A stretch of DNA of 64,000 nt from a virus, in IMG/VR virus record IMGVR_UViG_3300037067_026753; one strand, given 5' to 3'. The notes under the pieces are model-generated. The model was not told where the DNA came from. It did no database searches and was given only the letters and a program-made list of their open reading frames with translations. Of this stretch, positions 1 through 64,000 are shown piece by piece. The position numbers and the translations under genes were made by a program. Within the stretch, counting starts at the first letter, position 1. The number at the start of each line of letters is the position of its first letter.

Positions 1-447
1 GACAAAAAGCCACCATTTGATAAATGACCATATAAACCCAATCAATATATACCCTAAAAGAAATAAAAATGATTTTGTAGGATTTTGAGCAATCCATCCA
101 AATACGTCTTTTCTAACTATAATTTGAAAAAATAAAAAATAAAGAACAATGTTGAAACCCGACCAAAAGACAAATTCTTTCTCCACACAGTAAAAAAGAA
201 GAATTATCCAGATTCCTGTAAATATAAAGAACCACACTGTACCCAAAGCAAAAATTGAAGCTAACCATGTAATCATTTGTGCTTCCTTTTTCTTTTCTCA
301 GATAAAATAATAAATAACCCAAGTAAGAACAAAAAACATATACTTGGTATTGAAAAATAATGGTAAAAAGAAATTCCATTTTTATGAATTGCAAGAATAG
401 CAAAAACAAGACACATCACAGAAAAAACACTTAAAGACCAGCCAAAT

Positions 448-1509
448 TTATTCACCAAACCACCTCGCATAAAGACGCCAGTATAAATCTGTTCTCATAA
501 AATCTACAAGATGTTCATTTAATGATTCTCTATATGGGCTATCTTGTTTTAAAGCAAACCCATAGGATTGTTTGTCAAACATTTCGCCTGCAATTTTACA
601 CCTTTTTTTCCCAGCATTACTCACATAATATTTTAAAGTAGGCATATCGAAAATAACAGCATCAACTTTATTATTTGCAAGCAAATCATATGCATCTTCG
701 ATTTTTTCTGTATATGTACCTATGCAACTCATTCCTTTGACATAAGCTTCTGCTGTTGTCCCTTTTTCCGTAGCAACTTTTTTCTCGATTAAATCTTGTA
801 CAGAATTTATAGCTGATTCCGTTTTTTCCGTAGTCAAAGCTGTATTCATAGAAGCAATAATGTACGGGAAAATAAACCCAATCCCGACTAGCATAACAAT
901 AATAGTGATAAATTTACCTATTGGAGTTTGTGGTGTTTTGTCTCCATAACCTACTGTTGTAATTGTAGTTATGATCCAATATAGCCCGTCACCTGCACCT
1001 TTAATTGGATTTTTATGAAATAGTCTACCCCGTTCTACAACCCATATGCCAATAATACCTAGAAGTAAAAAAACACCAAATATTTTAAAAGGAGTACCCA
1101 TTTGCTTGAAATAAAGAATCAAAACATTCAAGATATTTACTTCTTTATCTTTATTGACACAAATACTTAAACCGGAATTCAAATAAGGGTGTGAGAAATC
1201 AAATTTGGCTTCTCTTTCCCCAGTGATAGTAATTCCAGAAATTGCAGCATCATAAATACCATTTTGCATCCCATCTAAAAGTTCTGAGAAAGTAGCCGGT
1301 ATTTCATACTTAATATCTAATTTTGCTCTTTTTGCAATTTCCTCAAATACTTCAACGTCAAAGCCTGTCGGATTTTTCCCTTGTTCAAGAATAACACAAG
1401 GAGGAAAATCATAGACCGCAACTTTTAAAGTATCAGAAGAAACTGAAAAAGAGACAAGTAATATAAACAATACAACAAAACTCTTCATACTTGTCTCTAT
1501 TCCCTTCAT
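448..1509 (-). CDS. GluR0-like ligand-gated K+ channel: a periplasmic substrate-binding domain split around an M1-P-M2 pore
   Basis: Signal peptide (MKSFVVLFILLVSF). Two SBP_bac_3-like lobes flank two TM helices and a pore loop with the K+ selectivity filter TTVGYGD. This S1-M1-P-M2-S2 order is the prokaryotic iGluR (GluR0) architecture. Confidence 0.75.
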   Translation of the reverse strand: MKGIETSMKSFVVLFILLVSFSVSSDTLKVAVYDFPPCVILEQGKNPTGFDVEVFEEIAKRAKLDIKYEIPATFSELLDGMQNGIYDAAISGITITGEREAKFDFSHPYLNSGLSICVNKDKEVNILNVLILYFKQMGTPFKIFGVFLLLGIIGIWVVERGRLFHKNPIKGAGDGLYWIITTITTVGYGDKTPQTPIGKFITIIVMLVGIGFIFPYIIASMNTALTTEKTESAINSVQDLIEKKVATEKGTTAEAYVKGMSCIGTYTEKIEDAYDLLANNKVDAVIFDMPTLKYYVSNAGKKRCKIAGEMFDKQSYGFALKQDSPYRESLNEHLVDFMRTDLYWRLYARWFGE

Positions 1510-2312
1510 TAAGCAACTTTCTTTGCCGTCAACTTATTACGCATACATTTTTGCATATCAGCTGCGGCTTTGTCAATATTCCATAGATCATAATCGAGTA
1601 ACTTGATCATCTCTACAGGATCGATCCCCAGCATTGCAAAAGAATACAATATTGGGGACATTATTGTACCGATATCTTTGAGATAAAAATCGAGCGTCTG
1701 AACACCATAGAAATTCTTTTTAATATCTGTTTCCATAGTGCCTGATGCAATGAATCGAGCTGCACACCATGTTACATGATTCGTATGCAACAAATACCGC
1801 ATTTCCTCCGAGTTTGCAGAACGCATTGCAGCTCCCAGCATTTCAGCGACATCTTTCTCTGTAAAAATCGGGTCTTTTACGCTTAAAAATGCGCAAATTG
1901 CTTTTGCGAGAGCAAGTGTCGGAAGTTCATTGGCCTGTCTCCGCGCAATGGAAAGTTGTTCATAAGGGCGAAAAAACGGATTGAATACTTTATCATCTGG
2001 TTTGGCCTTTGATGAAATCCCCAGTTCGACCATAGCTTCGGAGGAAAGATCTTTCACAAACACAGGATTCTGTTCTTCACCTGTGAATGTATATTCAGTC
2101 ATTTCGCTCCCGCCATACATTATTTTGAGTGTTTTTCCAACAGGGAAAAACCCACAAAATGGATGGTCAGCTTTGTCAACAAGAACTTGACAACCACGGA
2201 GCCAAAGCTCATGGCCTAATTTTGCAGGTACATGCACATTTTCGAGTAAATGTATGTAGAAAGCCTGCCCGCTTCCAGGGATGCTTGATGCACTTTCAAT
2301 TGGATAACGCAC
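1509..2312 (-). CDS. hypothetical protein (267 aa)
   Basis: Long intact ORF with ATGA start/stop overlap with the channel gene. No motif recognised. Confidence 0.5.
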   Translation of the reverse strand: MRYPIESASSIPGSGQAFYIHLLENVHVPAKLGHELWLRGCQVLVDKADHPFCGFFPVGKTLKIMYGGSEMTEYTFTGEEQNPVFVKDLSSEAMVELGISSKAKPDDKVFNPFFRPYEQLSIARRQANELPTLALAKAICAFLSVKDPIFTEKDVAEMLGAAMRSANSEEMRYLLHTNHVTWCAARFIASGTMETDIKKNFYGVQTLDFYLKDIGTIMSPILYSFAMLGIDPVEMIKLLDYDLWNIDKAAADMQKCMRNKLTAKKVA

Positions 2313-2324
2313 ACAACCTCCTTT

Positions 2325-2368
2325 TAATTTTGCTTAAAAGTAAAGGGACTCCCATTTCCGAGTCCCCT
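2325..2368 (-). terminator. intrinsic terminator downstream of the PspA-like gene
   Basis: Minus-strand hairpin GGGGACTC-GGAAATGG-GAGTCCC followed by TTTACTTTT. Confidence 0.5.
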
Positions 2369-2382
2369 ACCCGTTATCTCTA

Positions 2383-3066
2383 TTAAGTAGACGTAGACTT
2401 CAAACGAGCCATACGAGCTGAAACACCTGATGTTCCGAGCGCCTGTCTCGTTTGATTTTCAAGTGATTCAGAAGTACCTGATTCTTTCATTGTCTGACTT
2501 TTAATCAGACGTTTCCTTGCTTCTTCTTTTCGAGTATTAAATGAAGAAAGCGCCGATGCTCCGGAATTTGAAGTGATTGTTGCAAGTTTCTCATTAGCTG
2601 AAGCCGCATCAGTCATTGCTTTGAGCGTAACAAGATCCGTTTCAGCCTGCTGCAAGGCGTTTTCAAGATCACGTCGAGTCGCCTGCTGTTCTTCGAGCAA
2701 CCCTCGCTGTACCTTGAGCGCCTCTTCAATTGAAGTCACCTGCTTCTCGAGACTCTCGGCAGCCAGGCAATGTTGCTCAGCAAGTTGCTCATTTTTTGCA
2801 GCCATAAGAGCTTTGGCATCGTCGTCATGTTTTTTAATTTGGTTTTCAAAATCATGCTTCTTGTCTTCAAGAATCGCAATTTCGCCTTTGATTGATCCGA
2901 TATTTCCCTTGACCTTATCAATATCACTGCGTAACTGAGCAAGATCTTGTTTGCCGAAATCGACAGCATGTTCTGCTGCAATCCCATCTGCTGCTTTCTG
3001 AGCTCTTGCATCAGCAACTTTTCCGATGTTTGTAAACAGACTGAAAAAACCGCCACCTTTTCCCAT
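2383..3066 (-). CDS. PspA/IM30-family coiled-coil protein (phage-shock protein A-like)
   Basis: N-terminus MGKGGGFFSLFTNIGKV resembles PspA MGIFSRFADIV. Long heptad-rich helical sequence with a charged, Q/E-rich C-terminus. Confidence 0.6.
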   Translation of the reverse strand: MGKGGGFFSLFTNIGKVADARAQKAADGIAAEHAVDFGKQDLAQLRSDIDKVKGNIGSIKGEIAILEDKKHDFENQIKKHDDDAKALMAAKNEQLAEQHCLAAESLEKQVTSIEEALKVQRGLLEEQQATRRDLENALQQAETDLVTLKAMTDAASANEKLATITSNSGASALSSFNTRKEEARKRLIKSQTMKESGTSESLENQTRQALGTSGVSARMARLKSTST

Positions 3067-3081
3067 ACTCTCACCTTCTTT

Positions 3082-3486
3082 CTATTCGACAATTGTTGAA
3101 ATTTTTTCGACGCCTTGTTTAACCATACCGAGCGTCCAACCGAGAGCAGCCTCAAGCTCATTGAGATCGAGATTTGCGATTTCAAGATTTTCCTTGAAGT
3201 AGACTTTTTTGCCATCCGAAGAGAATTTACCATGAACTGCCTGATGATTGAGTTCAAGCAGGTATTTGAACAGCAAAAACTGTTTTGATTCATCTTCAGG
3301 CACATCACAGATTTCTGATGCAATGCACACTAAAGTCGGTTCGACATCAATAAGACAGGAAAAACCTTCAGGTCCCCTGACTTCGAAAATATCTTCTCGA
3401 GTCTGGTTGTAGGCAATTCCTTCGATGTCGCACAACATTCCCAGAACAATAGAAGCATTCTGGATTTCAATTGTTGACACTGTCAT
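3082..3486 (-). CDS. small cytoplasmic protein, tentatively YbjN-like
   Basis: 134 aa, acidic, in an operon with the PspA-like gene. The family call rests on size and composition only. Confidence 0.4.
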   Translation of the reverse strand: MTVSTIEIQNASIVLGMLCDIEGIAYNQTREDIFEVRGPEGFSCLIDVEPTLVCIASEICDVPEDESKQFLLFKYLLELNHQAVHGKFSSDGKKVYFKENLEIANLDLNELEAALGWTLGMVKQGVEKISTIVE

Positions 3487-3501
3487 ACTTCACCCTTTCA
3501 T

Positions 3502-4095
3502 TTAATGATTGTGTAACAACTCAACATCATCAACACGTACTTCACATCCGTACCACACTTCAATGAACCCCCCAAGCTTATTGCCTGTCCATTCAATAAA
3601 ACAATGAGGATTACCACGAGAATCATCAGCTGTAAAATATTCAGCAATAGTTTTCGGGTCGCTCTCACCGGATTGTGTCGACTTTGTTTCAATCCCAAAC
3701 TTGCTATCACCTTGACGATCCCACGTGACTTCTACATCATCTTCACCGAAATGAAGAGTTGCATTGAACCGATCAATCAGATCATCCTTGAGTGCATCAA
3801 ACAATGGGACAAAATCTTCAGATGGACCACTTGAATCCATATAAAAAACCCGAAGATCAAAATTTGCCCCGATTTGTCTGACCATAAGCATGATTGTTTG
3901 TTCATCACCGACAGATGGTTTATAAGAAGCAAAATAGCAGGTATAGGTAAAATAACTGCTTGGTTCTTTATAAGTTCTGACCTCAGTGATTATAAAATCG
4001 ACACTTAACATATTAAATTCAGTTTGGGTTTGAAGATCGCTTAAAGTAACAATGTCGTTTTTCCCAAACCCAAGATACTCTTTAATAGTTTTCAT
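3502..4095 (-). CDS. hypothetical protein; start taken at the internal MKTIKEY
   Basis: ATGA overlap with the upstream gene at 4092-4095. No motif. Confidence 0.45.
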   Translation of the reverse strand: MKTIKEYLGFGKNDIVTLSDLQTQTEFNMLSVDFIITEVRTYKEPSSYFTYTCYFASYKPSVGDEQTIMLMVRQIGANFDLRVFYMDSSGPSEDFVPLFDALKDDLIDRFNATLHFGEDDVEVTWDRQGDSKFGIETKSTQSGESDPKTIAEYFTADDSRGNPHCFIEWTGNKLGGFIEVWYGCEVRVDDVELLHNH

Positions 4096-4862
4096 GAGAA
4101 CTTCTTTCTTAAGAAGATAGCAGCACAAACAATCACACCAATGATTACCAAGAATGTAATCAGAACAGCAGTTCCTGACACTGGTGTATGTCGAATTGGT
4201 TTTCCATAGTTATCCCACTCACCATAACCATGGTGTGCCATCGTCATGTTGTCAGCAATCATATCAGCTGCAACAAGTGCCACAAGCATATTTGTGGTTG
4301 GATCGACACGACCATATCCATAACCACCTCCTGGCAGTTGTCCATAGGTTACTGGTACTGAAGAACCATTATATACAACAGTCTTCGGTATATAGTCAGG
4401 TGTCGTTGTAGGAGCAGTCGGAGTCGTAAATTTATTTGCATTAGCCATTTTTTGACGATATGCAGTTTCAGCTGAAGCTTTAGTGCCGTACGTTTTTATT
4501 GCCGTCGTATTTTTTTGCGCCATAGTTTTTCGAGTTTGTCTGTCGAGTGTACTTGTCGAAACAGCTCTGGGTTTCGTAGATTTCGAAGTACCTGATGAAG
4601 AAAAAGATGAGCCCGAATTTTTACGTGAACCTATAGATGAAGATGTTGGTGCCGTAGCTTTTTTTGTTGTCCCTGAACTGCTTCTGAATGTTGAACCGCT
4701 GTTTGACCTTGATGGGCTCGAGCTTGAACTTCTGAAACTCGAGCCTGACGATCTAGAACTGCTACTGCTCCTTGATGAACTGGTCGATCCACGAGCAATA
4801 ATATCAGAAACACCTATGAGTACTGACAAACAAAGCACAAAATGAAAAGGTGCTATTTTCAT
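4092..4862 (-). CDS. Ser/Arg-rich low-complexity secreted protein with a C-terminal TM anchor
   Basis: N-terminal signal peptide, about 80 aa of S/R/T low complexity (SSRSSSSSRSSGSS...) and a C-terminal hydrophobic helix. It is the first gene of the PspA operon. Confidence 0.5.
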   Translation of the reverse strand: MKIAPFHFVLCLSVLIGVSDIIARGSTSSSRSSSSSRSSGSSFRSSSSSPSRSNSGSTFRSSSGTTKKATAPTSSSIGSRKNSGSSFSSSGTSKSTKPRAVSTSTLDRQTRKTMAQKNTTAIKTYGTKASAETAYRQKMANANKFTTPTAPTTTPDYIPKTVVYNGSSVPVTYGQLPGGGYGYGRVDPTTNMLVALVAADMIADNMTMAHHGYGEWDNYGKPIRHTPVSGTAVLITFLVIIGVIVCAAIFLRKKFS

Positions 4863-4991
4863 TCTGAACTCCTTTCTTTTAATTTGAATTAATAATGCAC
4901 ATACTTTCTAACGACTTACTTTAATTTATATCTAAAAAAACTACAAGGGCTAATTTTGTTTTCAGTATAATTATTTAGAATAGAGCAACTT

Positions 4992-5498
4992 ATGGACGAT
5001 TTAGTTCAAATAAAGTTTGAAAAATTTTGTGGACAGATCAAAAAATCAAAATTGTCCCATTCTATTATTAGAACAAAAATAGAACAATGTGACAAAAGTC
5101 TATCTATATGGAAAGAGAAACTTAATGACTTAGAAAAAACTTTAGGTATTGGAACAGCATATTGGGGTATTATTTCTTTAGAAAGCAAATTTAGCAATTA
5201 TTGTAGACTTTGTATAGAAGTAAAAGATGATGGTTTCCATTTAGAGTTTCTCAAAGGTTCACCCTTTGATAGTTTTTTAAAAACAGTACAATGTTTTGAA
5301 GAGGATGAAGTTATTTGTTATAATGGGGATGACAGTCTAATAAAATTAGCAATTAAATATAGAAAAAAAGGACTTTTAAAACCTTTTGAGAAAAACCAAG
5401 ATTTTATAGATAAATATTTCTATAATTACATGCATATTATGAAACGTGAATTAATATTAAGATTTTACAACTTTTTAATTGAGCAATATAATGAATAA
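4992..5498 (+). CDS. hypothetical protein
   Basis: Intact 168-aa ORF whose stop overlaps the next gene's start. No motif. Confidence 0.45.
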   Translation: MDDLVQIKFEKFCGQIKKSKLSHSIIRTKIEQCDKSLSIWKEKLNDLEKTLGIGTAYWGIISLESKFSNYCRLCIEVKDDGFHLEFLKGSPFDSFLKTVQCFEEDEVICYNGDDSLIKLAIKYRKKGLLKPFEKNQDFIDKYFYNYMHIMKRELILRFYNFLIEQYNE

Positions 5499-6021
5499 AC
5501 TAATTTTCCCCCTTCAATTTGCTTTTATTATGTGGCTTGTGTTTTTTATTGATGCTCTTATTATACCTATAAATTTTAATAAATATGGCATTCTACCAAG
5601 ACATATAGAAGGTCTTATAGGAATTCTTCTTATGCCCTTTCTTCATGCAAATTTGTTTCATCTTATTAGCAATACAATACCCATTATTATTTTACTTTGT
5701 ATTGTTTCATTCTTCTTTTCAAAAAATTTAGAAATTGTAACAAGTATTTCCACTTTAGGCGGATTCTTTCTATGGCTTGTAGGTCGTAATTCTTACCATG
5801 TTGGTGCAAGCCTTTTAATCTTCGGTCTTGCAAGTTTCATTATATTCTTTGGAATCTTTAAAAAACAATTTTTTCCTTTAATTCTTTCAATTTTAATTTG
5901 TATAACTTACGGGACATCTCTACTTATTGGGCTCCTGCCTATTTTCCCGGGTGTTTCATGGGAGGCACATTTATGTGGTACTGTTGCTGGATTCATAACA
6001 GCAAAACAATTGGCAAAATAA
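5479..6021 (+). CDS. rhomboid-family intramembrane serine protease
   Basis: Six predicted TM helices. Catalytic-type motifs HVGASLLIFGL (GxSx) and AHLCGTVAGF (AHxxG). Confidence 0.65.
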   Translation: MSNIMNKLIFPLQFAFIMWLVFFIDALIIPINFNKYGILPRHIEGLIGILLMPFLHANLFHLISNTIPIIILLCIVSFFFSKNLEIVTSISTLGGFFLWLVGRNSYHVGASLLIFGLASFIIFFGIFKKQFFPLILSILICITYGTSLLIGLLPIFPGVSWEAHLCGTVAGFITAKQLAK

Positions 6022-6046
6022 AAATAATGAAGGATATTATATAAAT

Positions 6047-6526
6047 ATGAGTGATATTACTGTCTATTTAACTACAACAAAATGGACAATTGCAACAGAT
6101 CATCCAAATCATGATTTTTTTGTAAAAAAAGATGTCCCTGTCTGTTGTGCTGCAATGATAATTGCTTCATTTGGATTCTCTCCCCATGAACTTGAAACAA
6201 TCGAATTCCGTTGGGCAAAAATCATGAAAGAAATGGCAAAACTGGTTTTAATTGACTCAAATAAAAAAACTGTTTATATTGGAGAAGAGAGTGAAAATTC
6301 AGGTTTAATCGAATACACAGAACAAACTGGTAGCGAATACAGTAAACATTTTTTTGAACGCTGGGATCAAACACAAACTCTTATGCTAGAATTCATAATT
6401 TATGACAAAAATAACAAACCAATCACTTGTTTAAAAGGCCTCTGGGACATAAACCATTGGGATTATCTTGATTTTTTTCCAACAAATAATATTCAAATTG
6501 TTAGTCCTTCTCATAATTCAAAATGA
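6047..6526 (+). CDS. hypothetical protein
   Basis: Intact ORF overlapping the GNAT gene start. Confidence 0.45.
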   Translation: MSDITVYLTTTKWTIATDHPNHDFFVKKDVPVCCAAMIIASFGFSPHELETIEFRWAKIMKEMAKLVLIDSNKKTVYIGEESENSGLIEYTEQTGSEYSKHFFERWDQTQTLMLEFIIYDKNNKPITCLKGLWDINHWDYLDFFPTNNIQIVSPSHNSK

Positions 6527-6912
6527 ATTTAGATTTGGGCAAAATATCTGTCAGTGTTTCTGATACATGTATTTCTATTTATTGGGTAGAAAATCTTGGA
6601 CATAATGCATGTGTAGAATCTGATCAGATTATCCCAAATCATTGGATGATTACTAGAGCTCTTGTTAGACCTGATGGTTATAGAAACCAGGGTCTTGGTT
6701 CTCATTTATTGAAAATTTTAATCGAAGAAATAAAAAAGAAAAAAGGAAAAAGTATTCTTGTTACTCCAGGTGGTTATGATGGAGAAACAGAAAAACAATT
6801 TCGCTTTTATGAAAAAAATGGGTTTATTACTCCCAAACAAGATCAAATTCCTGCTGTTTTTGACATAACAAAACAAGAACATTTAAATCAAACAAGAATC
6901 TTTTTATTATAA
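6523..6912 (+). CDS. GNAT-family N-acetyltransferase
   Basis: Acetyl-CoA binding motif A: RPDGYRNQGLGSHLLKILIEE ... FYEKNGF. Confidence 0.6.
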   Translation: MNLDLGKISVSVSDTCISIYWVENLGHNACVESDQIIPNHWMITRALVRPDGYRNQGLGSHLLKILIEEIKKKKGKSILVTPGGYDGETEKQFRFYEKNGFITPKQDQIPAVFDITKQEHLNQTRIFLL

Positions 6913-6985
6913 TGCCCTTACCCAGATTCGAACTGAGATAGACACCGTTTTAGAGACGGCCGCTTTACCATTAAGCCATAAGGGC
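6913..6985 (-). tRNA. tRNA with anticodon CUA (amber suppressor-type; amino-acid identity not determined)
   Basis: Minus-strand 73-nt cloverleaf read by eye. Acceptor GCCCTTA/TAAGGGC with discriminator A. U8. D-stem GCTT/AAGC with loop AATGGTA carrying GG. Anticodon stem GCCGT/ACGGT and loop CTCTAAA with U33 and A37, giving anticodon CUA. T-stem CTCAG/CTGGG with a canonical TTCGAAT loop. The variable region is 6 nt, which is slightly unusual. Confidence 0.65.
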
Positions 6986-6986
6986 T

Positions 6987-7292
6987 TTATGCTGTTTTTA
7001 ATTCCTTAAAAATAATTCCATCGTCATAACATGCAATTGCAGTTAATTGGCCTTCAAGATCAGGTTCGTGAAAACTCCTATGGATTTTCCCAGATTCAGA
7101 TACTTTTGCGTGCCATGCTTTCAGTTCAAGCAAGTTACGAACTTTGAGAAAGACAATTGTTGAATTTCCCCAAATTTTGAATTGTTCAGGGAAATCAAGC
7201 GCGTATTGCGCAAGGGCATGACTGCCCTGCACAATACGATATGTCTCAGAAAGATCAGCACGCACTAACACATACATTTTCAGTGTAGGCAT
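6987..7292 (-). CDS. PTH2-type peptidyl-tRNA hydrolase (archaeal/eukaryotic type)
   Basis: KMYVLVRADLSETYRIVQGSHALAQYAL matches the PTH2 core (…VVRTDL…QCSHA…). Start placed at the internal MPTLKM. Confidence 0.55.
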   Translation of the reverse strand: MPTLKMYVLVRADLSETYRIVQGSHALAQYALDFPEQFKIWGNSTIVFLKVRNLLELKAWHAKVSESGKIHRSFHEPDLEGQLTAIACYDDGIIFKELKTA

Positions 7293-7554
7293 TTTTGATC
7301 TCCTGGACTTTGGCCATATCAGGTTTATTATTTTCAGCACAACATTTTTCAATTTGTTCATAAGTCTTTCCTTTCAAAAGACTGTAAGCTATATGATGTA
7401 AACGATAATCTTTTGCCAAATATTTTAATTGTTTAAAATAACCTCCGTCAGCACCACTATTACTTTTTTGATAAAGTTTGAGTTCTGCTGTCAGAGTTCT
7501 TATGATTGCAGCTTGTTCTTTTAAATAATTTTTGAGATTTAATATCTTTGACAT
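7255..7554 (-). CDS. hypothetical protein
   Basis: 99-aa ORF. Its 3' end would overlap the PTH2 start, so the call is uncertain. Confidence 0.3.
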   Translation of the reverse strand: MSKILNLKNYLKEQAAIIRTLTAELKLYQKSNSGADGGYFKQLKYLAKDYRLHHIAYSLLKGKTYEQIEKCCAENNKPDMAKVQEIKNAYTENVCVSAC

Positions 7555-7854
7555 TGCTAGTCTCCTGTTTATTATTGTTTTGAGTTCTGTTTGAAGATAC
7601 AGTTACAATAAAAACGGGAGACTTACAGAGGTTTAAAAACTCTTACCTATATAAAACCAATAATCTACTGCATTTTTGTCTCTTTTTAAAAGTTTATATT
7701 TGCTTTCCTTTTAAATATAATCTAAAAATTTCAAAAAGGAAACAAAAATATGATCGAGTCACTAAAACTTTCAAATCGTAAAAAGCAGATAAGCACGAAT
7801 TCATGAAAAGACCATATTGGCAAAATAAAAATGCTATTGTGATTTATTAATAAT

Positions 7855-8100
7855 ATGCTTAAAATTTCAAGGCCTAATAAAGAAAATAAGTCTAAGATAA
7901 TTTCATTACGGCTGAAACCTAATCAGATGAAGGACGTTTTAAAATTAAAAGGCGACCTTAAGTTTGAGACTGTTACAGACTTAATGTGTTATTCTTTAGA
8001 TATTTTTAAACGCTTACATGAATGGAAATTATTAAACTATCATTTTTATATTGCTAATCCAGAAAATAAAAATTACAAAGAGGTCGAACTTGAATTATGA
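7855..8100 (+). CDS. hypothetical protein; first gene of a translationally coupled operon
   Basis: ATGA overlap with the next ORF. Confidence 0.45.
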   Translation: MLKISRPNKENKSKIISLRLKPNQMKDVLKLKGDLKFETVTDLMCYSLDIFKRLHEWKLLNYHFYIANPENKNYKEVELEL

Positions 8101-8420
8101 AAACTATTACTATTACAATAGAAGCTTCAAGTCCACAAGACACGCATAAATGCACTGTCGACCCTTCTGTCGTTGTCAATCCCCCTGCAATTCAATACTT
8201 CAAAGGTATCGAATATGCTTTATTCGGTAAAAAACAACCAAGAGACGACCGTAAAACAGAAATTATAAAACATATAGTAACATGTTTGTCTTCAAAAGAT
8301 TACCCAAATCCTCCAATTTGTTCTGAACGTAAAGCAAGAAAACTAGCAAATGAACATGTCGGTTCTTTGCTTGAAAAATTGAAACATACAACAAAAACAA
8401 CTACGAGAGTAAATGTTTGA
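8097..8420 (+). CDS. hypothetical protein
   Basis: Coupled starts and stops on both sides. Confidence 0.45.
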   Translation: MKTITITIEASSPQDTHKCTVDPSVVVNPPAIQYFKGIEYALFGKKQPRDDRKTEIIKHIVTCLSSKDYPNPPICSERKARKLANEHVGSLLEKLKHTTKTTTRVNV

Positions 8421-8664
8421 AACCCTTGAATGCGTTCAATGCGGCTTTTGTTGCACGCTTGGTCCTTGTCCCTTTGGTGATTGGAACCCTATCACTCACC
8501 AGTGTAATTATTTAACCGTCAATAATAAATGTTCGAAATATGATGAAATCAAACAAAATCCATTTTCTAATTTCTCGCCAGCATTTGATACTGGCTGTTC
8601 ATCAACAATTGGAAATATTAGAAGAAAAAATAAAATAAGAGAGTTACTATGCTCTCAGAAATAA
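8413..8664 (+). CDS. YkgJ-type CxxCxxCC metal-cluster protein
   Basis: CVQCGFCC motif (CxxCGxCC) plus additional Cys residues. Confidence 0.5.
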   Translation: MFETLECVQCGFCCTLGPCPFGDWNPITHQCNYLTVNNKCSKYDEIKQNPFSNFSPAFDTGCSSTIGNIRRKNKIRELLCSQK

Positions 8665-8936
8665 CGACCTGTTCAATTTGCAGGAGAGAAACACCAGAAA
8701 AATTTTTAGAAAAACACCATCTGACTCCTGCTTCAAAAGGTGGTAAAGGCGGAAAAACAATTCTAGTATGCATTGATTGTGGAAATCAAATCCATTTGCT
8801 TTTCACAAATAATGAGTTAAGAGATTCCTACAATACTCTCGAAAAACTACTTGAACATCCTAAGATAAAAACTTGGATCAAATGGATTCGAAAACAAAAA
8901 TTCGGTGTATGTATGAAGGAGAAGAAAAAGAAATAA
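8649..8936 (+). CDS. small HNH endonuclease
   Basis: CSIC...EKHHLTPASKGGKGGKTILVCIDCGNQIH matches the HNH pattern (HH..P..GG..N..LC..CH) with a zinc-binding Cys pair. Confidence 0.55.
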   Translation: MLSEITTCSICRRETPEKFLEKHHLTPASKGGKGGKTILVCIDCGNQIHLLFTNNELRDSYNTLEKLLEHPKIKTWIKWIRKQKFGVCMKEKKKK

Positions 8937-8937
8937 A

Positions 8938-9756
8938 ATGGAAACTTTTTCTGATAATGGCCTAATTGTTTCAAGAAAAGACAATGTTACGACATTATCT
9001 TCTGAAACCGACTCTAGTTTTACAAAAAAAATCAAAACAAAAATCTATATGCCTGATGAATATACTCGAGCTTATAATGAAGTCTTGTCAGGAGAAGACG
9101 TAATCGTTCTGGGTATGAATGGATTCTCAACTATTACTCCAGAACGTTGTTCTGAATGGGGAATACAATTTGGAGCTTATGAAGCTGCTTGTGAATTTCT
9201 TCTTTCTCATGCAATTGAAAAATTACAACATTATTTCAGAGGTATTAGTATTAGACTTGCCAATGGAGCCTCAGATATTGGTGTTGATCTCGCTATAAAT
9301 AACACTGCTAAAAAATTTGGATTACCATTGCTTGGACACAGTTGTCCCAAGTATTTAAAATATGTCAGGGAAGATATTGACATTCCTATATACGTGGCTC
9401 AAAATCAAGAAAGATACTCTAATGCTTTCACAGATTCATTAGATATTCTTATTACAGCAAATGGTGGTGAAGTTACTTTCAAAGCTGATATTGATGCAGC
9501 TTTCAATAAAGCAAAACATGTAATCCCAATTGATATATTGAGTAGCATTTCGACTACTGGTGGTCCACCTGCTTTTGACAAAAATGGAAAAGTGCTTGAC
9601 GCAGTAAAAGCTTTTAACGAAAGAGTACACATTATTGCAATGCAAATAAATAATGCAGGAGCAGACCAATGGGAAACTATAGTCGATAACTGCGAAAAAA
9701 TAATAACATCAATAAGCCGCAAAAAACTATCCGCAAAAAGAGCATTCAGAATCTAA
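8938..9756 (+). CDS. Rossmann-like protein, tentatively LOG/DprA (SLOG)-like
   Basis: IRLANGASDIGVDLAINNTAKKFGLPLLGH and ITANGGEVTF resemble the G-rich nucleotide-binding loops of LOG/DprA-type folds. The family assignment is tentative. Confidence 0.4.
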   Translation: METFSDNGLIVSRKDNVTTLSSETDSSFTKKIKTKIYMPDEYTRAYNEVLSGEDVIVLGMNGFSTITPERCSEWGIQFGAYEAACEFLLSHAIEKLQHYFRGISIRLANGASDIGVDLAINNTAKKFGLPLLGHSCPKYLKYVREDIDIPIYVAQNQERYSNAFTDSLDILITANGGEVTFKADIDAAFNKAKHVIPIDILSSISTTGGPPAFDKNGKVLDAVKAFNERVHIIAMQINNAGADQWETIVDNCEKIITSISRKKLSAKRAFRI

Positions 9757-9891
9757 ATGCAAACATTACAAGATCTCTATAATTCTATCCCAAAATTTAC
9801 TTGTACACCAGGTTGCAATCTATGCTGTGGCCCTACACCATGCAATACTATTGAACAACAAATTCTTAACATACAACAACCTATATTGCCA
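9757..9891 (+). CDS. second small CxxCxxCC protein (44 aa)
   Basis: CTPGCNLCCGP motif. Abuts the stop of the previous gene. Not in the ORF track because it is under 60 aa. Confidence 0.35.
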
Positions 9892-10305
9892 TAAATTTAT
9901 AGAATCAAAACCTTTAGCCTTTATTGTCTCTACAACTTGTTTAATAAATTCTTTTACAGCTTTAAATGATTGATAAGTCTCATCCCTTGAAAGATCTTTA
10001 TACTTGTTTATGATCATAAACTTATCAATTTGAGCAACAAGATCAGCATTTTCTTTACTAAATTGTTCTTTCTTTTTCCCAAACTCCTTATGGTATCCTA
10101 TAAATTTTTCTTTAAACCCTTCAGGTAAATCTTTATTGCCCTTTATCATGTCAATGACATCCATGTAGGGTACATGTCTATTAACAATAAATTCAGCATA
10201 AATAGCTTTTACATCTTTGTCGTTCTTGACAAATTTTTCAAATTCAATTCGTGTTTTTTCGGATGCAAAAGCAACAACTTCACGTACTATTTTTTCATAA
10301 TTCAT
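9820..10305 (-). CDS. hypothetical protein
   Basis: Intact 161-aa ORF, K/E-rich. Confidence 0.45.
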   Translation of the reverse strand: MNYEKIVREVVAFASEKTRIEFEKFVKNDKDVKAIYAEFIVNRHVPYMDVIDMIKGNKDLPEGFKEKFIGYHKEFGKKKEQFSKENADLVAQIDKFMIINKYKDLSRDETYQSFKAVKEFIKQVVETIKAKGFDSINLWQYRLLYVKNLLFNSIAWCRATA

Positions 10306-10512
10306 ATCTATTTCCTTTTCATAAACTTACACGTATAAAAACTCTATAAAAATTCTATTTCATGTGATTTCTAATATAATTAGACATGAAGTGTAGACGT
10401 TGCAATCATGATATTGGTGATATTCTATGGCATGGTTGGGAATTATGCGACCATTGCGGCTATCGATTCCATGTAGAAACACAACAGAGCCCAGATGATA
10501 AGGAATTAAAAC

Positions 10513-10737
10513 ATGAAAACAACACAAACAAACTTGCTCATTGCTAATGAAGTTTCATCAGAAACAATTTCTCTCATACGTTCTTTTCTGTACGAAACTG
10601 CCATTGTCAATAATGCTACACAAATTATGGTTCACAGCAAAGACGCAAACAGTATAAACAGAACTCATTTCAATGCAGAACTCAAAAAAATTATAGATCC
10701 TGCCTACAATGGTTATTATTTTTTTACTATGTATTAA
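10513..10737 (+). CDS. hypothetical small protein
   Basis: ORF only. Confidence 0.3.
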   Translation: MKTTQTNLLIANEVSSETISLIRSFLYETAIVNNATQIMVHSKDANSINRTHFNAELKKIIDPAYNGYYFFTMY

Positions 10738-11065
10738 AAATATGGCAACCCTATCAATTATCTACGATTTTCATACTATGATAACAGTATGCAATAGCCC
10801 CCTCACCGGGTCGGCTGAGCATATCGGAACTTTGTTTTGGGGATGCATCTCCATTCAAGTAGTACAATATGCGAAGCAGGGTTTACCGTCCGTTAGAGTG
10901 ACGCGTCAACGCTCTACTGAAATCACGTTCGAACCGTGGCGGTGGGGCTACAGCATACTCGACATATCCATGCTACAATCAGCGCGGGCACCACGGGCCA
11001 AACAAAACAAAGCCCATAAGGTGATTACATAGACACACCCAACACCATTCTAAAGGGTATCTATT

Positions 11066-11278
11066 ATGCTATCGAAAATCAAACAAATTTGCATTCAATT
11101 CCCAAAGTGCCCATGCAAACCCCCTATTTGCTCAACTTATCCACATCGAACAGTTTATCCGTGCCAAACAGCTAAACTTACTTGTCCCTTATGGCAAACT
11201 GAATGTCTTGTAGACAGTAACCCAGATTCATGGGATCTGGTCACCATACAATCAATCGTAGAAAAATATCATGATTAA
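11066..11278 (+). CDS. Cys/Pro-rich small protein
   Basis: CIQFPKCPCKPPICSTYPH...CPLWQTEC. Confidence 0.35.
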   Translation: MLSKIKQICIQFPKCPCKPPICSTYPHRTVYPCQTAKLTCPLWQTECLVDSNPDSWDLVTIQSIVEKYHD

Positions 11279-11355
11279 ATCATTCTTGATCAAACTGTGC
11301 ATCTATTGCGGCAATACAAACCGTAACAGAAGCTTTTGGGTGTGTCTGTCGTTTT

Positions 11356-12051
11356 TTGTTGTCTCATTCATCATACGATTTGTCATATCAAATACTTTCA
11401 CAATCGGGCTGCATATCGCATGCATTAGTATCTTTGTTATACAATATGTATCCATGCTCACTTATGACACCTTTGACAAAAAATCCAAATATGCTTCATA
11501 AAGCTATCATAACAGCATACAGAGAAAAAACACATTTTTATTTCTCTTGCTTTATCTTTGTTTATAAAACCAGCATGACGCATAAAAAAGACAATTTTCT
11601 CAGTTTTAAAGACATAAAAACAACATGTATGCTGTTTAAAAAATACCATCGTCTCAAAATAGCGATACGTAATCACTATTTCATAGTACATATTTACAAT
11701 AATCCCAAAGACTTGATATCCTTCGTCGATAAATATGAAGGCAAACCCAGAACAGCAAAAGCAAGCAAATTAAGCGGTGCATACCTTGTCAATATAAGCA
11801 ATAATAAGAAAATAGGCACCATAGCGCTTACATTTCAAGCTCTAGCACACCCATTAATCATACACGAATGTAGTCATGCAGCTCTATCCTACCACTCCAC
11901 CATATTCAATAAAAACGACAAACCTACTATCAATACGAGTAAACAAGAAGAATTTTTCTGTGACCTTGTCAGTTTCTTATATGCTGAAATAACTAACTAT
12001 ACTACGAATTCATATAGAACGCTCAATACGCGTGTCGGTAAAATAATATGA
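11356..12051 (+). CDS. HExxH zinc-metallopeptidase-like protein, possibly ImmA/IrrE-type (true start may be the internal Met near 11575)
   Basis: ALAHPLIIHECSHAALSYH contains HExxH plus a downstream His, as in ImmA/IrrE-type peptidases. The 5' part of the ORF may be non-coding. Confidence 0.45.
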   Translation: MLSHSSYDLSYQILSQSGCISHALVSLLYNMYPCSLMTPLTKNPNMLHKAIITAYREKTHFYFSCFIFVYKTSMTHKKDNFLSFKDIKTTCMLFKKYHRLKIAIRNHYFIVHIYNNPKDLISFVDKYEGKPRTAKASKLSGAYLVNISNNKKIGTIALTFQALAHPLIIHECSHAALSYHSTIFNKNDKPTINTSKQEEFFCDLVSFLYAEITNYTTNSYRTLNTRVGKII

Positions 12052-12225
12052 AAATTGGTAGTAACATAATAAACTTACGACATTAAGGAAAATTATGGAA
12101 GAATTAATTGAAGCTCTACAGATTTTATTAAAATATGGGTGTCCTCAATTCCCAACACATTGTGAACATGACACTTTATGTAGACATAAATCCTGATCTA
12201 GTAAACGCTGATGATCTGAGTAGAC

Positions 12226-13242
12226 TTGAACAACTACATTTTTCACCAGATAGTGACAATCCCATGTTCAAATCAACAAATTTTGGGAGCTGCTAAACAT
12301 ACAGGAGACACTTTGTTAATCAATTTTATAATATTACTTGCTGGCATAGCTATTGCTGGGCTTGGTGGCGACATTTTCGTACGGGGCGCTGTAGGACTTG
12401 GACGCTGGGCACGTATTTCACCTGCTATAATAGGTGTTACAATTGCTGCTTTTGCTACATCAAGCCCAGAACTATCTGTCGCAATCAATTCAGCTCTTTC
12501 TGGTACACCTCAAATCTCTCTTGGTGACTGCCTCGGCAGCAATGTCGTCAACATAGCTTTAATACTTGCTATTGCTCTTTTAATCTCAAACATAAAAACG
12601 ACAAGAGAAAGCATTAAACGTGATTTTCCTGTTGCATTATTCATACCTTTACTTACACTCTTGCTTTTCATTGACAATAATTTCTCGCGTCTTGACGGTA
12701 TCATCACTATATCTATTTTCTTAACCTGGCTTATTTTTACAATACTCCATATCATCAAACATAAAAAACAGCAAGCACAGATTTCTACTTTACATCCAGG
12801 ACTCATTTTGCTTTTCTGTACGCTTGGGCTTATATTACTCATTACAGCTGGCAAATGTATAGTTCATGGTGCAAGCAATATAGCAGCTACATTCGGTATT
12901 AGTTCGTTCATCATAGGTGCAACTATTGTTGCTGTTGGCACATCAGTACCAGAACTTGCTACAACTATTATTTCAAAATTACGGGGCCACGACGATATAA
13001 GCTTAGGCACTATTATCGGCAGTAACATATTCAACGGCTCGTTCATCATACCACTTGCTGCTATTATTAACCCTATCAATCAACCTGTAACTTCAATCAT
13101 TGTACCACTTGCTTTCAGCACGCTTTGTCTATTTACCTGCTACCCTACACGCTCGGGCACCATAACAAAACAACAAGGCGTAATTTTGCTAGGCATTTAC
13201 ATAATCTATATCGTTCTTGTACTTACTGGAGTATCTAAATGA
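12226..13242 (+). CDS. CaCA-family Na+/Ca2+ antiporter (YrbG-like)
   Basis: About 10 TM segments with two alpha-repeat motifs, GTSSPELSVAI and GTSVPELATTIIS. Confidence 0.7.
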   Translation: MNNYIFHQIVTIPCSNQQILGAAKHTGDTLLINFIILLAGIAIAGLGGDIFVRGAVGLGRWARISPAIIGVTIAAFATSSPELSVAINSALSGTPQISLGDCLGSNVVNIALILAIALLISNIKTTRESIKRDFPVALFIPLLTLLLFIDNNFSRLDGIITISIFLTWLIFTILHIIKHKKQQAQISTLHPGLILLFCTLGLILLITAGKCIVHGASNIAATFGISSFIIGATIVAVGTSVPELATTIISKLRGHDDISLGTIIGSNIFNGSFIIPLAAIINPINQPVTSIIVPLAFSTLCLFTCYPTRSGTITKQQGVILLGIYIIYIVLVLTGVSK

Positions 13243-13757
13243 ACACTATCAAAATTATTACACAATCCAGCTCACTACCTGATCTGCCTTACAACAAACA
13301 ACACATAATTCACTCTATACAAGACTTAAATGCTTCATTACCTGATAAAAACATAGTTCCGCTCCTGTTTCAAGACCACTGGAACCCGTTTAACATTTTA
13401 ACAACGCTTAATATAGACAATACGCCCTTGTTAGCTACTCGATACACTTGTCCACTCAACCCAAATAATATCTACTACGGCATTACGCCAGTTTTTATTT
13501 TCTCTGAAAACATATCTAAATATGCAATAAACTCATTACCTAATTATATCTTTGACACCACAGATCCATCTATATACACTTACACAAAAATATATAGCCC
13601 AAAAACTAATAATCTAAGTCCTTTTATAAAAACTTACTTGGGCACTGGTTATTCAACACACCCGACTAAACGTAATGATTATACTGTTGTGCTTGCAAAC
13701 CTGCAACTAACAAATGAAGACTATATACTTGCAGTTACGCTGAGTAGAAAGGAGTAA
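13239..13757 (+). CDS. hypothetical protein
   Basis: Start overlaps the antiporter stop. Confidence 0.4.
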   Translation: MNTIKIITQSSSLPDLPYNKQHIIHSIQDLNASLPDKNIVPLLFQDHWNPFNILTTLNIDNTPLLATRYTCPLNPNNIYYGITPVFIFSENISKYAINSLPNYIFDTTDPSIYTYTKIYSPKTNNLSPFIKTYLGTGYSTHPTKRNDYTVVLANLQLTNEDYILAVTLSRKE

Positions 13758-13758
13758 T

Positions 13759-14010
13759 ATGTCTGATAATATCATGTTTAAATTAAATTCTTTTGATGAT
13801 TTGAAACAATTACCAGAAGCCAATGTCACAAAATTTATAGACGGCCCAATGCAAGGTCAGATTGCTGGCATAAAAATCAAACTGCTTGAACGTAATTGCT
13901 GGTACGGCGAACCAAAAGTTGCATGGGACAAAAAGGATTTTTGCGAAAAAATAGTAGTTTGGCAAAATTTACCAACATTACCAAGCGTCAAAAAGCAATG
14001 CTCAGAGTAA
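13759..14010 (+). CDS. hypothetical small protein
   Basis: ORF immediately after the previous stop. Confidence 0.35.
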   Translation: MSDNIMFKLNSFDDLKQLPEANVTKFIDGPMQGQIAGIKIKLLERNCWYGEPKVAWDKKDFCEKIVVWQNLPTLPSVKKQCSE

Positions 14011-14026
14011 CACTAAATTACTCATA

Positions 14027-15790
14027 CTATTTCTTCATATCAGGTAATGCAAGACCACTATAAAATCTTCTTATGTCTGAAACTATAAAATCTAAATCAG
14101 AATTTCCAGCAATAGACAAATTATAAAAATTTACTCCAGGTTTGTCAGGATTTATAGGAATTTTTCTTGCAGTACTTATTGTTCTTTTAACTGGTTCTGT
14201 TTGTAGATTTGGCGGTAATGCAAGATCTTCAGCTACAAAATAAATATCAAATATTTGTCCAGAAGAAAGTTGTTTGATTTGAGCATAAGTCTCTATATCA
14301 GAAGCTGAAAAACTACCTGAATGTACATGTTCATCATAAGCATCAGTTCCTGCTCTAACTTGTTGTGACGTTGGTGCTACAGATTTTTCAGGCAATACTA
14401 CATAATAAACAACACATTGTTCATCTAATTTTATAAGAAAATTTGCGTTTTGCATTGTAACAGAATCTTGCTTAGGATAACCAAATGCCCAATTTGGTTC
14501 ATCTATATCAGGCACCACTATTGTTTCATTGTCAGTCTCATTATCACTATTATGTATAACAAGAATTTGTTCGCCTATTGGAGTATTTTCACCCTGTTGC
14601 AATATGATTTCCGTATCTGTTACGCTTTCAATTATAAAAGCCGTTCCTCCAATAGTTCCTGTTGGATCTGTTAATTCTGGTATAAAACCACTCCCGGTCA
14701 CTTTCCATTTTTTCGAACCTAATGATACCACAGATAATATTATAGGTTGTACAGTAACTATCCAGTATGTCGATTGATTAAACCAATTGTTATACCTCCA
14801 CACAATCTCATTTTCTGTTTCTGCTCTGTCAAGGATAACACGAGTTTCATCAAGAACACCAATAAATGACATACCAGTAAGACCGAACTGAAAAGCTTGT
14901 CCGGGATTATTTGGGTATATAGAAGAGACGTCCGCTGTAAATGTTCCATTAATTCGGACACCATCTATAAAAACCTTAAATCGTTTATTATTTTGAATTG
15001 TATGATCATCATCTACTTGAGTCAAATCACCAACAACATCAATCAAAAACCAATTATCGTTTGTAATAATACCCGTTAAGTCTACTACAAAAGCAAAATT
15101 CAAAGCATCGAAAGTAAACACGCATGTAGAGATGTTCGTCATAAAAATACGAAATCCCGTGCCATGAACAGCCCAACAACTTAATGAATCTGCTGTTGTT
15201 TTTTTCATCAACATCTTAACAGAAAATTTTGTTTTTCCATCAATAGGTATTCCAACAGGTTCATTGAAGGTTGCTATGCTGGAAGTACTATCGAACCCAA
15301 GACCTCTATCGATCTTTCCAGCTTTATCATATGACACACTAACACCATGAGAATGAGGAACGCCATCAATATTACCAGCGCACCTATTCATTAAATTTGG
15401 TCCTGAAGCTTCCATATAACCATTAGAAGCAACATGACCTGTAGATGTAAATACCGAAGTAGAATTGTCTTTAGATAAACTTGCACCAGCTTGTAAATAA
15501 TAAAACCGATTCTGTTGTGCTGAACCTAAAAACCATAATGAACCTGCTGGAGTAGAAATATTATAGTTTGTATCGATATATCTTGAAACTTCTAATCCTG
15601 TAATGCTATCAACAACCCCAATTTTTTCGGCTGTGGAAGCAATAGTCTTCCATAAATCAAATTTTGTGCTAGACAAATCTGAAACACTAAACAACTGATC
15701 AATACTATTTATAACAACAGGAATAAAATCATTATTTGGAGTCAATTTAATAACTCTTTCAGTCTCAGGTAACAATGGTATAGAACTCAT
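14027..15790 (-). CDS. large LamG (concanavalin-like) domain protein with an Ig/IPT-like segment; surface or adhesin-like
   Basis: FIGVLDETRVILDRA matches the LamG hallmark (…G.LDE.R.…). Downstream beta-rich, IPT-like stretch. Confidence 0.5.
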   Translation of the reverse strand: MSSIPLLPETERVIKLTPNNDFIPVVINSIDQLFSVSDLSSTKFDLWKTIASTAEKIGVVDSITGLEVSRYIDTNYNISTPAGSLWFLGSAQQNRFYYLQAGASLSKDNSTSVFTSTGHVASNGYMEASGPNLMNRCAGNIDGVPHSHGVSVSYDKAGKIDRGLGFDSTSSIATFNEPVGIPIDGKTKFSVKMLMKKTTADSLSCWAVHGTGFRIFMTNISTCVFTFDALNFAFVVDLTGIITNDNWFLIDVVGDLTQVDDDHTIQNNKRFKVFIDGVRINGTFTADVSSIYPNNPGQAFQFGLTGMSFIGVLDETRVILDRAETENEIVWRYNNWFNQSTYWIVTVQPIILSVVSLGSKKWKVTGSGFIPELTDPTGTIGGTAFIIESVTDTEIILQQGENTPIGEQILVIHNSDNETDNETIVVPDIDEPNWAFGYPKQDSVTMQNANFLIKLDEQCVVYYVVLPEKSVAPTSQQVRAGTDAYDEHVHSGSFSASDIETYAQIKQLSSGQIFDIYFVAEDLALPPNLQTEPVKRTISTARKIPINPDKPGVNFYNLSIAGNSDLDFIVSDIRRFYSGLALPDMKK

Positions 15791-15854
15791 AAAGACCTCC
15801 TTTTTACTTAAAAATTATAAAAACTTTACAACTATTAAATTGGCAACATTAAAA

Positions 15855-15876
15855 ACATTCCTCGATATCTAAAATC
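15855..15876 (+). promoter_or_regulatory. leaderless-type promoter: CTCGATATC, 7 nt, then ATG
   Basis: Top-strand copy of the GATAT core 7 nt before the ATG of 15877..16218. Confidence 0.4.
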
Positions 15877-16218
15877 ATGATTACCGACCTGACAATCGAC
15901 ACTTCTTCTGATTTAGACAAATTTATTGCTCTCTACAACAGAGTTGGCATCAAACCCGAATTAGAAAAACACGAGCATGGTACTAACCTTATGCTTTCTG
16001 TTCCTAATATAGTTTCCAAACGCTCGAAAATACAAGGCCATGCAGGGTTCTACACCATTCTATACTTTGACATAAATGGCAAATTCAAATATCAAGAAAT
16101 CAAAGAACCAGCTACCAACAAAGTCGCTCTTTATGATGCTTTTGTTGCGGGACGCAGTTCTATACATATGTCATATCCTGATTCAGTTGCATTCGATAAA
16201 TGGTGTCATCATGCATAG
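15877..16218 (+). CDS. hypothetical protein
   Basis: Intact ORF. Confidence 0.45.
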   Translation: MITDLTIDTSSDLDKFIALYNRVGIKPELEKHEHGTNLMLSVPNIVSKRSKIQGHAGFYTILYFDINGKFKYQEIKEPATNKVALYDAFVAGRSSIHMSYPDSVAFDKWCHHA

Positions 16219-16983
16219 CAATACTATGCAAGTCACACCCTTGGCAACTCTTTCAATTAGCATCGATTTAAGCTGCTATGTTAAACTATGACCTGCTCCC
16301 AGACCATATCATTGCACGTATGGTAGTCATTATCGGCCAACCAGGCAAACACATCAAACAATTGGTGCGCCACCATACAGGGCACACTATAACCATAGCT
16401 CCTAAGTACTATAAACGGATTTTCAACAAAGCCCGTAGCCACCTTAAAGCGCACCACTACATAGTCATTGACACCTGGCCCAAATTACTAACAGAACGTG
16501 TTTAAACACTATGCAAATCACGCCCCTAATTTTAAAACAACAAGGGTTTATCCCGACTACCTTAAAAAACATATACTCAAAAAGAGTACACGAACTCATT
16601 TTTCTCGAATTCGATATGAATGATTGCTTTATAACTATTGTCAGAATGCTCGAAATACCGAAAGCAAGACGGGACAACATCTGTGACAGGCACAAAATAG
16701 TGTTCCCTCAAAAAATAGACACAATTTCAAAACTCAATCAAGTTGTAGCTGTTTTTACTGGTAATTGGTAACTTATGCAAACACAGTTGCTCAAAGTAAT
16801 TGCTAATCGGTTTGCTATTATTATGTGGTAGACTTTCATGTCCAGTCTGGTGGCTCATTACATTTGAAGACGAAGAAATCAAAAAATTAGCCATTGATCT
16901 CTATACAAGACATAAGCTAGAAATAGATATTGGTGTTGCAACATTACTTGCAAAACGTTTTGTACGAGAAGGAGAATAATTAT

Positions 16984-17235
16984 ATGCGTAAAATCTATTT
17001 ACTCATTACAATTGCATTGCTTATAGCCTGCACAGACCCTAAAGGCACCATACAAATACTTACTAAACAGGGTTACAAAAATATAACCATTACAGGCTAC
17101 AGGCCTTTCTCATGCTGGAAAAATGACCTAGCTACAGGGTTCACAGCCACAGACTCCAATGGCTTTTATGTCACTGGCTGCAATTGCTACAATGTCCTAA
17201 CTGGCTCACGTATCAAAATAGACAAACACAAATAA
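16984..17235 (+). CDS. small lipoprotein
   Basis: Signal peptide with lipobox LIAC. SD gaaggagaa precedes the ATG at 16984. Confidence 0.5.
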   Translation: MRKIYLLITIALLIACTDPKGTIQILTKQGYKNITITGYRPFSCWKNDLATGFTATDSNGFYVTGCNCYNVLTGSRIKIDKHK

Positions 17236-17320
17236 GGCCTAATTAACACTAAAAATTACAATTACAAAAAATTAATTATTTACTGTGTTTATCATAACAC
17301 ACCCCTAAAAAGGAGTTGTT

Positions 17321-17911
17321 ATGCATAAACATGCGGCCCATTGTACTATTTGCAACATACTTGGCAACACAAACATAAACGTGCGACATACACGTGCCCA
17401 AACTAAACAAGGAGGCAATGACGACATGCTCGCACAACTAAAAACACTACTACCCAACAACACCACTGTCACACCATCAATCAACGATTCTTACAAAATC
17501 GACTTTGACAGCCTTATTACCATTGACAAACACCTCAAAACACTACAACAAAAACTACCAGACTACACAGTACGCCACGTACCTAGCACGCTCTATGTCG
17601 TTGTAGAACCCAAAATAAAACAAGAAACAATTAACCTGCCATTCGAACTCACAACTGCACATGGCCACCTTGATACTGAAACCCTACGCAAAATACAAAA
17701 ACACTTGTATGACACGTCAACAAACAAAGCAGACTTGCACAAAAATGTGCTCCACTACTTCAAACACATACCTAACCTACGCGAATCCTTTGAACACTTT
17801 ATCATAACTAAACAACCCGCAAACAAACACACACCCGAAAGACTAGTTGATCATTTTATTTGGGACATATCAAAACTAGAAACAAACAAAAAAAAGAAAA
17901 AGTTTGAATAG
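17321..17911 (+). CDS. hypothetical protein
   Basis: SD aaaaggag. The coding strand is A/C-rich. Confidence 0.45.
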   Translation: MHKHAAHCTICNILGNTNINVRHTRAQTKQGGNDDMLAQLKTLLPNNTTVTPSINDSYKIDFDSLITIDKHLKTLQQKLPDYTVRHVPSTLYVVVEPKIKQETINLPFELTTAHGHLDTETLRKIQKHLYDTSTNKADLHKNVLHYFKHIPNLRESFEHFIITKQPANKHTPERLVDHFIWDISKLETNKKKKKFE

Positions 17912-17943
17912 TAATGCTCCTCGATATATAAAGTAAAAACATA

Positions 17944-18093
17944 ACCCTAACAACTCTATCAACCCAATCATCTTGAACCGCAAAGACAAGTAAGCTATCC
18001 CTATCAATTTTCTTAAGGTCTCTGCTTAATAGAATCACCCTATCAACTCTTTCAACCCAATCAAACTGAGCCAACTTGAACCCTCTGCTTAGG
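17944..18093. repeat. imperfect tandem direct repeats at the left edge of the island
   Basis: Three copies of CCCTA(A/T)CAA(C/T)T(C/T)T, plus two copies each of CAACCCAATCA..CTTGAACC and TCTGCTTA(A/G). Confidence 0.6.
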
Positions 18094-18213
18094 CGACTCG
18101 CTACGGGGGCCCTGGTACCCCCTCGAGTATACCTCCCTATACCTGCACCAGAAGGTATCTAGAAGGCCCTCTAGCATGCCTGTCTAGAGGGGGTATATAG
18201 ACCATAGGTAGGG

Positions 18214-18438
18214 TTATTCAAATGTGCCTGCCGGGGTTATAGTATTTATAACTGTGATTTCCTGGTTCTTGTTTTTGGTGGGAGCATCGAAAGAAACCGT
18301 GGTGATGTTGATTCCTTTTTTTGCCAGGGCATTGAGGATTTTGGCAATTCTTTTGGTGAAGGTGGCTTGAGTTTCTTCATCGGTTTTGATTAGGTTGACT
18401 TGCATTTGCTCTCCTTTGTTTGTTGTTGAATTGTGCAT
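18214..18438 (-). CDS. cassette gene, hypothetical (74 aa)
   Basis: Preceded by the element GCGATATAACT...AAAAGGAGAG. Confidence 0.5.
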   Translation of the reverse strand: MHNSTTNKGEQMQVNLIKTDEETQATFTKRIAKILNALAKKGINITTVSFDAPTKNKNQEITVINTITPAGTFE

Positions 18439-18477
18439 AAACTCTCCTTTTGTTGTACAAGAGTTATATCGCTTGTT

Positions 18478-18723
18478 TTACTTGTACCTGCCAATTAGCT
18501 GGTCGTAGATTTGTACTGCTTCATAGAGCCCAATGTTTGTGGCAGTGCGCAAGCTTTTGACAAATTCGAGTTTCGTTGGAGCTGGGGTTGACATTAACCA
18601 GTCATCGGCATATTTTCTGGCTTCGTCGAAAGTGTATGTTATCTTGAGTTTTTTCAAGATGTCATCGTCCGGGTATCTTGTCAAAAGAGTGTGATGTTGT
18701 TCCGAAGTTAAAATGACGTACAT
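18478..18723 (-). CDS. cassette gene, hypothetical (start MYVILT)
   Basis: Promoter/SD element at 18725-18790. Confidence 0.5.
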   Translation of the reverse strand: MYVILTSEQHHTLLTRYPDDDILKKLKITYTFDEARKYADDWLMSTPAPTKLEFVKSLRTATNIGLYEAVQIYDQLIGRYK

Positions 18724-18859
18724 AAACTCTCCTTTTTGTTGATAGTAAGTATATCGCAAGTAAGGAGAGACACTGCCCGCAAACCGACTAGCATAAAACA
18801 AGTTAGGGCCCATGTAATATATAGGCCCTTGGCTTGCGGTGTGCTAAACCAGGTCGCTG

Positions 18860-19297
18860 TTAGGTGTCGCTGGTTTCGTCATAATGAATGGTGAAGGAGA
18901 TTGTCAGTTTTTTGTCGTCGAATTTGAAGTTGGTGTAGTAGGAGTCCACAAAGCAGTCATCCCTGCCATGGTAGGTGAAATCGAAGTACCGCAAGTCATC
19001 CCAGTATTCCCGGACTGACATGTCTTTGGCAGCGATCTTGACGCCCTCGGACGTCTCATATTCCCGGTGTTCCTCGGTGGGATTGTCGTAGGCATGCTTG
19101 ATTTTGTCGTAGAGTGCCTGGTCACAGCCAAAGGTGATTGTCAAGCCCTCATTTTTGAGATCGCGGAGTTCCGGCAGTTTGTTGGGCAAGCGGTTTTTCC
19201 AGTTTTTGGTTTCGAAAGCTTTAAGGGTGAGGTCGGTGATTACCAATGACTTGAGTTTCTTGGACTTGACCGTGACCGTTTTCTTGCTGATTTCCAT
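18860..19297 (-). CDS. cassette gene, hypothetical (145 aa)
   Basis: Element TTGGCA-N18-GATATAATT...AAAGGAGAGAG upstream. Confidence 0.55.
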   Translation of the reverse strand: MEISKKTVTVKSKKLKSLVITDLTLKAFETKNWKNRLPNKLPELRDLKNEGLTITFGCDQALYDKIKHAYDNPTEEHREYETSEGVKIAAKDMSVREYWDDLRYFDFTYHGRDDCFVDSYYTNFKFDDKKLTISFTIHYDETSDT

Positions 19298-19375
19298 ACC
19301 CTCTCTCCTTTGTTAAGTGGTTTTTCCTTTGATAGTAATTATATCGCAAGAAAACAATCTGATTGCCAAAAACAA
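19298..19375 (-). promoter_or_regulatory. cassette promoter with 5' leader (representative copy)
   Basis: Minus strand reads TTGGCAATCAGATTGTTTTCTTGCGATATAATTACTATCAAAGG...AACAAAGGAGAGAG then ATG. Confidence 0.6.
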
Positions 19376-19413
19376 AACGGGGCCCGTAGGCCCCAGGGTG
19401 AAGGGAAAGCGCA

Positions 19414-19785
19414 TTAGGCAGTTGCCAGGGCGGTGGTGTCGGCGGCCGGTGCTTTGGCAGTTTTGGTCGTCTTCTTGCTGCTTTGCTTGAAGTATTTCGC
19501 CAGGATCTTGTCGAGGTCAACCGTGTCCTCCACACCGGCGATGATTCCGCGGACGCTGCCGAGGTGGCATTTCTCGATCTGTTCACCGGTGTACGCCTTG
19601 ACCCGGTCCCCGAGTTCCTTGAGAACGCTGGTGACTTCCAGGGCTCTGCCTTTGAGAATCGCTTTCTTTTCGCCCCGGACGAAGGTGATGCAGGTTTTCT
19701 TCGCGATCATTTCGACACCGGCCGGCAGCGTGACTGCGTTCACTGCAATTGCGTTGGTGTTGGCGGTTGCGGCTTTCTTGCTCAT
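19414..19785 (-). CDS. small basic protein, paralog of 22742..23026
   Basis: The core …VTLPAGVEM…ITFVRGEKKAILKGRALEVT…IEKCHLG… is shared with the paralog. Own promoter element at 19790-19850. Confidence 0.55.
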   Translation of the reverse strand: MSKKAATANTNAIAVNAVTLPAGVEMIAKKTCITFVRGEKKAILKGRALEVTSVLKELGDRVKAYTGEQIEKCHLGSVRGIIAGVEDTVDLDKILAKYFKQSSKKTTKTAKAPAADTTALATA

Positions 19786-19842
19786 AGAAACTCCTTTGAA
19801 AAGGTTGATTGATTTGTTGTTGATAGTGATTATATCGATTGT

Positions 19843-20004
19843 TTTACGCCTGACTGCCAGCCTGTGTTTCGCTCTCTGCTGGCCTATTGTCAATTGCCAT
19901 GTCAGCCAAGAAAGAGATAAGTTGTTTTTCAGCTTGTTCTCTCTTTCTGAACCTGTCAAAGATTGCTTGTTGCTTGGGACTTGCTTTTTTATATTTGCGT
20001 TCCA
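19843..20004 (-). CDS. small ORF (MERKYKK…, about 54 aa)
   Basis: SD AGGAGGAGGA and an upstream GCGATATGA. Not in the ORF track. Confidence 0.3.
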
Positions 20005-20048
20005 TGTGAATCCTCCTCCTTCATATCGCCAGAAGAGAAAAAGGCTGC

Positions 20049-20237
20049 CTAATTGGCAGCCTGAGTACGCTGGTCAAGCCGTATTGCGCTGGGGAATTCG
20101 ATTTTCGGCGTGGTGCCCCGGGCAGCCATGATTGCGGCTTTTTCAACCTGGAACTGCGCCATTGCCAACCGGATGCTCTCTTCGATTTCACGGTTGCGCA
20201 TACGTTTCGGATATAGGGTCCTGGTTACTTCAGCCAT
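20049..20237 (-). CDS. cassette gene, hypothetical (MAEVTRTLYPK…, 62 aa)
   Basis: Element CGCGATATAGTAATTG...AACAAAGGAGAGAAAATG. Confidence 0.5.
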   Translation of the reverse strand: MAEVTRTLYPKRMRNREIEESIRLAMAQFQVEKAAIMAARGTTPKIEFPSAIRLDQRTQAAN

Positions 20238-20367
20238 TTTCTCTCCTTTGTTGAGTACAATTACTATATCGCGGGTTTTTAGTGGGCTTGCCAAATCAGC
20301 GCGGGCCCGACGAGCAAACACAAAGCTCCCACCTATAGGTAACCTATGGGCATGAGCTTGAATGTGC

Positions 20368-20647
20368 TTAGGGATTGTACCAGAACACTAGGATAAAGGT
20401 ATAACCGGTTTGAGTTTTGGCGAAGTTTTCGATGCCATAGAAGTCGATCGAAGATCTGCCAAGGTCATTGTCCTCGAGGAAATCGAGCACATTTTCTTCG
20501 CTGAGATCATTGGCAGTCGTGAGTTTGACCGGGACTCTTGACTTGTCGTTCTCATCCCGGATATCGATAATTTCTTTGGCTTTCAAATTTCTGGCAACTT
20601 GGTACAAGCTCGGCAGACTGGTAGCAATGATACCAGAAAGCGTTCAT
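20368..20647 (-). CDS. cassette gene with a frame inconsistency
   Basis: The SD-associated ATG at 20647 opens a 31-aa frame. The long 79-aa frame (20368..20607) begins with TTG in another frame. Confidence 0.3.
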
Positions 20648-20673
20648 TAACTCTCTCCTTTGTTGTGCAATAA

Positions 20674-21003
20674 CTATATCGTTGTCAGGTCCAGTGGCTG
20701 CCATAGTTCGATTTGTTCGATAGCCAGTTGCAAGTCAGCCAAGTTTTTGATTTGACCCTCCCACTGGAGTATTGGGCTTATAGGGTTCAACTTGAACCCA
20801 TGGATCGAATGGATTCTGCCACTCGGATAAATGACAAAGTCAATCTCCTCATCGTTGATTCTGTCATATATGGTGGCAAAAATTGAGGGTATGGTAGAGT
20901 CGCTGTCTTGGTGGTCAAGAAATACAGCTGTAAACCGTTTGGGCAATATGGCAGCCAGGGTTTCTTTTGTGAGAATGTGCATGTGCGAATTTAAGACATT
21001 CAT
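20674..21003 (-). CDS. cassette gene, hypothetical (109 aa)
   Basis: Intact ORF with an AAGGAG region upstream. Confidence 0.45.
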   Translation of the reverse strand: MNVLNSHMHILTKETLAAILPKRFTAVFLDHQDSDSTIPSIFATIYDRINDEEIDFVIYPSGRIHSIHGFKLNPISPILQWEGQIKNLADLQLAIEQIELWQPLDLTTI

Positions 21004-21064
21004 GGTGTCATTTTCTCCTTGTTAAGCGTAATAACGTAAGGGGGCGGTTTGACCGCCAACCCTT

Positions 21065-21130
21065 AGCCCTCAATTGCTCCAACGCCCATGAGCACCAGAA
21101 TGCCAACCAAGTAGATCCCCATAACCATAA
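21065..21130 (-). CDS. 21-aa hydrophobic micro-protein (MVMGIYLVGILVLMGVGAIEG)
   Basis: Has its own complete promoter/SD cassette (CACGATATCAAC...AACAAAGGAGAGAGTT then ATG). Confidence 0.35.
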
Positions 21131-21436
21131 CTCTCTCCTTTGTTGTGGTGTAGAGTTGATATCGTGCGTTTTGTGTTTGGCAACCAACACAGTTTCGGGC
21201 GATATAGTTAATACTGCTAAACGGCGAGGGCTTGTGCAGGGAGATCGGGGTAGTGTATTTGCTAAACTTGCTTGCTTACGCGTTATACGCTCTTGTACTT
21301 GCATACGCCTGCGCTTGTATACGCACTATAGCGCTTATAAAAACAAAAAAGGTAGGAGCCAAAGGCGCCCTGCCTGGGCACTCATTGGCTACCTACCAGT
21401 TAAAGGAGAGAGAGATTTTGAGGTGAATTTCGCTTG

Positions 21437-21805
21437 TTATGCGGCTGCAATTTTTTCTCTGGCAGTCATGACTTTTGCAGCCAAGTCCGTGAACCGAGTT
21501 TCTTCCTCAGCAAGTTTCTTTTTATATTCAGCTTCGATCGCTGCCATGCGATCAGCATGATCTTGATGAACATCACCCGCATGCTCAATCAAGTCATAGG
21601 CAGAGTAGATATCGTCAGCGTAAGCGCTGTAGCCCATGCCAGGGCCTGAGCGGCTCAACTTGCTGTGTGGCACGTTGACAAGTACGATTCTTGCCTTAGA
21701 GTACTTTTTGCGATCATTGGCAATGCGCGTCTTGACTTCTTCTTTGTCAGATGAATAGATGCCCGTGAAATGCAGGCCTTGAGCGTGTGCTTGTTGTTCG
21801 TTCAT
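21437..21805 (-). CDS. cassette gene, hypothetical (start MNEQQAH)
   Basis: Element at 21806-21850. Confidence 0.5.
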   Translation of the reverse strand: MNEQQAHAQGLHFTGIYSSDKEEVKTRIANDRKKYSKARIVLVNVPHSKLSRSGPGMGYSAYADDIYSAYDLIEHAGDVHQDHADRMAAIEAEYKKKLAEEETRFTDLAAKVMTAREKIAAA

Positions 21806-21834
21806 AGTTTTGCTCTCCTTTTGTTTGATAAGAG

Positions 21835-22242
21835 CTATATCGAGCGTTTCCGGCATGCATGCCATTGATCAATTGCTTTTTGTACGCTGTTTGGCATGCT
21901 GTCTGCCAGTTCTTCGTCATTCATTACCATGTCAAGAGCATCTTCGGCAGCTTTGAGTCTTGCTTTATCAACTGCAAGACATTTTCGTGTCTCATCGCTT
22001 GATGGCTGGAATGTATTCCCTTCATCACCAACTTCAATAAGGCCTTCATGGATCAAGCCGGAAAGCTGTGTGGCAATTTCATACATTTCACATTCCATAC
22101 CCTGTGACTTCAGGTAGGAATAAATCTCTTTGGCAGTCACTGGCGCCACAGCATAGATATACTCTTTGATAACGGACCTTCGAATTGCAAGACCCTTGTT
22201 TGCTTGTATTTCTTCAGCAGTCTTTCGAATTTTCTTATCCAT
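21835..22242 (-). CDS. cassette gene, possible winged-helix protein
   Basis: Element CTCGATATAGCTTCTATCACCAACAAGGAGAGAAACG then ATG. Confidence 0.5.
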   Translation of the reverse strand: MDKKIRKTAEEIQANKGLAIRRSVIKEYIYAVAPVTAKEIYSYLKSQGMECEMYEIATQLSGLIHEGLIEVGDEGNTFQPSSDETRKCLAVDKARLKAAEDALDMVMNDEELADSMPNSVQKAIDQWHACRKRSI

Positions 22243-22481
22243 CGTTTCTCTCCTTGTTGGTGATAGAAGCTATATCGAGCGTTGAGCGGGCTTTGCCAAA
22301 TCGCGTTTGAGCAAAAGCATACTTTGGTGTATATAAGGCCCTGCATCACTTGTAACGGCGCAATTGATGGCGACTTGCAGCGGGACACGGCACATTCTTG
22401 CATAGTCTCTTGCCCAGTTCATTGCCATGGCTTGAGTTTTTCTTCGCCTATTTGTGCAATCCATTCAAGATCAAGTTGAGC

Positions 22482-22631
22482 GCTCATTGTCTGCCCTCTT
22501 TCTTGAGGATTGCATGCAAGACATACAAGTCGATTATTTCTCTGTTGAGTTGACGTACTTGTTCAGTCACGCCAGCTTTTTGTACTACGTGGAGCAGTTT
22601 GAGTTTTGATTCGATTTGAAGTTCAAAGTTC
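22482..22631 (-). CDS. small cassette ORF (49 aa, MNFELQIES…)
   Basis: Element at 22632-22670. Below the ORF-track size cutoff. Confidence 0.35.
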
Positions 22632-22741
22632 ATACTTTATCTCCTTGTACTGACTATATCGAGAGCAAAAGCACAAGCCGCCATAAAACAAAAAGAGCCC
22701 TGGAGTTAACCAGAGCTCTTCCTGCCCGTGGAATTGGCAGC

Positions 22742-23026
22742 TTACTTGTAATAGGCGGCCAGGATTTTGGTCAGGTCGATGGCATCGGCCACGCCACGGA
22801 CGACGCCCTTGATCGCGCCGAGGTGGCATTTTTCGATGATTTCCTCGGTGTACGTTTCGATGCGCTTGAGCGTCTTGGGCGTGTTGGTGACTTCCAGGGC
22901 CCGGCCCTTGAGCACCGCTTTCTTTTCACCGCGGATGAACGTGATCGCGGATTTGCCGGGTTTCATTTCCACGCCCTTGGGCAGCGTAACGGCATTCAGG
23001 TCAATGGCGGCAACTGCTTTACTCAT
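22742..23026 (-). CDS. small basic protein, paralog of 19414..19785
   Basis: See the paralog entry. Confidence 0.55.
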   Translation of the reverse strand: MSKAVAAIDLNAVTLPKGVEMKPGKSAITFIRGEKKAVLKGRALEVTNTPKTLKRIETYTEEIIEKCHLGAIKGVVRGVADAIDLTKILAAYYK

Positions 23027-23159
23027 AGTAACTCCTTGAAAAGGTTGTGTTCCTCCTGATAGAGGTTATGTCGCATGTTTTTGCAGGACCTGCCAATGTA
23101 CTTACTTGTAGTATTGCTGCTACGCGCGTATAGCGCGCACGCAAGCGCTTGAGCACAAA

Positions 23160-23218
23160 CAAAAAAGGTAGGGAGTTACAAGGGTGTTGAGCACCCATTG
23201 GCTACCTACCATGTGTAT
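23160..23218 (-). terminator. intrinsic terminator (repeated element, copy B)
   Basis: Minus strand GGTAGGTAGCCAATGGGTGCTCAACACCC...CCCTACC followed by TTTTTTGTTTGT. A near-identical copy lies at 21350-21405. Confidence 0.55.
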
Positions 23219-23379
23219 TAAGTTAGAAAGAAGAATTCGTCCAGCGAACTTGCAGTGTTGAGAGCGATTGCCAGATTGAGAAAGTCTTCTTGGCCAATTA
23301 CTGTGTCACGGTCAGGCCGTCCACCCAGGAACGGGATACTTACTGGTATCTGGTATTTTGTTTTTTGTGTGCGTTCCAT
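23218..23379 (-). CDS. small cassette ORF (53 aa)
   Basis: Element CTCGATATAGTTTTTAACAACTAACAAGGAGAGAGAGTT then ATG. Confidence 0.4.
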   Translation of the reverse strand: MERTQKTKYQIPVSIPFLGGRPDRDTVIGQEDFLNLAIALNTASSLDEFFFLT

Positions 23380-23552
23380 AACTCTCTCTCCTTGTTAGTT
23401 GTTAAAAACTATATCGAGAGATTTTGAGTAACTACCAACATAGCTACGACTGTGCGTAGCACAACAAGTCGTTATTATATATTGTACCATTAAGTGTAGT
23501 GCAATAAAACAGCGCTGGGCCCCGTAGGGCCCTTGGCTGTAAGGAGAGAAAG

Positions 23553-24197
23553 TTATTTGATATAAGGTTTGGATTTGCCACAGAGTGCCCGGAGTTGTGC
23601 CACATTGGCAGCATTGCCGGCAATTTTGTAGAGCCGTTCATCGAAACCTTCCTTCAGTTCGTACTTCATGACCGTCTGGAAGAACTTGCTGAAGTTGGCA
23701 CCGAGCAATTTTGTCAGCTCTGCTTTCAAGACAGCATCCTCGAAAACTTCGGGTTTGAGGGTGACAATCGGTTTTGTCTTGACTTCGACAGCGAACTGGT
23801 CGCCGAGCAAGACCTTGAGTGTGTCGATTGCGTCGGTTGAAACTGAGAACTTGTCCTGGGAGATGAAGGTGGCTTTCGTCTTGCCGTCGTCGCTCAGTAC
23901 TGAATAGGACCCGGAAAAATCGCCTGCAAGGCCGTCGGTATCCTGGCGGTTCAAGCAGAGTTCCAGCAGGGGTCCTTCCTCGGACCGGAAGGTACCTTCG
24001 GCGGCTTTCATTTCGCGTTTGGCTTTCAGCATTTTCTCCAGTTTTGCTGACTGAGCCGCATCCAGCTTGATGACAGGTTTTTTGTCCTTGGATTTGACGG
24101 CATCCGGGGAAATTGTGGATGTGCCGACCATTTGTTCGAATGACAGATCGGTATTTGCCGTTGCAACGGCAACTGGATCTGCTTTTCTTTTGGCCAT
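23553..24197 (-). CDS. cassette gene, hypothetical (214 aa)
   Basis: Element with GACATAGTG...AAAGGAG. Confidence 0.5.
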   Translation of the reverse strand: MAKRKADPVAVATANTDLSFEQMVGTSTISPDAVKSKDKKPVIKLDAAQSAKLEKMLKAKREMKAAEGTFRSEEGPLLELCLNRQDTDGLAGDFSGSYSVLSDDGKTKATFISQDKFSVSTDAIDTLKVLLGDQFAVEVKTKPIVTLKPEVFEDAVLKAELTKLLGANFSKFFQTVMKYELKEGFDERLYKIAGNAANVAQLRALCGKSKPYIK

Positions 24198-24339
24198 AGA
24201 AACTCCTTTGGTTAAAGTACGTTCACTATGTCGCTCAATTTTGGCTGGGCTGCCTTGAAATGTTTTCTGTGTTCGTGACAGTAACCCATGATATCTCTCC
24301 TTGTTAGAAGCTATATCGTGAGTTTATACTGTTTTGCCA

Positions 24340-24555
24340 TTAATGCGGGCAGTCACATTGGGGCCCAAGTAAAGAGGAGCATCTTGGGCAAAGGACAATG
24401 TCTTTGAAATACTCAATGACAAGCAAGTCGTCGTCAAGTGGCAGGAAATTGTCGAGGATAATCTCTTGCACTCGGTCAACAGTTTCTTCATTGAGACCCA
24501 GCTGGTTTATAACGGCTTCAGCTGTTTCCAGTAAAGTATCAGCTACATTGCTCAT
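24340..24555 (-). CDS. hypothetical protein (start MSNVADT); second gene of a two-gene cassette
   Basis: SD GGGAGATG. No promoter element of its own. Confidence 0.45.
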   Translation of the reverse strand: MSNVADTLLETAEAVINQLGLNEETVDRVQEIILDNFLPLDDDLLVIEYFKDIVLCPRCSSLLGPQCDCPH

Positions 24556-24643
24556 AAACATCTCCCTACCAGCATGCCGCCGATAAAAGCAACTGTGCTG
24601 CACATAACAAGTATGAGCAGCAAGTATTTTGCTTTTGGGTGTT

Positions 24644-25051
24644 TCATTTGCCCGACCTGCAATTGGCATTACTTCGTGTTTTTTCTTCTTCTTTGAAGTT
24701 GATGCTCAAGCCATCGTTAGGCATGGTCAAGTTCGCTTCCGTGCCGCAAGAGCAAACATAACGCATTGAACTCACACGGCCATTACCACCGCCGCCTGTA
24801 CTCTCCATGTTTTTATGGCATTTGGGACATTTGATCTTGATGAAGAGTTTCATGACGTCGAAGATACTATTACAAGTCGAGTGCCAGTCGATGTCGTGTT
24901 TGGTCATGTACTGGATTGCTTCGACTCGATAATTATCTCGGGTAGCATGTTCGAAGAAGTCACGTTCAATGAGTGCTGTCTGATCAACTTCGAGTTCGCC
25001 TAACTGCAGGCGTACACCGGGGCATTTTTTCTGAAAATCTTTGAGTTTCAT
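24644..25051 (-). CDS. Zn-ribbon/zinc-finger protein
   Basis: CPKCHKNMEST…CSCG Cys clusters. Element at 25052-25110. Confidence 0.5.
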   Translation of the reverse strand: MKLKDFQKKCPGVRLQLGELEVDQTALIERDFFEHATRDNYRVEAIQYMTKHDIDWHSTCNSIFDVMKLFIKIKCPKCHKNMESTGGGGNGRVSSMRYVCSCGTEANLTMPNDGLSINFKEEEKTRSNANCRSGK

Positions 25052-25239
25052 AATGGTTTCTCTCCTTTGTTACTAGCTATATCGTGCGCTGTTGAGTTAC
25101 AGCCAAACAAAGCTCCCCGCATTTTACGTTTGGCATGTCTACCGGAGTTTCCGAAGTATTTGAGTACTTGGGAAACTCCGCATGCCGCCCCAACCAGCAG
25201 AATGGCTGTTGTGCAAGGGAGCTTTGTTAAGCTGCCTTG

Positions 25240-25590
25240 TTATTTATCACTCAGCAACATGTAAGCTGCCATTACTTTATCAAACATTGCACGATTCTTA
25301 TCATTGGCGTTACTGGCATCATGAGAAAAATTGTCTTGCCGGTATTTGAGCACCAGTCTAGCCATTGCTTTACGGATTTCAGTAACGGTGGCAGTTTCAG
25401 ACACGCCCAAAATAATGTGAGGAGATTCTCCATGCTGGAGGATCTGAAGCGCTTGTTCTCGGCTCATTTTTATGAAATTGAATGCTTGCGCCCATTGCTC
25501 TGGGTTGCCAGCTTCACCGTTGTATGTACCGTAGGGTGAAGAGTCTTTCCAGATATTGCGCTTTGGTTTGCCGGTTCTGGTTCGTGGCAT
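25240..25590 (-). CDS. J-like domain protein (degenerate DnaJ J-domain without HPD)
   Basis: HIILGVSETATVTEIRKAMARLVLKYRQD resembles the J-domain YYEILGV…IKKAYRKLA..YHPD, with the HPD motif replaced. Confidence 0.45.
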   Translation of the reverse strand: MPRTRTGKPKRNIWKDSSPYGTYNGEAGNPEQWAQAFNFIKMSREQALQILQHGESPHIILGVSETATVTEIRKAMARLVLKYRQDNFSHDASNANDKNRAMFDKVMAAYMLLSDK

Positions 25591-25650
25591 GGTTATCTCT
25601 CCTTGTTAGTAGCTATATCGTGGGTTACTGTTTGAGTTGCCGGTATTTCC
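25591..25650 (-). promoter_or_regulatory. cassette promoter with 5' leader (representative copy)
   Basis: Minus strand CACGATATAGCTACTAACAAGGAGAGATAACC then ATG. Confidence 0.6.
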
Positions 25651-25867
25651 AATTGGAGTAGTTGAACTCCAACTTGAGCGTTTCCGGGAGCAACCTGAAC
25701 GTTTGTGTTGTCAACATGGGTACATTTGCACTGTCTTCAAGCCGTTGAGCAACCAGTAGCAAGTCGTGTACCCTTGAAAGTTGCTCAGGGGTGTACTCTT
25801 CCGGAGCATCCATGTCCGTACAACCAAGTTGATCGCCATCTTTTTTGGGTGTAATTTTGTTTGCCAT
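25625..25867 (-). CDS. cassette gene, hypothetical (start MANKITPKK)
   Basis: Element at 25868-25900. Confidence 0.5.
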   Translation of the reverse strand: MANKITPKKDGDQLGCTDMDAPEEYTPEQLSRVHDLLLVAQRLEDSANVPMLTTQTFRLLPETLKLEFNYSNWKYRQLKQ

Positions 25868-25911
25868 ACTCTCTCCTTTGTTAGTAACTATATCGTGAGC
25901 TACAGAGAGAG

Positions 25912-26289
25912 TTACCGAGTGTAAGCAGGCAAGTTTGCAGTCCACTCTTGAGAGTCAGTCAACTTAGACAAGACCGCGAAAAATATGTCATCATAGACTT
26001 CCAGGATTTTCTTGCCCAGTTTTGTACGCAGTTTGCCAGCGTATTTGAACTTGCCCTCGTCCGTGAATACATACACGGTTTCTTTTTCTGTCTTGACGAC
26101 AAACCAGGAAATGCTGTGGTGTTGTTTTTTGAAGAACGATAACGTACCAGTAGTGGTGCCGTCCGAAATACTTAATGCGCCCTCGACTTGCTGTGGATTG
26201 GCTTCAAGATTATCTGCTATAGCTCGTGAGGAAAGTTCTTTATCTACGGCGCTCAAGGCAACTGTTTTGGGAGCCATTACCCTTACCAT
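25912..26289 (-). CDS. cassette gene, hypothetical
   Basis: Element TGCGATATTGATGCATGTAATAAGGAGGTTCT then ATG. Confidence 0.5.
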   Translation of the reverse strand: MVRVMAPKTVALSAVDKELSSRAIADNLEANPQQVEGALSISDGTTTGTLSFFKKQHHSISWFVVKTEKETVYVFTDEGKFKYAGKLRTKLGKKILEVYDDIFFAVLSKLTDSQEWTANLPAYTR

Positions 26290-26424
26290 AGAACCTCCTT
26301 ATTACATGCATCAATATCGCAGAAACTCAGTAAAACTGCCACATAGCTACGACCCAGTGTAGCACATACAAATAGAGCCACAGGTAGACCCATGGCCCTC
26401 AATTACTTGTTGTGTTAGTCCGGC

Positions 26425-26739
26425 TTACGCTGCATGAGCGATGGCGAGTCTGGGTGCCGCAATTGCCGGTGCAGTTTTGATAGCATCTTCGAGTCGTGAG
26501 CGCCCGTATTTGCGACCCTTAAGGCCCATGGAATCAAGATGTTTGCATGAGCCATGACGGATATTGCCCCGGCAACTGCACGTCCAGTAGCCGCCGGCTG
26601 AATCGAAGGAAACCCGGTAAAGCGAATTGCTTGACTGGGACCGCACGTTGAAGCGGCATTTGTATCGGCTGTCATCCGGGAATGTTTCAACTGCGGCTGC
26701 CGGCACCAGGTAATTGGTTGTTGCTATTGCGTTGTTCAT
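26425..26739 (-). CDS. SWIM-type zinc-finger protein (paralog A)
   Basis: CSCRGNIRHGSCKH fits CxCx9CxH. Confidence 0.5.
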   Translation of the reverse strand: MNNAIATTNYLVPAAAVETFPDDSRYKCRFNVRSQSSNSLYRVSFDSAGGYWTCSCRGNIRHGSCKHLDSMGLKGRKYGRSRLEDAIKTAPAIAAPRLAIAHAA

Positions 26740-26795
26740 AACTCTCTCCTTGTTATTGGTGTAATAGCTATATCGTGAGTTATGTAACAACTGCC

Positions 26796-27080
26796 TTACA
26801 GGCCAAAGGTTTCAAGCGCCTTTATTACCGTTGCACAGTCATTGGCGTTGTAGTCAAGTGAGCCTTCAATGTCGGCAGCCAGAATCCGGATGCAATCATC
26901 GATCAATTCGATTTCTTCAGGAGTGCTTGCATAGGCGCTCTTGTTTTCTGAGTAGCCGTGGTAGAATTCCTGCAAGCAATGTTCGTTGGGATCGAGTTCC
27001 TGCCAGTCGCTCTGTTCGGCTTGCTTCGAAAAGTGGTCAATCACGTGGAGTTCGAGTTCGGTACGTTCGTGTGCGTGCAT
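26796..27080 (-). CDS. acidic small protein (start MHAHERT)
   Basis: Element TTGGCA-N17-CGCGATATAATTCTTATCAACAAAGGAGAGAAAACA then ATG. Confidence 0.5.
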   Translation of the reverse strand: MHAHERTELELHVIDHFSKQAEQSDWQELDPNEHCLQEFYHGYSENKSAYASTPEEIELIDDCIRILAADIEGSLDYNANDCATVIKALETFGL

Positions 27081-27430
27081 TGTTTTCTCTCCTTTGTTGA
27101 TAAGAATTATATCGCGAGTAGCAATTGGGTTGCCAAACAAAACAACAGCCATTGAGCTAAAACAAGTTGAGGCCCAGCCAACATTGCTTTTTGGTTGACT
27201 GGAGCCCCGATTCGTAGTAATTCGACCGACGCCGGTTTGTTCAACGGTGGTTTAGAAAACTCTTGCCTTAAAGGAATCCGGTTGGATACCCTTGCGGCAC
27301 CAGCCGCAGTACGATGGTTCGCGTCGGTTTGGCGTCGATTCGGCTGCAGGGGACCAGAGCCACCGCGGCGGTTGCCAGCGTCCTGGCAATCATTCGGATA
27401 GTCTCGGCCGCGTTCTGGCGATCATCGATA

Positions 27431-27484
27431 ATAAAAAAACCATTCAACATTTCGCGGTCCCTCTCGCCGATTGTTCAGAAATGG
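27431..27484 (-). terminator. intrinsic terminator inside a GC-rich non-coding gap
   Basis: Minus strand CCATTTCTGAACAATCGGCGAGAGGGACCGCGAAATGTTGAATGG followed by TTTTTTTATT. Confidence 0.5.
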
Positions 27485-27624
27485 CCCCTCGGGTTTTTTT
27501 GCCGGTACCCCGGGGCGTTGTTTTGTACCTTATTAATATCGAGTGTTTAGTTTTTGACTGCCTTAATTTTTTTTAAAAAAACGTTTGACCATTATACGCT
27601 CTTGCTGCGCGTCCATATCTCTCC

Positions 27625-27996
27625 TTAAAAGAAAAACGCCATTACTTCTTGCGGCGTTGTAGTTGCTGTCATGATTTTTTCGATATCAATAACGTCCTGC
27701 GGTTTATATCGTATGTTTTTCTTATCGAGCCAAGCTCTTATTGCATCCATACGAGATTTTTTCATGGCACCAGAGAATTCTGTCCGATTATATGTGGCAG
27801 CAATTTGAGCTTCAAGATTGTTAAGAAAGCCTTTTTTCTCTGCTTGGCGGTAGTGTCTGCACAACTTGCGGAACCCAAAGCCCTTGCATGAACAACTGTC
27901 GTGAGTTACTTTGTATGTGTGCCCTGAGCCAGAGACGCACTCGACGTACCCTTGCTTGAGGGTAAATATGTCGGGTCCTTGTGGTTTATAGCCCAT
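27625..27996 (-). CDS. SWIM-type zinc-finger protein (paralog B)
   Basis: SCSCKGFGFRKLCRHY fits CxCx9CxH. Element at 28000-28030. Confidence 0.5.
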   Translation of the reverse strand: MGYKPQGPDIFTLKQGYVECVSGSGHTYKVTHDSCSCKGFGFRKLCRHYRQAEKKGFLNNLEAQIAATYNRTEFSGAMKKSRMDAIRAWLDKKNIRYKPQDVIDIEKIMTATTTPQEVMAFFF

Positions 27997-28040
27997 AACA
28001 TCTCTCCTTGTTAAAAACTATATCGAGAGTTTTTTGGGGG

Positions 28041-28213
28041 TTACCAATTACCTTCATTCATTAAAGCAACAAGACGCTTTACTTTTGTAACCGGCAACCC
28101 AACTTGTTTTGCCCATTTTGCAGCTGGCACTTTGAAAACAATATTGCTTTCATTTGCTTTTTTAGTTGCCATGAACAACTTGAAAAGCTTGTATTCTTTT
28201 TCTTTTGCAGTCA
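28041..28213 (-). CDS. small basic protein (start MTAKEKEY); second gene of a cassette
   Basis: SD AAGGACTGG. Overlaps the stop of the upstream gene. Confidence 0.4.
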
Positions 28214-28215
28214 TA

Positions 28216-28599
28216 TTACCAGTCCTTATCCGGCATTTCATCTTCCTGCCAACTGTATCCGGTTGCTTCTTTACGTGCGAGCATAGCAGAGAGCCGGTCT
28301 AGCATATCAGGCTGACGGTGCCTTTTATGTTTCCTTGGCGCTCGTTGCGCCTTGCTCGTCAGGCCCGTAGTAATGCTTGAAGCGAGCATTGCATCAAAGG
28401 ATGCAATATGATATTGATTGGCACATGCAGCGGCAATTTCATCAATTGCGAAACATTCGAAGTCGGACATACAGGTGATTTGAGCAGCCTTGTCCCATAT
28501 CAACTCCCTTGACACGTCCTTGTAACCTGTCAAAAGGATACGCATTATGCCAATTGCTTTAGAAAGCAGAATTGCTTTTTTGTTTGTGTTTGCGTCCAT
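28216..28599 (-). CDS. cassette gene, hypothetical (127 aa)
   Basis: Element TTGGCA-N17-CACGATATAGCTCCTAACAAGGAGAGAACTC then ATG. Confidence 0.5.
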   Translation of the reverse strand: MDANTNKKAILLSKAIGIMRILLTGYKDVSRELIWDKAAQITCMSDFECFAIDEIAAACANQYHIASFDAMLASSITTGLTSKAQRAPRKHKRHRQPDMLDRLSAMLARKEATGYSWQEDEMPDKDW

Positions 28600-28710
28600 G
28601 AGTTCTCTCCTTGTTAGGAGCTATATCGTGAGTTACAATTTTGTTGCCAAACAAAAAGGGCGCCCAGCCTAACTGGTACGCCCCCAAGGAGAGAACGAGA
28701 GGAATCTTGT

Positions 28711-29796
28711 TTACGGCTCCGGAAAGAAACCGGCACCGGCCAGAATGGAGCTTGCCTTGCGCACAATGCTCTTCTTGTTTTTCGGGTTTGTACTTGCTAA
28801 ACCCGCAAGTTCTGCAGGTACACTTTCGCCCGGAAGATTCTGGATAAGGGCCAGTGTAATCTCGATGATTTCGTTCCCGGTGAGTCCGTCCAGTGAAATT
28901 TTACCACCGGATTGCGTCGTCTTGAGTTCGGCTATCTTGTCAGCGTGAATTCTGGCCATCTCAGCCCGCACAACTTTCTTGTTGGCCTTCTTGGTTCCGG
29001 TTTCTTTCTTTTCACTGTTCCGGCGCATGGATTTCTCGGTGGCGTGGTCCAGCAATGGAATTGCGTTCGGGTCAATTTCCTTGCCAGCGTTGAGTGACAC
29101 AACCTCGTAGCGGCATACCCGCATTTTCTGGTTGTTGTAGTCTTCAGGCACCGCAACCACGTCTCGGGGATTTACCTTGACCTCGATCTTGACGTTATGG
29201 TTATACTGACTCCAGACGTAGTCGAAAGCAGCAACATGCAAGCCGTTGCTGCAAGTTTCTCTGCGGCTCGGGTTGACTCTGGCACGGTCCATGGTAACCA
29301 CTGCACCGATATTATTGCAGAAGTTACCAGTATAAGCGTCTACCAGATCGCCTTTATCGTTGCGGTTCACGCCCTTGTACGCAAGGAAGCAACCGTCGTG
29401 TGTGATGACCATCCTGTTGGCTTCCAGGAAAAGAAACAAGTGCGCCTTGCTCTCTTCGCTGGGATTTGATTGAATGTTGCGCCAGAAGTTGAGCAGCGGT
29501 AAATACGGCAGCTCTTTTCTTGCGAACTCGACGATACGATCGATGATCACATCATGTACTTCGGTACCGTCAATCATGACGGTACCAGCATCGCGGTCAA
29601 CGCTGAATTCGCCCTGGCCGTAGTTTTCGATTTTCTTGGCGACATCCAGCTGAGCAAGTATTTCATCGTCACTTGCGCCGGATGTGAGAAGCGGCAAGAT
29701 TTTGTCATGCTTCTCGGAACCGATTTCCAGGGTGATGGGCCGCATCGACCCGATCGATACCACCAGGTATCTACCTGTGGACAACCATTGTGCCAT
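28711..29796 (-). CDS. hypothetical protein (361 aa)
   Basis: Element at 29797-29840. No motif. Confidence 0.5.
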   Translation of the reverse strand: MAQWLSTGRYLVVSIGSMRPITLEIGSEKHDKILPLLTSGASDDEILAQLDVAKKIENYGQGEFSVDRDAGTVMIDGTEVHDVIIDRIVEFARKELPYLPLLNFWRNIQSNPSEESKAHLFLFLEANRMVITHDGCFLAYKGVNRNDKGDLVDAYTGNFCNNIGAVVTMDRARVNPSRRETCSNGLHVAAFDYVWSQYNHNVKIEVKVNPRDVVAVPEDYNNQKMRVCRYEVVSLNAGKEIDPNAIPLLDHATEKSMRRNSEKKETGTKKANKKVVRAEMARIHADKIAELKTTQSGGKISLDGLTGNEIIEITLALIQNLPGESVPAELAGLASTNPKNKKSIVRKASSILAGAGFFPEP

Positions 29797-29868
29797 ATAA
29801 ACTCTCCTTGTTAATGTTCCTTAGCTATATCGCTTCTTTTTTCTCGAGTGCCAACATTTGCCTGAACT

Positions 29869-30129
29869 TCACTTTGCACTGGAAGATCCTATCATCCTTT
29901 GCATCTGCAATACGGTGATCATCTTGTATTTACCGTTTATAAAACCTCGATATTTTTGATATGCTTCATTCCAGTGCATTGGACCTTTAGATGTGGCATA
30001 AGCTCTCTTCATATTTTTAGGTGGACCTTTATCGGGCATTTGTTCCTCCAGTGTAAAAAAAAGGCCCTCCTTGCGACTCGCTGGTTGAGGGCTACCCCTG
30101 GATGTCCAATGGGCTTCGTAGGTATCCAT
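29869..30129 (-). CDS. small ORF; alternative start at 30039 (MPDKGPP) just after a terminator-like hairpin
   Basis: SD GGAGGAACAA precedes the ATG at 30039. The longer frame reads through the hairpin. Confidence 0.3.
   Translation of the reverse strand: MDTYEAHWTSRGSPQPASRKEGLFFTLEEQMPDKGPPKNMKRAYATSKGPMHWNEAYQKYRGFINGKYKMITVLQMQRMIGSSSAK
30053..30093 (-). terminator. intrinsic terminator
   Basis: Minus strand AGCCCTCAACCAGCGAGTCGCAAGGAGGGCC followed by TTTTTTTT. Confidence 0.5.
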
Positions 30130-30241
30130 TAGATGAGTCTACCGGAGCTCATACTTTGCGTGTTTTTACCTTGCGGTAATCATTCCGGTCTAGTATGCTC
30201 CGGTATAGCTTTATATCACACGCTCACGTGCAAATTGCCAT

Positions 30242-30541
30242 TTATTCTTCAGGGTCCATGAGTCTTGAATAGACCATACATTCGAATTCAACCCTTGCAT
30301 CGACTTCTTTGAGGATTTCCTGTACTGTGCTCTGATCTGTGTAGCCAAAGATTCTGACTTTTTTTCGCCATACTCCGTTGGCATCTTCTTCAAAGGTGAC
30401 CATAACCTTATGACCCAGAACATCCACTACGTAATTATGATTGGCAGTCAGTCCTGCAAATGACAGTTCTGAAAGCGTCGAATTTGCTTCAAAAGGATAC
30501 TGCCTTGCATAGGACGTAACAGTTGCTATTGATTTATCCAT
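30242..30541 (-). CDS. cassette gene, hypothetical (99 aa)
   Basis: Element CGCGATATAGTTAGTACAGGAGGGATAAC then ATG. Confidence 0.5.
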   Translation of the reverse strand: MDKSIATVTSYARQYPFEANSTLSELSFAGLTANHNYVVDVLGHKVMVTFEEDANGVWRKKVRIFGYTDQSTVQEILKEVDARVEFECMVYSRLMDPEE

Positions 30542-30682
30542 GTTATCCCTCCTGTACTAACTATATCGCGCTTTAAAAGCACTACTGCCCGCAGCCCGTT
30601 TAGCATAAATACAAGTGGGGTAATGGTTTCCTATTACCCCTACTTTCAATATGTGCTCGTGCCTATTCGCGCTGATTGATAA

Positions 30683-32860
30683 TTATACCAGTTTACCTGC
30701 CTGTATTAAGGCATTTTCACGTTCCGTTATGTATTCTTGTATTGTGCTTGAGTTGCAATCAAGCTCATACCGGCTCAAGTAATTGAGCATAGGGAACGAC
30801 TTGTACATGGCATCAATCTGTGTTTTCAAGTTGCTCAACTGGCTTGTTGCCGCATATTTTTTCACCAGCTCATCAGGCACCGTTATTTCAAGCTTTATTG
30901 ACAAACTCTTTATAAGAGTCATCAAGTCACAAAAGGTTTTGCTTGCATATTTGTATCTCTGCAACCAGGTTTTGTCGCCCACAATTGTCATTATACTGCT
31001 TGCATCGATCAATTGTGTAATTATCGCTGGTGTAAGTAACTTGCGTTTCTCATCAAGACTCTCAACCAGACCAACCAGCCTTGAACCCCGGTTTTTATTT
31101 GCATATATTACATTGAATGCAGGTACCAGTTTCGCTTTCATTGCAATACGGAGCATCCGATACTCATCATCCTGGTATGAAATGTTCGGTATCTGGAGTA
31201 TATCATCCACAAGCACCAGAGCATAGTTAGCCGACGTAAAAGGCGAACCGCTCTCGCTTGTTATTTGATTTCCATCAACCTTGATATATTGATAAGTGCC
31301 CGGTTTGCTGGATGCACCCCGTCTTGCATAGTGGATATCCTGGTCAAAATATTGTATCCAGACTTTGAGCGTATCAGGTTGACGGACACTGGGTATTTTC
31401 ACCGTACCAGCATTAGTTTTGGTCACTTTCATCTTTTCAACTTGGCTATATAAGGAATATGTTATGCCCAGTTTTGCAAGCGTTTTAATATCCTTGAGAT
31501 ACCGGCGGTAACCCTTGTTGATTGTCCTGCGGTCTTCTTTATTGAGTTCCCAATACCGCAAGTACTTGGGTTCCGTAGGCCGTATGGCTATATAATCGTT
31601 CCCGCCAGCAAAGATCGTGGCATCCTTTAAAGGTATATAGGACGGTGTTGCATCGAACAAGAAGACTCTGTCTTTGATAAGTGAAGTACTGATTTCAGTT
31701 GTCTTTGTTCTGGTCACTTTCCCGTGGTCATTTGACACATCAAAAAACTGGAGCGTCTGGAAATGACTGTCAAGCCGCAGATTCAATGACCGGTTGTCAA
31801 AGTTCTTCACCTCTTTCCAGTACGGGTCACTACCTGATAAATGTGCATCAAGGTACTTGTAAAGCGTCCCTTGTTTTGTGCTCTGATAAAACAAAGCAGC
31901 CTGCAACCAGGTAGTGCATTTCTTGAACTCAGTTTGATAGACAGACTTGACTTCATTTATAAAAGCCACAAAAGCAAGATTGATTGCGCTCTTTGTTTTC
32001 TCGTCGTACTGGACATGTTCCCGGTTAGCACTTATTGTAAGCACACCAACCGGAAACTTGAATATGACTTGGTGGTCATAAATGGTGTGTCCTGCCCAGT
32101 TGATTTGTGAACTTGAAATCGGGTAGAAGATACCGTCAAGCAACAACCCATATCCCTGACCCAGGAAATCCTGCTTGACTATCATGAATTGGTCGTTGTC
32201 AAGCACCGTTTCGATTTTGAGGCGTTCAAGTTTGAGCCCGAAGTTTTTGTATACCGGGCGCATCGGCCAGAAGATAGTTGCTTTGTAGCATTCCTGCTCA
32301 AAGTTAGTACGGTCGCCTGATTTGATCGGGACCAGTATCGTTGTACCGTTAGCTTCTTGCGTTTCAGCCGTATCAATGCAGTATATTTTGCCCTTGCGGC
32401 CCTGTTCGATTGCAGCCACATAAGTATACTTGATACCAGCAACGATTGTTTCGATCGTAAAATTGTCTGTGTAACTGAAAGGCGTTTTGGCGCCCAAGCC
32501 AAAGCCACCAGTGAAAGTGTCGCTCTCTCTCTTGGTTGAACTCCCGTAGTTGACAAACACATCAGCCATGCGTTCAGGAGATATACCAGTACCGAAATCC
32601 TTAAAGTATATCACCATGTCGCTCATGCTCAAGTGGCTGTTGGCAATACCAATTTCGATCGGTACGTTGTTTTCAGCTTCACGGTTGGCGTCTCTGGAAT
32701 TGCTGCTCACTTCCCTGCAAATTGCACCAATTGGGTTACTGTACAACTTGCTGCGCAGTATTTCGAGTATCAAGCCCATATCAGCTTCTTTGATACCGAA
32801 ACTGAGCTCTTGGAATGCAGCGCTCGTTGTTACGGTTGTCGGTTTGCCTGCTAACTTCAT
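30683..32860 (-). CDS. GHKL-superfamily ATPase (HATPase_c N-terminal domain) with a large uncharacterised C-terminal region
   Basis: N-box EVSSNSRDANRE, G1 box DFGTGIS and G2 box TGGFGLGAKT in the first ~200 aa. No Toprim or MutL C-terminal motifs seen. Confidence 0.6.
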   Translation of the reverse strand: MKLAGKPTTVTTSAAFQELSFGIKEADMGLILEILRSKLYSNPIGAICREVSSNSRDANREAENNVPIEIGIANSHLSMSDMVIYFKDFGTGISPERMADVFVNYGSSTKRESDTFTGGFGLGAKTPFSYTDNFTIETIVAGIKYTYVAAIEQGRKGKIYCIDTAETQEANGTTILVPIKSGDRTNFEQECYKATIFWPMRPVYKNFGLKLERLKIETVLDNDQFMIVKQDFLGQGYGLLLDGIFYPISSSQINWAGHTIYDHQVIFKFPVGVLTISANREHVQYDEKTKSAINLAFVAFINEVKSVYQTEFKKCTTWLQAALFYQSTKQGTLYKYLDAHLSGSDPYWKEVKNFDNRSLNLRLDSHFQTLQFFDVSNDHGKVTRTKTTEISTSLIKDRVFLFDATPSYIPLKDATIFAGGNDYIAIRPTEPKYLRYWELNKEDRRTINKGYRRYLKDIKTLAKLGITYSLYSQVEKMKVTKTNAGTVKIPSVRQPDTLKVWIQYFDQDIHYARRGASSKPGTYQYIKVDGNQITSESGSPFTSANYALVLVDDILQIPNISYQDDEYRMLRIAMKAKLVPAFNVIYANKNRGSRLVGLVESLDEKRKLLTPAIITQLIDASSIMTIVGDKTWLQRYKYASKTFCDLMTLIKSLSIKLEITVPDELVKKYAATSQLSNLKTQIDAMYKSFPMLNYLSRYELDCNSSTIQEYITERENALIQAGKLV

Positions 32861-32927
32861 TGCTCTCTCCTTGTTAGTGTTTTTCCTTACACTAACTATA
32901 TCGTGAGTTCTCGCTGTTTAGCCAATG

Positions 32928-33134
32928 TTAGGGTCGTGGGATTTGCTGGGTTTCCATCATTGTATCAACTGCACTTGACACCCTTACTTCTAATTCAAGT
33001 GCGTCCAAGTCAACCACGTTGTCTCCCTCGTCAAAACTCAACGGGCCTTTCGGTATTTTACCGGCTGCCTGTGCTTCTTCTACTAAGCACATAAAAATTT
33101 GCTTGTTTGCAAAATCCTCAGCACGTACAATCAT
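32928..33134 (-). CDS. cassette gene, hypothetical (68 aa)
   Basis: Element CGCGATATAGCACGTAACAGGAGGATTATTTT then ATG. Confidence 0.45.
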   Translation of the reverse strand: MIVRAEDFANKQIFMCLVEEAQAAGKIPKGPLSFDEGDNVVDLDALELEVRVSSAVDTMMETQQIPRP

Positions 33135-33255
33135 AAAATAATCCTCCTGTTACGTGCTATATCGCGTTTCCTTTTCATGTTTGCCAACTATTTATATAAC
33201 AAAAAAGCCGCTTGGCACCCGCCAATACGGCTTCAACAAGGAGAGAAACTTTTAT

Positions 33256-33588
33256 TTACGTAGTTACTGGCTCTTCAAACTTGGGCTTCTCTTTTGCCAT
33301 TTTAAACATGCCAAACAACATGTGCAAAGGGCTGGTAAGCAACCAGAGCACTAACCACACAATCAAGTATATAACCATAGTACCTATAAAGGTAAACATG
33401 GTTTCAAACCCTGGTTCTGTTGGTGCTCCATATTTCAAAACTGCACTTGCAAATACCGGGCAACCAACCAGCACGGCAATTATCCCCACCCATTCCAATA
33501 TGGGTACAACATGACAGAGCAACTTCCAAAAGAAAGTTACTATGTATATAATCGGAATCGTGATCAGGGCCATAACGACTACAGCCAT
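33256..33588 (-). CDS. small integral membrane protein (110 aa)
   Basis: Three hydrophobic helices. Element CACGATATAGAAAGTAACAGGAGGTGATAT then ATG. Confidence 0.5.
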   Translation of the reverse strand: MAVVVMALITIPIIYIVTFFWKLLCHVVPILEWVGIIAVLVGCPVFASAVLKYGAPTEPGFETMFTFIGTMVIYLIVWLVLWLLTSPLHMLFGMFKMAKEKPKFEEPVTT

Positions 33589-33687
33589 ATATCACCTCCT
33601 GTTACTTTCTATATCGTGTATTGTTTAAAAACAGCCAAGGGCGCCCAACCAATATGCGCCCCAGCTATAAAAGGTTTGCTACTTGCT

Positions 33688-34566
33688 TTAGTTCGCCAGT
33701 GCAACCGCCGTTTTCCAGGCTTCCTCTTTCAGGTAACTGGCGCCCAGCACGCTGTTTGCCAGCCGTGTTTCTGCATCCGCACTCCGGTAATGATCAATCC
33801 ACTCGATATAACCGTTGTACAAGTCGTACAACGTCCCCTGCCCGGTGCCCTTACCGGCTTCGTAAAGTTCGGTCACCTTGTTTATCAGGTTTTTCTGGCG
33901 GGTCCCGCCCTCTGCACCGCTGAAGCATTCCTTGATGAATTTGTCAACCATGGCCGCATCGCACACCACCTGTGCAAGCACCTTGCACTGTGCTTCGAAC
34001 TTGTCGAAGTAAGCGGTGCCCTGGGCAAGTATCCGCATGGCTTCACCGGCTTTGACTTCGCCGTTTTTGGTATGATGCACTTTGCATTTATTTTCGTTCG
34101 CCCAGCCCATCAGGCCGTTCTTGCATACCTGACGCCAGACGCGGTAGATCGCCGTGAAGGGATAGGAACCGTCGAAGGTGTTGATCAGCTGAATTTTACG
34201 GAATGTTTCGTCGCCCTTGCGTATTTCAACCGGGCTCCCCACCGTGGCTTCCAGGATGAGTTTGCGCCCGCCGTCGATCACGTATGCACTGGTGTACTTG
34301 GCGTTGTTCTGCTGACATGCGGTATCGAACCAGGCATATGCAAAGGAGTTCTGCAAGGGAGTATACCGATCTCCCACTAGCCCGATGATTGCGTGATTGT
34401 CGCTCCGCACCACGGCTTTGTTGTCCGGGATTTTGATACCTGCAGGTATGTCGCCGGCACCGAGAGTCTGTATGGGCACCAGTTCGGCGCGCCATTTTGA
34501 TTCGCTCTTATCGAGCGCTTCTTCTGCGGTTGTAACTCCGCCAAGGTCATAAAACGTTGCTTTCAT
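33688..34566 (-). CDS. hypothetical protein (292 aa), tentatively DUF932-like mobile-element protein
   Basis: Own element at 34567-34620. The family resemblance is from memory only and unverified. Confidence 0.4.
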   Translation of the reverse strand: MKATFYDLGGVTTAEEALDKSESKWRAELVPIQTLGAGDIPAGIKIPDNKAVVRSDNHAIIGLVGDRYTPLQNSFAYAWFDTACQQNNAKYTSAYVIDGGRKLILEATVGSPVEIRKGDETFRKIQLINTFDGSYPFTAIYRVWRQVCKNGLMGWANENKCKVHHTKNGEVKAGEAMRILAQGTAYFDKFEAQCKVLAQVVCDAAMVDKFIKECFSGAEGGTRQKNLINKVTELYEAGKGTGQGTLYDLYNGYIEWIDHYRSADAETRLANSVLGASYLKEEAWKTAVALAN

Positions 34567-34622
34567 AACTCTGCTCCTTGGTTAAGGGTTTTGTTGGTTA
34601 CAAAAGCAATATCGTGTGTTTC

Positions 34623-34964
34623 TCACCGTTTTGCCAAAACTGCTGCAACTTTATGGTGCAACGCCAACATACCCCGTATATCCTTAGCTGTCAGTCTGTG
34701 TGCAAACGGGTATTGATAAGCATCACCGAGTGGCAGGTGTATTAGTACTACCGGGGCTAAACTTACAATTATGTAGCGGGCATCTCCGTCAGCCACGCCA
34801 AAACTGATTTCTTCTCCGGCTTCGGGCCATTTACCATGCTCCTTTGCCCAGGCTTTCACCTGCTCAACAAAAGCATGTTCTCGTATTACGTTCTCTTCTC
34901 TGGGCAACTTATGGTCCCATTTGGGAGCCTCGATACCTTTTGGTGGGTCATATACTTTCCCCAT
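34623..34964 (-). CDS. cassette gene, hypothetical
   Basis: Element CGCGATATAGCAAATAACAAGGAGGGATA then ATG. Confidence 0.5.
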   Translation of the reverse strand: MGKVYDPPKGIEAPKWDHKLPREENVIREHAFVEQVKAWAKEHGKWPEAGEEISFGVADGDARYIIVSLAPVVLIHLPLGDAYQYPFAHRLTAKDIRGMLALHHKVAAVLAKR

Positions 34965-35026
34965 TATCCCTCCTTGTTATTTGCTATATCGCGTGCTGCT
35001 CATGGTTCTGCCTATACCCGAACCAC

Positions 35027-35248
35027 TCATAATCGCAAACAAGAGACTCGCACAAAATTCCTGCCTGTCTCGTACGCTCTTACTGGCTTGCCACATTTCG
35101 GGCAAATTTTGGGTGGCTCTAACTGGTCAGGCCATGTTACATAGCGACAAGAGCTACAAATTAGCTGGTGGTCAACATGCCCACCATACGCCTTCTTGTC
35201 ATATTCAAAAAGTTTACCACCACATTTCGGGCAAATCAAGTCGCTCAT
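35027..35248 (-). CDS. zinc-ribbon protein
   Basis: Two CPKCG…C…C motifs. SD GGAGAAGC. Confidence 0.45.
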   Translation of the reverse strand: MSDLICPKCGGKLFEYDKKAYGGHVDHQLICSSCRYVTWPDQLEPPKICPKCGKPVRAYETGRNFVRVSCLRL

Positions 35249-35478
35249 AATGCTTCTCCAGCTGCTTGTTCGGCATTTGACATGTCAGCCAAATGTTTGC
35301 CACGCTCAATAAAAAAACGTACTTGATCCCTGTACTTCTTGGGTATTGTGTCCCAAGTCTCTCGGATCCGCACCACTTCTTCGACTTTGTCAGTCCAGTG
35401 CGTAAATTCGTCAGCCTCATGTATGGGTAATCCCCAACTATTCTTGGGCTGATAATCGTCTTCTTTTTTCCGTTTCAT
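35245..35478 (-). CDS. hypothetical small protein
   Basis: Coupled within the 35.0-35.84 kb cassette. Confidence 0.4.
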   Translation of the reverse strand: MKRKKEDDYQPKNSWGLPIHEADEFTHWTDKVEEVVRIRETWDTIPKKYRDQVRFFIERGKHLADMSNAEQAAGEAL

Positions 35479-35837
35479 TTTTCGTACTCCGGCTTCCACA
35501 TTACAAAGTTCAAGTACTGCTGCTCAGTCCACTCGTACTCAATATCATTGCCGAAAGTCAACTGGTACTGTACAGCTTCAACAAGCGTATCATGCACTGC
35601 TTTTGTATAGGTTATCCCATACCTTGGTATGTTTTCACGCAGCCCGCTCGCCAAACTACAATTTATAAGGTATAGGATTTTATGGTTAGGCATGTCGAGC
35701 AAAGCGACGATCATGTTAGCCACTTTATGTGCCAACTCAATCATTACCTGTGGTATTGCTTCAGGGTGCTCAAGGTCAATCCCACACCCAGCCAAAAAAA
35801 CCTCGCACAACCGGCTACGTTCATTTTGCGTGTTCAT
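35475..35837 (-). CDS. cassette gene, hypothetical
   Basis: Element CACGATATGGTTAGAGTAATAAAGGAGAGAGT then ATG. Confidence 0.5.
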   Translation of the reverse strand: MNTQNERSRLCEVFLAGCGIDLEHPEAIPQVMIELAHKVANMIVALLDMPNHKILYLINCSLASGLRENIPRYGITYTKAVHDTLVEAVQYQLTFGNDIEYEWTEQQYLNFVMWKPEYEK

Positions 35838-35931
35838 ACTCTCTCCTTTATTACTCTAACCATATCGTGCGCTCAAAACAAAAAAGCCAAGGTTACCCCT
35901 GGCTCATTTTATACTTGTTAGTTCTTTATTT

Positions 35932-36846
35932 CTAAAAGTGTCGTTTAAATTCTTTTGCATTGTTTAAACCAACCAAGTAATCTTGAGCAGCTTTAAGCGT
36001 CAAGCTATGCGTACCCTGGAAACTCACATACCGTATTTCAACTTTGTTACCCTTGTGCGTTGCACTGGCGCCAAATAACGGCTGGTGCTCTCCTTGTTGC
36101 TTATTCCAGGGTGTCGCTTCCCATGTTCTCAAGTGTCCGTTTATTGCGTCAGCAACTTCCATAGCACACATCCCGTATACATCCTTAGTCACACGTGCTT
36201 TCGGCTTGTACCCGGTCACTACTGGTGCTGCACTCTTGTCTGCAAGTAAATTGCTTGCTTCACCTACCGGCAACAACTTAACCAGGGTACTCTCATCCAC
36301 GTTCAACCCGTGCTGAGTCTGCAAAAATACTCCCAGTTGGCAAGCAACCTGTGTTTGCATTGTGCCCAGTTCCTCTTCAGCCTGCTGCACAACGAAATCG
36401 TCATTCTCGCCAAAATGGCTCAATATGGTATCAGCCTGCGACAAAAAGTCTTCCAGTTTCCTCTTACCAGCACTCCCACCAGCCACAGCCTCGTACAAAT
36501 CTTTCTTCAAGTCGGCTATCCTGCTGCGCAGCTCCTGGCGGCTATCTCCCAAGCGCTCTTTCATCCGGCTCCGCACCGTTTTAGGCCGCTCAACTTGCTC
36601 CGTTATTATTTGGCCATCAAGCCCACGGTAACGCTCCAGGGTACAGGGCACCTCGCCATTGTACATAAGTGTACGGGTCATCTGCTCAAAAGTGAGCGCC
36701 ACCCTTGCCACCAGCCTGCCATCAGGGTCTTTTATTTCCATGCTTACGTAGTGGTGCTGGGGTACCATTGCTCCATTGAGCCAGCTACCACTGCTGCTGG
36801 TCATGGTCATACACACTGTGCTTGTTTCTTTGCCTTCCAATTTCAT
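35932..36846 (-). CDS. hypothetical protein (304 aa)
   Basis: ATGA coupling to the upstream gene. SD AGGGAGAGAGGGACC. Confidence 0.5.
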   Translation of the reverse strand: MKLEGKETSTVCMTMTSSSGSWLNGAMVPQHHYVSMEIKDPDGRLVARVALTFEQMTRTLMYNGEVPCTLERYRGLDGQIITEQVERPKTVRSRMKERLGDSRQELRSRIADLKKDLYEAVAGGSAGKRKLEDFLSQADTILSHFGENDDFVVQQAEEELGTMQTQVACQLGVFLQTQHGLNVDESTLVKLLPVGEASNLLADKSAAPVVTGYKPKARVTKDVYGMCAMEVADAINGHLRTWEATPWNKQQGEHQPLFGASATHKGNKVEIRYVSFQGTHSLTLKAAQDYLVGLNNAKEFKRHF

Positions 36847-37121
36847 ATTAGGTCCCTCTCTCCCTGTTCGTAAATACGAAAATCAGTTTCCTCTCGTGCA
36901 ATTTCATCAAGCGTAGTTTCGAGCTGCTTAAGCATTTGTTCAGCCGCTCGCTTGTCAGCAGCTATACGCATACACTTGTCGTATCGTTCACTGGGCATAC
37001 ACGGCCTGCACGTATCAAACTGGCATGTTTCAAACGTAAGTATGTCAATTTGAGTAATTTCGGGCAGTGCCTCAGCCGCCTGCTGCGCTCTCATTTCGCG
37101 TTCGTTGCTGTCATCCCACAT
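36843..37121 (-). CDS. cassette gene, hypothetical acidic protein
   Basis: Element CACGATATAGCAACTAACAAGGAGTTGTT then ATG. Confidence 0.5.
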   Translation of the reverse strand: MWDDSNEREMRAQQAAEALPEITQIDILTFETCQFDTCRPCMPSERYDKCMRIAADKRAAEQMLKQLETTLDEIAREETDFRIYEQGERDLI

Positions 37122-37163
37122 AACAACTCCTTGTTAGTTGCTATATCGTGTGAAGCCAGGCTC

Positions 37164-37268
37164 CTTACCAGGTCATGTTCTTAAACACCTGGCGGTGCTT
37201 GCCAAAACCGAAATCCAAATAAACCACGCACTTGGGCTGCATCTTAAAAAACTTACGTACCTGTGCCA
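37164..37268 (-). CDS. 34-aa micro-ORF (MAQVRKFFKMQPK…)
   Basis: SD AACAAGGAGCAAGTT precedes the ATG. Lies between the FtsK-like gene and the next cassette. Confidence 0.3.
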
Positions 37269-37290
37269 TAACTTGCTCCTTGTTTAGGTG

Positions 37291-38379
37291 TTACTTGCCA
37301 CATATTTTCTTTATATCAGGTTCGGGCACCCATATGCCCTGGTATTTTGTCAACTCTCCATTGCACTTAAATAATAACTCTCCAGCTCCTTTAAGGCGCT
37401 CAGCCCCCGGCTCATCAAGTATTATGCGACTATCTTGTCTGCTCTCTACTCTAAAAGCCACCCTTGCTGGCATGTTAGCCTTTATCAAACCTGTCATTAT
37501 TTCGACTACCGGGCGCTGTGTTGCCATTACAATATGCATACCAGCAGCCCTTGCCAACTGTGCCAACCGAGTTATTTTATCACTTATTGTCTTGTCTTCG
37601 CTCTGCATCATCAAGTCAGCCACCTCATCAATTACCAAAACTATATATGGTAACTTTGTTTTGGCTACTTGGTTATATGCATCAAGAGATTTAACGTCGT
37701 GCCTTGCAAGCAACTCATACCGGCTCTCCATTTCGTCTACCAAACTACTAAGCAAACCGCTTGCTTGGTCAAGTTTAGTAGCTATAGGTGCATACAAGTG
37801 CGGTACGCTCCGGTACAAAGCAAACTCAACCCGTTTTGGGTCAACCAATGCGAGTTGCACTTGCTCCGGCTGTAATTTATACAACAAACTCAGTATAGCA
37901 ACGTTCAAGAAAACAGATTTACCCGAGCCAGTAGTACCGGCTACCAATAAATGGGGCATACGGCTCAAATCAATTACCTTGTTTGCGCTCAATACTACTG
38001 GCAACCGCTCATTTGCTATATGATTAAAGGTTGTTATGCCCGTAAAATCAAGTGGAGTGGCATTAACTACAGGAGTGCTAACGTCTGGTGTAGTTGATGC
38101 CACTAAATCTGCAGGAAACATTATCAAATACTTGCTCACTTCAAAATCAATCTCTCCTATATATTTAAGGTCGCGCTCAATTTTATCAAGCTTACTCGCT
38201 ATCATCCCTACGTTCACACGTTTTATGCGCTCTACCTCGTCCTCCACCTCACTATAATGTAACCTGGCCTGCATTTGCCTTATGTCTAACGGGCTCGCGC
38301 CGCACCCTACCATGCTACTCAACGTTTTACACAACGCCCGGTCAACTTTCAAAGTTTCCAATATCTCCTTAAGATTCAT
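37291..38379 (-). CDS. FtsK/SpoIIIE-family DNA translocase ATPase (soluble motor domain only)
   Basis: Walker A LVAGTTGSGKSV. Walker B IVLVIDEVADLMM. FtsK signature ATQRP…ARVAFRV. No N-terminal TM region or gamma domain. Confidence 0.75.
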   Translation of the reverse strand: MNLKEILETLKVDRALCKTLSSMVGCGASPLDIRQMQARLHYSEVEDEVERIKRVNVGMIASKLDKIERDLKYIGEIDFEVSKYLIMFPADLVASTTPDVSTPVVNATPLDFTGITTFNHIANERLPVVLSANKVIDLSRMPHLLVAGTTGSGKSVFLNVAILSLLYKLQPEQVQLALVDPKRVEFALYRSVPHLYAPIATKLDQASGLLSSLVDEMESRYELLARHDVKSLDAYNQVAKTKLPYIVLVIDEVADLMMQSEDKTISDKITRLAQLARAAGMHIVMATQRPVVEIMTGLIKANMPARVAFRVESRQDSRIILDEPGAERLKGAGELLFKCNGELTKYQGIWVPEPDIKKICGK

Positions 38380-38425
38380 AGTCGCTCCACATGGGTTATT
38401 GGTTTACGTAGCGTTATATCGTGCG
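38380..38425 (-). promoter_or_regulatory. cassette promoter for the FtsK-like gene; a second gene-less copy lies at 38490-38515
   Basis: CACGATATAACGCTACG...GGAGCGACT then ATG. A tandem upstream copy reads CACGATATAGTGTATAGG. Confidence 0.5.
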
Positions 38426-38829
38426 CTTTTCCTTAACTAACCAAAACATACATGCTAAATACTCGCCAGGGTACTATACCCATGTTTACCCTATACACTA
38501 TATCGTGTGCTATATTGCTGGCAGCCACAACACACCCGCCAAAAATTGTACCCTGCCAAAACTATAACAAAACAGTTAAACAGCGCGCACAAGCAGCCAA
38601 ATAACAACTCTAACACACTAAAAGCTATCTAGCGTTGTAGCGCTATCACCACATGAATTACAAGATTTAGAGCAACCTACTTGTGGAATTTACTAACATA
38701 TTTACTAGCATAAAAGGTAGGAATATAGCACAACATATAACTCATACAAAAAGAGCGGAGCAAACCGTGGTAGCACTCCATAAGTTCACCCCGCCCAGTA
38801 TTGCATAAGAGTTACGAAAGGAGAAGCTC

Positions 38830-39246
38830 TTACGCAAAATATTTGGTTACCAACTCGTTCAACTCGTCCTGGCTGGTCACTTTCCCCAGCATACGCGTTT
38901 TCCCCAGGTGGTTCTTCTTCGCTTCTTCCTCGCTTACTGCTTTAAAACCCTTCAACCCGGTTACCTTATGGGTCAAACCCACACTGGCTCCACGTACCCA
39001 CATACGTTTCTCTCCGGCTTCTGCCGTAATTACGTACTTGGTCTCATTCACGGTCACGCCCTTGGTTGCCTTAATTTTCAAAGGCTCCTTCTTCACACGC
39101 GGCTGCTTTGCCTTCTTGTCCTTGTCTACCGGCTTAGTCTGCTTGGGTTCCGGTTTTTTCCCTGTTGCGGCTTTCTTCGCCATTTCGTCTTCTCCTCCTA
39201 CCGGCTGCGTATCTCCCGCCTCCGGAATCGTTCCTGTATCGCCCAT
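38830..39246 (-). CDS. lysine-rich histone-like (H1/Hc1-like) DNA-binding protein
   Basis: N-terminal AKKAATGKKPEPKQTKPVDKDKKAKQPRVKK tail, followed by a small globular C-terminal domain. Confidence 0.45.
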   Translation of the reverse strand: MGDTGTIPEAGDTQPVGGEDEMAKKAATGKKPEPKQTKPVDKDKKAKQPRVKKEPLKIKATKGVTVNETKYVITAEAGEKRMWVRGASVGLTHKVTGLKGFKAVSEEEAKKNHLGKTRMLGKVTSQDELNELVTKYFA

Positions 39247-39337
39247 ATCGTCAACTCCTTCTAGAAAATCAGTTGAACTAGCATCTACAGCATAAATTTA
39301 TATCGTGCACTCAATATTATGTCTTTTATTTTACAGT

Positions 39338-39568
39338 TTACCCAGCAAATCTATGTGCAGCCTCTATCTCTTCTCTGCTCAATATACTCTCTTCCTTATA
39401 AACTATAACTACCGGCGCTCTATCCTCCTCCAACCCAGTATTATAAGCAACACACTCTACTACATGCAATGCCTTCTCAAAGCGCTCCTGATATAGCCGC
39501 GCCTCTTCTCTCCCAAACTCCTTATTCACCGCAAGCAGCTCCCTCAATTTTTTCGTTTCTATCAGCAT
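39338..39568 (-). CDS. hypothetical small protein
   Basis: SD AGGAGGAATAGTT then ATG. Confidence 0.45.
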   Translation of the reverse strand: MLIETKKLRELLAVNKEFGREEARLYQERFEKALHVVECVAYNTGLEEDRAPVVIVYKEESILSREEIEAAHRFAG

Positions 39569-39570
39569 AA

Positions 39571-39782
39571 CTATTCCTCCTGCTGCTCACACACGTGCGC
39601 AACAAACTTGTCCAAATTTATCTCTTCGTTCAACTTATCTTCATTCCCTCTATACTTACACCCTTTACACTTTTTATCAGCTCCCGGCTCCTTACAAAAC
39701 GAAAGCCGAAAGATAATATTCGTGGCAAACAAACCACAACGATACTCCTTCTCCCACCTACGCTTTCTTTTCATACTACTCA
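39571..39782 (-). CDS. Cys-rich small protein (start MSSMKRKRR or MKRKRR)
   Basis: GCGATATGAGTAGTATG is a leaderless-type configuration. CKGCKYRG motif. Confidence 0.35.
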
Positions 39783-39829
39783 TATCGCCCGAACATCTAT
39801 TACATTGCCAACACAGAACGACACCTAGC

Positions 39830-39875
39830 AGACGCACGCGCCTGCACGCGCTACGCGCGTACGCGAAGCTCTCGA
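39830..39875. repeat. GC-rich palindromic cluster (CACGCGC x2 plus TACGCGCGTA)
   Basis: cgcacgcgcctgcacgcgctacgcgcgtacgcg. Related ACGCGC clusters occur at 21230-21340 and 23090-23150. Confidence 0.5.
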
Positions 39876-40079
39876 GTTTTTCAAACTTGCTCGATATGCC
39901 CGAGCCACAACCAACAAAAAACAAGCAACAAAAAAACTCCCTCAACAACCAGCCACATGCCCGACACACCCGAGCAAACTTGCATAACTATTTACCAGTG
40001 CACTTGAATGCGCATATACGCGCTTGCAATTCTCATATACATTATGCGTTCTAGAACACGTTTATAGGGTTATAGGAAC

Positions 40080-40210
40080 TGAACAGCAAAAACAGGGCCC
40101 TAGTTTCTTATAGCTGTTCAGTCTTATAGCCGTTCAGCATAGCTGCTCAAGCTGTTCTCTTAGCGGGTTCTGTTTAGCTGCTCTCGTTCTTTAAGCTGTT
40201 TAAAGCCGTT
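40080..40210. repeat. iteron-like direct repeats (about 8 copies of AGCYGYTC at 11-16 nt spacing); candidate replication origin
   Basis: tagctgttcag / tagccgttcag / tagctgctcaag / ctgttctc / tagctgctctcg / aagctgttt / agccgtttt. Located in the divergent intergenic region. Confidence 0.5.
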
Positions 40211-40352
40211 TTAGGTCTTGTATAGTTGTTCTACCATGTTTTGTAGTGAGTTTGTTGTTTCCTTTTTTGTTTGTTTGGATGTCGTGTGTTTTTTTTTAGA
40301 TTGCCATGTTTTTATAGTTTATAATTTCTTGTTGTTGAATGGGGGGTTTTGT

Positions 40353-41186
40353 ATGTTTGAGCGTAGGGAGTTTCGTGTTGGTTGGTTGCGGGCGTGGTGG
40401 GTGTGGTGTAGGGAGGTAGATCGAGTTAGTAGGTGGAGGGAAGTTGTAGTTATAAAGCGTAGGCTTGAGTGTGAGTTGGTAGAGCGGGCGTTTGTGCGTA
40501 TGAATAGGGTTGGTTGGACGGCGATGTTGGGTTGTGATGATTATGACCGGTGTGTTGAGTTGGGCGTGAGTTTGAATGTGGCTGGGGTGCATTTGGTGCG
40601 GGATGGTAGTGTGGGGCGTGGTTGTACGTGGTGGGAGGCGCCGGTGGTGGTTAGGGAAGCAGCTGGTTTGGAGCCCTTGTATGGGCATGTGGGTAGTAGA
40701 GCTGTAGGTGTTACAGGTATGCAGGGTGTGACTGGCGCGGGAGGGTTGTGGGATAACCGTAATAATGACGTTTGGTATGAGCCTACATTACGTGGTACTG
40801 GTTTTGGGGATATAGTTGAGCCTGTTGCAATAGGTGACGTTAGTTATGCTGATTATTTTGGTGGTAGGCCGGTGGAGGTGCAGGTAAGTTTTGACGTGGT
40901 TAAGAATAAGCAGTTAGTGGAGCAGGGCCCTAAGGTTAATAGGCGTATGGGTTGGGTGGTAAATGAGCGTATAGAGCAGCAGCCCAAGCCTGAGCAGCCA
41001 GTAATGGGACAGCATATAGAGCAGCCGGGGTGTGTGCATACAAAGCCCGTTGTAGTGGCACACCCGTTGGTGAGCGACCCGGCTGCAAGGGTTAGGGCCC
41101 GTTGGGCTGAGTTATTGCGGTTAGCAGACGCAACACATAATGAAAACGAGCGTACTGGTGATGATACCCGTGAGCAGGGTGCATAG
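40353..41186 (+). CDS. G/V/W-rich hypothetical protein next to the iterons (possible Rep?); start uncertain
   Basis: 322-aa ORF from 40218. The best ATG with a G-rich SD is at 40353. Composition is very unusual because the strand is C-depleted. Confidence 0.35.
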   Translation: MFERREFRVGWLRAWWVWCREVDRVSRWREVVVIKRRLECELVERAFVRMNRVGWTAMLGCDDYDRCVELGVSLNVAGVHLVRDGSVGRGCTWWEAPVVVREAAGLEPLYGHVGSRAVGVTGMQGVTGAGGLWDNRNNDVWYEPTLRGTGFGDIVEPVAIGDVSYADYFGGRPVEVQVSFDVVKNKQLVEQGPKVNRRMGWVVNERIEQQPKPEQPVMGQHIEQPGCVHTKPVVVAHPLVSDPAARVRARWAELLRLADATHNENERTGDDTREQGA

Positions 41187-41541
41187 AGGGTGATATATAG
41201 ATAGTTGGGTATGAGCCGTGAGGAGGAGTTATGTTGTGGGAGAGCTTGAAGCGTTATTATTTGTAGTTGATTTGCACTATACAGAGCATGCCGTTGATAA
41301 GCTTGTAGATAAGCTTGACTTGACAAATTACGCTATGGTGCGTATGAAGGAGGAGGGTGGATATGCGCAGGTTTAAATAGTGCAAGCTGCTGGCCATACC
41401 CTGAGTTTTATGTAGTAGAGTATAGAGTGTGGTTTTTGTTGTAGTTGTGGTAAAAATAGTATACCAATAGATATAACCATAGTAAGCAGCTTGAAGTAGT
41501 GGGTAATATGTATGATAACCCAGAGTTGAGGGAGCAGGTAG

Positions 41542-41736
41542 TTGGGAAAGAGTAGTGAACCAATTAGAATGTGGACAGTTTTAAGTGATTGTGCAATATG
41601 CCATATTACCGTGCCGGGGGCGCCTTATTTGAGTACTGATATTAGGTATACGCTTGACGAATATAAACGCATAATGGAGTATGAGTTACGCCAGCAGAAA
41701 CGGAAGCGGCGAGCACATAGCACACATTTTAAATAA
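41542..41736 (+). CDS. hypothetical small protein
   Basis: ORF at the head of the rightward operon. Confidence 0.35.
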   Translation: MGKSSEPIRMWTVLSDCAICHITVPGAPYLSTDIRYTLDEYKRIMEYELRQQKRKRRAHSTHFK

Positions 41737-41746
41737 GGAGTTTTTA

Positions 41747-41902
41747 TGCAGTTTGGTTGCGGGCATAGCATAGTAAAGTGTAAGGCATGTGGTAAGGTGA
41801 TAAGCCAGTGCCGGTGTTTGAATGCAAATAAGCCGGTGGTGTGGAGCGTGTGCGACAAATGTAAGGCTGGTGTTGACCCTAAGCAAGAGGTAAGGGGATG
41901 AG
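41747..41902 (+). CDS. 51-aa Cys-rich zinc-binding protein
   Basis: CGHSIVKCKACGKVISQCRC…CDKCKAG. SD aaggag. Confidence 0.35.
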
Positions 41903-41904
41903 CT

Positions 41905-42183
41905 GTGTGCGTGATAACAAGAAAAGCAGATGACGTAGTGGTGAGCATTAGTTTGATACCTGGGTTAGCCAGACTGATGAATGATAGATTACAGGGTGGG
42001 CAGTATGTGTTGTTTTGCGAAGATTGTGCCCGTAAAGCTGGATTAGAGAGCAGTTTTGAAAATAGTATTATAGGCGTGATAGCAGGACAGGGCGTGTGTT
42101 GTCAGGGTTGTGATAGGGATATAGGTGGTAGAGATGTTTATTTGCCCGATAAGCGTTTGAAATTTAAGTGGATAGCAAAATAA
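41905..42183 (+). CDS. KFKWLA-family protein A (C-terminal …RLKFKWIAK)
   Basis: Cys-rich, with the C-terminal motif shared by 43933..44331, 44344..44937 and 44941..45219. Confidence 0.45.
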   Translation: MCVITRKADDVVVSISLIPGLARLMNDRLQGGQYVLFCEDCARKAGLESSFENSIIGVIAGQGVCCQGCDRDIGGRDVYLPDKRLKFKWIAK

Positions 42184-42801
42184 ATGTTGAGTGAACGTTG
42201 TAAGTATTGTGTGCATAGAGATGATAATGAGAGGGTTTCACACTGGCAACAAAATTTTAGTTGTATAAAGTGTGCTGGTTTGAGCAGCTTGGTTTTTTTT
42301 AAGTTGGATAGAACACAGATTAATAAAACGGTAGTTGAAAAACCAAGGCCAAGTGCTGCTGGACGGTTCAAGTTTGTGTTTAAGGATATGTATGATGAGA
42401 AGAAGCAAGACGATAACCGTAAGCAGTACGTACAGGATTTAGTAAACAAGTTAGCTGCTCTACATCGTAGCCAGTTGACACGGTTTGTAGGTTTGTTAGA
42501 GCGCATAAAAGAGTTTAAGGATGTGGAGCCGTGGCAGTGGGTGTGGTATGACTGTGATAACCCGATAACATGGCCAGAGCTCGGTGTGCCCGTGCTTGTT
42601 ATGGTAGGGCAAGCTTATAACCGGTATTATATGGTTTTAGAGCGCAGGGTGTTAGAGCGTAATGGGAGTGTGGATAAGTGTTGCTGGTTTATGCATGTTG
42701 AAAATTGGTTTTTGCGTGACGATATGAACGTGGTGTGTTGGTGTTTAATAGGCCCACCGCCCGTATTACCTGCACCAGTGCCGACAGCGATACCTATATG
42801 A
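42184..42801 (+). CDS. hypothetical protein (205 aa), N-terminally Cys-rich
   Basis: CKYCVHRDD…CIKCAG. Confidence 0.45.
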   Translation: MLSERCKYCVHRDDNERVSHWQQNFSCIKCAGLSSLVFFKLDRTQINKTVVEKPRPSAAGRFKFVFKDMYDEKKQDDNRKQYVQDLVNKLAALHRSQLTRFVGLLERIKEFKDVEPWQWVWYDCDNPITWPELGVPVLVMVGQAYNRYYMVLERRVLERNGSVDKCCWFMHVENWFLRDDMNVVCWCLIGPPPVLPAPVPTAIPI

Positions 42802-43010
42802 ATATACGTAAACTAGCAAGACGTAAACCGGCAACAAGAATAGCTGTACCAGAAGAGGTAAAAAGTAAAGTAATACGTGTGCGTGTAACTGAGCAAGAAT
42901 TTAAGACAATATATAGTGCTGCTAAACAGCGTGGAGTAACAGTAAGTATGTTGTTGATTGAAACTGTATTGAAAAAAATAAAAAGGGAGTTAAAAAATGG
43001 ATGTGCTTGA
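42799..43010 (+). CDS. ribbon-helix-helix (CopG/MobC-like) DNA-binding protein
   Basis: IRVRVTEQEFKTIYSAAKQRGVTVSMLLIETVLKKI shows the beta-strand/helix/helix pattern of RHH proteins. Confidence 0.45.
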
Positions 43011-43155
43011 TGGTATTGAAAAGTTTGCTGACAGAGTGGGTAAGCTATTTGGGAGTAAGGGGTGGGTGATAAAAGCATTTGTTATGTTTGCGTGCGTGCT
43101 TGTGTGTGGCGGGTTGATAGTGATAGGAGCACTTGCAAAGAAGGATAGCAAATGA
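42997..43155 (+). CDS. 52-aa membrane peptide
   Basis: SD aaaagggag. One TM helix (VIKAFVMFACVLVCGGLIVIGAL). Confidence 0.35.
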   Translation: MDVLDGIEKFADRVGKLFGSKGWVIKAFVMFACVLVCGGLIVIGALAKKDSK

Positions 43156-43367
43156 GTGCTGACAATAGCGAAATGATGAAGGAGCTGATAGAAGCACTTT
43201 GTTTTTATGCTGACCCTGATACTTATTTTGCTATAGGTTTTTTTCCTGATTTGCCGTGTGGTGAGTTTATTAAAGATTTTGACGAGTCGAAAAAGCCTGG
43301 AGCAAGGGCCCGTAGTGTAATAAAAAAATACCAAGCAGAGTTACAGGGGTTATATGACGATAGATGA
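43152..43367 (+). CDS. hypothetical small protein
   Basis: ATGA coupling. Confidence 0.4.
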   Translation: MSADNSEMMKELIEALCFYADPDTYFAIGFFPDLPCGEFIKDFDESKKPGARARSVIKKYQAELQGLYDDR

Positions 43368-43623
43368 TGGCGAATATTACAGTGCGATACCGTATGTGCA
43401 GCTACGTAGACGCAGGGTAAGGCAGCCTGAAAAGAAGGAAATACGGCTTGACGTTGATGCATTTAGACAGGAGTTGCTTGATAATATAAAGCAGAACCCA
43501 ACACAGATAGGTGATAAGCATATTGTAATGTGTTGGCCTGAGACAGAATCAACACGCCGTGTAAGGTTGAAGAAGTTTTTAGAAAAGCGTTTTTGTGTTG
43601 CGCCCTTGTTTAGACGAGGATGA
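43354..43623 (+). CDS. hypothetical small protein
   Basis: Overlapping coupled ORF. Confidence 0.4.
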   Translation: MTIDDGEYYSAIPYVQLRRRRVRQPEKKEIRLDVDAFRQELLDNIKQNPTQIGDKHIVMCWPETESTRRVRLKKFLEKRFCVAPLFRRG

Positions 43624-43756
43624 TAGCAATATACATGTGCGCTGGTTGTTTGAAAAGACTGAAAATGGTTTTTTGGTGGCAGGTTTGAGTTTGTGAAAGC
43701 AGAGAAAAGGGTACAAAAGCAGCAAATTGAAAAAAATAAATTGAGGTTTATAGTTA

Positions 43757-43936
43757 ATGAAAACTGAGGAAGTGATAAGTGCTTTGAGCGAGGCTTGTAA
43801 GTGTGGTGATAGTGCAGGTTTGCGGCAGTACCACCAGCAGACAGCACCGCATATAAGTTATGTTGAGTGGCTTGAACGTAGAGTAGTTATATTGACTGAG
43901 TATATAGTTGAGAAAGCATTGAAAGAGCAAAAATGA
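43757..43936 (+). CDS. 59-aa hypothetical protein
   Basis: ATG with its stop overlapping the next start. Confidence 0.3.
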   Translation: MKTEEVISALSEACKCGDSAGLRQYHQQTAPHISYVEWLERRVVILTEYIVEKALKEQK

Positions 43937-44331
43937 CCATAGATGATTTGTGGCGCCCAAAGCCGAATCTGTGTGTGGCAAAAGATCTTGACGTCGAAAT
44001 GTATTATGAGGACGTAATAAGTTGTATACAGAGTAACCCAAGGCAGAATGAAAATAAGGACCGTGTGTTGTGCAGGTACCAGAATCGAAATGTTTTGTTG
44101 GTTAGGTTTGTTAGAGAGGGCTATAATTATTTTATTTTGAAGACATGGGGCTTTAAGGAAGCTTGTTCTGATTTTAGTATCAATTATAAGTTGTTGCATG
44201 TGCGTTGGGTGTTAGAGTATAGAGCAAGGCCCGATGATATAGGTAGGTTTGAGTTGGTGAGAGAAGATGATGGAGATAGAGTGCAAGTGAAAGAGCAGCC
44301 TAAAATGAAGTTTAAGTGGCTGGCAGAATAG
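43933..44331 (+). CDS. KFKWLA-family protein B (C-terminal …KMKFKWLAE)
   Basis: Shared C-terminal motif. Confidence 0.45.
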   Translation: MTIDDLWRPKPNLCVAKDLDVEMYYEDVISCIQSNPRQNENKDRVLCRYQNRNVLLVRFVREGYNYFILKTWGFKEACSDFSINYKLLHVRWVLEYRARPDDIGRFELVREDDGDRVQVKEQPKMKFKWLAE

Positions 44332-44343
44332 AAAGTTTGACAA

Positions 44344-44937
44344 ATGGCACGGCTTGGTGAGCGTAAGAGTATACGGTTAGAGAGCAATGATGGATTGGCG
44401 ACTATAAGAGCAAACTTGTTAGCTGACCCGCAGCAGACAAGCCGTAGGAAACTTATGTTTGGGAAAAGCACTGGTATAACCTATGCTAATTTTAGTTTGC
44501 CGGTTTGGTTAAAGCGCGGGTATGAGTTGTACCGGGTGCGTAATAGTATAATCGAGTGGGACAGCACGAGCCGGACGTTTAGGTTAGTGCCCAAGGTGAC
44601 AATGGATACATTGGTGGCTACGAGCGATGTGACTAAGAATAAGTTTAAATGGTTAGTTGATGAAACATTGGTTACATTAAAAAACCGCGATTTGGGTGAT
44701 ATAAGTAATGATATCCATCGATACTATGATGTAATTACAAAGCCGCCAGCGACAAAGCCTTCAAGTGGTGGACAGTCGATACCTTGGAATTATATAACAA
44801 CAAGCGAGGTGAATACGAATCCGTGTAATTGTTGTGGACTTTATGAGGTTTGTGAATCTTGTTGTGATGCTCAGTATCGTTTTGTATTTGACGATAGACC
44901 CGAGCCAAAGCCTAAGTTTGCATTTGTGTTTGGGTGA
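44344..44937 (+). CDS. KFKWLA-family protein C (two fused units; internal …NKFKWLVDE, C-terminal …PKFAFVFG)
   Basis: Shared motif at mid-protein and a related one at the C-terminus. Confidence 0.45.
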   Translation: MARLGERKSIRLESNDGLATIRANLLADPQQTSRRKLMFGKSTGITYANFSLPVWLKRGYELYRVRNSIIEWDSTSRTFRLVPKVTMDTLVATSDVTKNKFKWLVDETLVTLKNRDLGDISNDIHRYYDVITKPPATKPSSGGQSIPWNYITTSEVNTNPCNCCGLYEVCESCCDAQYRFVFDDRPEPKPKFAFVFG

Positions 44938-44940
44938 GTT

Positions 44941-45219
44941 ATGTGGACTGTGCGTGTAAATGATGGTTTTTGTACATGGGAGTATGAAATGACAGGTGAA
45001 CATAGTAGCGTTGCAAATACAAGTATAGCTAATGTGATTAATGCAATTACTAAGAATACTGGTTTGATAGTTACAAAAGCTACTTTTATTAATGCAATTG
45101 AGCCGCAACAAGTGGAGTCGCAGGTAGACAAGCAGAATAAGCAGAACATAAAGTTTAAAAGTGGAAAAATAGGTGACCCAAAAATAAATGTAAAGTTTAA
45201 ATTTTTAGCACAGGAGTGA
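44941..45219 (+). CDS. KFKWLA-family protein D (C-terminal …NVKFKFLAQE)
   Basis: Shared C-terminal motif. Confidence 0.45.
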   Translation: MWTVRVNDGFCTWEYEMTGEHSSVANTSIANVINAITKNTGLIVTKATFINAIEPQQVESQVDKQNKQNIKFKSGKIGDPKINVKFKFLAQE

Positions 45220-45222
45220 AGT

Positions 45223-45534
45223 ATGGTAAAAGAGATAGTGGAGAATTTTGCAAAGAGTGGTGTGTCCCAGGCTGCTTTAGAGCGTATACTTGATTTGGGC
45301 CAGGGAGATTTGAGCAAAGAAGAGACGCCAGAAATGATAGCTCTTATGCGTATTGTGGCGACATATCCTTGGTTGCTTAGTGTAGCTGAGCATCATTATG
45401 ACGAAAAGTATGCAAATAGAGTCGTGTTGCATGTGGGTGTAGATGCATTGCTCGATATGCAAGAGCAATTAGCAGGTAGTGAGTGCAAGTGCGAAAAAGA
45501 GCAGCCAGCAAGTGAAGATGCAGGTAAGAGCTAA
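45223..45534 (+). CDS. hypothetical acidic protein
   Basis: Intact ORF. Confidence 0.4.
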   Translation: MVKEIVENFAKSGVSQAALERILDLGQGDLSKEETPEMIALMRIVATYPWLLSVAEHHYDEKYANRVVLHVGVDALLDMQEQLAGSECKCEKEQPASEDAGKS

Positions 45535-45598
45535 TTTGCATTGATTTTATTTTTATTATAGATTGCGCGCAAGCGCGCACAGAGAGGGATTAGTAGTC

Positions 45599-46024
45599 AT
45601 GTGGTTGGATACATTTAATGATACTGAAATAAATGTAGGCATATGTGAAGCTTGTATGCAGGAGTTTTTCCCTGATGATAAACTTATGGAGAGTGCTGCT
45701 TCTTATCTGTGCCCTATATGTATGAGTGTAATTCAAGTAAGGGGCAAGATGGGCGTGCTTAAGTTGAGGAAAAGCGTATTTGAAGCACTCATGAACACAA
45801 AAACTAAACGTTTTATATTGTGCAAGCGTTGTGCTGACAGCAGGAATTTAACCAGCGAGAATATGACAAGTCCGTTCACAGACAAAAACAAGTATGTATG
45901 TCGGTTGTGTGGTAATAAAGAGGGACATGCTGAATATATGTTGCCGAATAAAGAAGCAGATTTGTTGTTGAGAAAAAAGAACTCGAAAACAATTGACAAG
46001 TTAAAATTTCGTTTTATACAGTGA
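45599..46024 (+). CDS. zinc-finger protein (start MWLDTFND)
   Basis: CEACMQEF…CPICMSV and CKRCADS…CRLCG motifs. SD agagaggga. Preceded by a TATTATAGAT box and a GCGCGCAAGCGCGC hairpin. Confidence 0.45.
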   Translation: MWLDTFNDTEINVGICEACMQEFFPDDKLMESAASYLCPICMSVIQVRGKMGVLKLRKSVFEALMNTKTKRFILCKRCADSRNLTSENMTSPFTDKNKYVCRLCGNKEGHAEYMLPNKEADLLLRKKNSKTIDKLKFRFIQ

Positions 46025-46031
46025 GTGTTAA

Positions 46032-46337
46032 ATGGCAAGAATTTGTGGCAAGCGTGGTAGAGCGATACCGTCAAGTAAGGTTTTTTGTTTCGATTGTGAG
46101 GTGAGCATGTTGGAGAAGCAGAAGAGCCCTGATGAAGAATTGAGAATGAGAGCCAATGAAATAATGTTGGGTTCAAAAGGTTTCATGTTGTTTGCTGTTA
46201 CTCATTCTGGCGCAATAGAAGCTGTAGGTGATACAACTAGACTTACGACAGTAGAACAACTTGGACTTGAGTACTATGTGCAAGAATTTAATCCGATTGA
46301 AATTGATGAAGACGAAGACGACCGAGCACCTTTTTGA
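46032..46337 (+). CDS. hypothetical protein
   Basis: Intact ORF. Confidence 0.4.
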   Translation: MARICGKRGRAIPSSKVFCFDCEVSMLEKQKSPDEELRMRANEIMLGSKGFMLFAVTHSGAIEAVGDTTRLTTVEQLGLEYYVQEFNPIEIDEDEDDRAPF

Positions 46338-46349
46338 ACAGGAGAAAAT

Positions 46350-46847
46350 GTGGCTCTAGCTTTAAATATAGGTTGCCATGACATACATATTGCTGGTATG
46401 GTAAATGTAGACAATGACGCAGCAATGAAGCCTGATTTGTTATTAGATTGTACGAAATTGACAAGCAAGTTTGAAAAGAACAGCGTTGATTTTGTGTATG
46501 CCGGGCATTTTTTTGAGCATTTTGATGTGCATGTAGGCAAACAAATTGTAATCGATATTTTTACTATATTGAAGGATTATGGTGTTCTAGTTGCTACAGT
46601 ACCAGATTATACAAAATGTTTTGGTATGAAGATTGAGGAAGCTGAGCGAATTATTATAGCAGTGGGTACCCATAAGGTACTTATGAACATAGATAGATTG
46701 AGAGATTATTTGTGTTGTGCTGGTTTTAAAACTGTGGTACAAGCAAAGCCGAGTGAGTTAGCACATTGTCCGTTTCCTAATGTAGAGTGGCAGACAAGTA
46801 TAATAGGCATAAAGCACCCGCATATAAATTTCCATGGTATAGCATAG
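46350..46847 (+). CDS. class I SAM-dependent methyltransferase (GTG start)
   Basis: Motif I LNIGCHD (hhhhGCG-like) and VDFVYAGHFFEHF (post-II). SD ggag 5 nt upstream of the GTG. Confidence 0.5.
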   Translation: MALALNIGCHDIHIAGMVNVDNDAAMKPDLLLDCTKLTSKFEKNSVDFVYAGHFFEHFDVHVGKQIVIDIFTILKDYGVLVATVPDYTKCFGMKIEEAERIIIAVGTHKVLMNIDRLRDYLCCAGFKTVVQAKPSELAHCPFPNVEWQTSIIGIKHPHINFHGIA

Positions 46848-47051
46848 TTACCAGTACCATGTGTTGTTTTCATCTACGCTTGTGTCAATGCGGCCATTGA
46901 TTCTATCTGATATGTTTGTTATGATTATGCTCAAGAATGCAGCAATGCCTATAATCCATAAAATAGTTTGTAACATAAGATTAATATACTACAATTAATA
47001 GGCTTTTGAATCAGTTCGAGTAGGTACGGGCACATAGGTAATTATGGTGTT

Positions 47052-47396
47052 TTATTTTTTTATGGTTAGCCGCCATAGAATGATTGCTTTGCCGAGGTGC
47101 CCAGTTTTGCAAAGGTCTATTTTACTTAAAGTTGAGTAGTTTGTGGTGAGCAGTCCGCTGTTGAACCCTGAGCCCGTGTATTCGGGACAATCGTCAAAAA
47201 AAACATATTTTTTGATACTGTCGGGCGAAATTGGGGGATGTGACAGTATAAGGTTAAGAGCGCCGAAAGCTTTTCGAATTGCTATGCTTTGCTGATTTCG
47301 TGCTAAAATTTCTTTGAGAGCCTCAAAATCTGCAAGGGTGTATGTGTGTGTCATGGTTTTACTCCTAAGGTATACAGGGCAATGTACAAAAGGCAA
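47052..47396 (-). CDS. hypothetical protein
   Basis: Intact ORF just outside the island. Confidence 0.4.
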   Translation of the reverse strand: MPFVHCPVYLRSKTMTHTYTLADFEALKEILARNQQSIAIRKAFGALNLILSHPPISPDSIKKYVFFDDCPEYTGSGFNSGLLTTNYSTLSKIDLCKTGHLGKAIILWRLTIKK

Positions 47397-47446
47397 CCAT
47401 AGATAATTATTAGGTTGCCTTTTGGGTATGACTACGACCGTCGCGC

Positions 47447-49027
47447 TTATAAAGATAATGAAATTAGTTTGGGCCTGATTTTTGTATCCACCAGGACAAT
47501 TTTTGTTTGTGCTGTGGCCGGGTATTTTGTGTTTGTTATTACTTTGAGTGATGCAAGTTCTCCCATGAGTGCACCGTCATAGGTGATTGTTACCAGGTTG
47601 CTGGTGTTTGCCTGGAATTCCGAGTTGTTGATTTGATGAATTGCACCCTGTAATGACGAACCTGCTCTGAAAGCGTAAGTTGCACCACCTGAACCGGCAA
47701 TATGGATATAACCTTTGAACAAGCCAGGCCAACCGATTTGCCAGAGTTTCCCGCCGTCTTTTACGTAGAGCAACGTAGTAGAACTCGAGCTTGATTCGTA
47801 CCAGTTACTGTTGATGCTCAACTCTTTGCTTACTATGAAAATTACTTTGCCGGAAAAGATGCCCTGAACATCAGCAGTATAGAATGTTGGTACCGAATTG
47901 GAAATGGCAACAACCAGATAACCATTCCAAAGTTGATCGGCTGGTGTGTTGTCGTATGCATTTTGCAAGTTGGTACCGTTGAGTTTTGTGAAACCTAACG
48001 TTGAGAATTCTTTGATTTTATCCGAGGAAATTGTTGTCATGTTGATTATCGTTGCGTTTTCATTACCGCCTGAGATGTCAACATAGTCACTGATATTGAA
48101 GGAGCCTTTGTTTTCAAGAGCAGTGAGATTTTGGAATTGAGAAGCCATGCAACTACCTGAATGATAGGCTTTGTGGTTTTTCATGTCGACTTTGAAGGTG
48201 CCACTGATACTGTTCGTAAAGTACCCTTCTCCATTGATATTGAGCGTGTTGAGCAGTTCAATATTTCTTTTGAAACCTGCTTTACCATTGACATCAAGTG
48301 AAGAGTTTTGCAATTTTACGGGCGTTTGGAAATAGGCATTTCCGTTAACAGTGAGTTGCCCGTTGAATTCCGTAGTAGTTCCATTGTCCCCGGTTTTGAG
48401 ATAGCCGTTGATGATCGAGCCCGAGGCGTTGGAATTGAACCGAACGCCACCACCGAAGTAGACATTGCCGTTGACGGTCATTTTCTGGTTGAAGTCGTAG
48501 CCGTCTTTCTGGATGTAGATTGCAAAGTCCTGTACGGATGGTCGGTCAAATTCGGTACCGTCGAGTTGGTATGTTGCAACGGCTGTTTTTTTCTTGCCTG
48601 AAAATTGACCATAGCCGTTTCCTTGAACTATGATATGCGGGATGTTGTAACCGCCGTCACCTAATGCTTCACCGATTCCAAGAATGCAGACTGAAAATTT
48701 GGCTGGGTCGGTGACATTTGTGCTCATCGAGATTTTCTGTTCGCTTGAAGGGTCCGCCGAAAGGAGCCATTTTTTCGATTTTTCGGTCAGGTAATTGTTC
48801 ATTACCGTTATCGATTCAACGGATTTCTTTTCAAGTTGGGTTTCGCAGGCTTTAACCGCAGTCGAAGCAGCCTGGTATGCGGAACGTGTTTTCCCTGCGT
48901 TTGCAACATTTGTCCTGTCATAACCGACCGTTTTGAGCATGACAGCGCCGGTAATACCGACGACGCAAACGAGACAAAGGGTGTAGACAATTGCGGCTGA
49001 ACCGCGTTGATTGTTAAAGTTGAACAT
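47447..49027 (-). CDS. PilX-like type IV pilus minor pilin/tip protein
   Basis: PilX_N-like N-terminus NQRGSAAIVYTLCLVCVVGITGAV. Large beta-rich C-terminal domain with NGN.YF repeats. SD aaaggaggttct. Confidence 0.55.
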   Translation of the reverse strand: MFNFNNQRGSAAIVYTLCLVCVVGITGAVMLKTVGYDRTNVANAGKTRSAYQAASTAVKACETQLEKKSVESITVMNNYLTEKSKKWLLSADPSSEQKISMSTNVTDPAKFSVCILGIGEALGDGGYNIPHIIVQGNGYGQFSGKKKTAVATYQLDGTEFDRPSVQDFAIYIQKDGYDFNQKMTVNGNVYFGGGVRFNSNASGSIINGYLKTGDNGTTTEFNGQLTVNGNAYFQTPVKLQNSSLDVNGKAGFKRNIELLNTLNINGEGYFTNSISGTFKVDMKNHKAYHSGSCMASQFQNLTALENKGSFNISDYVDISGGNENATIINMTTISSDKIKEFSTLGFTKLNGTNLQNAYDNTPADQLWNGYLVVAISNSVPTFYTADVQGIFSGKVIFIVSKELSINSNWYESSSSSTTLLYVKDGGKLWQIGWPGLFKGYIHIAGSGGATYAFRAGSSLQGAIHQINNSEFQANTSNLVTITYDGALMGELASLKVITNTKYPATAQTKIVLVDTKIRPKLISLSL

Positions 49028-49038
49028 AGAACCTCCTT

Positions 49039-50142
49039 TTAAAAAATTCCGTTGTTGAGCGTTTCGATTGTTTCAGTGCGTGTTTTCCATTCGTATTTCC
49101 CCGTTCTAGCTATTGATATGTTTCCTATTTCAAATGGAGTAGTTTGGGCGTTACCTATATCGTTGGATTTGCTCCTTGTGACCATGGAAATTTTTATTGC
49201 GCGTACTGTTTTCTTTTTGGCAACTGATACACTGTCGAGCCATACAAATTTGCCGTAGTCCTGGCGTCTTACTTCAACACCATTGAGCATAAGTTGCCCT
49301 GAACTTTTTGTCCAGTATCGTATGGCAATTTTTCCTGTAGACGTTGCTTGCGTGTTGATTGTCAGGTGCTGGACGCGATTAACAGGCAGGAATTTTTCCA
49401 CGCCCTTGTTTACTGTACTGTTGACAATACAACATTGTAGCGAATCGAATATTTTGTCAGATACAATATCCAGTGCGACATTAAGGCGTTGGTTGGTGTC
49501 ATTTGCAAATGATGTGTTGTAATAGATCATCCCTCTGCTTATACCAGAGAAATCGAACCGAACAGAGGAGCCTACGACTGTTGCTGTTGGTGTCGCACCG
49601 GATTCTGAGGCAATCAACCAGTTGCCGGGGATAGGTATCGGGTTCAAGTCCTGGAGCATCGAATCATTGGCAAATACTCCATATTGAAATTGTAGTCCTT
49701 GTACGTTAGCGCAAAATCGCAATTTCTGATTGTTGAGTTTCCTTATAAGGTTGTTCGAATCCAAATAGAATTCAACCGAGTCGGTCCGGACGTATTCACC
49801 GGTTTCTGACAGTTTTGCTTTGTAAATTTTCAGAGTGTCACTTGGGTCGCCCTGGCGTGCAACAAATGATGATGAATCCGCGATAAATGCGTTCGAAACA
49901 AGGTGTTTGTCGAATTTGGTGCCGTTGGGCGTCAGGTAGAATTTGCAGCCCATGTTGCGTATTTCGCGTACAAGGACGACAAGTGCATCTCTTGCATCGA
50001 TCTGCATTTTTGTCATTTGCTGGGTTCTGTTGCTACTCTTGGTTATGTCGGCATAGGATTTGTGCCAGAGTGAAATGACGATGCCGAAGATTACAATGCA
50101 GATCAGCAGTTCGATAATTGAAAGACCTTTTTGGTTGTTCAT
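49039..50142 (-). CDS. type IV minor pilin (PilW-like) with a class III (prepilin) signal
   Basis: MNNQKG|LSIIELLICIVIFGIV: Gly at -1, Glu at +5, hydrophobic helix. Confidence 0.6.
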   Translation of the reverse strand: MNNQKGLSIIELLICIVIFGIVISLWHKSYADITKSSNRTQQMTKMQIDARDALVVLVREIRNMGCKFYLTPNGTKFDKHLVSNAFIADSSSFVARQGDPSDTLKIYKAKLSETGEYVRTDSVEFYLDSNNLIRKLNNQKLRFCANVQGLQFQYGVFANDSMLQDLNPIPIPGNWLIASESGATPTATVVGSSVRFDFSGISRGMIYYNTSFANDTNQRLNVALDIVSDKIFDSLQCCIVNSTVNKGVEKFLPVNRVQHLTINTQATSTGKIAIRYWTKSSGQLMLNGVEVRRQDYGKFVWLDSVSVAKKKTVRAIKISMVTRSKSNDIGNAQTTPFEIGNISIARTGKYEWKTRTETIETLNNGIF

Positions 50143-50465
50143 TATATCCCCCTTGCAAACTGGGCATTTTTTGTTTTGTTGAAGGCACGCCAGGTGACTG
50201 TGATTGTTACTTGACTTACCTTTCCGGTGTCGGTGATTGTCCAGGTACGGACAAATTTGTAGTTGTCGACAACGGTTGAATCGACTCCGTTTGAGGGAGT
50301 GATTTGCACTTTGAGTTCCGCGAATTTGTCTTCAGCGACCAATTGCGCATTGTCGTTTAACCGCGCATCCTGTGACATCAGCAGAACATTGCGATAGCTC
50401 GCTGACATGTTGAGAGATACCATTGCAAGGATGAACAATGCAATGATCAAACTGAGCAGCCTCAT
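50142..50465 (-). CDS. pilus-associated small protein (PilV-like?; start MRLLSLIIALF)
   Basis: N-terminal hydrophobic helix but no canonical G-F-T-L-I-E motif. SD GTAGGAGGCACC. Preceded by CACGATATCTCT. Confidence 0.4.
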   Translation of the reverse strand: MRLLSLIIALFILAMVSLNMSASYRNVLLMSQDARLNDNAQLVAEDKFAELKVQITPSNGVDSTVVDNYKFVRTWTITDTGKVSQVTITVTWRAFNKTKNAQFARGI

Positions 50466-50520
50466 GGTGCCTCCTACGTTAATTTTTGGTGAAGTTTTTT
50501 TCCTACAATGAGAGATATCG
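50466..50520 (-). promoter_or_regulatory. promoter of the pilin operon, using the same CACGATAT core
   Basis: Minus strand GCGCACGATATCTCTCATTGTAGG...GTAGGAGGCACC then ATG. Confidence 0.45.
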
Positions 50521-50567
50521 TGCGCCCGGGTGTAATCTGCCAACTATATTACATAGAACAGTGAGAA

Positions 50568-50861
50568 CTATATAGGTATAAATTCATCCTTATAACCTAA
50601 TAGCATTCCTTCAGGGAAGCCTATGTTGCGGAGTCTTGCTAAAACAAAAGCAAACTGATGTTGTTCTGGTAACTCTGGAATTTCATATTCCAAAAGTTTT
50701 TCTATATAAACACGAGCTTCTTTGGGAGAGCATGTTTTGGGAAATAAAAACTTGAATTTTTTGTAATACTTTATTTTTTCGACTTTTTTTCTTTTTTCAA
50801 GGGTATCTTTGAATAATAGATATGAAATAAAAAAACAAATTAATGCTAGTGCAATAGACAT
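50568..50861 (-). CDS. small membrane protein
   Basis: N-terminal TM helix. Confidence 0.4.
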   Translation of the reverse strand: MSIALALICFFISYLLFKDTLEKRKKVEKIKYYKKFKFLFPKTCSPKEARVYIEKLLEYEIPELPEQHQFAFVLARLRNIGFPEGMLLGYKDEFIPI

Positions 50862-50871
50862 AGTTTACTCG

Positions 50872-51351
50872 TTAAACGATTAGTTCCCAGACAGCATCTT
50901 TTTTAGTTCCTGTTTTTTTGACTATTTTTCTTGACTTCATTGTCCATAAAGTTTGTTGTACTTGCAAATATGCTATATGTATCTTATTGTCAGGGAAAAG
51001 TTTTTTTAAGCGAAGTTGGTTAACAATTTCGGTTACTGCACCGTGTTTTATTTCTTGCAAAGTTTCACGTGTTACTTGTGACCAGTTTACTGACTTACAA
51101 GTCCAATCTGATTCTGATTCTATACCATTAAATACTTCTTTATCTGGTATAAACATGATACTGTGCTCAAAAGAATCAATAACCCCAGTGTGTACGCAGC
51201 TTTCTAAGAAGTGAACAAATGCAAGCGTATGACGGTCGAAAGGCTTAGTTCTATGAATTTCTTGCAGAAACCCAATTCGGGACTTGGTTTTTATTACGTA
51301 GCACTTTGAAACACTTGTACTTTTGTCTTCAACAATGACTGTTTCGCTCAT
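50872..51351 (-). CDS. hypothetical protein
   Basis: ORF. Confidence 0.4.
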   Translation of the reverse strand: MSETVIVEDKSTSVSKCYVIKTKSRIGFLQEIHRTKPFDRHTLAFVHFLESCVHTGVIDSFEHSIMFIPDKEVFNGIESESDWTCKSVNWSQVTRETLQEIKHGAVTEIVNQLRLKKLFPDNKIHIAYLQVQQTLWTMKSRKIVKKTGTKKDAVWELIV

Positions 51352-51694
51352 TTTCCCATTCCTGTTTGTTTCTTTCGACTTGTGCTGTCAGAGCCACGTC
51401 GAATTGTTCTCCTGTGCAAATTTGCAAAGCAACATATTTTTCCTTGTAATGCCACCAGCCTTCAACTTTGTATTCCCAGATCATTTGAAGAGCTTTTGGG
51501 ACATCAGCTTCTTTGAGAACTGGGTAGACATTTGAACGTGCTACTTCGAAACCTGCATTGCGTAGGAAGCAGTCCTGGATTCCCATTTGAGACAGGTCGC
51601 CAGAGAGATAGAACTTGAATTCACTTGGAGCCCGTTCGTTTGAAACAGCCGATGAAAGCAGACTGACAACGCCGGGAGCAATTGAAAATTGCAT
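51329..51694 (-). CDS. hypothetical protein
   Basis: ORF with coupled overlap. Confidence 0.4.
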   Translation of the reverse strand: MQFSIAPGVVSLLSSAVSNERAPSEFKFYLSGDLSQMGIQDCFLRNAGFEVARSNVYPVLKEADVPKALQMIWEYKVEGWWHYKEKYVALQICTGEQFDVALTAQVERNKQEWENERNSHC

Positions 51695-51783
51695 ATAACC
51701 TCCTTAGAACAAGGCTGGAAATGTTGAGTGCTTTAGCTCGCTGACCGTCTAGCATTCTTCTTTTCAAGGACCAATAGGACACA

Positions 51784-52137
51784 TTAAGGATAGACAATGA
51801 AGTACCTATCCAGTTGTTCAAGTTTTTTTACGTATTCCAGAGAAAACTCTACAAATTTTAATGGTCTGTATTTTCCTGTTTCAATGTCATTTGCTGTTAT
51901 GACGGAAAATTCGACAGGATTGTGACCTTTGTCATCTACCCACCATTTCTTTGAAAAAATCTCGTATTGATCCTGAGGTATGGCTTTTCGCCTTATGCCC
52001 TGGAATATTTTTGAAAGACCTTCATACACCAAAATCAGACCTGGAATCAAGAGCCAAAGCAAAAAAACATCGTAATGATATGTGAACAGACCAGTACAAA
52101 CAATAAGTACACCGACAACAAATCTGTATAAGTTCAT
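51784..52137 (-). CDS. small membrane protein
   Basis: Two TM helices. Confidence 0.4.
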   Translation of the reverse strand: MNLYRFVVGVLIVCTGLFTYHYDVFLLWLLIPGLILVYEGLSKIFQGIRRKAIPQDQYEIFSKKWWVDDKGHNPVEFSVITANDIETGKYRPLKFVEFSLEYVKKLEQLDRYFIVYP

Positions 52138-52577
52138 TTTGACTCCATAACTTCATCAAGGAATTCGTGTGCAAACCGAGCAGGTGTTTTTGTACCATCC
52201 CACAGAACAGTCACAAGCGGGAAATCTTTTATTCTTTTTACGGTACCTTTCCTGTCAGGTCTCGAATTTCTGGCAACAAAGATTCCCAAGCAACTGAGCT
52301 TGACACGGCTCCCTATTGCAAAGGGCAATTTGGGATTTTGTATGTCTTCGATTTTTTCGATGATTTCAAGGTGCTCTGCTGTCCATTTGATAATTTGACC
52401 ATTCGCACGGATATAGAGACAATTGTTGTCGGAGCCACCGTATTCCGCAACAGTGCCTGTAAAATCAAGGCTAGACAGGGTAGACTTGACAAGGTCCCCG
52501 ATTCTTTTCCCGTAATATCGAGTCCTTGCTTCATTGTCAAAAGGCTTTAGCATCGTGTTTCCTTTCAAGCGCACCAA
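52134..52577 (-). CDS. hypothetical protein
   Basis: ATGA coupling. Confidence 0.4.
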   Translation of the reverse strand: MVRLKGNTMLKPFDNEARTRYYGKRIGDLVKSTLSSLDFTGTVAEYGGSDNNCLYIRANGQIIKWTAEHLEIIEKIEDIQNPKLPFAIGSRVKLSCLGIFVARNSRPDRKGTVKRIKDFPLVTVLWDGTKTPARFAHEFLDEVMESK

Positions 52578-52966
52578 GCACTGTAATGCTCTTCTTCAGG
52601 TTGAAAAATAACTTTTCTCGTACTTGCAAGGGTAAAATAAGTTTGACTACCAAACTGAGTTCGTACTCCGCTTATTTTAAGAGCGAAGAAAGCATCAAAC
52701 ACTTTATGGTCGCCGACAAATCTTAAGAGACAACCACAAATAGTCCCTTGCTGGACAAAACCGGCTTCTTGAAGTTTCGTTTGTAAGAATTCCCAATTCT
52801 CATAATGCTCTTCAAAGCATCTAAAACTTCCTCGAACACATCGATAATCGCCTGACTTGCAATTAGCGATTTTTGCACATATGCTCGGATCAGTAAATAA
52901 TTTTTTACGGTAGTCTTTGAAAGAGTTGTTCATCCTATTAAAACTCCCAGTGCAATACCAGCACAA
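52565..52966 (-). CDS. Cys-rich hypothetical protein
   Basis: CWYC…C…C…C. Confidence 0.4.
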   Translation of the reverse strand: MCWYCTGSFNRMNNSFKDYRKKLFTDPSICAKIANCKSGDYRCVRGSFRCFEEHYENWEFLQTKLQEAGFVQQGTICGCLLRFVGDHKVFDAFFALKISGVRTQFGSQTYFTLASTRKVIFQPEEEHYSAWCA

Positions 52967-53018
52967 CTTGCAAGGACAATAATGATGGTTTTGAGTGCAA
53001 AGTCTCCATTCATATTAT

Positions 53019-53231
53019 TTAAAATCGAAAGTTGACTATGTGTTTGCCATGGCAGGTTTGCACGGGCGTTGTTGAGACTTCTTTTAAATTGTTTTTCTTA
53101 CAGGACCACAATCTTCCCAGATTAGAGTCTAAAAAACTTCCCAATTTGCCGCATGAACATTTTCCCGCACCGTGGAATTGAATATGGATACAGCCTTCGC
53201 ATGTGTCCGTACGTGTCTGTGTCGATGTCAT
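53019..53231 (-). CDS. Cys-rich small protein
   Basis: CEGC…CSCGK. Preceded by ACGATATACTCC...AATGGAGG. Confidence 0.4.
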   Translation of the reverse strand: MTSTQTRTDTCEGCIHIQFHGAGKCSCGKLGSFLDSNLGRLWSCKKNNLKEVSTTPVQTCHGKHIVNFRF

Positions 53232-53937
53232 AAAACCTCCATTTTGGGGATATGGAGTATATCGTATAAGTTTTTAGAACTGCCACCTTAATATCTTTCT
53301 TGGTAGTAAAGAACTTTCATTGATTCGAGCGCTTTATTATTTTTCTCCAAGTATCCCTTGAAATTTTATATTTGAAAAAACAAACATCATTGTCATTGCC
53401 GAATGCAATGACATCGTCTGATTCGACTATAATTGGAATTTGTATAAAATCATTACTATCATTTATCATAGTTCTTGAGGTGAAAGCATGAATTGCGCCT
53501 TGATAGATCATATTGCCACGCTATACCAAAAACTCCTTTAGCTCGTATGAAATCTTGTGTATTTAGTTTTATCAGCTCATACTGATACCATGTACAAATA
53601 CCTCCTCTAGAAAGATGAAACCATTTCCAGAAAGTCAATTTTGCTATGTTTTTTTGTTTTTATTCTGTTTACTGTAAGGCACATAGAGTCAGTTAGAATA
53701 GGCTCGAGCACAACAAAAATATTTCATAATAGTATTATTCAATCCCAATACGGGGCTCAAATTTGTCGCAAATTTGGTGCCAATAAACTGTTTGGTCTTG
53801 ATCTAAATCGCAAACACTCCAAGCATATTCATTTTCAGCATGTGTGCAATTGAAACAACATCGAGCTTCTCGTAAATTCATATCTCGTAAATTCATATTA
53901 TATTTTATATTCAACTCAAACTAATATAAAAAGAAAT

Positions 53938-54168
53938 ATGAAAAAAGAAGATCTAGCAAATCGTTTGTTTTCTGATGTGAACGCAATAGTACCTGCGATT
54001 TTTAAAGGTTGCGTCATCTATAACAGACCAAGAGGCGGCTGGAAAGTTAAAGGTAGATTCCAGCTCGTGAATGATATATCTTTCGAAGATTTAGTTAAAA
54101 AATTAAAAGGAACTAACTTGACAGCTAGTATTGTAAAACGACACATCTGTATAACAAAGGATTATTAA
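53938..54168 (+). CDS. hypothetical small protein
   Basis: ORF. Confidence 0.35.
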   Translation: MKKEDLANRLFSDVNAIVPAIFKGCVIYNRPRGGWKVKGRFQLVNDISFEDLVKKLKGTNLTASIVKRHICITKDY

Positions 54169-54540
54169 ATGGATTTAAATGAATTTGTAGAAAAATTTGG
54201 TACTTTGTGTATACCGTATAAATCTAGTTTAGATGATTTCTTTGGAGAAATGAAACTCTTCAAAAGACAGAATGAGTATAAAATTACTGGTGGCCCAGAA
54301 GGTTATCTTACATTCTCTGAAAGTCAGCCTGCATTTGATTATTTTGAAAGTTTCTTTACTAATATTGGAGTGTTACAATGTCAAGTTATAACTGAAAATC
54401 CTGCATTAGCTGATGAAGAAGATTTAGAAAAGATCCAAGAAGCTATAAACAAGAAAGTTGAAAGAACACAGACACTTGCTTGTTCGGGCGATCCTGCTGT
54501 CAGCGTAGGGCGTGGTTGGGTATCGACAGACAACAACTAA
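54169..54540 (+). CDS. hypothetical protein
   Basis: Abuts the previous stop. Confidence 0.4.
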   Translation: MDLNEFVEKFGTLCIPYKSSLDDFFGEMKLFKRQNEYKITGGPEGYLTFSESQPAFDYFESFFTNIGVLQCQVITENPALADEEDLEKIQEAINKKVERTQTLACSGDPAVSVGRGWVSTDNN

Positions 54541-54765
54541 CTATCCTAAAGAAACAATAAATAAACCAATTTCTAGTAACTCTTCCGTTGTTAATCTTAT
54601 TGATCTATTCAAGAAAAAAGAAGTCTGTCCTTGAATTCTTTGTACACATCCAATATGTTTTCTGCCTTTATATATCTCATGAAACCAATAGGAACGATAA
54701 TGGCGTTTGAATGTGAGTGTTCTAGTTTGCTTTGTTATTACGAACTGGCTTTTCATTCGCCTTTC

Positions 54766-55104
54766 TTAATTATCCCAAATCGATCTAGTTGCTGTCATTT
54801 TGTTTCGAGCATGCATAATTGAATCTGCTTTAGCTTTCCGAGCAGCACAATACTTGCAGTTACCTTTATGTGTTGGGCCACCATGGTAATCTGATGCTAC
54901 AAAGAAATATTCACATGAATCGAATTCAAACACTTTGATGTCCCATGTCAATGAACCATCAACTAATTGATATTTAATTATAGAGTCTTGTATAGAATCT
55001 GTTCGAACTTTTGCGTTTATTATTTTTTCAGGTTTTTCAGGTGTGCTATCAAAAGAACAAACTACGCAGAAAAGCACTATAAAAATAGAACCTGTATATC
55101 TCAT
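54766..55104 (-). CDS. small secreted Cys-containing protein
   Basis: Signal peptide. Confidence 0.4.
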   Translation of the reverse strand: MRYTGSIFIVLFCVVCSFDSTPEKPEKIINAKVRTDSIQDSIIKYQLVDGSLTWDIKVFEFDSCEYFFVASDYHGGPTHKGNCKYCAARKAKADSIMHARNKMTATRSIWDN

Positions 55105-55487
55105 TATTTTTCCCTTGGTAGAATTGTAGTAACAACTTTTTCTTTGAAAACAATGGTAAAAGGTATGTCAGCAATTTCCTTATGAAATCTACCTGACTTT
55201 AGCGTTTGTATCATTGTTTCTACATCTGGTGTTAAAATTTCACTCTCAATCTTCTCAATGTCCATTTTGTAGACACGCTCTAAATAGCGTATAATTGCAT
55301 GTTCGGTAACTATAGGTTTCTTTGAATCTTCTAATAAGTGTTTTTGTTCTAATTCATTCTTTTGAATGTCGTTTTGTGTTCTGTTTATTTCTTTGTTTAA
55401 ATCATTTCTTTGCCCAATAAGAGTTTCTAATTTAGATTTTAAATTAGCGAGTCTTGTTTGAATAAGTTTTAGAACATCATGACTCAT
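55104..55487 (-). CDS. coiled-coil protein
   Basis: Heptad-rich. Confidence 0.4.
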   Translation of the reverse strand: MSHDVLKLIQTRLANLKSKLETLIGQRNDLNKEINRTQNDIQKNELEQKHLLEDSKKPIVTEHAIIRYLERVYKMDIEKIESEILTPDVETMIQTLKSGRFHKEIADIPFTIVFKEKVVTTILPREK

Positions 55488-55849
55488 TTTCGACTTTCAC
55501 ATGCTTTCCAAGTTTCATCTATACTCGGGTATCTGTCGTTTTCTTCCTGGAATTTCTCTACAAACTCTTCAAAGGTTCCTGCAGAAACAACTTCTTCGAT
55601 TTCTTGTTGTTCTTGCTCTTCTTTCAAATGGGCATTCTGAATTCTAAGTTCACCAATCTGTTCTTCAAGCTCATCAATTTTGGTTTCAAGTTCAGCATAA
55701 TCTGATGCAGAGTTATGGTTCAACTCATCAAGAAGCCCTTCAATTATTTCGTCTGTTGTAGAACGACGTGAAATCTCGAAAAGCTTAAAAGTTGTTGCCT
55801 CGTCAAAATTCTTGCTACGGATAAGCAATTGAAGTTCTTGTAGTTCCAT
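55484..55849 (-). CDS. acidic coiled-coil protein
   Basis: E-rich with ATGA coupling. Confidence 0.4.
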   Translation of the reverse strand: MELQELQLLIRSKNFDEATTFKLFEISRRSTTDEIIEGLLDELNHNSASDYAELETKIDELEEQIGELRIQNAHLKEEQEQQEIEEVVSAGTFEEFVEKFQEENDRYPSIDETWKACESRK

Positions 55850-55920
55850 GAGAAAAGCTCCTTTGAAAATCTGTTTGACTTGTTTAGATTTTCTATATTG
55901 GGAGCCTTTATAAATTTATT

Positions 55921-56370
55921 TTATTGAATATAAGTATACACGGTTTTTGCCCAAAAAGTACTTTTAATTGGAATCTCCAAAAGCTGTTTATGTTGAGTAT
56001 AAAAAAATACACCTTTTTTGGGATAGAATGTAAACATTTCTACGGCGCCATTGTAGATTCCTACAGCTGTAATTTTATCGCCATCATCAAGTATTATAGT
56101 GGCTAACCGCGTGGTAGGTAAATTCTTTACGTCCCAAACATCAGAAAGATTCTTTGTATGATCAAAAATTACAGTAATATCATTTTTGTTATCATCAAAG
56201 ATGAAAACTGGATACACTCCTGAAAAACCATCATCTTCGACTGTCATTTTACCATCTTGGTAACCGAACCATTTTCCTTGAAGCGGTGTTTCGCATTTTG
56301 CAATAAAATAAGGTTTTGCTAAAATAGCAATGTTCAACAATAAAACAAGAAGATAACTCAAATAATTCAT
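55921..56370 (-). CDS. secreted hypothetical protein
   Basis: Signal peptide MNYLSYLLVLLLNIAILA. Confidence 0.4.
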   Translation of the reverse strand: MNYLSYLLVLLLNIAILAKPYFIAKCETPLQGKWFGYQDGKMTVEDDGFSGVYPVFIFDDNKNDITVIFDHTKNLSDVWDVKNLPTTRLATIILDDGDKITAVGIYNGAVEMFTFYPKKGVFFYTQHKQLLEIPIKSTFWAKTVYTYIQ

Positions 56371-56385
56371 ATAAACCTTTCTAAT

Positions 56386-56982
56386 TTATTGACATAGGAT
56401 TCCACTCTTTACGAAAGCTTTATCAAGTTTCTTGAGCTCTATATGGATTTTTTTGTCGATATCTTGCCATGTCATCCCTGTCAGTTCAAAATATATTGCT
56501 AAACGTTCTTCTAACCATGCTTTCTTGTCAGGAACTTCATTAAAGGAAGGAACACCGTGGTATCTGTCAGCTAAAGACTTAAAACCTACGTCATCAACTA
56601 TACAAGACTTATATTTGTCTGGGATCTTGTTCCAAATTGTTTTCACAAATATCGGGCATTTTTCATTACCATCGTATATGTAATAAGGAACTTCTCCAAC
56701 ATTTTTTATTTTTATTGTCTTACCTATCTTTATAGCCATCCATTTGACTACAAGAAAAATGTAATCTCTTTCTGGTTCGCAAGCATTGTAATCAAAACCG
56801 ATAGCATTTTTCCTGTGATCATAAGACAAGCCTGTAGAATCTGCTATGTTTATTGCTAGTCGCGAATAATTATCTTTTTGATTGAATAATTGTGCAGGTT
56901 CTACATAGTGCTCCTGCAAAAATTCCCACATTTTAAGTAAGAGGACTTTGTTTTTTGCAATGCAAGAAATGCTATATCCCAT
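56386..56982 (-). CDS. hypothetical protein (198 aa); third gene of the ATPase module
   Basis: 3-nt gap to the upstream gene. Confidence 0.45.
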   Translation of the reverse strand: MGYSISCIAKNKVLLLKMWEFLQEHYVEPAQLFNQKDNYSRLAINIADSTGLSYDHRKNAIGFDYNACEPERDYIFLVVKWMAIKIGKTIKIKNVGEVPYYIYDGNEKCPIFVKTIWNKIPDKYKSCIVDDVGFKSLADRYHGVPSFNEVPDKKAWLEERLAIYFELTGMTWQDIDKKIHIELKKLDKAFVKSGILCQ

Positions 56983-56984
56983 TG

Positions 56985-57422
56985 TTACACCTCGACATAA
57001 ACCGAATGCGTGAATTCTGGTGCCCTGACATCAGGCACGTCTTTAATTGTCATACCCAGTCTGACAGCAATTACGACTTCACCATCCTTATCAGACCATG
57101 AAAGGATTCCTTTTTTATATTCAAGGTCGTCTATAGGACCAGAACATTTGGAACGAAATTTTCCATTTTTTTTGCATTCTACGACAAGTTTCTCTTTTCT
57201 TCTGCTTATAACTTCAGCAGCAATTAGATATTCTTTTTTCGTTTTCGAAACTGCTTTCTTGATTGGTTCGCATTTCACAATGAAGTAATTCTGGTGAGTG
57301 AAAACTTTCTCCATGACATCTTCTGCTTCTTTAAAAGTCATGGGGTCATTGCCTACGAAATGCAGTTTGCCATTATACTTCCACATGATAGCATAGAAAG
57401 GTTTCATATTCCCTCCAATCAT
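56985..57422 (-). CDS. hypothetical protein (145 aa); second gene of the ATPase module
   Basis: ATGA overlap with the ATPase gene. Confidence 0.45.
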   Translation of the reverse strand: MIGGNMKPFYAIMWKYNGKLHFVGNDPMTFKEAEDVMEKVFTHQNYFIVKCEPIKKAVSKTKKEYLIAAEVISRRKEKLVVECKKNGKFRSKCSGPIDDLEYKKGILSWSDKDGEVVIAVRLGMTIKDVPDVRAPEFTHSVYVEV

Positions 57423-58075
57423 TTATTGCTTGCCTTTATTAAAGCTGCAATTTCATCGTATACTTTTTCGTTTCTTGCAAAAAGATCTTCAAGATTACCA
57501 GGTTCGTCAACAGTATTAAGCCAAGTTTTAAGATCAGAACAACCACCAACCCGGAGATGAGACGGATTCAAGGGAAGTAACTGACGGATCAAAGGCTTGC
57601 TGTGAGAAATAACAACAACAACAACACCTTTTGTCAGAGCCGGAAGGTTTTCGACAAATTCTTTTATTTTGACACCAACAGCACCAGAATATTTCTCGCT
57701 GAGCCCAATATCAAGCTCATCCCAAATAATATAATGTTCGTTTTCTCTTTTCTGGCAATTTTTAATACCATTGACTACGGTTAATGCAGTCAGATAACCA
57801 GTAGAATTGTATGACTCATCACCATATATCATAGCAGAAGGAATGCCTGAAGAGCTACGCCCTTGTTGCGAAAGATGTATTACCTCGAGCTTCATTTGTT
57901 TTAAAATGGTGTAGTAAATACGACGGACAAAAGATTTTCCAGTAGCATTTTCTCCGGTGACTACGACAATGTCTTTGTGCCCAGGGTCAAAGTGTGTGTT
58001 TAAAGGACCATTGAGACAAGCGAGCTCACACATATCCGTAGTTAGAGCCACCATGTTCTTGGTTGAGTATTTCAT
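57419..58075 (-). CDS. small P-loop NTPase (ABC/AAA_21-like minimal ATPase)
   Basis: Walker A VTGENATGKS. Walker B YIIWDELD. Possible Q-loop (SQQ) and H-loop (ISHS). Leaderless-type promoter CGATATAAACCGT then ATG. Confidence 0.55.
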   Translation of the reverse strand: MKYSTKNMVALTTDMCELACLNGPLNTHFDPGHKDIVVVTGENATGKSFVRRIYYTILKQMKLEVIHLSQQGRSSSGIPSAMIYGDESYNSTGYLTALTVVNGIKNCQKRENEHYIIWDELDIGLSEKYSGAVGVKIKEFVENLPALTKGVVVVVISHSKPLIRQLLPLNPSHLRVGGCSDLKTWLNTVDEPGNLEDLFARNEKVYDEIAALIKASNK

Positions 58076-58550
58076 ACGGTTTATATCGTATTAAATAGAC
58101 TACTCAACCAATATATATTGTTTTTTAAATAGTTTCGCTAGAAGCCTGAAGAAAATGTTTTCTTTAGAAAATACAATGTCCGCAATATCTTTTCATTTTG
58201 CTATAATTTTCTCATATTCTTCGTCAGACAAACTTGTCCAAAGTAATTCGCCTGTTTCTTCGTCTACTAAGTTCCAGTGACTAAATTCGCCATTACCAGT
58301 AAATTCTTCATGTAATTTGGGTTTCATTTTTTATCTCCTTTATTTACAGCACATTTTTTACACCACATAGCCACTATGCATAATTCTCCATCAAGATCAG
58401 AATGTTCTTTCATTGTTTTGCCTGATGTGTATAACGAAACAAACTTGCCACATTGTTCACAGTTCATTGTAGATTTATTCTTCATAGAGGAATTTATATC
58501 TTTTCTAAGGAACTGTTATTATAATTAGTTCACAAGGAGAAAAACAAAAC

Positions 58551-59099
58551 ATGATTAAACATATTTATACGAAGTCTAGACGTGAAGTCGAGCATGCAAT
58601 CATTACCGGTACAAGGTTATCAAAACAAACTTGGGCTTTAATATCTATTTGGAGTGGAGAAGAGCTTGTAACTCCTTTTAAGAATAGAGAAACGCTTGCA
58701 AGAATTGGATGTCCTGAAGCTTTGAGCGTTCGGTTTTCAGATGTCACAAAAGATGAATTTGAGAAGCGAGACCTTGCAAAAAATGGGTGTGTACTTTTTA
58801 CAGAAGAAGCGGCAAAAGAAATTGTCAAGTTTGTCAACAAAATCAATGACATGGAAATACCAGACTTGTTTATACATTGTGCGGCTGGAATTTCAAGATC
58901 ACCTGCTGTTGGATTATTTACTTGCAAATATCTAAATTTGGATGAAGCAGAGTTTAGAAAAGCAAATCCTCATATTTTACCAAATTTTTATGTTCTTAAT
59001 ATTCTAAATCAAGTCTCAGGTATAAATTCTAATTATACCGAGTTTTGGATGACTCAAGAAAACATTGAAAAAAGAAACAAATTAGCTGAATTGTTTTAA
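58551..59099 (+). CDS. CX5R protein-tyrosine / dual-specificity phosphatase-like
   Basis: HCAAGISRSP matches HCxxGxxRS. Confidence 0.6.
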   Translation: MIKHIYTKSRREVEHAIITGTRLSKQTWALISIWSGEELVTPFKNRETLARIGCPEALSVRFSDVTKDEFEKRDLAKNGCVLFTEEAAKEIVKFVNKINDMEIPDLFIHCAAGISRSPAVGLFTCKYLNLDEAEFRKANPHILPNFYVLNILNQVSGINSNYTEFWMTQENIEKRNKLAELF

Positions 59100-60026
59100 A
59101 TGAAAGAATTCAGAAAAACACAAGAAGGAAGATTCATTTGTGAAGAATGCAATGAAACTTTTTCATCAAAAACGTTTTTAAGTATTCATAATATCAAGAA
59201 ACATTGTTTGTCTCCAAAACAATATTATGACAAATGGATTAAAGAAGAAGGTGAAGGAATTTGCGAATATTGTGGAAAAGAAGCAAGATTTATAAGAAGC
59301 GATACTGGATATCAACCAACCTGTTGCAGAGAACATGCTCACAAAATTGCTTTTAAAAAAACTAAACAAACAATGTTAAATAATTCTGGTGTAATAAACA
59401 ATTTCCAAAGAGAATATGTAAAGACTAAAATAAAACAAACAAATGTAAAAAAATTTGGATTTGATAACCCAAATAAGAACAAAGATGTTTTGCTTAAAAG
59501 ATCTAACACTTGTTTGAAAAAATATGGAACAAGTGTTGCTATGAAATCTGATATTGTAAAAGAAAATGCGAGACAACTTTGTTTTAAAAAATACGGAGTA
59601 TACTATAGTTTCCAAAGAGAAGATGTAAAACAAAAAATTACTGCTATTATTCTTGAAAGATATGGTGTTGAGCATCCATCGCAAAATTTAAGTTCACATA
59701 ACAAAGGATTAAAAACAAGACTTCTCATTAAAAATTTTAATGGAACAAATATAACTTATCAGGGTTCTTTTGAACTTGATTTTCTTGTTCATTATTTTGA
59801 TAAACTTGAAATAAGAAACGGATTGTCATTTAGATATGGGAAAAGAATGTATCACTCAGATTTTTATTTACCAGAATTCAATATGATCGTCGAAATAAAA
59901 AGCAGTTGGACTCTAAAATTAGATAATTTTATTAATGAAAAATCAAAAACTGTTGTCGATCATGGATTCAAGTTCATTTTAATTGTCAACAAAAACTATG
60001 CTGAATTTGATAAAGCTATCTCTTGA
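59100..60026 (+). CDS. C2H2 zinc finger, internal ~35-aa repeats and a C-terminal PD-(D/E)xK nuclease-like domain
   Basis: CEECNETF…HNIKKH (C2H2). Repeats of the form …FQREYVKTKI…KKFG. C-terminal D-x12-EIK (HSDFYLPEFNMIVEIK). Confidence 0.5.
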   Translation: MKEFRKTQEGRFICEECNETFSSKTFLSIHNIKKHCLSPKQYYDKWIKEEGEGICEYCGKEARFIRSDTGYQPTCCREHAHKIAFKKTKQTMLNNSGVINNFQREYVKTKIKQTNVKKFGFDNPNKNKDVLLKRSNTCLKKYGTSVAMKSDIVKENARQLCFKKYGVYYSFQREDVKQKITAIILERYGVEHPSQNLSSHNKGLKTRLLIKNFNGTNITYQGSFELDFLVHYFDKLEIRNGLSFRYGKRMYHSDFYLPEFNMIVEIKSSWTLKLDNFINEKSKTVVDHGFKFILIVNKNYAEFDKAIS

Positions 60027-60504
60027 GAACTTCTCTTATGATTTTCTCAGTATTGACAGTTTGCTTAAAGCCTTGCGGAGTCATAGTAATCCCAAGAGTC
60101 TTTTCGACAACTTTCTTGTCATTTGCTTGCATCGTTTCGTGATCCTGGAATTCCCATCTGACTTTTCCAATTGCTTTTGCATCCCCCAGTTTGAAGTCCG
60201 AAATGACATCAAGTTTGTACTGGTCAGGGAAATCTTCTCCCCAAGCAACAACCCATTGGTTTTCGCCGCTCTCCATGATCCTGCCTCTGGGTAAACCCCG
60301 ATAATTGTCCTCGATGAGTTCTACAGCTTTGTCTCTGTATCTGCGGCGAAGCAAGTTGACAATAGTATCCCAGAGCATGAGATGCACGGCTTCATTTCCT
60401 TCATCGTCATGCTCGGAATAAATAGTGTAATTACCTGTCTTCGGGTCCGGGACAAGGTAGAACACGCCAGTCTTGGGTTTTTCAAAAGCTTTTTTCTGTT
60501 CCAT
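60016..60504 (-). CDS. hypothetical protein
   Basis: ORF. Confidence 0.4.
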   Translation of the reverse strand: MEQKKAFEKPKTGVFYLVPDPKTGNYTIYSEHDDEGNEAVHLMLWDTIVNLLRRRYRDKAVELIEDNYRGLPRGRIMESGENQWVVAWGEDFPDQYKLDVISDFKLGDAKAIGKVRWEFQDHETMQANDKKVVEKTLGITMTPQGFKQTVNTEKIIREVLKR

Positions 60505-60699
60505 TTACGATTCTTTCTTAGGTAAGACCTTCAAGGTCGCAACAGCTTGTTGCAGATTGGTAATGCACTTCTTGGCGATTTTGAGCAACTCTCCATCTCC
60601 ACAAGAAGAGCAGAACAACATTCCGTTGATTTTTACCGTTGCATCTTTTTGGCAGAAGCAGCAACAGCCTTGTTTGACTTTTTCAACGACAATCATAAC
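60505..60699 (-). CDS. Cys-rich small protein (start MIVVEK)
   Basis: CCCFC…CSSCG. SD taaggag. AACGATATAGAC upstream. Confidence 0.4.
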   Translation of the reverse strand, partial: VMIVVEKVKQGCCCFCQKDATVKINGMLFCSSCGDGELLKIAKKCITNLQQAVATLKVLPKKES

Positions 60700-60880
60700 G
60701 ATCTCCTTATAAAACGAAGATAAAACCTCGATGTCTATATCGTTTAGAAGCTTAATTGCTGCCGAATTATTTTCGACGACCAATGAAGATTGTTAAAAGA
60801 AGCAGAACGACTGTTACTCTTGTCATTTTTCTACTGCTTTTATAGAGTCATTGGATATTACCAACAAGAGAGGAGTTTTT

Positions 60881-61633
60881 ATGAATATTATTCCAGATGT
60901 TTGGCGGTACAGTGAGGCGGCTGATCACGGGCCAAAAGCTTTAGACAATTTTGAGTTTCTAAAAGACAAAAAACTCACTAAAAACGATCACAAAGAATGT
61001 TTTTCTTATGTGAGCGAGGAAGAGAAACGTGTTGTATTTGTTTTTGCTGGTACTAAGGGCAATCTGAAATCATGGGCAAAAGATTTCTTGGCTTTGCCTT
61101 TGAAAAAAGATAGTCTGATTAACACAAAAACAAATGAACCCGGTATTATTCATGCTGGCTTTTATGAACTGTGGTTAAAATCAAAACAAATGGTTGATGA
61201 TACTCTTGTTAGAGCAGGTGACAAAGAAATAGTAGTTGGGGGAATGAGTCAAGGCGGGGCTCTGGCCGTATTGTGTGCAAGACATTTAGTCAAGAACAGA
61301 AATGTCAATAAATCAAATCTTACTCTAGTCACTTTTGGAGCTCCTGCACAAGGAATTGGAGAATATGCAACTCAAGTGAATGAATTGCTTAGCATGCATT
61401 ATAGAGTTGTAGATGGTTATGATATTGTTCCTACAATGCCGCCAGCAGTGGCTGGGTTTGTACATTCAGGTAGTTTAATTTGGCTAAAAGCACCTTGGTG
61501 GCACAAACTATTCATATTTATGAAAGTCCGTGCTCATTTCTATTCTTCTTACACCAAGGGTTTATTGAAGAAATTTACTAAACTCGAGGACCAAACTGAA
61601 TTGAAAATAGTATTAAAAAGGGTATCAATCTAA
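60881..61633 (+). CDS. class-3 lipase (alpha/beta hydrolase)
   Basis: GMSQGGALAV (GxSxG nucleophile elbow) and a lipase_3-like FAGTKG…W motif. SD agaggag. Confidence 0.6.
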   Translation: MNIIPDVWRYSEAADHGPKALDNFEFLKDKKLTKNDHKECFSYVSEEEKRVVFVFAGTKGNLKSWAKDFLALPLKKDSLINTKTNEPGIIHAGFYELWLKSKQMVDDTLVRAGDKEIVVGGMSQGGALAVLCARHLVKNRNVNKSNLTLVTFGAPAQGIGEYATQVNELLSMHYRVVDGYDIVPTMPPAVAGFVHSGSLIWLKAPWWHKLFIFMKVRAHFYSSYTKGLLKKFTKLEDQTELKIVLKRVSI

Positions 61634-61797
61634 TCAGTCTCGTAAGGCACGAGCACATCAAGTTATTGGGGCTATAGGATCTGTAGTCCCATCTTTTTTG
61701 GGTTCTTCGGCCTCGTCTGCTCTACACAATTTAGTCTGTTTATCGAAAAGCTGACACCCGACTAAAATGCAATAGTAATAATTTTTGGGTTTTGTCA

Positions 61798-62190
61798 TTA
61801 CTCACCTGGCTTATCGATTACTCGAAGATGTGCTACTCGAGCATTGAAGATACAACAGAATGTGCTGTCTATGTAATTGTAAACAATTTTACCCATGTAC
61901 CACTGTTCTTTACGATCTCCGAACTCATTGTCTATGATTTGTGCGATTTTAAGCTCTGCTTGATAGAGTTTGTTCGATTCGCTTTCGCTCACGCACACTT
62001 CAATTGCGGCCCCATTTTGGAAAAGTAAAGCAATATTCGGATTTAAGACAAGTAGTCTTTCACATTCTTTTTCAAGAGCCCCGGTAATAAGTTCAGTGAG
62101 TCCATCAGAATATTGGGTGAATCCACCAGTATACATCCAGGTGCCGTTTGGATTTTGGATGATACATACTTTATATGTCATTTCGTCCAT
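61798..62190 (-). CDS. hypothetical protein
   Basis: SD aaaggag. Confidence 0.4.
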   Translation of the reverse strand: MDEMTYKVCIIQNPNGTWMYTGGFTQYSDGLTELITGALEKECERLLVLNPNIALLFQNGAAIEVCVSESESNKLYQAELKIAQIIDNEFGDRKEQWYMGKIVYNYIDSTFCCIFNARVAHLRVIDKPGE

Positions 62191-62388
62191 GTCACGCTCC
62201 TTTATTCGAGTTTACGTACCCATGAATTTTCAAAACTCGTATCAGCTCCGAAAACCTCTGTTATCTTGTCTCTGACAGTGTGAACAGCTTTGCAGCCTTC
62301 TGTCATATGTGGGTCATAAGTTTTCGTACGAGATAACGGTTACAATCACGGTGAAAACTGATGTTGATACTACATTTTTCTCTCCGTT

Positions 62389-62868
62389 CTATTTGGATCG
62401 AGTTTTCTTGGGAAACAGAGATGTTTTTCTTGGGACAGGGCTCTTTTTGAGAACAGCAAGAACTCGCTGGTAGCTCAAACCGACTACTTTGCGTTTGCTT
62501 TTGTATTTTGTCCATCCGCAAAAAGCACATTTCAACCCATAAGACTGCTCAACAAGACATGATTCGTTACAAGAAGGACATTTGAGTTTTTGTTTCTTCG
62601 CTTTAATGGGAGCATAATTTTGACAAGTGTGCTCAACTGCTTTTAAGAATTCATAAATTGCATAGGCATGTTGTTTTTTGCGGGGGCAATGTAAGTGCTT
62701 ATCGTAACAGAACACGAATTTGTTTCTGATCCATAGACCGTGTTTCGTTTTAGTACGACCAAACTTGATATCTTTTACGGGTATTTCAACTTTTGTTATA
62801 TTAACAATTACAAAACTGACAGCTAGTCTTACTGGCAGACTGTTTAAATTGACATAATAATCTTTCAT
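62389..62868 (-). CDS. zinc-ribbon hypothetical protein
   Basis: CPSCNESC…CAFCG. Confidence 0.4.
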   Translation of the reverse strand: MKDYYVNLNSLPVRLAVSFVIVNITKVEIPVKDIKFGRTKTKHGLWIRNKFVFCYDKHLHCPRKKQHAYAIYEFLKAVEHTCQNYAPIKAKKQKLKCPSCNESCLVEQSYGLKCAFCGWTKYKSKRKVVGLSYQRVLAVLKKSPVPRKTSLFPKKTRSK

Positions 62869-62877
62869 GATCTTCCT

Positions 62878-63081
62878 TTAATAAAGTGTTGCTATCTTTT
62901 CTTTATCACGAAAATTATTGGTTTCGTAATAACCAGCAGTTAAAGACGATCTTGCTTCATTAAAGGCTATAATCTCTCGAGCTGATTTTTTGACGGTACC
63001 TTCGTGCTTGTCCACTGTACAAAAATCATGATCAAGCAGATCTTGGTCTTGAATCATTCTTATTAAGTCTCTGCCCTTCAT
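62878..63081 (-). CDS. small protein, tandem paralog 1 (MKGRDLIRM…)
   Basis: About 65% identical to 63279..63482. Confidence 0.45.
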   Translation of the reverse strand: MKGRDLIRMIQDQDLLDHDFCTVDKHEGTVKKSAREIIAFNEARSSLTAGYYETNNFRDKEKIATLY

Positions 63082-63278
63082 AATACTTCTTTCTACGACT
63101 GAAAAAGCCAAGAAAAAGAAATCCACATGCAATTATTGAGTGCAAAATTCCTGTAATAAACGTGTTGAAAGAAGTGACTTTAACAAGGTCGGTATGCAAT
63201 AACAAGCTTTCAGTATAACACTGTAAAGCCATGCCGGAAAACAACACGAAGACAATATTAAACAACCTATCTTTTTCC

Positions 63279-63482
63279 TTAGTTAAAAATTGCTATTTTT
63301 TCATCGCTGTTAAAATTATCAGTTTCGTAATAACCACCAGCAGAGGACAATCTTGCATCGTTAAAGACTATAATCTCCCGAGCTGATTTTTTGATAGCAC
63401 CTTCATGTCTGTCCACCGTACAAAAATCATGGTCGAGTAGATTTTGTTCCCGAATCATTTTTATTAAGTCTCTGCCCTTCAT
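63279..63482 (-). CDS. small protein, tandem paralog 2 (MKGRDLIKM…)
   Basis: See paralog 1. Confidence 0.45.
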   Translation of the reverse strand: MKGRDLIKMIREQNLLDHDFCTVDRHEGAIKKSAREIIVFNDARLSSAGGYYETDNFNSDEKIAIFN

Positions 63483-63548
63483 AGTTTCTTCCTATTCTAT
63501 TTCCTTGTCAATATTTTATAAAAACAATATCGATTATCTTCAGAAAGG

Positions 63549-63758
63549 TTGCCAATGACAAAAGAACAATGGCAAAGTTTAAAAGTCGGTGATTTTATCT
63601 ACTCAAAAACTGGAAGTAAACGAGAAATCGTAAAAATCTCCCAAAAAAATGGATTAACTGATTGTGTTTCTTTAAAAATTTTGCGTCATTCAAAGTACAA
63701 CGATAAACTAACCGTTTATTGCGCAAACGATCGTAAACACTGGCAGCTTAAATTGTAA
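63549..63758 (+). CDS. hypothetical small protein
   Basis: ORF. Confidence 0.35.
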   Translation: MPMTKEQWQSLKVGDFIYSKTGSKREIVKISQKNGLTDCVSLKILRHSKYNDKLTVYCANDRKHWQLKL

Positions 63759-63999
63759 CCCAAACAGTAGTAGACAGTTTTTCAACATTGATTGGTACGT
63801 AATTTTTTGACTCAATACGAAATTTTTCGGGTACATCGAAGCTAAACATTTTGTATTTTTTATCTCCTGCTAAAATAGCAGCTTCTTTATCAAGGATATT
63901 TATCTTTGTTTTCAAGAAAGCCAAATAGGTATACAGACCTGTAAATACATTATTTTTGACACAGACAAAACCGGCTTCGAGAAGCAATTGAACGGTCAA
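63748..63999 (-). CDS. hypothetical protein, probably 5'-truncated by the window edge
   Basis: The ORF runs to the last frame position of the window. Confidence 0.3.
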   Translation of the reverse strand: MTVQLLLEAGFVCVKNNVFTGLYTYLAFLKTKINILDKEAAILAGDKKYKMFSFDVPEKFRIESKNYVPINVEKLSTTVWVTI

Positions 64000-64000
64000 A

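Follow-up and report, generated by a model that had tools for sequence, protein, structure and literature searches.

In the SPO1 host-takeover module, genes are driven by strong early promoters, and their Shine-Dalgarno (SD) sites are exceptionally strong. The module comprises 24 small early genes in a 13-kb terminal redundancy (PMC10531801). Systems centred on rIIA in T4 are regarded as counter-defence (PMC7824862), and a review of the T4 replication origins locates them at points of divergent transcription and of a shift in nucleotide skew, with dependence on an early promoter and with iterons at oriE (PMC3016281). For huge phages known from metagenomes, a role of bS21 in redirecting initiation has been proposed (PMC7162821).

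We compared these systems with a locus in IMG/VR record IMGVR_UViG_3300037067_026753, of which a stretch of 64,000 nucleotides (the window) was analysed. A preliminary description had set apart positions 17944-47050 as an island and offered two readings of it: an element that is mobilisable or resembles a plasmid, or the early region of a phage lying within a larger virus genome. The second reading fits the data and the first is not supported: the stretch is probably a native part of a ~424-kb uncultivated huge phage rather than an inserted element. The gene calls confirm the two divergent arms described previously, a minus-strand array and a plus-strand operon. By analogy, the block most likely consists of early or host-takeover genes, as indicated by rIIA and rIIB, by cassettes with their own promoters and by contigs of up to 424 kb, but it is not a single unit, the plus arm being a separate, lineage-specific addition.

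The likeness to T4 lies in an rIIA homologue that is as long as the phrog_612 profile (725 positions), has an N-terminal GHKL domain and adjoins rIIB in the same orientation, lying, as in the T4 early clusters, amid numerous individually promoted small genes of unknown function. The differences are that rIIA is only 25-31% identical to its counterparts in cultured phages, that the neighbouring FtsK-like motor, DUF932 protein and 304-aa protein are not T4 genes, and that the promoter is TTGGCA-N17/18-GATATAG, early timing being assigned by analogy. Like the SPO1 module, the locus packs many small genes, most of them orphans, into a dense array, with host takeover as the presumed role; unlike that module, it is about twice as large (~42 genes, 22 kb), includes rII genes and an FtsK-like motor, contrasts with the rest of its genome in G+C and GC3, and has no sequence similarity to SPO1 genes.

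Gene content and expression signals of the two arms

The features of the locus are collected in Table 1, where the gene count of the minus arm follows public gene calls. Some 28 of these genes have promoter-like and leader signals of their own, comprising a σ70-like promoter of consensus TTGGC(A/T)-N17/18-GATATAG, in which motif alignment and the full promoters show the -35 TTGGCA and its 17- or 18-nt spacing to the -10, and a 20-40 nt SD leader with the strong ribosome-binding site TAACAAGGAGAGA. Upstream of some of them there is in addition a hairpin resembling an intrinsic terminator, as in the cassette head in Table 1, which has a G+C-rich hairpin and a T-run upstream. The word CGATATAG occurs 25 times compared to 0.86 expected, 21 of these being minus-strand copies at 20.2-38.5 kb, and AACAAGGAG occurs 16 times compared to 0.55 expected. 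An SD core of at least 5 nt was found for 22 of 35 minus-arm genes versus 6 of 33 and 5 of 31 in the flanks; the earlier contrast between strong SD sites in the island and weak ones in the flanks therefore holds for the minus arm but not for the plus arm (3/18). Promoters of this type also precede four genes of the A+T-rich left flank that are leaderless, indicating that the promoter alone defines no separate temporal class.

Table 1. Coordinates and supporting evidence for features of the locus (positions in the window).
Feature	Position	Strand	Description or evidence
Left edge	17912..18213	.	Convergent intergenic region; neighbours are a flank gene on the plus strand and the final gene of the minus arm
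Minus arm	18214..39923	-	~42 small genes in one orientation
J-domain (DnaJ-like) protein, 116 aa	25240..25590	-	Pfam DnaJ, 27.9 vs 27.8 bits
Example cassette head	28600..28655	-	TTGGCA, 17 nt, GATATAG, leader CTCCTAACAAGGAGAGAACTC, ATG of 127-aa gene
rIIB homologue, 361 aa	28711..29796	-	phrog_609, E 7e-56; PF26926 (precomputed)
rIIA homologue, 725 aa, N-terminal GHKL ATPase domain	30683..32860	-	phrog_612, E 2e-69
DUF932 / TIGR03299 'phage/plasmid-like protein', 292 aa	33688..34566	-	Pfam, 2e-28
Clade-specific conserved protein, 304 aa	35932..36846	-	62-95% identical in relatives
Soluble FtsK/SpoIIIE-type motor, 362 aa	37291..38379	-	Pfam, 1e-49; PDB 2ius, 4e-71
138-aa protein	38830..39246	-	Lysine-rich N-terminal tail, strongly conserved C-terminal domain
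Divergent junction	39924..40352	.	Iterons, inverted copy, skew sign switch
Plus arm	40353..46847	+	Tightly packed operon, ~17 ORFs
NikA-like ribbon-helix-helix (RHH) protein, 70 aa	42798..43010	+	Pfam, 27.1 vs 27 bits
Short methyltransferase-like protein, 165 aa	46350..46847	+	Methyltransf_11, 21.6 vs 21.2 bits
Right convergent junction	46848..47051	.	Right edge in the preliminary description
Type IV pilin-like operon	47052..50543	-	Still G+C-rich (0.43, GC3 0.47)

Searches of the minus-arm proteins support a phage origin, with rIIA matched over its full length and rIIB matched well in PHROGs. The phrog_612 match of rIIA covers residues 1-708 of 725, and 621 homologues were found; what had been called a GHKL ATPase does have this domain at its N-terminus (HATPase_c weak in Pfam), but the protein as a whole is a full-length rIIA adjoining rIIB. 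The FtsK/SpoIIIE-type pump was correctly assigned to its motor family, with Walker A and Walker B motifs at residues 148 and 247; it lacks a membrane anchor and a gamma domain and scores far under the TraB and FtsK model cut-offs (TraB 67.6 versus 800 bits). The DUF932 protein scored 138.7 bits in NCBIfam, above the cut-off of 110.7. Searches in PADLOC and NCBIfam covered a selection of the proteins, among them the 304-aa protein, which matched no family in either database or in Pfam and one function-unknown family in PHROGs. For the 138-aa protein, the label histone-like found no support in Pfam, NCBIfam or PDB. Many other minus-arm proteins are orphans.

Considering these genes together with their signals, we propose that the minus arm is the early, host-takeover or counter-defence gene set of the phage. 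Its genes would be expressed one by one soon after infection, a timing that we infer from the T4 and SPO1 analogies, and the σ70-like promoters suggest transcription by a σ70-type RNA polymerase, probably that of the host. The plus arm diverges from the iteron-bearing junction as a lineage-specific operon.

The plus arm is a lineage-specific polycistronic operon of orphan, C-depleted genes and a separate addition to the locus. Several of its ORFs have overlapping stop and start codons, and C makes up only 0.09 of third codon positions. A homologue search with a single protein of the arm gave none beyond this phage itself; in relatives L023 and L024, counterparts could be recognised for the first two genes only, and the arm is absent from low-G+C relatives. 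Two assignments in this arm lie close to their thresholds: the RHH protein is indeed NikA-like, right at the Pfam cut-off (PF21983 in precomputed matches, NCBIfam MobA and RelB weak), and the SAM methyltransferase has a Pfam match just above the cut-off but a marginal one, with no match in NCBIfam. Beyond the operon, the right convergent junction contains no terminator-like site and shares no repeat with the left edge or the divergent junction. The adjacent pilin-like operon is headed by the same type of promoter and SD leader (TTGGCA-18-GATATC at 50543).

Base composition and its history

Relatives were found at 57-58% rIIA identity (L020, L022 and L028) and at 71-80% or partial identity (L023, L024, L027 and L029). 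They retain the gene order FtsK, 304-aa protein, DUF932, rIIA, rIIB and DnaJ, the J-domain protein being conserved among them, and carry CGATATAG and AAGGAGAG on the sense strand in 12, 13, 23 and 18 copies compared to 0-1 in flank loci. In low-G+C relatives the block has a G+C content of 0.32-0.40 and a GC3 of 0.19-0.40, with other genes upstream and no plus arm.

Composition across the window is not uniform, which confirms the core of the preliminary description: G+C, GC3 and tetranucleotide usage all differ from the flanks. The G+C content of 17944-47050 is 0.451 (0.463 in the minus arm and 0.418 in the plus arm) compared to 0.341 at 5001-17943 and 0.348 at 53301-64000, so that the shift from the mid-30s is real but the figure of roughly 50% was overstated. 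The increase is mostly at third codon positions, with a GC3 of 0.50 in the minus arm versus 0.28-0.30 in the flanks, and tetranucleotide usage correlates between flanks at r 0.91-0.94 but between flanks and minus arm at only 0.57-0.67. Of the boundaries claimed at about 18.0 and 47.0 kb, the left one coincides with a change point at 18,065 (z 19), but on the right the best change point is at 50,541 or 53,249, not 47,050. The right junction is no compositional boundary; G+C holds at 0.43 out to 50.6 kb and the domain ends at the head of the pilin-like operon. The G+C rise is specific to one sub-lineage and reaches the promoter at 50.54 kb. As part of our best explanation of the whole, we think it likely that the high G+C was superimposed on the composition of an old gene block and does not mark a foreign insert.

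A possible, though less favoured, source of the high G+C is module exchange, in which an ancestral low-G+C early block was replaced piecewise by homologous recombination with higher-G+C alleles of one or more related phages, in this sub-lineage specifically. Consistent with exchange, the window and JAQUND010000007.1 are otherwise 99.7-100% identical but differ by 13-17% in patches, all in the minus arm, at 30-32 kb (rIIA) and 34-36 kb, such that rIIA is 87% and FtsK 100% identical between the two strains. The graded G+C of the block across relatives (about 0.36, 0.39 and 0.46) and the sharp left step also agree with it. However, no uniformly G+C-rich relative genome was found, every G+C-rich relative contig stopping inside the block, and in L024 the rise is limited to junction-proximal genes and comes from G3 alone. 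Moreover, where the block begins in low-G+C relative L028 there is also a small step, from 0.30 to 0.36, which suggests that the property belongs to the region itself and not to a donor.

It is more doubtful that high GC3 was selected, with the first-translated genes carrying putative host-like codons and strong SD sites suited to host ribosomes that are still unmodified and to the tRNA pool of the host, while the bulk of the genome follows the A+T mutational bias of the phage and uses other modes of initiation (mRNAs that are leaderless or poor in SD sites, and bS21 and tRNAs of the phage). The coincidence of G+C-rich DNA with SD-led units would be explained by such selection, as would the position of the right change point on the SD-led promoter at 50,543, the SD-poor flank genes, four of them leaderless, and a bS21 gene encoded by the phage ~7 kb past the window. 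Yet relatives have the same SD-led cassettes at GC3 0.19-0.40, indicating that SD-led expression needs no high GC3, and the plus arm is SD-poor but moderately G+C-rich.

Phage context and the question of mobility

The genome appears to be that of a huge phage of ~424 kb, as the same proteins as in the window are found on longer contigs; identical proteins occur on contigs of 424,144, 214,816 and 87,615 bp, with genes for bS21, an intein-containing RtcB and NAPRTase nearby. Capsid and terminase genes were not seen directly in the 82 kb of this genome that was read, and IMG/VR, INPHARED and the GTDB representatives contained no close relative. Genome size class, bS21, tRNA-repair and metabolic genes and a suppressor-type tRNA are shared with the metagenomic huge phages (Al-Shayeb et al. 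2020, PMC7162821). Sequence LR756500.1 has an rIIA 38% identical over the N-terminal half; it differs from the window in having only rIIA and rIIB in common among the block genes, a uniform G+C of 0.19-0.30 and a level, positive skew, and in lacking the cassette motif.

That the stretch is instead an integrated mobilisable or plasmid-like element or a satellite, moving as dsDNA through the FtsK-like pump, is highly improbable. The joint presence of an FtsK-type motor, a NikA-like RHH protein, a DUF932 'phage/plasmid' protein and an iteron cluster would suit such an element, as would the composition step at 18,065, and a lone FtsK-family ATPase with a small DNA-binding protein and repeats could in principle transport dsDNA, as in transfer of actinomycete ICEs (AICEs) by the FtsK-like TraB. 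However, the motor falls short of the TraB model and is not membrane-anchored, and no integrase, att repeats or match to a replication-initiator family were found among the scanned proteins and sequences. The reported lack of integrase, relaxase, terminase and capsid genes was upheld in Pfam and PHROGs for ORFs at 18.2-44.3 kb, those at 44.3-46.85 kb being scanned in Pfam only. In addition, relatives at 57-80% rIIA identity keep the minus arm in synteny together with its signals, some of them at genome-typical low G+C, the high G+C passes the proposed right end, and the two arms differ in history.

No flanking repeats were found. The tandem repeats (17944-18093) and palindrome-dense segment reported on the left correspond to two imperfect 46-nt direct copies (17934-17979 and 18027-18072; 78% identical, 93 nt apart), plus one inverted repeat of 12 nt (18116-18127 / 18184-18195), and the fold is not unusual (z -0.7). 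As noted previously, the right edge has no matching repeat, the longest word common to both edges being 12 nt. No relative spanning the left edge was found. The lack of recombinase, relaxase, capsid and terminase genes and of flanking repeats, together with the genes and signals kept in relatives, suggests that the minus arm is probably a regulon inherited within the phage clade.

An assembly chimera, in which a G+C-richer contig was misjoined into an A+T-rich phage contig, might be suspected from the abrupt change at 18.07 kb and from several assemblies ending inside the region, but is refuted for practical purposes by independent assemblies recovering both junctions at 99.99-100% identity (the left at 100% in L006, L007 and L008, the right in L003, L004, L005, L033, L034 and L036), by a single ENA contig covering 12.5 kb to 43.3 kb, and by the same promoter type on either side.

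Divergent junction and strand skew

The arms meet, as described previously, at an iteron-bearing region, with a tandem 16-mer (TCTTATAGCYGTTCAG, two copies at 40106-40137), five AGCYGYTC motifs in 72 bp (40112-40183) and an inverted copy at 40078-40092; the inverted repeat is retained in L024 with paired changes. Strand skew changes sign here. The direct repeats, divergent transcription and skew switch at 40.06-40.2 kb resemble T4 oriE, oriF and oriG. The differences are that this candidate origin is proposed from sequence, with no initiator gene identified, that skew drops linearly away from the site instead of remaining level, and that a second upward jump, within the left edge at 18.07 kb, lies at a convergent rather than a divergent junction. 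Both jump sites, at 18.07 kb and 40.06 kb, may be replication origins. Third-position GC skew declines linearly, by about -0.035 per kb, across three successive domains, an unexpected sawtooth strand bias whose sharp jumps match the edges of the block.

Composition and boundaries of the region

Analysis of 82 kb of the genome, with genes called as greedy longest ORFs and cross-checked with public gene calls on the same DNA, revealed that the region is a G+C-rich isochore within an A+T-rich huge phage and appears to form an early-type regulon of unusual size and regularity. The G+C contrast with the flanks reported in the preliminary description was borne out (0.451 at 17944-47050 compared to 0.341 at 5001-17943 and 0.348 at 53301-64000), as was its left boundary, which a single-change-point scan placed at 18,065 (z 19). 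The right boundary proposed at 47,050 did not stand: G+C was still 0.43 as far as 50.6 kb, with the strongest change point at 50,541, or at 53,249 when the scan began at 41 kb. This right end of the G+C domain at 50,541 coincides with a promoter at 50,543, of the same type as those of the minus arm and with a Shine-Dalgarno (SD) leader, which heads a type IV pilin-like operon that keeps a GC3 of 0.47.

The G+C difference lies largely at third codon positions: GC3 is highest in the minus arm (0.50), intermediate in the plus arm (0.40) and lowest in the flanks (0.28-0.30), and GC2 is almost constant. Tetranucleotide usage was distinct; three flank segments correlated mutually with r of 0.91-0.94, whereas the correlation of the flanks with the minus arm was just 0.57-0.67. 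The two divergent arms were also recovered. The left-edge repeats are present as two imperfect 46-nt copies and one inverted repeat, which fits only part of their earlier description as tandem repeats, and no repeat common to both edges was found, the longest shared word (12 nt) being at chance level.

Coordinates of the features discussed in the text (window positions unless a locus is named; L handles denote contigs of near-identical strains or relatives)
Feature	Position	Strand	Details
Minus arm	18214-39923	-	
Junction	39924-40352		
Plus arm	40353-46847	+	
First plus-arm gene	40353-41186	+	
Type IV pilin-like operon	47052-50543 (also bounded as 47447-50543)	-	prepilin N-methylation motif, PilW-like
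Leaderless flank heads	6010-6049, 7817-7857, 15840-15879, 16241-16280	+	TTGGCA-N17/18-GAT(A/T)T(N)
Patches divergent from L001	30000-32000, 34000-36000		the first in the rIIA gene
Skew domain 1	4.9-18.07 kb		slope -0.030/kb; rho -0.56, p 5e-3, n=24; fitted -0.09 to -0.48
Skew domain 2	18.07-40.06 kb		slope -0.036/kb; rho -0.72, p 2e-6, n=33; fitted +0.38 to -0.40
Skew domain 3	40.06-58.5 kb		slope -0.039/kb; rho -0.86, p 6e-12, n=37; fitted +0.63 to -0.09
Candidate origin	17.9-18.2 kb		repeat and inverted-repeat segment
Candidate origin	40.06-40.2 kb		iteron junction
Amber-suppressor-type tRNA	6913-6985	-	anticodon CTA; ARAGORN label 'Pyl'; Rfam tRNA 60.8 bits
Cargo unusual for a phage	448-1509, 2383-3486, 5479-6021, 6523-6912, 12226-13242		
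587-aa flank protein	14027-15790	-	
Neighboring small paralogues	62878-63132, 63279-63482	-	protein identity 73%
Genes just outside the window	L012 3247-3462; L016 13331-15724		bS21, intein-interrupted RtcB RNA ligase, NADAR, NAPRTase, cellulase, response regulator
Tad2-like gene	L022 1914-2222		anti-Thoeris family, PF11195

Phage identity and support for the assembly

The 725-aa product described earlier as a GHKL ATPase matched that domain weakly, and the whole protein is a full-length rIIA (phrog_612, residues 1-708 versus profile 1-716 of 725, E 2e-69). T4-type rIIA proteins are marked by an N-terminal GHKL (Bergerat-fold) ATPase domain followed by a long variable C-terminal part; here the N-terminus gave a weak HATPase_c match at residues 44-125 (E 1e-3), and the HSP90, TopoVI-B and sacsin ATP-binding models were also weak. 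A 361-aa rIIB (phrog_609, E 7e-56; PF26926) is encoded 887 nt downstream on the same minus strand, with two small genes intervening. Judged by family, adjacency and orientation, this is a bona fide rIIA/rIIB pair. T4-type pairs are characterized by protection from prophage-encoded exclusion or a rapid-lysis phenotype.

Identical copies of window proteins were found on contigs of 424,144 bp (JGI) and of 214,816 and 87,615 bp (ENA), and bS21 and an RtcB RNA ligase are among the genes just outside the window; bS21 and tRNA-repair genes are known from huge phages (PMC7162821). A 74-kb near-identical copy, GenBank JAQUND010000007.1 (loci L001, L016 and L035), is deposited as part of a Candidatus Nanoarchaeia archaeon MAG, probably through a binning error. 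An assembly chimera is excluded because both region junctions recur at 99.99-100% identity in independent assemblies and a single contig covers 12.5-43.3 kb. When the island and right flank were queried by megablast against 50,697 deposited phage genomes, nothing matched, and scans of IMG/VR with rIIA, the 587-aa flank protein and the promoter-leader pattern described below were likewise empty.

A promoter-leader regulon in the minus arm

The minus arm comprises ~42 genes, every one on the minus strand, and ~28 of them are headed by a common promoter and leader, with a full -35 element in 14-15 of those. Alignment of the upstream regions revealed the order of a cassette head: often a G+C-rich hairpin and T-run, then TTGGC(A/T), a spacer of 17-18 nt, (C)GATATAG, a leader of 20-40 nt with (C)TAACAAGGAGAGA, and ATG. 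Within the window CGATATAG occurs 25 times compared to 0.86 expected, 21 of these being minus-strand copies located at 20.2-38.5 kb, and AACAAGGAG occurs 16 times compared to 0.55 expected. A generic σ70 scan was unenriched (33 versus 27 expected), and the motif was found de novo because the real -10 (GATATAG) is without the final T. A scan of a genome collection with the promoter-leader pattern returned seven single matches in unrelated MAGs, a number that we estimate chance alone would yield with 18 fixed bases across 596 Gb. Strong SD sequences, earlier ascribed to the whole island, characterize the minus arm (core of at least 5 nt in 22 of 35) but not the plus arm (3 of 18), compared to 6 of 33 and 5 of 31 in the flanks. 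Recognizable products of the minus arm are rIIA, rIIB, a DUF932/TIGR03299 protein, a J-domain protein and a 362-aa FtsK-type motor; the remainder are orphans or clade-specific, and a 'histone-like' label given to one product found no support.

The same promoter type also heads four A+T-rich left-flank genes, in which 7-8 nt separate the end of the -10 from the ATG, suggesting that these genes are transcribed as leaderless mRNAs. Since the promoter is shared by leaderless flank genes and block genes, it does not by itself separate temporal classes. Block and flank appear instead to differ in translation initiation mode and codon composition. The occurrence of SD-led and leaderless genes behind one promoter type makes control at translation initiation testable, as this phage encodes bS21.

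With a -35 of TTGGCA, a 17-18 nt spacer and a -10 of GATATA, the promoter looks σ70-like, which would make host polymerase the probable reader of the minus-arm genes on entry; these genes could then act as an early, host-takeover or counter-defence set. Known phage systems offer parallels, in that rIIA-centered systems of T4 are counted among counter-defence functions (PMC7824862) and 24 small host-takeover genes of SPO1 are gathered in one module (PMC10531801). Like the SPO1 module and the T4 early clusters, the minus arm packs small genes closely together, most of them behind a strong promoter and a strong ribosome-binding site of their own. Location of the early cluster in a terminal redundancy is specific to SPO1 and T5. 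By analogy, the region would work as a phage early or host-takeover cluster, its timing being proposed on the same grounds. In one relative (L022) a Tad2-like gene lies just upstream of the homologous low-G+C block, which fits a possible counter-defence role of the neighborhood.

What the sequence itself shows is a gene array that, signals included, is conserved across a clade of huge phages, and a divergent orphan operon alongside it. A complete regulon of ~42 genes, with a clade-conserved grammar of promoter, leader and terminator, has thereby been defined from sequence alone in an uncultivated ~424-kb phage. Candidates for host-takeover and anti-defence genes can be taken from it directly, and its promoter consensus points to the polymerase used.

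The FtsK-like motor and the mobile-element reading

The preliminary description had rightly recognized an FtsK/SpoIIIE-type ATPase (PF01580, E 1e-49; best PDB match 2ius, E 4e-71) and had considered a mobile element that uses it. The 362-aa protein has a Walker A motif (GTTGSGKS) at residue 148 and a Walker B motif (VLVIDE) at 247. FtsK combines this motor with a membrane anchor and a gamma domain, whereas the phage protein has the motor without either: residues 1-130 are hydrophilic, the 19-residue Kyte-Doolittle maximum is 1.23 and falls on the Walker A strand, and FtsK_gamma gave no match at E <= 0.01 in a protein that stops a few residues past the motor match. Scores were 221.7 bits against the NCBIfam FtsK equivalog (cut-off 1566), 67.6 against the transfer ATPase model plasmid_TraB (cut-off 800) and 22.3 against SXT_TraD (cut-off 366), and the protein fell far under the EssC cut-off too. 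Phages commonly carry FtsK-like genes (416 records). PADLOC matches to SspH and HerA proved to be domain-level matches of the FtsK motor and do not denote a defence system.

As first noted, no integrase, relaxase, terminase or capsid gene was present in the scans run. Over the ORFs between 18.2 and 44.3 kb, Pfam and PHROGs gave no relaxase, replication-initiator or integrase/recombinase family match; the ORFs at 44.3-46.85 kb were scanned in Pfam, and NCBIfam and PADLOC covered selected proteins. The RHH protein is present, with an accessory-type fold right at the cut-off. Searches of this scope for a relaxase, a recombinase, att repeats and a TraB-type ATPase found none of them, and gave no replication-initiator family match, and we reject membership of the region among ICEs, IMEs, AICEs, plasmids, prophages or satellites. 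No empty site was seen in relatives, and the near-identical strains all hold the region in the same context. The initial observation is in sum partly confirmed. Of its two readings, the mobile-element one is unsupported, and that of an early region of a larger virus is supported by the rIIA/rIIB pair and the gene array, with early timing suggested by analogy. This removes a false lead, as the region is not a new FtsK-driven mobile element.

Inheritance of the block and the rise in GC3

Homologues of rIIA were found at 87, 80, 77, 71, 58, 57 and 52% identity, in metagenomes only. Three relatives with rIIA at 57-58% (L020, L022 and L028) have the genes for the FtsK-like protein, a 304-aa protein, DUF932, rIIA and rIIB in the same order, joined in L022 by the DnaJ-like gene, and their sense strand retains CGATATAG and AAGGAGAG (12, 13 and 5 copies). 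These loci have a G+C of 0.32-0.40 and a GC3 of 0.19-0.40, and the plus arm is missing from them. In L022 and L028 the block is immediately preceded by homologues of the window genes at 53.3 and 55.5 kb, and in a further relative, L031, by homologues of those at 7.0 and 9.8 kb. In two relatives with higher rIIA identity, L023 (77%) and L024 (71%), a divergent arm begins and the skew switches strongly; strong skew is also seen in L027 and L029, whose loci end before the junction. The 462-kb huge-phage genome LR756500.1 shares rIIA and rIIB only and was set aside as too distant. The gene block and its regulatory grammar appear to be old and inherited within the clade, because both groups of relatives retain the genes, their order and the signals.

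The plus arm, in contrast to this conserved array, is made up of ~17 tightly packed orphan-type ORFs, several of which overlap at their stop and start codons, and appears from these comparisons to be a later addition. No internal promoter motif was seen in it, and C makes up 0.09 of its third codon positions. A 205-aa protein encoded mid-arm matched only itself among 5.8 billion proteins, the methyltransferase described earlier is a marginal match, and BLAST revealed no paralogous families within the arm despite recurring 'KFKWLAE' C-termini. In the first gene, one strain lacks 17 aa in frame and another has a frameshift at the C-terminus (L034, L035), variation that, among strains >98% identical, suggests weak constraint.

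G+C ranges over 0.41-0.52 in L023 and 0.35-0.47 in L024; in L024 the rise affects junction-proximal genes only and G3 alone is responsible. The rise in G+C is best viewed as a putative overlay restricted to a sub-lineage. Three candidate explanations can be put forward for it. Piece-by-piece allelic replacement from G+C-richer relatives is supported by mosaic patches between near-identical strains: the window and the strain L001 are 99.7-100% identical in the flanks and plus arm and diverge by 13-17% in two patches of the minus arm. Since such patches are found only in the minus arm, allelic exchange with diverged relatives occurs inside the block. The other candidates are selection of host-like codons in the first-translated genes and a bias linked to recombination.

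Strand bias and candidate origins

Plus-strand third-position GC skew falls linearly, with near-equal slopes, in three successive domains, a sawtooth that is possibly informative. Upward jumps occur at 18.07 kb, the left edge, and at 40.06 kb, the iteron junction; two weaker jumps are seen around 4.9 and 58.5 kb. When the genes were taken from a list curated on public calls, rho for the middle domain was -0.80 (p 1e-8). In the third domain 17 plus-strand and 20 minus-strand genes fall on a single line, and in the first domain three opposite-strand genes match the strand rather than the sense prediction, so the bias belongs to the DNA strand and not to the transcribed sense. Transcription-coupled asymmetry is rejected as the main cause of the skew, as the trend is independent of gene orientation. 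Among relatives, slopes were -0.053/kb in L024 (p 2e-4), -0.019/kb in L022 (p 4e-4) and -0.026/kb in L023 (p 0.09), and skew was flat in L020 and in the distant LR756500.1. Compared with their low-G+C orthologues, genes close to the junction have shifted at silent sites toward G and away from A and C, which we infer to be the direction expected from deamination of a displaced single strand.

The iteron-like cluster described at the junction is present, with five copies of AGCYGYTC in 72 bp (13 in the full 64 kb compared to 5.6 expected), two tandem copies of a 16-mer, and an inverted copy. In L024 the arms of the inverted repeat, CTGAACAGC/GCTGTTCAG, have a counterpart with paired changes, CTGGGCAGC/GCTGCCCTG; L023 was unalignable. 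Across adjacent 1-kb windows the skew switches from -0.41 to +0.47 (fitted third-position values, -0.40 to +0.63). In T4, oriE carries iterons, origins lie at transcriptional divergence with compositional shifts, and oriE needs an early promoter (PMC3016281). The junction resembles these origins in its repeats, divergence and skew switch; no replication-initiator family was matched among the proteins scanned. By this analogy, the junction and left edge may tentatively be regarded as replication origins. A fuller reading, which we consider unlikely, would make the repeat segment of the left edge and the iteron junction origins of a multi-origin huge-phage chromosome and the minus arm one full inter-origin domain; the linear fall of silent-site bias from ~+0.4 to -0.4 at ~-0.035/kb would then run between origins, with an upward jump at each of them. 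Comparable patterns are the 'N-domains' of mammalian chromosomes or the gradient of single-strand exposure in mitochondrial DNA, and no such pattern is known to have been described for a phage. If the skew does reflect replication, origins of huge phages would be mappable from sequence and replication from many origins would be shown.

Genes of the flanks

The left flank contains a tRNA of amber-suppressor type, the only Rfam match. Because this tRNA has a CTA anticodon, recoding was tested in the window; reading TAG, TGA or TAA as sense improved coding density and ORF length no more than removal of any stop does, and recoding was rejected. Flank cargo unusual for a phage includes a GluR0-like ligand-gated potassium channel, PspA/IM30, a CesT-like chaperone, a rhomboid protease, a GNAT acetyltransferase and a Na/Ca exchanger.

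The 587-aa flank protein has homologues at 36-47% identity, two of them with a laminin-G-like domain. Where context is readable, these lie only in tail modules of unrelated Mu-like phages, between tape-measure and DNA-circulation genes, so the protein is uninformative on synteny and was dropped as a probe for relatives sharing the left flank. A structural or adhesin role is possible, in which case its gene would be isolated within a non-structural neighborhood. Near the right end of the window, two neighboring small genes are paralogues.

What the first reader, a model, noticed from the sequence alone, without database searches (positions are those of the whole stretch)
18214..39310. Array of about 40 promoter-leader-ORF-terminator cassettes sharing a near-invariant 27-nt upstream element
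Almost every minus-strand gene between 18.2 and 39.3 kb is preceded by the same element. Read on the minus strand it is C(A/G)CGATATAG(C/T)T, then (A/T)CTAACAAGGAGAGA, then 5-8 nt, then ATG. In many copies TTGGCA lies 17-18 nt upstream of GATATA. I located about 35 copies, at about 18465, 18752, 19340, 19840, 20267, 20675, 21160, 21838, 22273, 22657, 23077, 23412, 24228, 24313, 25079, 25613, 25890, 26313, 26768, 27107, 28018, 28622, 29823, 30562, 32899, 33159, 33612, 34607, 34985, 35862, 37143, 38415, 38498 and 39298. Many cassettes end in a hairpin plus T-run before the next element. Genes are mostly single, 50-360 aa and unrelated to each other. This modular, insulated layout resembles phage early host-takeover regions or the shuffling-prone promoter/stem-loop mini-modules of T4-type phages. 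Conservation extends well beyond a -10 box into the 5' UTR. That suggests either a shared translational leader or a site that promotes cassette exchange.
Basis: seen in the sequence. Interest (0 to 1): 0.8.

Follow-up and report, generated by a model that had tools for sequence, protein, structure and literature searches.

The report
Huge-phage promoter–leader cassette array
A 21-kb stretch of a very large uncultivated phage genome carries about 33 copies of one unusual promoter with a ribosome-binding leader, each driving one to three small genes; related phages have gained, lost or swapped genes at these copies, so this is a known style of phage genome organisation using a promoter sequence I found described nowhere.

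Summary
The repeat is real and far beyond chance. There are 32 composite sites on the minus strand of 18.0-39.5 kb, against 0.11 expected.

It is not one invariant 27-mer. It has three parts:
- a two-box promoter, tTGGCA, then 16 or 17 bp, then CTCaCGATATAG;
- a short conserved stretch tied to the promoter (GTTacTATCA);
- a ribosome-binding site, AAGGAGAGA, at a variable distance.

About 33 promoters serve 42 genes. Roughly 15 units end in good terminator hairpins.

The same architecture recurs in a 194.6-kb IMG/VR viral contig and in about 20 metagenomic contigs. Together these give 240 non-redundant sites in sequence of 31-48% GC.

Between close relatives, insertion, deletion and replacement breakpoints fall on the promoter-leader. 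Several insertions are bracketed by two promoter copies that both align to one copy in the other genome.

This matches the T4-type PeSL concept (promoter, terminator stem-loop, ribosome-binding site, small ORFan gene). The setting differs: a phage of at least 424 kb, and a non-canonical -10 box.

The -10 box has C-13, G-12 and A-11 and no T at -7. That resembles promoters read by group-3 sigma factors such as sigma-28. Which sigma factor reads these promoters, where transcripts start and when the genes are expressed were not shown.

The parts
18214..39329 (-). Whole array: 42 minus-strand genes in about 33 transcription units. GC is about 0.47, against about 0.33 in the flanks.
   Evidence: Nearly all genes are ORFans.
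39244..39329 (-). Weak unit: CGATATAA at 39305 with no TTGGCA-like -35 box, leader, ATG at 39246 (138 aa, paralog family c0).
38465..38528 (-). Promoter-like site: GTGGCT, 17 bp, CGATATAG (C at 38505). It lies in tandem, upstream of the next promoter.
38377..38444 (-). Promoter TTGGTT, 17 bp, CGATATAA (C at 38421), with leader. Drives the FtsK/SpoIIIE-like gene and a 34-aa ORF.
37291..38379 (-). FtsK/SpoIIIE-family ATPase gene (362 aa).
   Evidence: PF01580, E = 5.6e-51
37119..37171 (-). Promoter CTGGTA, 17 bp, CGATATAG (C at 37148), with leader. Drives genes of 92 and 304 aa.
35835..35890 (-). Promoter TTGGCT, 17 bp, CGATATGG (C at 35867), with leader. Drives a three-gene operon (120, 77 and 73 aa).
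34962..35014 (-). Promoter TAGGCA, 17 bp, CGATATAG (C at 34991), with leader. Drives a 113-aa gene.
34564..34637 (-). Promoter TTGGCA, 17 bp, CGATATTG (C at 34614), with leader. Drives the DUF932 gene.
33688..34566 (-). DUF932 gene (292 aa).
   Evidence: PF06067, E = 2.5e-29
33586..33638 (-). Promoter TTGGCT, 16 bp, CGATATAG (C at 33616), with leader. Drives a 110-aa gene.
33132..33187 (-). Promoter TTGGCA, 17 bp, CGATATAG (C at 33164), with leader. Drives a 68-aa gene.
32858..32925 (-). Promoter TTGGCT, 16 bp, CGATATAG (C at 32903). Its 43-nt leader starts with the hairpin TTAGTGT...ACACTAA. Drives rIIA.
   Evidence: The hairpin is also present in the UViG ortholog.
30683..32860 (-). rIIA-like gene (725 aa).
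   Evidence: phrog_612, E = 1.2e-69
30539..30591 (-). Promoter CGGGCA, 17 bp, CGATATAG (C at 30568), with leader. Drives genes of 99 and 56 aa.
29794..29854 (-). Promoter TTGGCA, 16 bp, CGATATAG (C at 29832), with leader. Drives rIIB.
28711..29796 (-). rIIB-like gene (361 aa).
   Evidence: phrog_609, E = 2.2e-56; PF26926
28597..28650 (-). Promoter TTGGCA, 16 bp, CGATATAG (C at 28628), with leader. Drives genes of 127 and 57 aa.
27994..28047 (-). Promoter TTGGTA, 16 bp, CGATATAG (C at 28025), with leader. Drives a 123-aa gene.
27078..27136 (-). Promoter TTGGCA, 16 bp, CGATATAA (C at 27114), with leader. Drives a 94-aa gene.
26737..26797 (-). Promoter AAGGCA, 16 bp, CGATATAG (C at 26775), with leader. 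Drives a 104-aa gene.
26287..26342 (-). Promoter GTGGCA, 17 bp, CGATATTG (C at 26319), with leader. Drives a 125-aa gene.
25865..25918 (-). Promoter TCGGTA, 17 bp, CGATATAG (C at 25895), with leader. Drives an 80-aa gene.
25588..25643 (-). Promoter CCGGCA, 17 bp, CGATATAG (C at 25620), with leader. Drives a 116-aa gene.
25049..25106 (-). Promoter TTGGCT, 16 bp, CGATATAG (C at 25084), with leader. Drives genes of 135 and 71 aa.
24287..24340 (-). Promoter ATGGCA, 16 bp, CGATATAG (C at 24318), with leader. Drives a 25-aa micro-ORF (MGYCHEH...).
24195..24256 (-). Promoter AAGGCA, 17 bp, CGACATAG (C at 24233), with leader. Drives a 214-aa gene.
23377..23438 (-). Promoter TTGGTA, 16 bp, CGATATAG (C at 23416), with leader. 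Drives a 53-aa gene.
23024..23096 (-). Degenerate promoter TTGGCA, 17 bp, CGACATAA (C at 23073), with leader. Drives a 94-aa gene (paralog family c0).
22631..22684 (-). Promoter ATGGCG, 17 bp, CGATATAG (C at 22661), with leader. Drives a 49-aa gene.
22240..22299 (-). Promoter TTGGCA, 16 bp, CGATATAG (C at 22277), with leader. Drives a 135-aa gene.
21803..21865 (-). Promoter ATGGCA, 17 bp, CGATATAG (C at 21842), with leader. Drives a 122-aa gene.
21126..21187 (-). Degenerate promoter TTGGTT, 17 bp, CGATATCA (C at 21164), with leader. Followed by a short ORF and then the 109-aa gene.
21177..21207 (+). The only plus-strand copy: TTGGCA, 17 bp, CGATATAG. It lies back to back with the promoter at 21164.
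21213..21400 (+). Region downstream of the plus-strand promoter with no convincing RBS-led ORF. Candidate small RNA.
   Evidence: -68.7 kcal/mol, z = -2.6
20645..20704 (-). Promoter ATGGCA, 17 bp, CGATATAG (C at 20681), with leader. Drives a 31-aa ORF.
20235..20294 (-). Promoter TTGGCA, 17 bp, CGATATAG (C at 20271), with leader. Drives a 62-aa gene.
19783..19860 (-). Promoter CTGGCA, 17 bp, CGATATAA (C at 19837), with leader. Drives a 123-aa gene (paralog family c0).
19295..19369 (-). Promoter TTGGCA, 17 bp, CGATATAA (C at 19346), with leader. Drives a 145-aa gene.
18721..18779 (-). Promoter CGGGCA, 17 bp, CGATATAC (C at 18756), with leader. Drives an 81-aa gene. A replacement breakpoint against L172 lies 29-31 nt downstream.
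18436..18494 (-). Promoter TTGGCA, 17 bp, CGATATAA (C at 18471), with leader. Drives the last gene of the array (74 aa).
38753..38796 (-). Terminator-like hairpin followed by TTTTTGTA (-21.8 kcal/mol).
35884..35905 (-). Terminator-like hairpin followed by TTTTGTTT. The T-run leads into the -35 box of the promoter at 35867.
33631..33668 (-). Terminator-like hairpin (-18.6 kcal/mol) that overlaps the -35 box of the promoter at 33616.
33204..33234 (-). Terminator-like hairpin followed by a T-run (-17.8 kcal/mol).
30613..30645 (-). Hairpin after rIIA (-14.6 kcal/mol) with a weak T-run.
28657..28684 (-). Terminator after rIIB (-18.3 kcal/mol). Its T-run TTTTGTTTGGCA runs into the -35 box of the promoter at 28628.
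26374..26399 (-). Hairpin (-16 kcal/mol) with a weak T-run.
24589..24632 (-). Hairpin followed by TTTTAT (-14.5 kcal/mol).
23509..23540 (-). Terminator-like hairpin (-19.3 kcal/mol).
23167..23210 (-). Terminator-like hairpin followed by TTTTTTGT (-18.4 kcal/mol).
22688..22725 (-). Terminator-like hairpin (-24.7 kcal/mol). Its T-run leads into the -35 box of the promoter at 22661.
21352..21396 (-). Terminator-like hairpin followed by CTTTTTTG (-27.7 kcal/mol).
20042..20062 (-). Terminator-like hairpin followed by TTTTCTCT (-15 kcal/mol).
19378..19395 (-). Terminator hairpin GGGGCC-loop-GGCCCC. Its T-run TTTTGTTTTTGGCA runs into the -35 box of the promoter at 19346.
18798..18837 (-). Terminator-like hairpin (-17.7 kcal/mol).
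53229..53286 (-). Copy outside the array: GTGGCA, 16 bp, CGATATAC. Drives a 70-aa ORF.
58048..58111 (-). Copy outside the array: TTGGTT, 17 bp, CGATATAA. No clear ORF follows.
60694..60765 (-). Copy outside the array: TCGGCA, 17 bp, CGATATAG. Drives a 63-aa ORF.
63480..63555 (-). Copy outside the array: TTGGCA, 17 bp, CGATATTG. Drives a 67-aa ORF.

Best explanation
Each element is a bacterial-type promoter fused to a short translation leader. The array is a hyperplastic, probably early-expressed gene region of a huge uncultivated phage of at least 424 kb.

**How it works**
- An RNA polymerase holoenzyme carrying a sigma-70-family factor binds a -35 box, tTGGCA. It also binds an extended -10 box, CTCaCGATATAG, 16 or 17 bp downstream.
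- With GATATA placed at -12 to -7, transcription is predicted to start at the conserved T-A step 13 nt after the C of CGATATAG. This is the A of TATCAA. For rIIA that is about position 32890.
- The resulting leader is roughly 20-35 nt long, A/C-rich and mostly unstructured.
- The leader carries a strong ribosome-binding site specific to the array, AAGGAGAGA. The GGAG lies 5-8 nt before the start codon in most genes.
- About half of the units end in an intrinsic terminator, and its T-run often runs into the next -35 box.
- The result is many small, strongly and independently expressed genes. They include rIIA, rIIB, an FtsK-like ATPase, a DUF932 protein and about 38 ORFans, plausibly host-takeover or anti-defence functions.

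**Which sigma factor**
The -10 box has C-13, G-12 and A-11 and no T at -7. This is the recognition logic of group-3 sigma factors such as sigma-28, whose box is GCCGATAA. It is not that of housekeeping sigma-70. I therefore lean, at about 55%, towards a dedicated sigma factor, possibly phage-encoded, rather than the host's primary one.

**Second role**
The roughly 45-60-bp elements are near-identical and repeated head to tail. They act as portable patches of homology where cassettes are inserted, deleted and replaced, as described for T4-type PeSLs.

**Shown versus inferred**
- Shown: the motif statistics, its architecture, its conservation across relatives, and breakpoints coinciding with the element.
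- Inferred: promoter activity, the start site, the identity of the sigma factor, early timing and the recombination mechanism.
For: - **Excess over chance.** There are 32 composite sites against 0.11 expected, with a 32:1 strand bias. Unbiased 8-mer counts recover both motifs.
- **Strict two-box geometry.** In 214 CGATATA sites from the family, GGCA ends exactly 16 nt upstream in 55 and 17 nt upstream in 107. Only 8 cases fall at any other distance between 8 and 30.
- **Uninformative spacer.** The spacer carries no information in a logo built from 240 sites.
- **Boxes conserved regardless of gene.** The boxes are as conserved between promoters of unrelated genes (79-81% identity) as between orthologous ones (79-87%). 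The spacer is 30% identical in unrelated pairs and 45% in orthologous pairs. Sequence upstream of the -35 box is at random level.
- **Position relative to genes.** Sites lie 24-52 nt upstream of start codons that have a ribosome-binding site, for 29-32 of 42 genes.
- **Terminators.** Terminator hairpins are enriched 4-5-fold just upstream of sites. About 15 good ones lie in the window.
- **Same architecture elsewhere.** A 194.6-kb IMG/VR contig with about 70% nucleotide identity in shared genes has 38 sites in 34 kb. About 20 metagenomic contigs also carry it.
- **Array-specific RBS.** AAGGAGAG occurs 23 times on the minus strand of the array and not at all outside it.
- **Not canonical sigma-70.** A generic TTGACA/TATAAT scan finds only one of the sites and no overall excess.
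- **Fit to group-3 sigma logic.** Sigma-28 reads (-15)GCCGATAA(-8). It contacts -12G, flips -11A and needs no conserved -7 base. Its -35 element lies at -36 to -30 (PMC12784957). Here CGATAT falls at -13 to -8 and TTGGCA at about -36 to -30.
- **Cassette exchange.** Twenty-two of 32 homology breakpoints between close relatives lie within -40 to +45 of a site, against about 26% expected (P about 6e-7). In four events the alignments overlap by 21-85 nt. In three of these one promoter aligns to both promoters flanking an insertion; in the fourth the shared stretch lies just upstream of the promoter.
- **Gene order.** Gene-family order shows a conserved backbone with cassette gains, losses and moves.
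- **Phage context.** The surrounding genome encodes rIIA and rIIB, ribosomal protein bS21, an intein-containing RtcB, a suppressor-type tRNA and mostly ORFans. The longest contig carrying these proteins is 424 kb.
Against: - No transcript data exist. Start sites, promoter activity and timing are all inferred.
- No sigma-factor gene was found in the roughly 100 kb of this genome that could be inspected.
- The host is unknown, so an unusual housekeeping sigma factor cannot be excluded.
- Only about half of the units in the window, and 15% across the family under a strict rule, have a terminator. Much read-through is therefore likely.
- The clustering of breakpoints on the element is partly expected anyway. 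Viable indels must fall between genes, and the promoter fills most of the intergenic space.
- The phage nature of the genome rests on gene content and on IMG/VR listing a relative. No capsid or terminase gene was seen.
- NCBI labels the same proteins 'Candidatus Nanoarchaeia archaeon'.
Confidence: 0.75

Rival explanations
1. The elements are ordinary early promoters read by the host's housekeeping sigma factor. The odd -10 box reflects the promoter preference of an uncharacterised host lineage, much as Bacteroidota use TAnnTTTG. No phage sigma factor is involved. The cassette architecture and the shuffling are as in the best explanation.
For: - In T4-type phages the equivalent elements use host sigma-70-like promoters, and their consensus shifts with the host (PMC4122927).
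- TTGGCA matches TTGACA at 5 of 6 positions, and the spacing fits sigma-70 geometry.
- rIIA and rIIB are classically early genes; this rests on my own knowledge.
- No sigma-factor gene was seen in the inspected part of the genome.
Against: - GATATA has no T at -7, the base that sigma-70 flips out and that is conserved in sigma-70 promoters (PMC12784957).
- In one genome for each of 185,579 species, the strict pattern gave only 14 scattered single hits, and no genome had several.
- The element is unchanged across phage sequence of 31-48% GC.
Confidence: 0.35
2. The repeats are RNA-level signals in one long polycistronic transcript, such as processing sites, antitermination (boxA-like) sites or a common translational enhancer, and not sites of initiation.
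For: - The conserved sequence continues downstream of the -10 box (GTTacTATCAA).
- In the window it resembles boxA loosely (GCTTCTAACAA against GCTCTTTAACAA, the latter recalled from my own knowledge).
- The ribosome-binding site flavour is uniform.
Against: - The strongest conservation is in two boxes separated by an uninformative spacer of exactly 16 or 17 bp.
- The distance to the ribosome-binding site is variable.
- Terminator hairpins with T-runs sit immediately upstream, and some merge into the -35 box.
- The family-wide consensus, TTACTATCAAC, departs from boxA.
- Rfam finds no RNA family in the window apart from one tRNA.
Confidence: 0.05
3. The elements are dedicated recombination sites of a cassette-capture system, analogous to integron attC/attI, and their promoter-like appearance is secondary.
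For: Breakpoints of insertions, deletions and replacements coincide with the element, and insertions are bracketed by two copies.
Against: - No integrase or other site-specific recombinase was found in the array.
- The element is not palindromic like attC.
- It always lies 5' of an RBS-led ORF in the sense orientation.
- Crossover points are spread from -35 to +38 and are not at one position. That fits general homologous recombination over short homology, as proposed for PeSLs (PMC2839356).
Confidence: 0.07
4. The region is not phage early DNA. It is the leading (first-transferred) region of a conjugative or plasmid-like element, where anti-defence genes are expressed immediately on entry. The promoters work as described, but in that setting.
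For: - An FtsK/SpoIIIE-like ATPase, a DUF932 protein, a NikA-like protein near 42.6-42.9 kb and a pilin-like protein are encoded nearby.
- An iteron-like repeat and a strand switch lie next to the start of the array.
- The genes all run in one direction.
Against: - No relaxase or type IV secretion genes were seen.
- The wider genome carries rIIA and rIIB, bS21, a suppressor-type tRNA and an intein-containing RtcB, and is mostly ORFans, which is typical of huge phages.
- A relative is listed as a viral genome in IMG/VR.
- A relative's array holds a GIY-YIG homing endonuclease.
Confidence: 0.08
5. The elements are archaeal-type promoters, with CGATATAG as the TATA box, because NCBI assigns these contigs to a Nanoarchaeia genome bin.
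For: The NCBI names for identical proteins read 'Candidatus Nanoarchaeia archaeon'. GATATAG is TATA-like.
Against: - An archaeal TATA box lies about 24-28 bp from the start site; this rests on my own knowledge. That would put the start at or beyond the conserved ribosome-binding site, whose distance from the motif also varies from 14 to 60 nt.
- The second box, 16 or 17 bp upstream, has no archaeal counterpart.
- The genome encodes bacterial ribosomal protein bS21 and a pilin-like protein with the N-terminal methylation motif (Pfam N_methyl).
- Only about 10% of its genes have any Pfam hit, which does not fit a cellular genome.
Confidence: 0.02

Closest known systems
PeSLs (promoter-early stem-loops) of T4-type phages (Arbiol et al. 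2010, PMC2839356; Comeau et al. 2014, PMC4122927)
   Same: - Composite unit: terminator stem-loop, then a -35 box, a spacer of about 17 bp and a -10 box, then a ribosome-binding site and ATG.
- Many copies are concentrated in a hyperplastic region full of small ORFans.
- Indels and replacements between close relatives are bounded by the elements.
- Crossovers fall between the -10 box and the ATG. PMC2839356 maps them there; here breakpoints lie at +21 to +38 from the -10 box.
- rIIA and rIIB homologs are present in the region.
   Different: - The -10 box is CGATATAG, not TATAAT-like, and the -35 box is TTGGCA.
- Only about half of the units in the window, and 15% across the family, have a stem-loop terminator.
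- The genome is at least 424 kb, uncultivated and not demonstrably T4-like; rIIA is at most 31% identical to T4-group proteins.
- Mini-circles were not tested.
- The ribosome-binding site variant is private to the array.
Host-takeover module of Bacillus phage SPO1 (named in PMC6873191 and PMC10531801; details from my own knowledge of Stewart et al. 1998)
   Same: A cluster of two to three dozen small early genes of unknown function. They are arranged in many short transcription units with strong promoters, strong ribosome-binding sites and terminators, and nearly all run in one direction.
   Different: SPO1 uses canonical sigma-A promoters, and its module sits in the terminal redundancy. Here the promoter is non-canonical and the position relative to the genome ends is unknown. 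No protein homology was detected.
Sigma-28 / FliA / SigD (group-3 sigma factor) promoters, TAAA-N15-GCCGATAA (PMC4183435; PMC12784957)
   Same: - The core of the -10 box is CGATA(A/T), with C at -13, G at -12 and A at -11, and no conserved T at -7.
- The upstream box occupies about -36 to -30.
- The overall spacing is the same.
   Different: - The upstream box is TTGGCA, not (TC)TAAAG.
- The two bases before CGATA are C-A, not G-C.
- The genes are phage ORFans, not flagellar genes.
- No FliA-like gene was identified.
Canonical sigma-70 / sigma-A promoters (TTGACA-N17-TATAAT)
   Same: Two-box layout, a 16-18-bp spacer, a -35 box matching at 5 of 6 positions, and A at -11.
   Different: The -10 box matches at only 3 of 6 positions, with no T at -12 and no T at -7. 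A consensus scan does not pick the sites up.
Leading regions of conjugative plasmids, which carry anti-defence islands (own knowledge of Samuel et al. 2024; not checked here)
   Same: A one-directional block of many small, variable genes that is expressed first on entry. DUF932-type genes occur there.
   Different: Those regions use single-stranded-DNA hairpin promoters (Frpo/ssi) and lie next to oriT and a relaxase. Here the promoters are ordinary double-stranded two-box sites, and the genome looks like a phage.

Membership tests
PeSL regulatory cassettes (T4-type phages) | A two-box promoter (-35 box, spacer of about 17 bp, -10 box) directly followed by a ribosome-binding site and the start codon of a small gene. 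| tested here: met
   29-32 of 42 genes have it. The spacer is strictly 16 or 17 bp.
PeSL regulatory cassettes (T4-type phages) | The promoter is sigma-70-like (TTGACA/TATAAT or a host-shifted variant such as TTTACW...TAYWAT). | tested here: not met
   The -10 consensus is CGATATAG, with no T at -12 or -7. The sigma-70 consensus scan finds 1 of about 33 sites.
PeSL regulatory cassettes (T4-type phages) | A stem-loop terminator lies just upstream of the promoter. | tested here: inconclusive
   About 15 of roughly 33 units in the window have one. Across the family, 15% of sites do under a strict rule, against 3-4% at random positions.
PeSL regulatory cassettes (T4-type phages) | The elements are concentrated in hyperplastic regions rich in ORFans. 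| tested here: met
   Site density is 1.5 per kb in the array, against 4 sites in the other 42.5 kb. The genes are ORFans. Cassette content varies among relatives.
PeSL regulatory cassettes (T4-type phages) | Indels and replacements between close relatives are bounded by the elements, with crossovers between the -10 box and the ATG. | tested here: met
   22 of 32 breakpoints lie within -40 to +45 of a site (P about 6e-7). Four events show overlapping alignments, three of them promoter-on-promoter.
PeSL regulatory cassettes (T4-type phages) | Excised mini-circles form during infection. | not testable with these tools
   This needs inverse PCR or long reads from infected cells or virions.
PeSL regulatory cassettes (T4-type phages) | The host genome is a T4-like myovirus. 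| tested here: inconclusive
   Only rIIA and rIIB homologs were seen, at 27-31% identity to T4-group proteins and 38% to an uncultured 462-kb phage. No T4 core genes lie in the inspected 100 kb.
Sigma-28 / FliA-type (group-3 sigma factor) promoters | The -10 element is GCCGATAA: C-13, G-12 and A-11 are conserved and -7 is not. | tested here: met
   The consensus is CaCGATATAG, and the core CGATA is the commonest word. Numbering is from PMC12784957. The GC at -15/-14 is replaced by C-A.
Sigma-28 / FliA-type (group-3 sigma factor) promoters | The -35 element is TAAA(G) at about -36 to -30. | tested here: not met
   The box at that position is tTGGCA.
Sigma-28 / FliA-type (group-3 sigma factor) promoters | A cognate group-3 sigma factor is encoded by the phage or its host. 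| not testable with these tools
   Only about 100 kb of the genome of at least 424 kb could be read, and it holds no Sigma70_r2 or r4 hit. The host is unknown.
Sigma-54 promoters | GG at -24 and GC at -12, ten bases apart (TGGCAC-N5-TTGC). | tested here: not met
   TTGGCA resembles the -24 box, but nothing is conserved 5-9 nt downstream of it. Only a few UViG copies have TGGTAG-N5-TTGCA.
Promoters of single-subunit (T7-like) or virion phage RNA polymerases | One contiguous recognition sequence of about 20 bp at fixed register, or a hairpin for N4, with no separate -35 box. | tested here: not met
   There are two boxes with two spacer classes and an uninformative spacer.
Integron gene cassettes | Imperfectly palindromic attC sites lie 3' of cassettes, with an adjacent integrase. 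| tested here: not met
   The element lies 5' of the ORFs and is not palindromic. No integrase was found among the array's proteins.

The most novel reading that the evidence does not exclude
The array is the regulon of a sigma factor supplied by the phage. That factor reads the -10 box the way group-3 sigma factors do (CGATA, no T at -7) and has a new -35 specificity (TTGGCA). A whole clade of huge phages would then run its host-takeover and anti-defence programme on a private promoter code. The same cassettes carry a private ribosome-binding site flavour (GGAGAGA), which might be linked to the phage-encoded ribosomal protein bS21. The promoter-leader unit would also be the mobile module by which new genes are plugged into that programme.
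Probability: 0.3. Interest if true: 0.7.

Novelty: new variant of a known kind. Interest (0 to 1): 0.5.

Why it matters
The motif gives a ready-made, testable promoter code for an uncultivated clade of huge phages found in landfill, digester, sludge and sediment metagenomes.

- **Finding early genes.** Scanning for TTGGCA-N16/17-CGATATAG picks out the class of small genes, probably expressed early, that are prime candidates for host-takeover and anti-defence functions. It does so in any related contig.
- **A possible new sigma specificity.** The -10 box follows group-3 sigma logic rather than sigma-70 logic. It therefore points to either a phage-supplied sigma factor or a host lineage with an unusual housekeeping promoter. 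Either would be new information about transcription.
- **Cassette shuffling beyond T4.** The breakpoint data extend the PeSL idea, in which regulatory cassettes act as sites of modular gene shuffling, beyond T4-like phages.

Practical side results:
- The strict pattern found about 20 related contigs in one scan, so it works as a clade marker.
- A public genome bin labelled Nanoarchaeia appears to contain contigs of this phage.

Tried and rejected
**Searches that led nowhere**
- Megablast of the array against 50,697 phage records found no match.
- A search for related loci in viral contigs using the window's rIIA protein found no confirmed relative.
- The strict pattern in one genome for each of 185,579 species gave only 14 scattered single hits and no multi-copy genome. 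It therefore gave no host and no prophage.
- The nearest GenBank phage by rIIA is LR756500.1 (462 kb, 24% GC). It lacks the motif.
- Host inference from the phage bS21 pointed to Chitinispirillaceae as the closest named homolog, at 69% identity. That genome has 52% GC, weak ribosome-binding sites and no motif.
- PHROG, Pfam and PDB searches of the array's ORFans found nothing.
- A full-text literature search for the octamer found only primers and unrelated sequences.
- A test for stop-codon recoding, prompted by the CTA-anticodon tRNA, gave no sign of it in the window.
- Walking along the parent contig to look for a sigma-factor gene is not possible with the look-up rules.

**Ideas considered and rejected**
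- Sigma-54 promoter: there is no -12 GC element.
- T7-like or N4-like phage polymerase promoter: the site has two boxes with a variable spacer.
- Archaeal TATA box: the geometry is incompatible with the ribosome-binding site.
- boxA or another RNA signal: the family consensus differs, and the conservation lies upstream of the likely start site.
- Integron-like attC site: there is no integrase and no palindrome.
- Reading the -10 box as TATAGT with CGA as an extended -10 element: this would need a 19-20-bp spacer, and the T at -7 is only weakly conserved.

Full report
**1. Checking the observation**

Its two halves, taken separately, are highly repeated.

- CGATATAG-like octamers pile up on the minus strand from 18.4 to 39.3 kb.
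- AACAAGGAGAGA-like words do the same.
- Counting all 8-mers without prior assumptions puts AAGGAGAG (23 copies) and CGATATAG (21 copies) at the top for the minus strand of 18.0-39.5 kb.

Printing the context of every copy shows a third component. A TTGGCA-like hexamer lies 16 or 17 nt upstream of CGATATAG. This composite site occurs 32 times on the minus strand and once on the plus strand of the region. Two hundred dinucleotide-preserving shuffles gave a mean of 0.11 and a maximum of 2.

A gene table for 39969-18214 lists 42 minus-strand genes.

- 39 of them have GGAG within the 22 nt upstream of the start codon, in 34 cases 5-8 nt before it.
- 29 have a composite site 15-80 nt upstream. Three more have degenerate copies.
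- 13 lie in short operons of two or three genes.
- About 15 gene ends carry a hairpin of -14 kcal/mol or better followed by a T-rich tail. Several T-runs continue directly into the next -35 box, for example ...CCCTTTTTGTTTGGCA at 28.65 kb.

The observation therefore holds, with three corrections:

- There are about 33 units, not 40.
- The element is three separable motifs, not an invariant 27-mer.
- Terminators follow about half of the units.

**2. Context of the window**

The array has about 47% GC, as does the sequence up to about 50 kb. The rest of the window has about 33% GC.

Recognisable genes in the array are an rIIA homolog, an rIIB homolog, an FtsK/SpoIIIE-family ATPase and a DUF932 protein. 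Twenty other proteins of the array that were tested have no significant PHROG hit, apart from one marginal match to a family of unknown function.

Identical proteins occur on several metagenomic contigs. The longest is 424,144 bp.

The roughly 100 kb that could be inspected encode:

- ribosomal protein bS21;
- an intein-containing RtcB;
- NAPRTase and a cellulase;
- a lipase;
- a PspA-like protein and a rhomboid;
- ion transporters;
- a pilin-like protein;
- a tRNA with anticodon CTA.

About 90% of the genes have no Pfam hit. That profile fits a huge phage, not a cell. A relative is listed as a viral genome in IMG/VR. No capsid or terminase gene was seen, so 'phage' is well supported but not proven. 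NCBI labels the same proteins 'Candidatus Nanoarchaeia archaeon', which I take to be a binning artefact.

**3. Relatives**

A scan of IMG/VR for TTGGCA-N16/17-CGATATAG-N8-30-AAGGAGA returned six hits on one 194.6-kb contig. The first 34 kb of that contig are about 70% identical to the window in shared genes. That stretch carries 38 sites on one strand, at 36.6% GC.

The same pattern in JGI and ENA metagenomes returned 40 stretches. About 20 contigs among them have 3-26 relaxed sites each, on one strand, at 1-3 per kb and 31-48% GC.

In one genome for each of 185,579 bacterial and archaeal species, the pattern gave only 14 scattered single hits. The element is therefore the signature of a clade of uncultivated phages. 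It is not a common cellular promoter form.

**4. Anatomy of the element**

A logo of 240 non-redundant sites reads as follows:

- tTGGCAat;
- an uninformative spacer of 16 bp (83 sites) or 17 bp (157 sites);
- atCTCaCGATATAGTTacTATCAa;
- aAaaAAGGAGAGA, beginning 14-60 nt after the C of CGATATAG, with a mode of 25.

When the spacer is left free, GGCA ends exactly 16 or 17 nt upstream of CGATATA in 162 of 214 sites. It falls at any other distance between 8 and 30 in only 8.

The boxes are as conserved between promoters of unrelated genes as between orthologous promoters. The spacer and the leader keep some identity only between orthologs. Sequence upstream of the -35 box is at random level even between orthologs.

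Two rigid boxes, two spacer classes and a free spacer are what a sigma-70-family factor produces. Its domain 4 and domain 2 each contact one box. A contiguous phage-polymerase promoter or an RNA motif would not look like this.

The stretch GTTacTATCA keeps its register with the -10 box, not with the ribosome-binding site. With GATATA at -12 to -7, its conserved T-A step falls at -1/+1, which would make it the start-site region. This is an inference.

The ribosome-binding site variant AAGGAGAG occurs 23 times on the minus strand of the array and nowhere else in the window. The flanks use AAGGAGG or AAGGAGT.

**5. Which polymerase?**

The -35 box matches TTGACA at 5 of 6 positions. The -10 box is not TATAAT-like:

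- A generic sigma-70 scan detects one of the sites.
- It finds no excess of canonical promoters in 18-48 kb.

Reading the -10 box as TATAGT would need a 19-20-bp spacer, and its final T is only weakly conserved.

Aligned on CGATA, the box reads C-13, G-12, A-11, T-10, A-9, T-8. This is the core of the sigma-28 element (-15)GCCGATAA(-8). A recent sigma-28 open-complex structure shows that:

- -12G is contacted;
- -11A is flipped;
- -7 is neither conserved nor flipped;
- the -35 element lies at -36 to -30 (PMC12784957).

The position of TTGGCA fits that geometry, but its sequence differs from TAAAG.

I conclude that a sigma-70-family holoenzyme reads the element. I lean towards a dedicated group-3-like sigma factor. 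No such gene was found in the part of the genome I could read, and the host is unknown. A host with an unusual housekeeping sigma factor remains a serious rival.

**6. Cassette exchange**

Clustering the proteins of all family loci shows a conserved backbone. Its order is FtsK-like, c20, DUF932, c7, rIIA, rIIB, c15, c4, c1, c16, c2, c8, c17, c5, c6 and so on (the c-numbers are protein clusters). The backbone is interrupted by singletons and by families that change neighbours, namely c9, c21, c22 and the multi-copy c0.

Cassettes in relatives include a helicase with a putative methyltransferase (an NPPY motif I noted by eye in its sequence), and a GIY-YIG homing endonuclease.

Among pairs of loci with at least 80% identity, there are 16 non-redundant indel or replacement events. 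Homology typically ends 21-38 nt after the C of the -10 box, which is between the -10 box and the ATG. It resumes at -35 to 0 of the next element.

In four events the alignments overlap by 21-85 nt. In three of them a single promoter in one genome aligns to both promoters that flank the extra DNA in the other genome; in the fourth the shared 85 nt lie just upstream of the promoter.

Twenty-two of 32 breakpoints lie within -40 to +45 of a site, against about 26% expected (P about 6e-7). Part of this enrichment would arise from selection for intergenic junctions alone. The bracketing direct repeats, however, are the expected footprint of recombination between repeated elements.

This is the behaviour described for PeSLs in T4-type phages. 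There, crossovers were mapped between the -10 box and the ribosome-binding site or ATG, and excised mini-circles were detected (PMC2839356; PMC4122927).

**7. Comparison and verdict**

Functionally, the array works like a PeSL-rich hyperplastic region, or like the SPO1 host-takeover module. It holds many short, strongly signalled, largely independent units for small accessory genes, and the regulatory unit doubles as a recombination module.

It is not a member of the PeSL family in the strict sense. The promoter is not sigma-70-like, stem-loops are present at only a fraction of copies, and the genome is not shown to be T4-like.

It shares the sigma-28 family's -10 logic but fails that family's -35 criterion.

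I therefore call it a new variant of a known kind. The interesting residue is the promoter code itself and the question of which sigma factor reads it. Transcript 5'-end mapping and a sigma-factor search on the full 424-kb genome would settle that.

Noticed in passing
window 6913-6985 (-): A tRNA with anticodon CTA, of the amber-suppressor type; ARAGORN calls it tRNA-Pyl, and Rfam scores it as a tRNA at 60.8 bits. Such tRNAs are typical of phages that recode the TAG stop codon. However, reading TAG as a sense codon does not lengthen ORFs in this window.
   Followed up: partly
window about 18000 and about 50000: GC content jumps sharply from about 0.33 to about 0.47 and back again within one genome. 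The homologous array in the IMG/VR relative has 0.366 GC, and family loci range from 0.31 to 0.48. This suggests the whole 18-50 kb block came from a relative with higher GC.
   Followed up: partly
window 40200-47000 (+): A block of plus-strand genes has extreme GC skew (+0.35 to +0.43), meaning a G-rich, C-poor coding strand. It has no copies of the array promoter and almost no family hits. One gene near 42.6-42.9 kb is NikA-like.
   Followed up: no
window 39800-40230: The strand-switch region next to the start of the array contains several repeats. Tandem 16-mers TCTTATAGCYGTTCAG lie at 40106-40137, with a third, weaker copy at 40188. GC-rich palindromes such as GCGCATATACGCGC are also present. 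The minimum of cumulative GC skew falls here. This may be a replication origin or an operator region.
   Followed up: partly
window 21177-21400 (+): The only plus-strand copy of the promoter lies back to back with a degenerate minus-strand copy. It is followed by about 190 nt with no convincing RBS-led ORF. That stretch folds well (-68.7 kcal/mol, z = -2.6) and contains repeated TATACGC motifs. It is a candidate small RNA.
   Followed up: partly
window 38830-39246, 22742-23026, 19414-19785 (-): Three paralogs of one protein family (cluster c0) lie within the array. The family is also multi-copy in most related loci.
   Followed up: partly
window 24212-24340 (-): A full promoter-leader drives only a 25-aa ORF (MGYCHEH...) that ends inside the next promoter. 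A similar start (MSGYCET...) follows the corresponding promoter in the IMG/VR relative. In L146 the two reading frames appear to be fused into a 301-aa protein.
   Followed up: no
window 32870-32895 (-); UViG contig position about 27340: The rIIA leader begins with a hairpin, TTAGTGT-loop-ACACTAA. The hairpin is conserved in the relative that is about 70% identical. It may be a stabilising structure at the 5' end of the mRNA.
   Followed up: no
window 18000-39500 compared with the rest of the window: The ribosome-binding site variant AAGGAGAG is private to the array: 23 copies on its minus strand and none elsewhere in the window. The genome also encodes its own ribosomal protein bS21, at L185 3247-3462, roughly 6-7 kb beyond the right end of the window.
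   Followed up: partly
NCBI GCA_028717785.1 (contig JAQUND010000007.1, locus L188): Proteins identical to those of this window are deposited as 'Candidatus Nanoarchaeia archaeon'. Their content (bS21, rIIA and rIIB, a pilin-like protein with the N-terminal methylation motif, about 90% ORFans) indicates phage contigs binned into an archaeal genome bin.
   Followed up: partly
UViG loci L011 and L007 (contig positions about 4100-6400): Four promoter copies have TGGTAG in the -35 box. At least two of them continue with TTGCA after 5 nt, which gives sigma-54-like GG-N10-GC spacing inside the spacer.
   Followed up: no
window 27704-27740 (-): A composite site (TTGGCT, 16 bp, CGATATAA) lies inside the 123-aa ORF at 27625-27996. 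It may be an internal promoter or a chance match.
   Followed up: no
window about 7359-7419 (-): A variant element, TTGGCA-N17-TCATATAG, lies upstream of the 124-aa gene at 6987-7361 in the low-GC flank. It hints at a weaker class of the same promoter outside the array.
   Followed up: no
UViG contig about 12350-17050 (minus strand) and about 29200-30000: Relatives carry larger cassettes inside the array. One is a 4.7-kb insertion with a ResIII/DEAD helicase, a 430-aa protein with an NPPY motif (methyltransferase-like) and a 209-aa protein. Another is a GIY-YIG/NUMOD3 homing endonuclease next to the DUF932 gene.
   Followed up: partly
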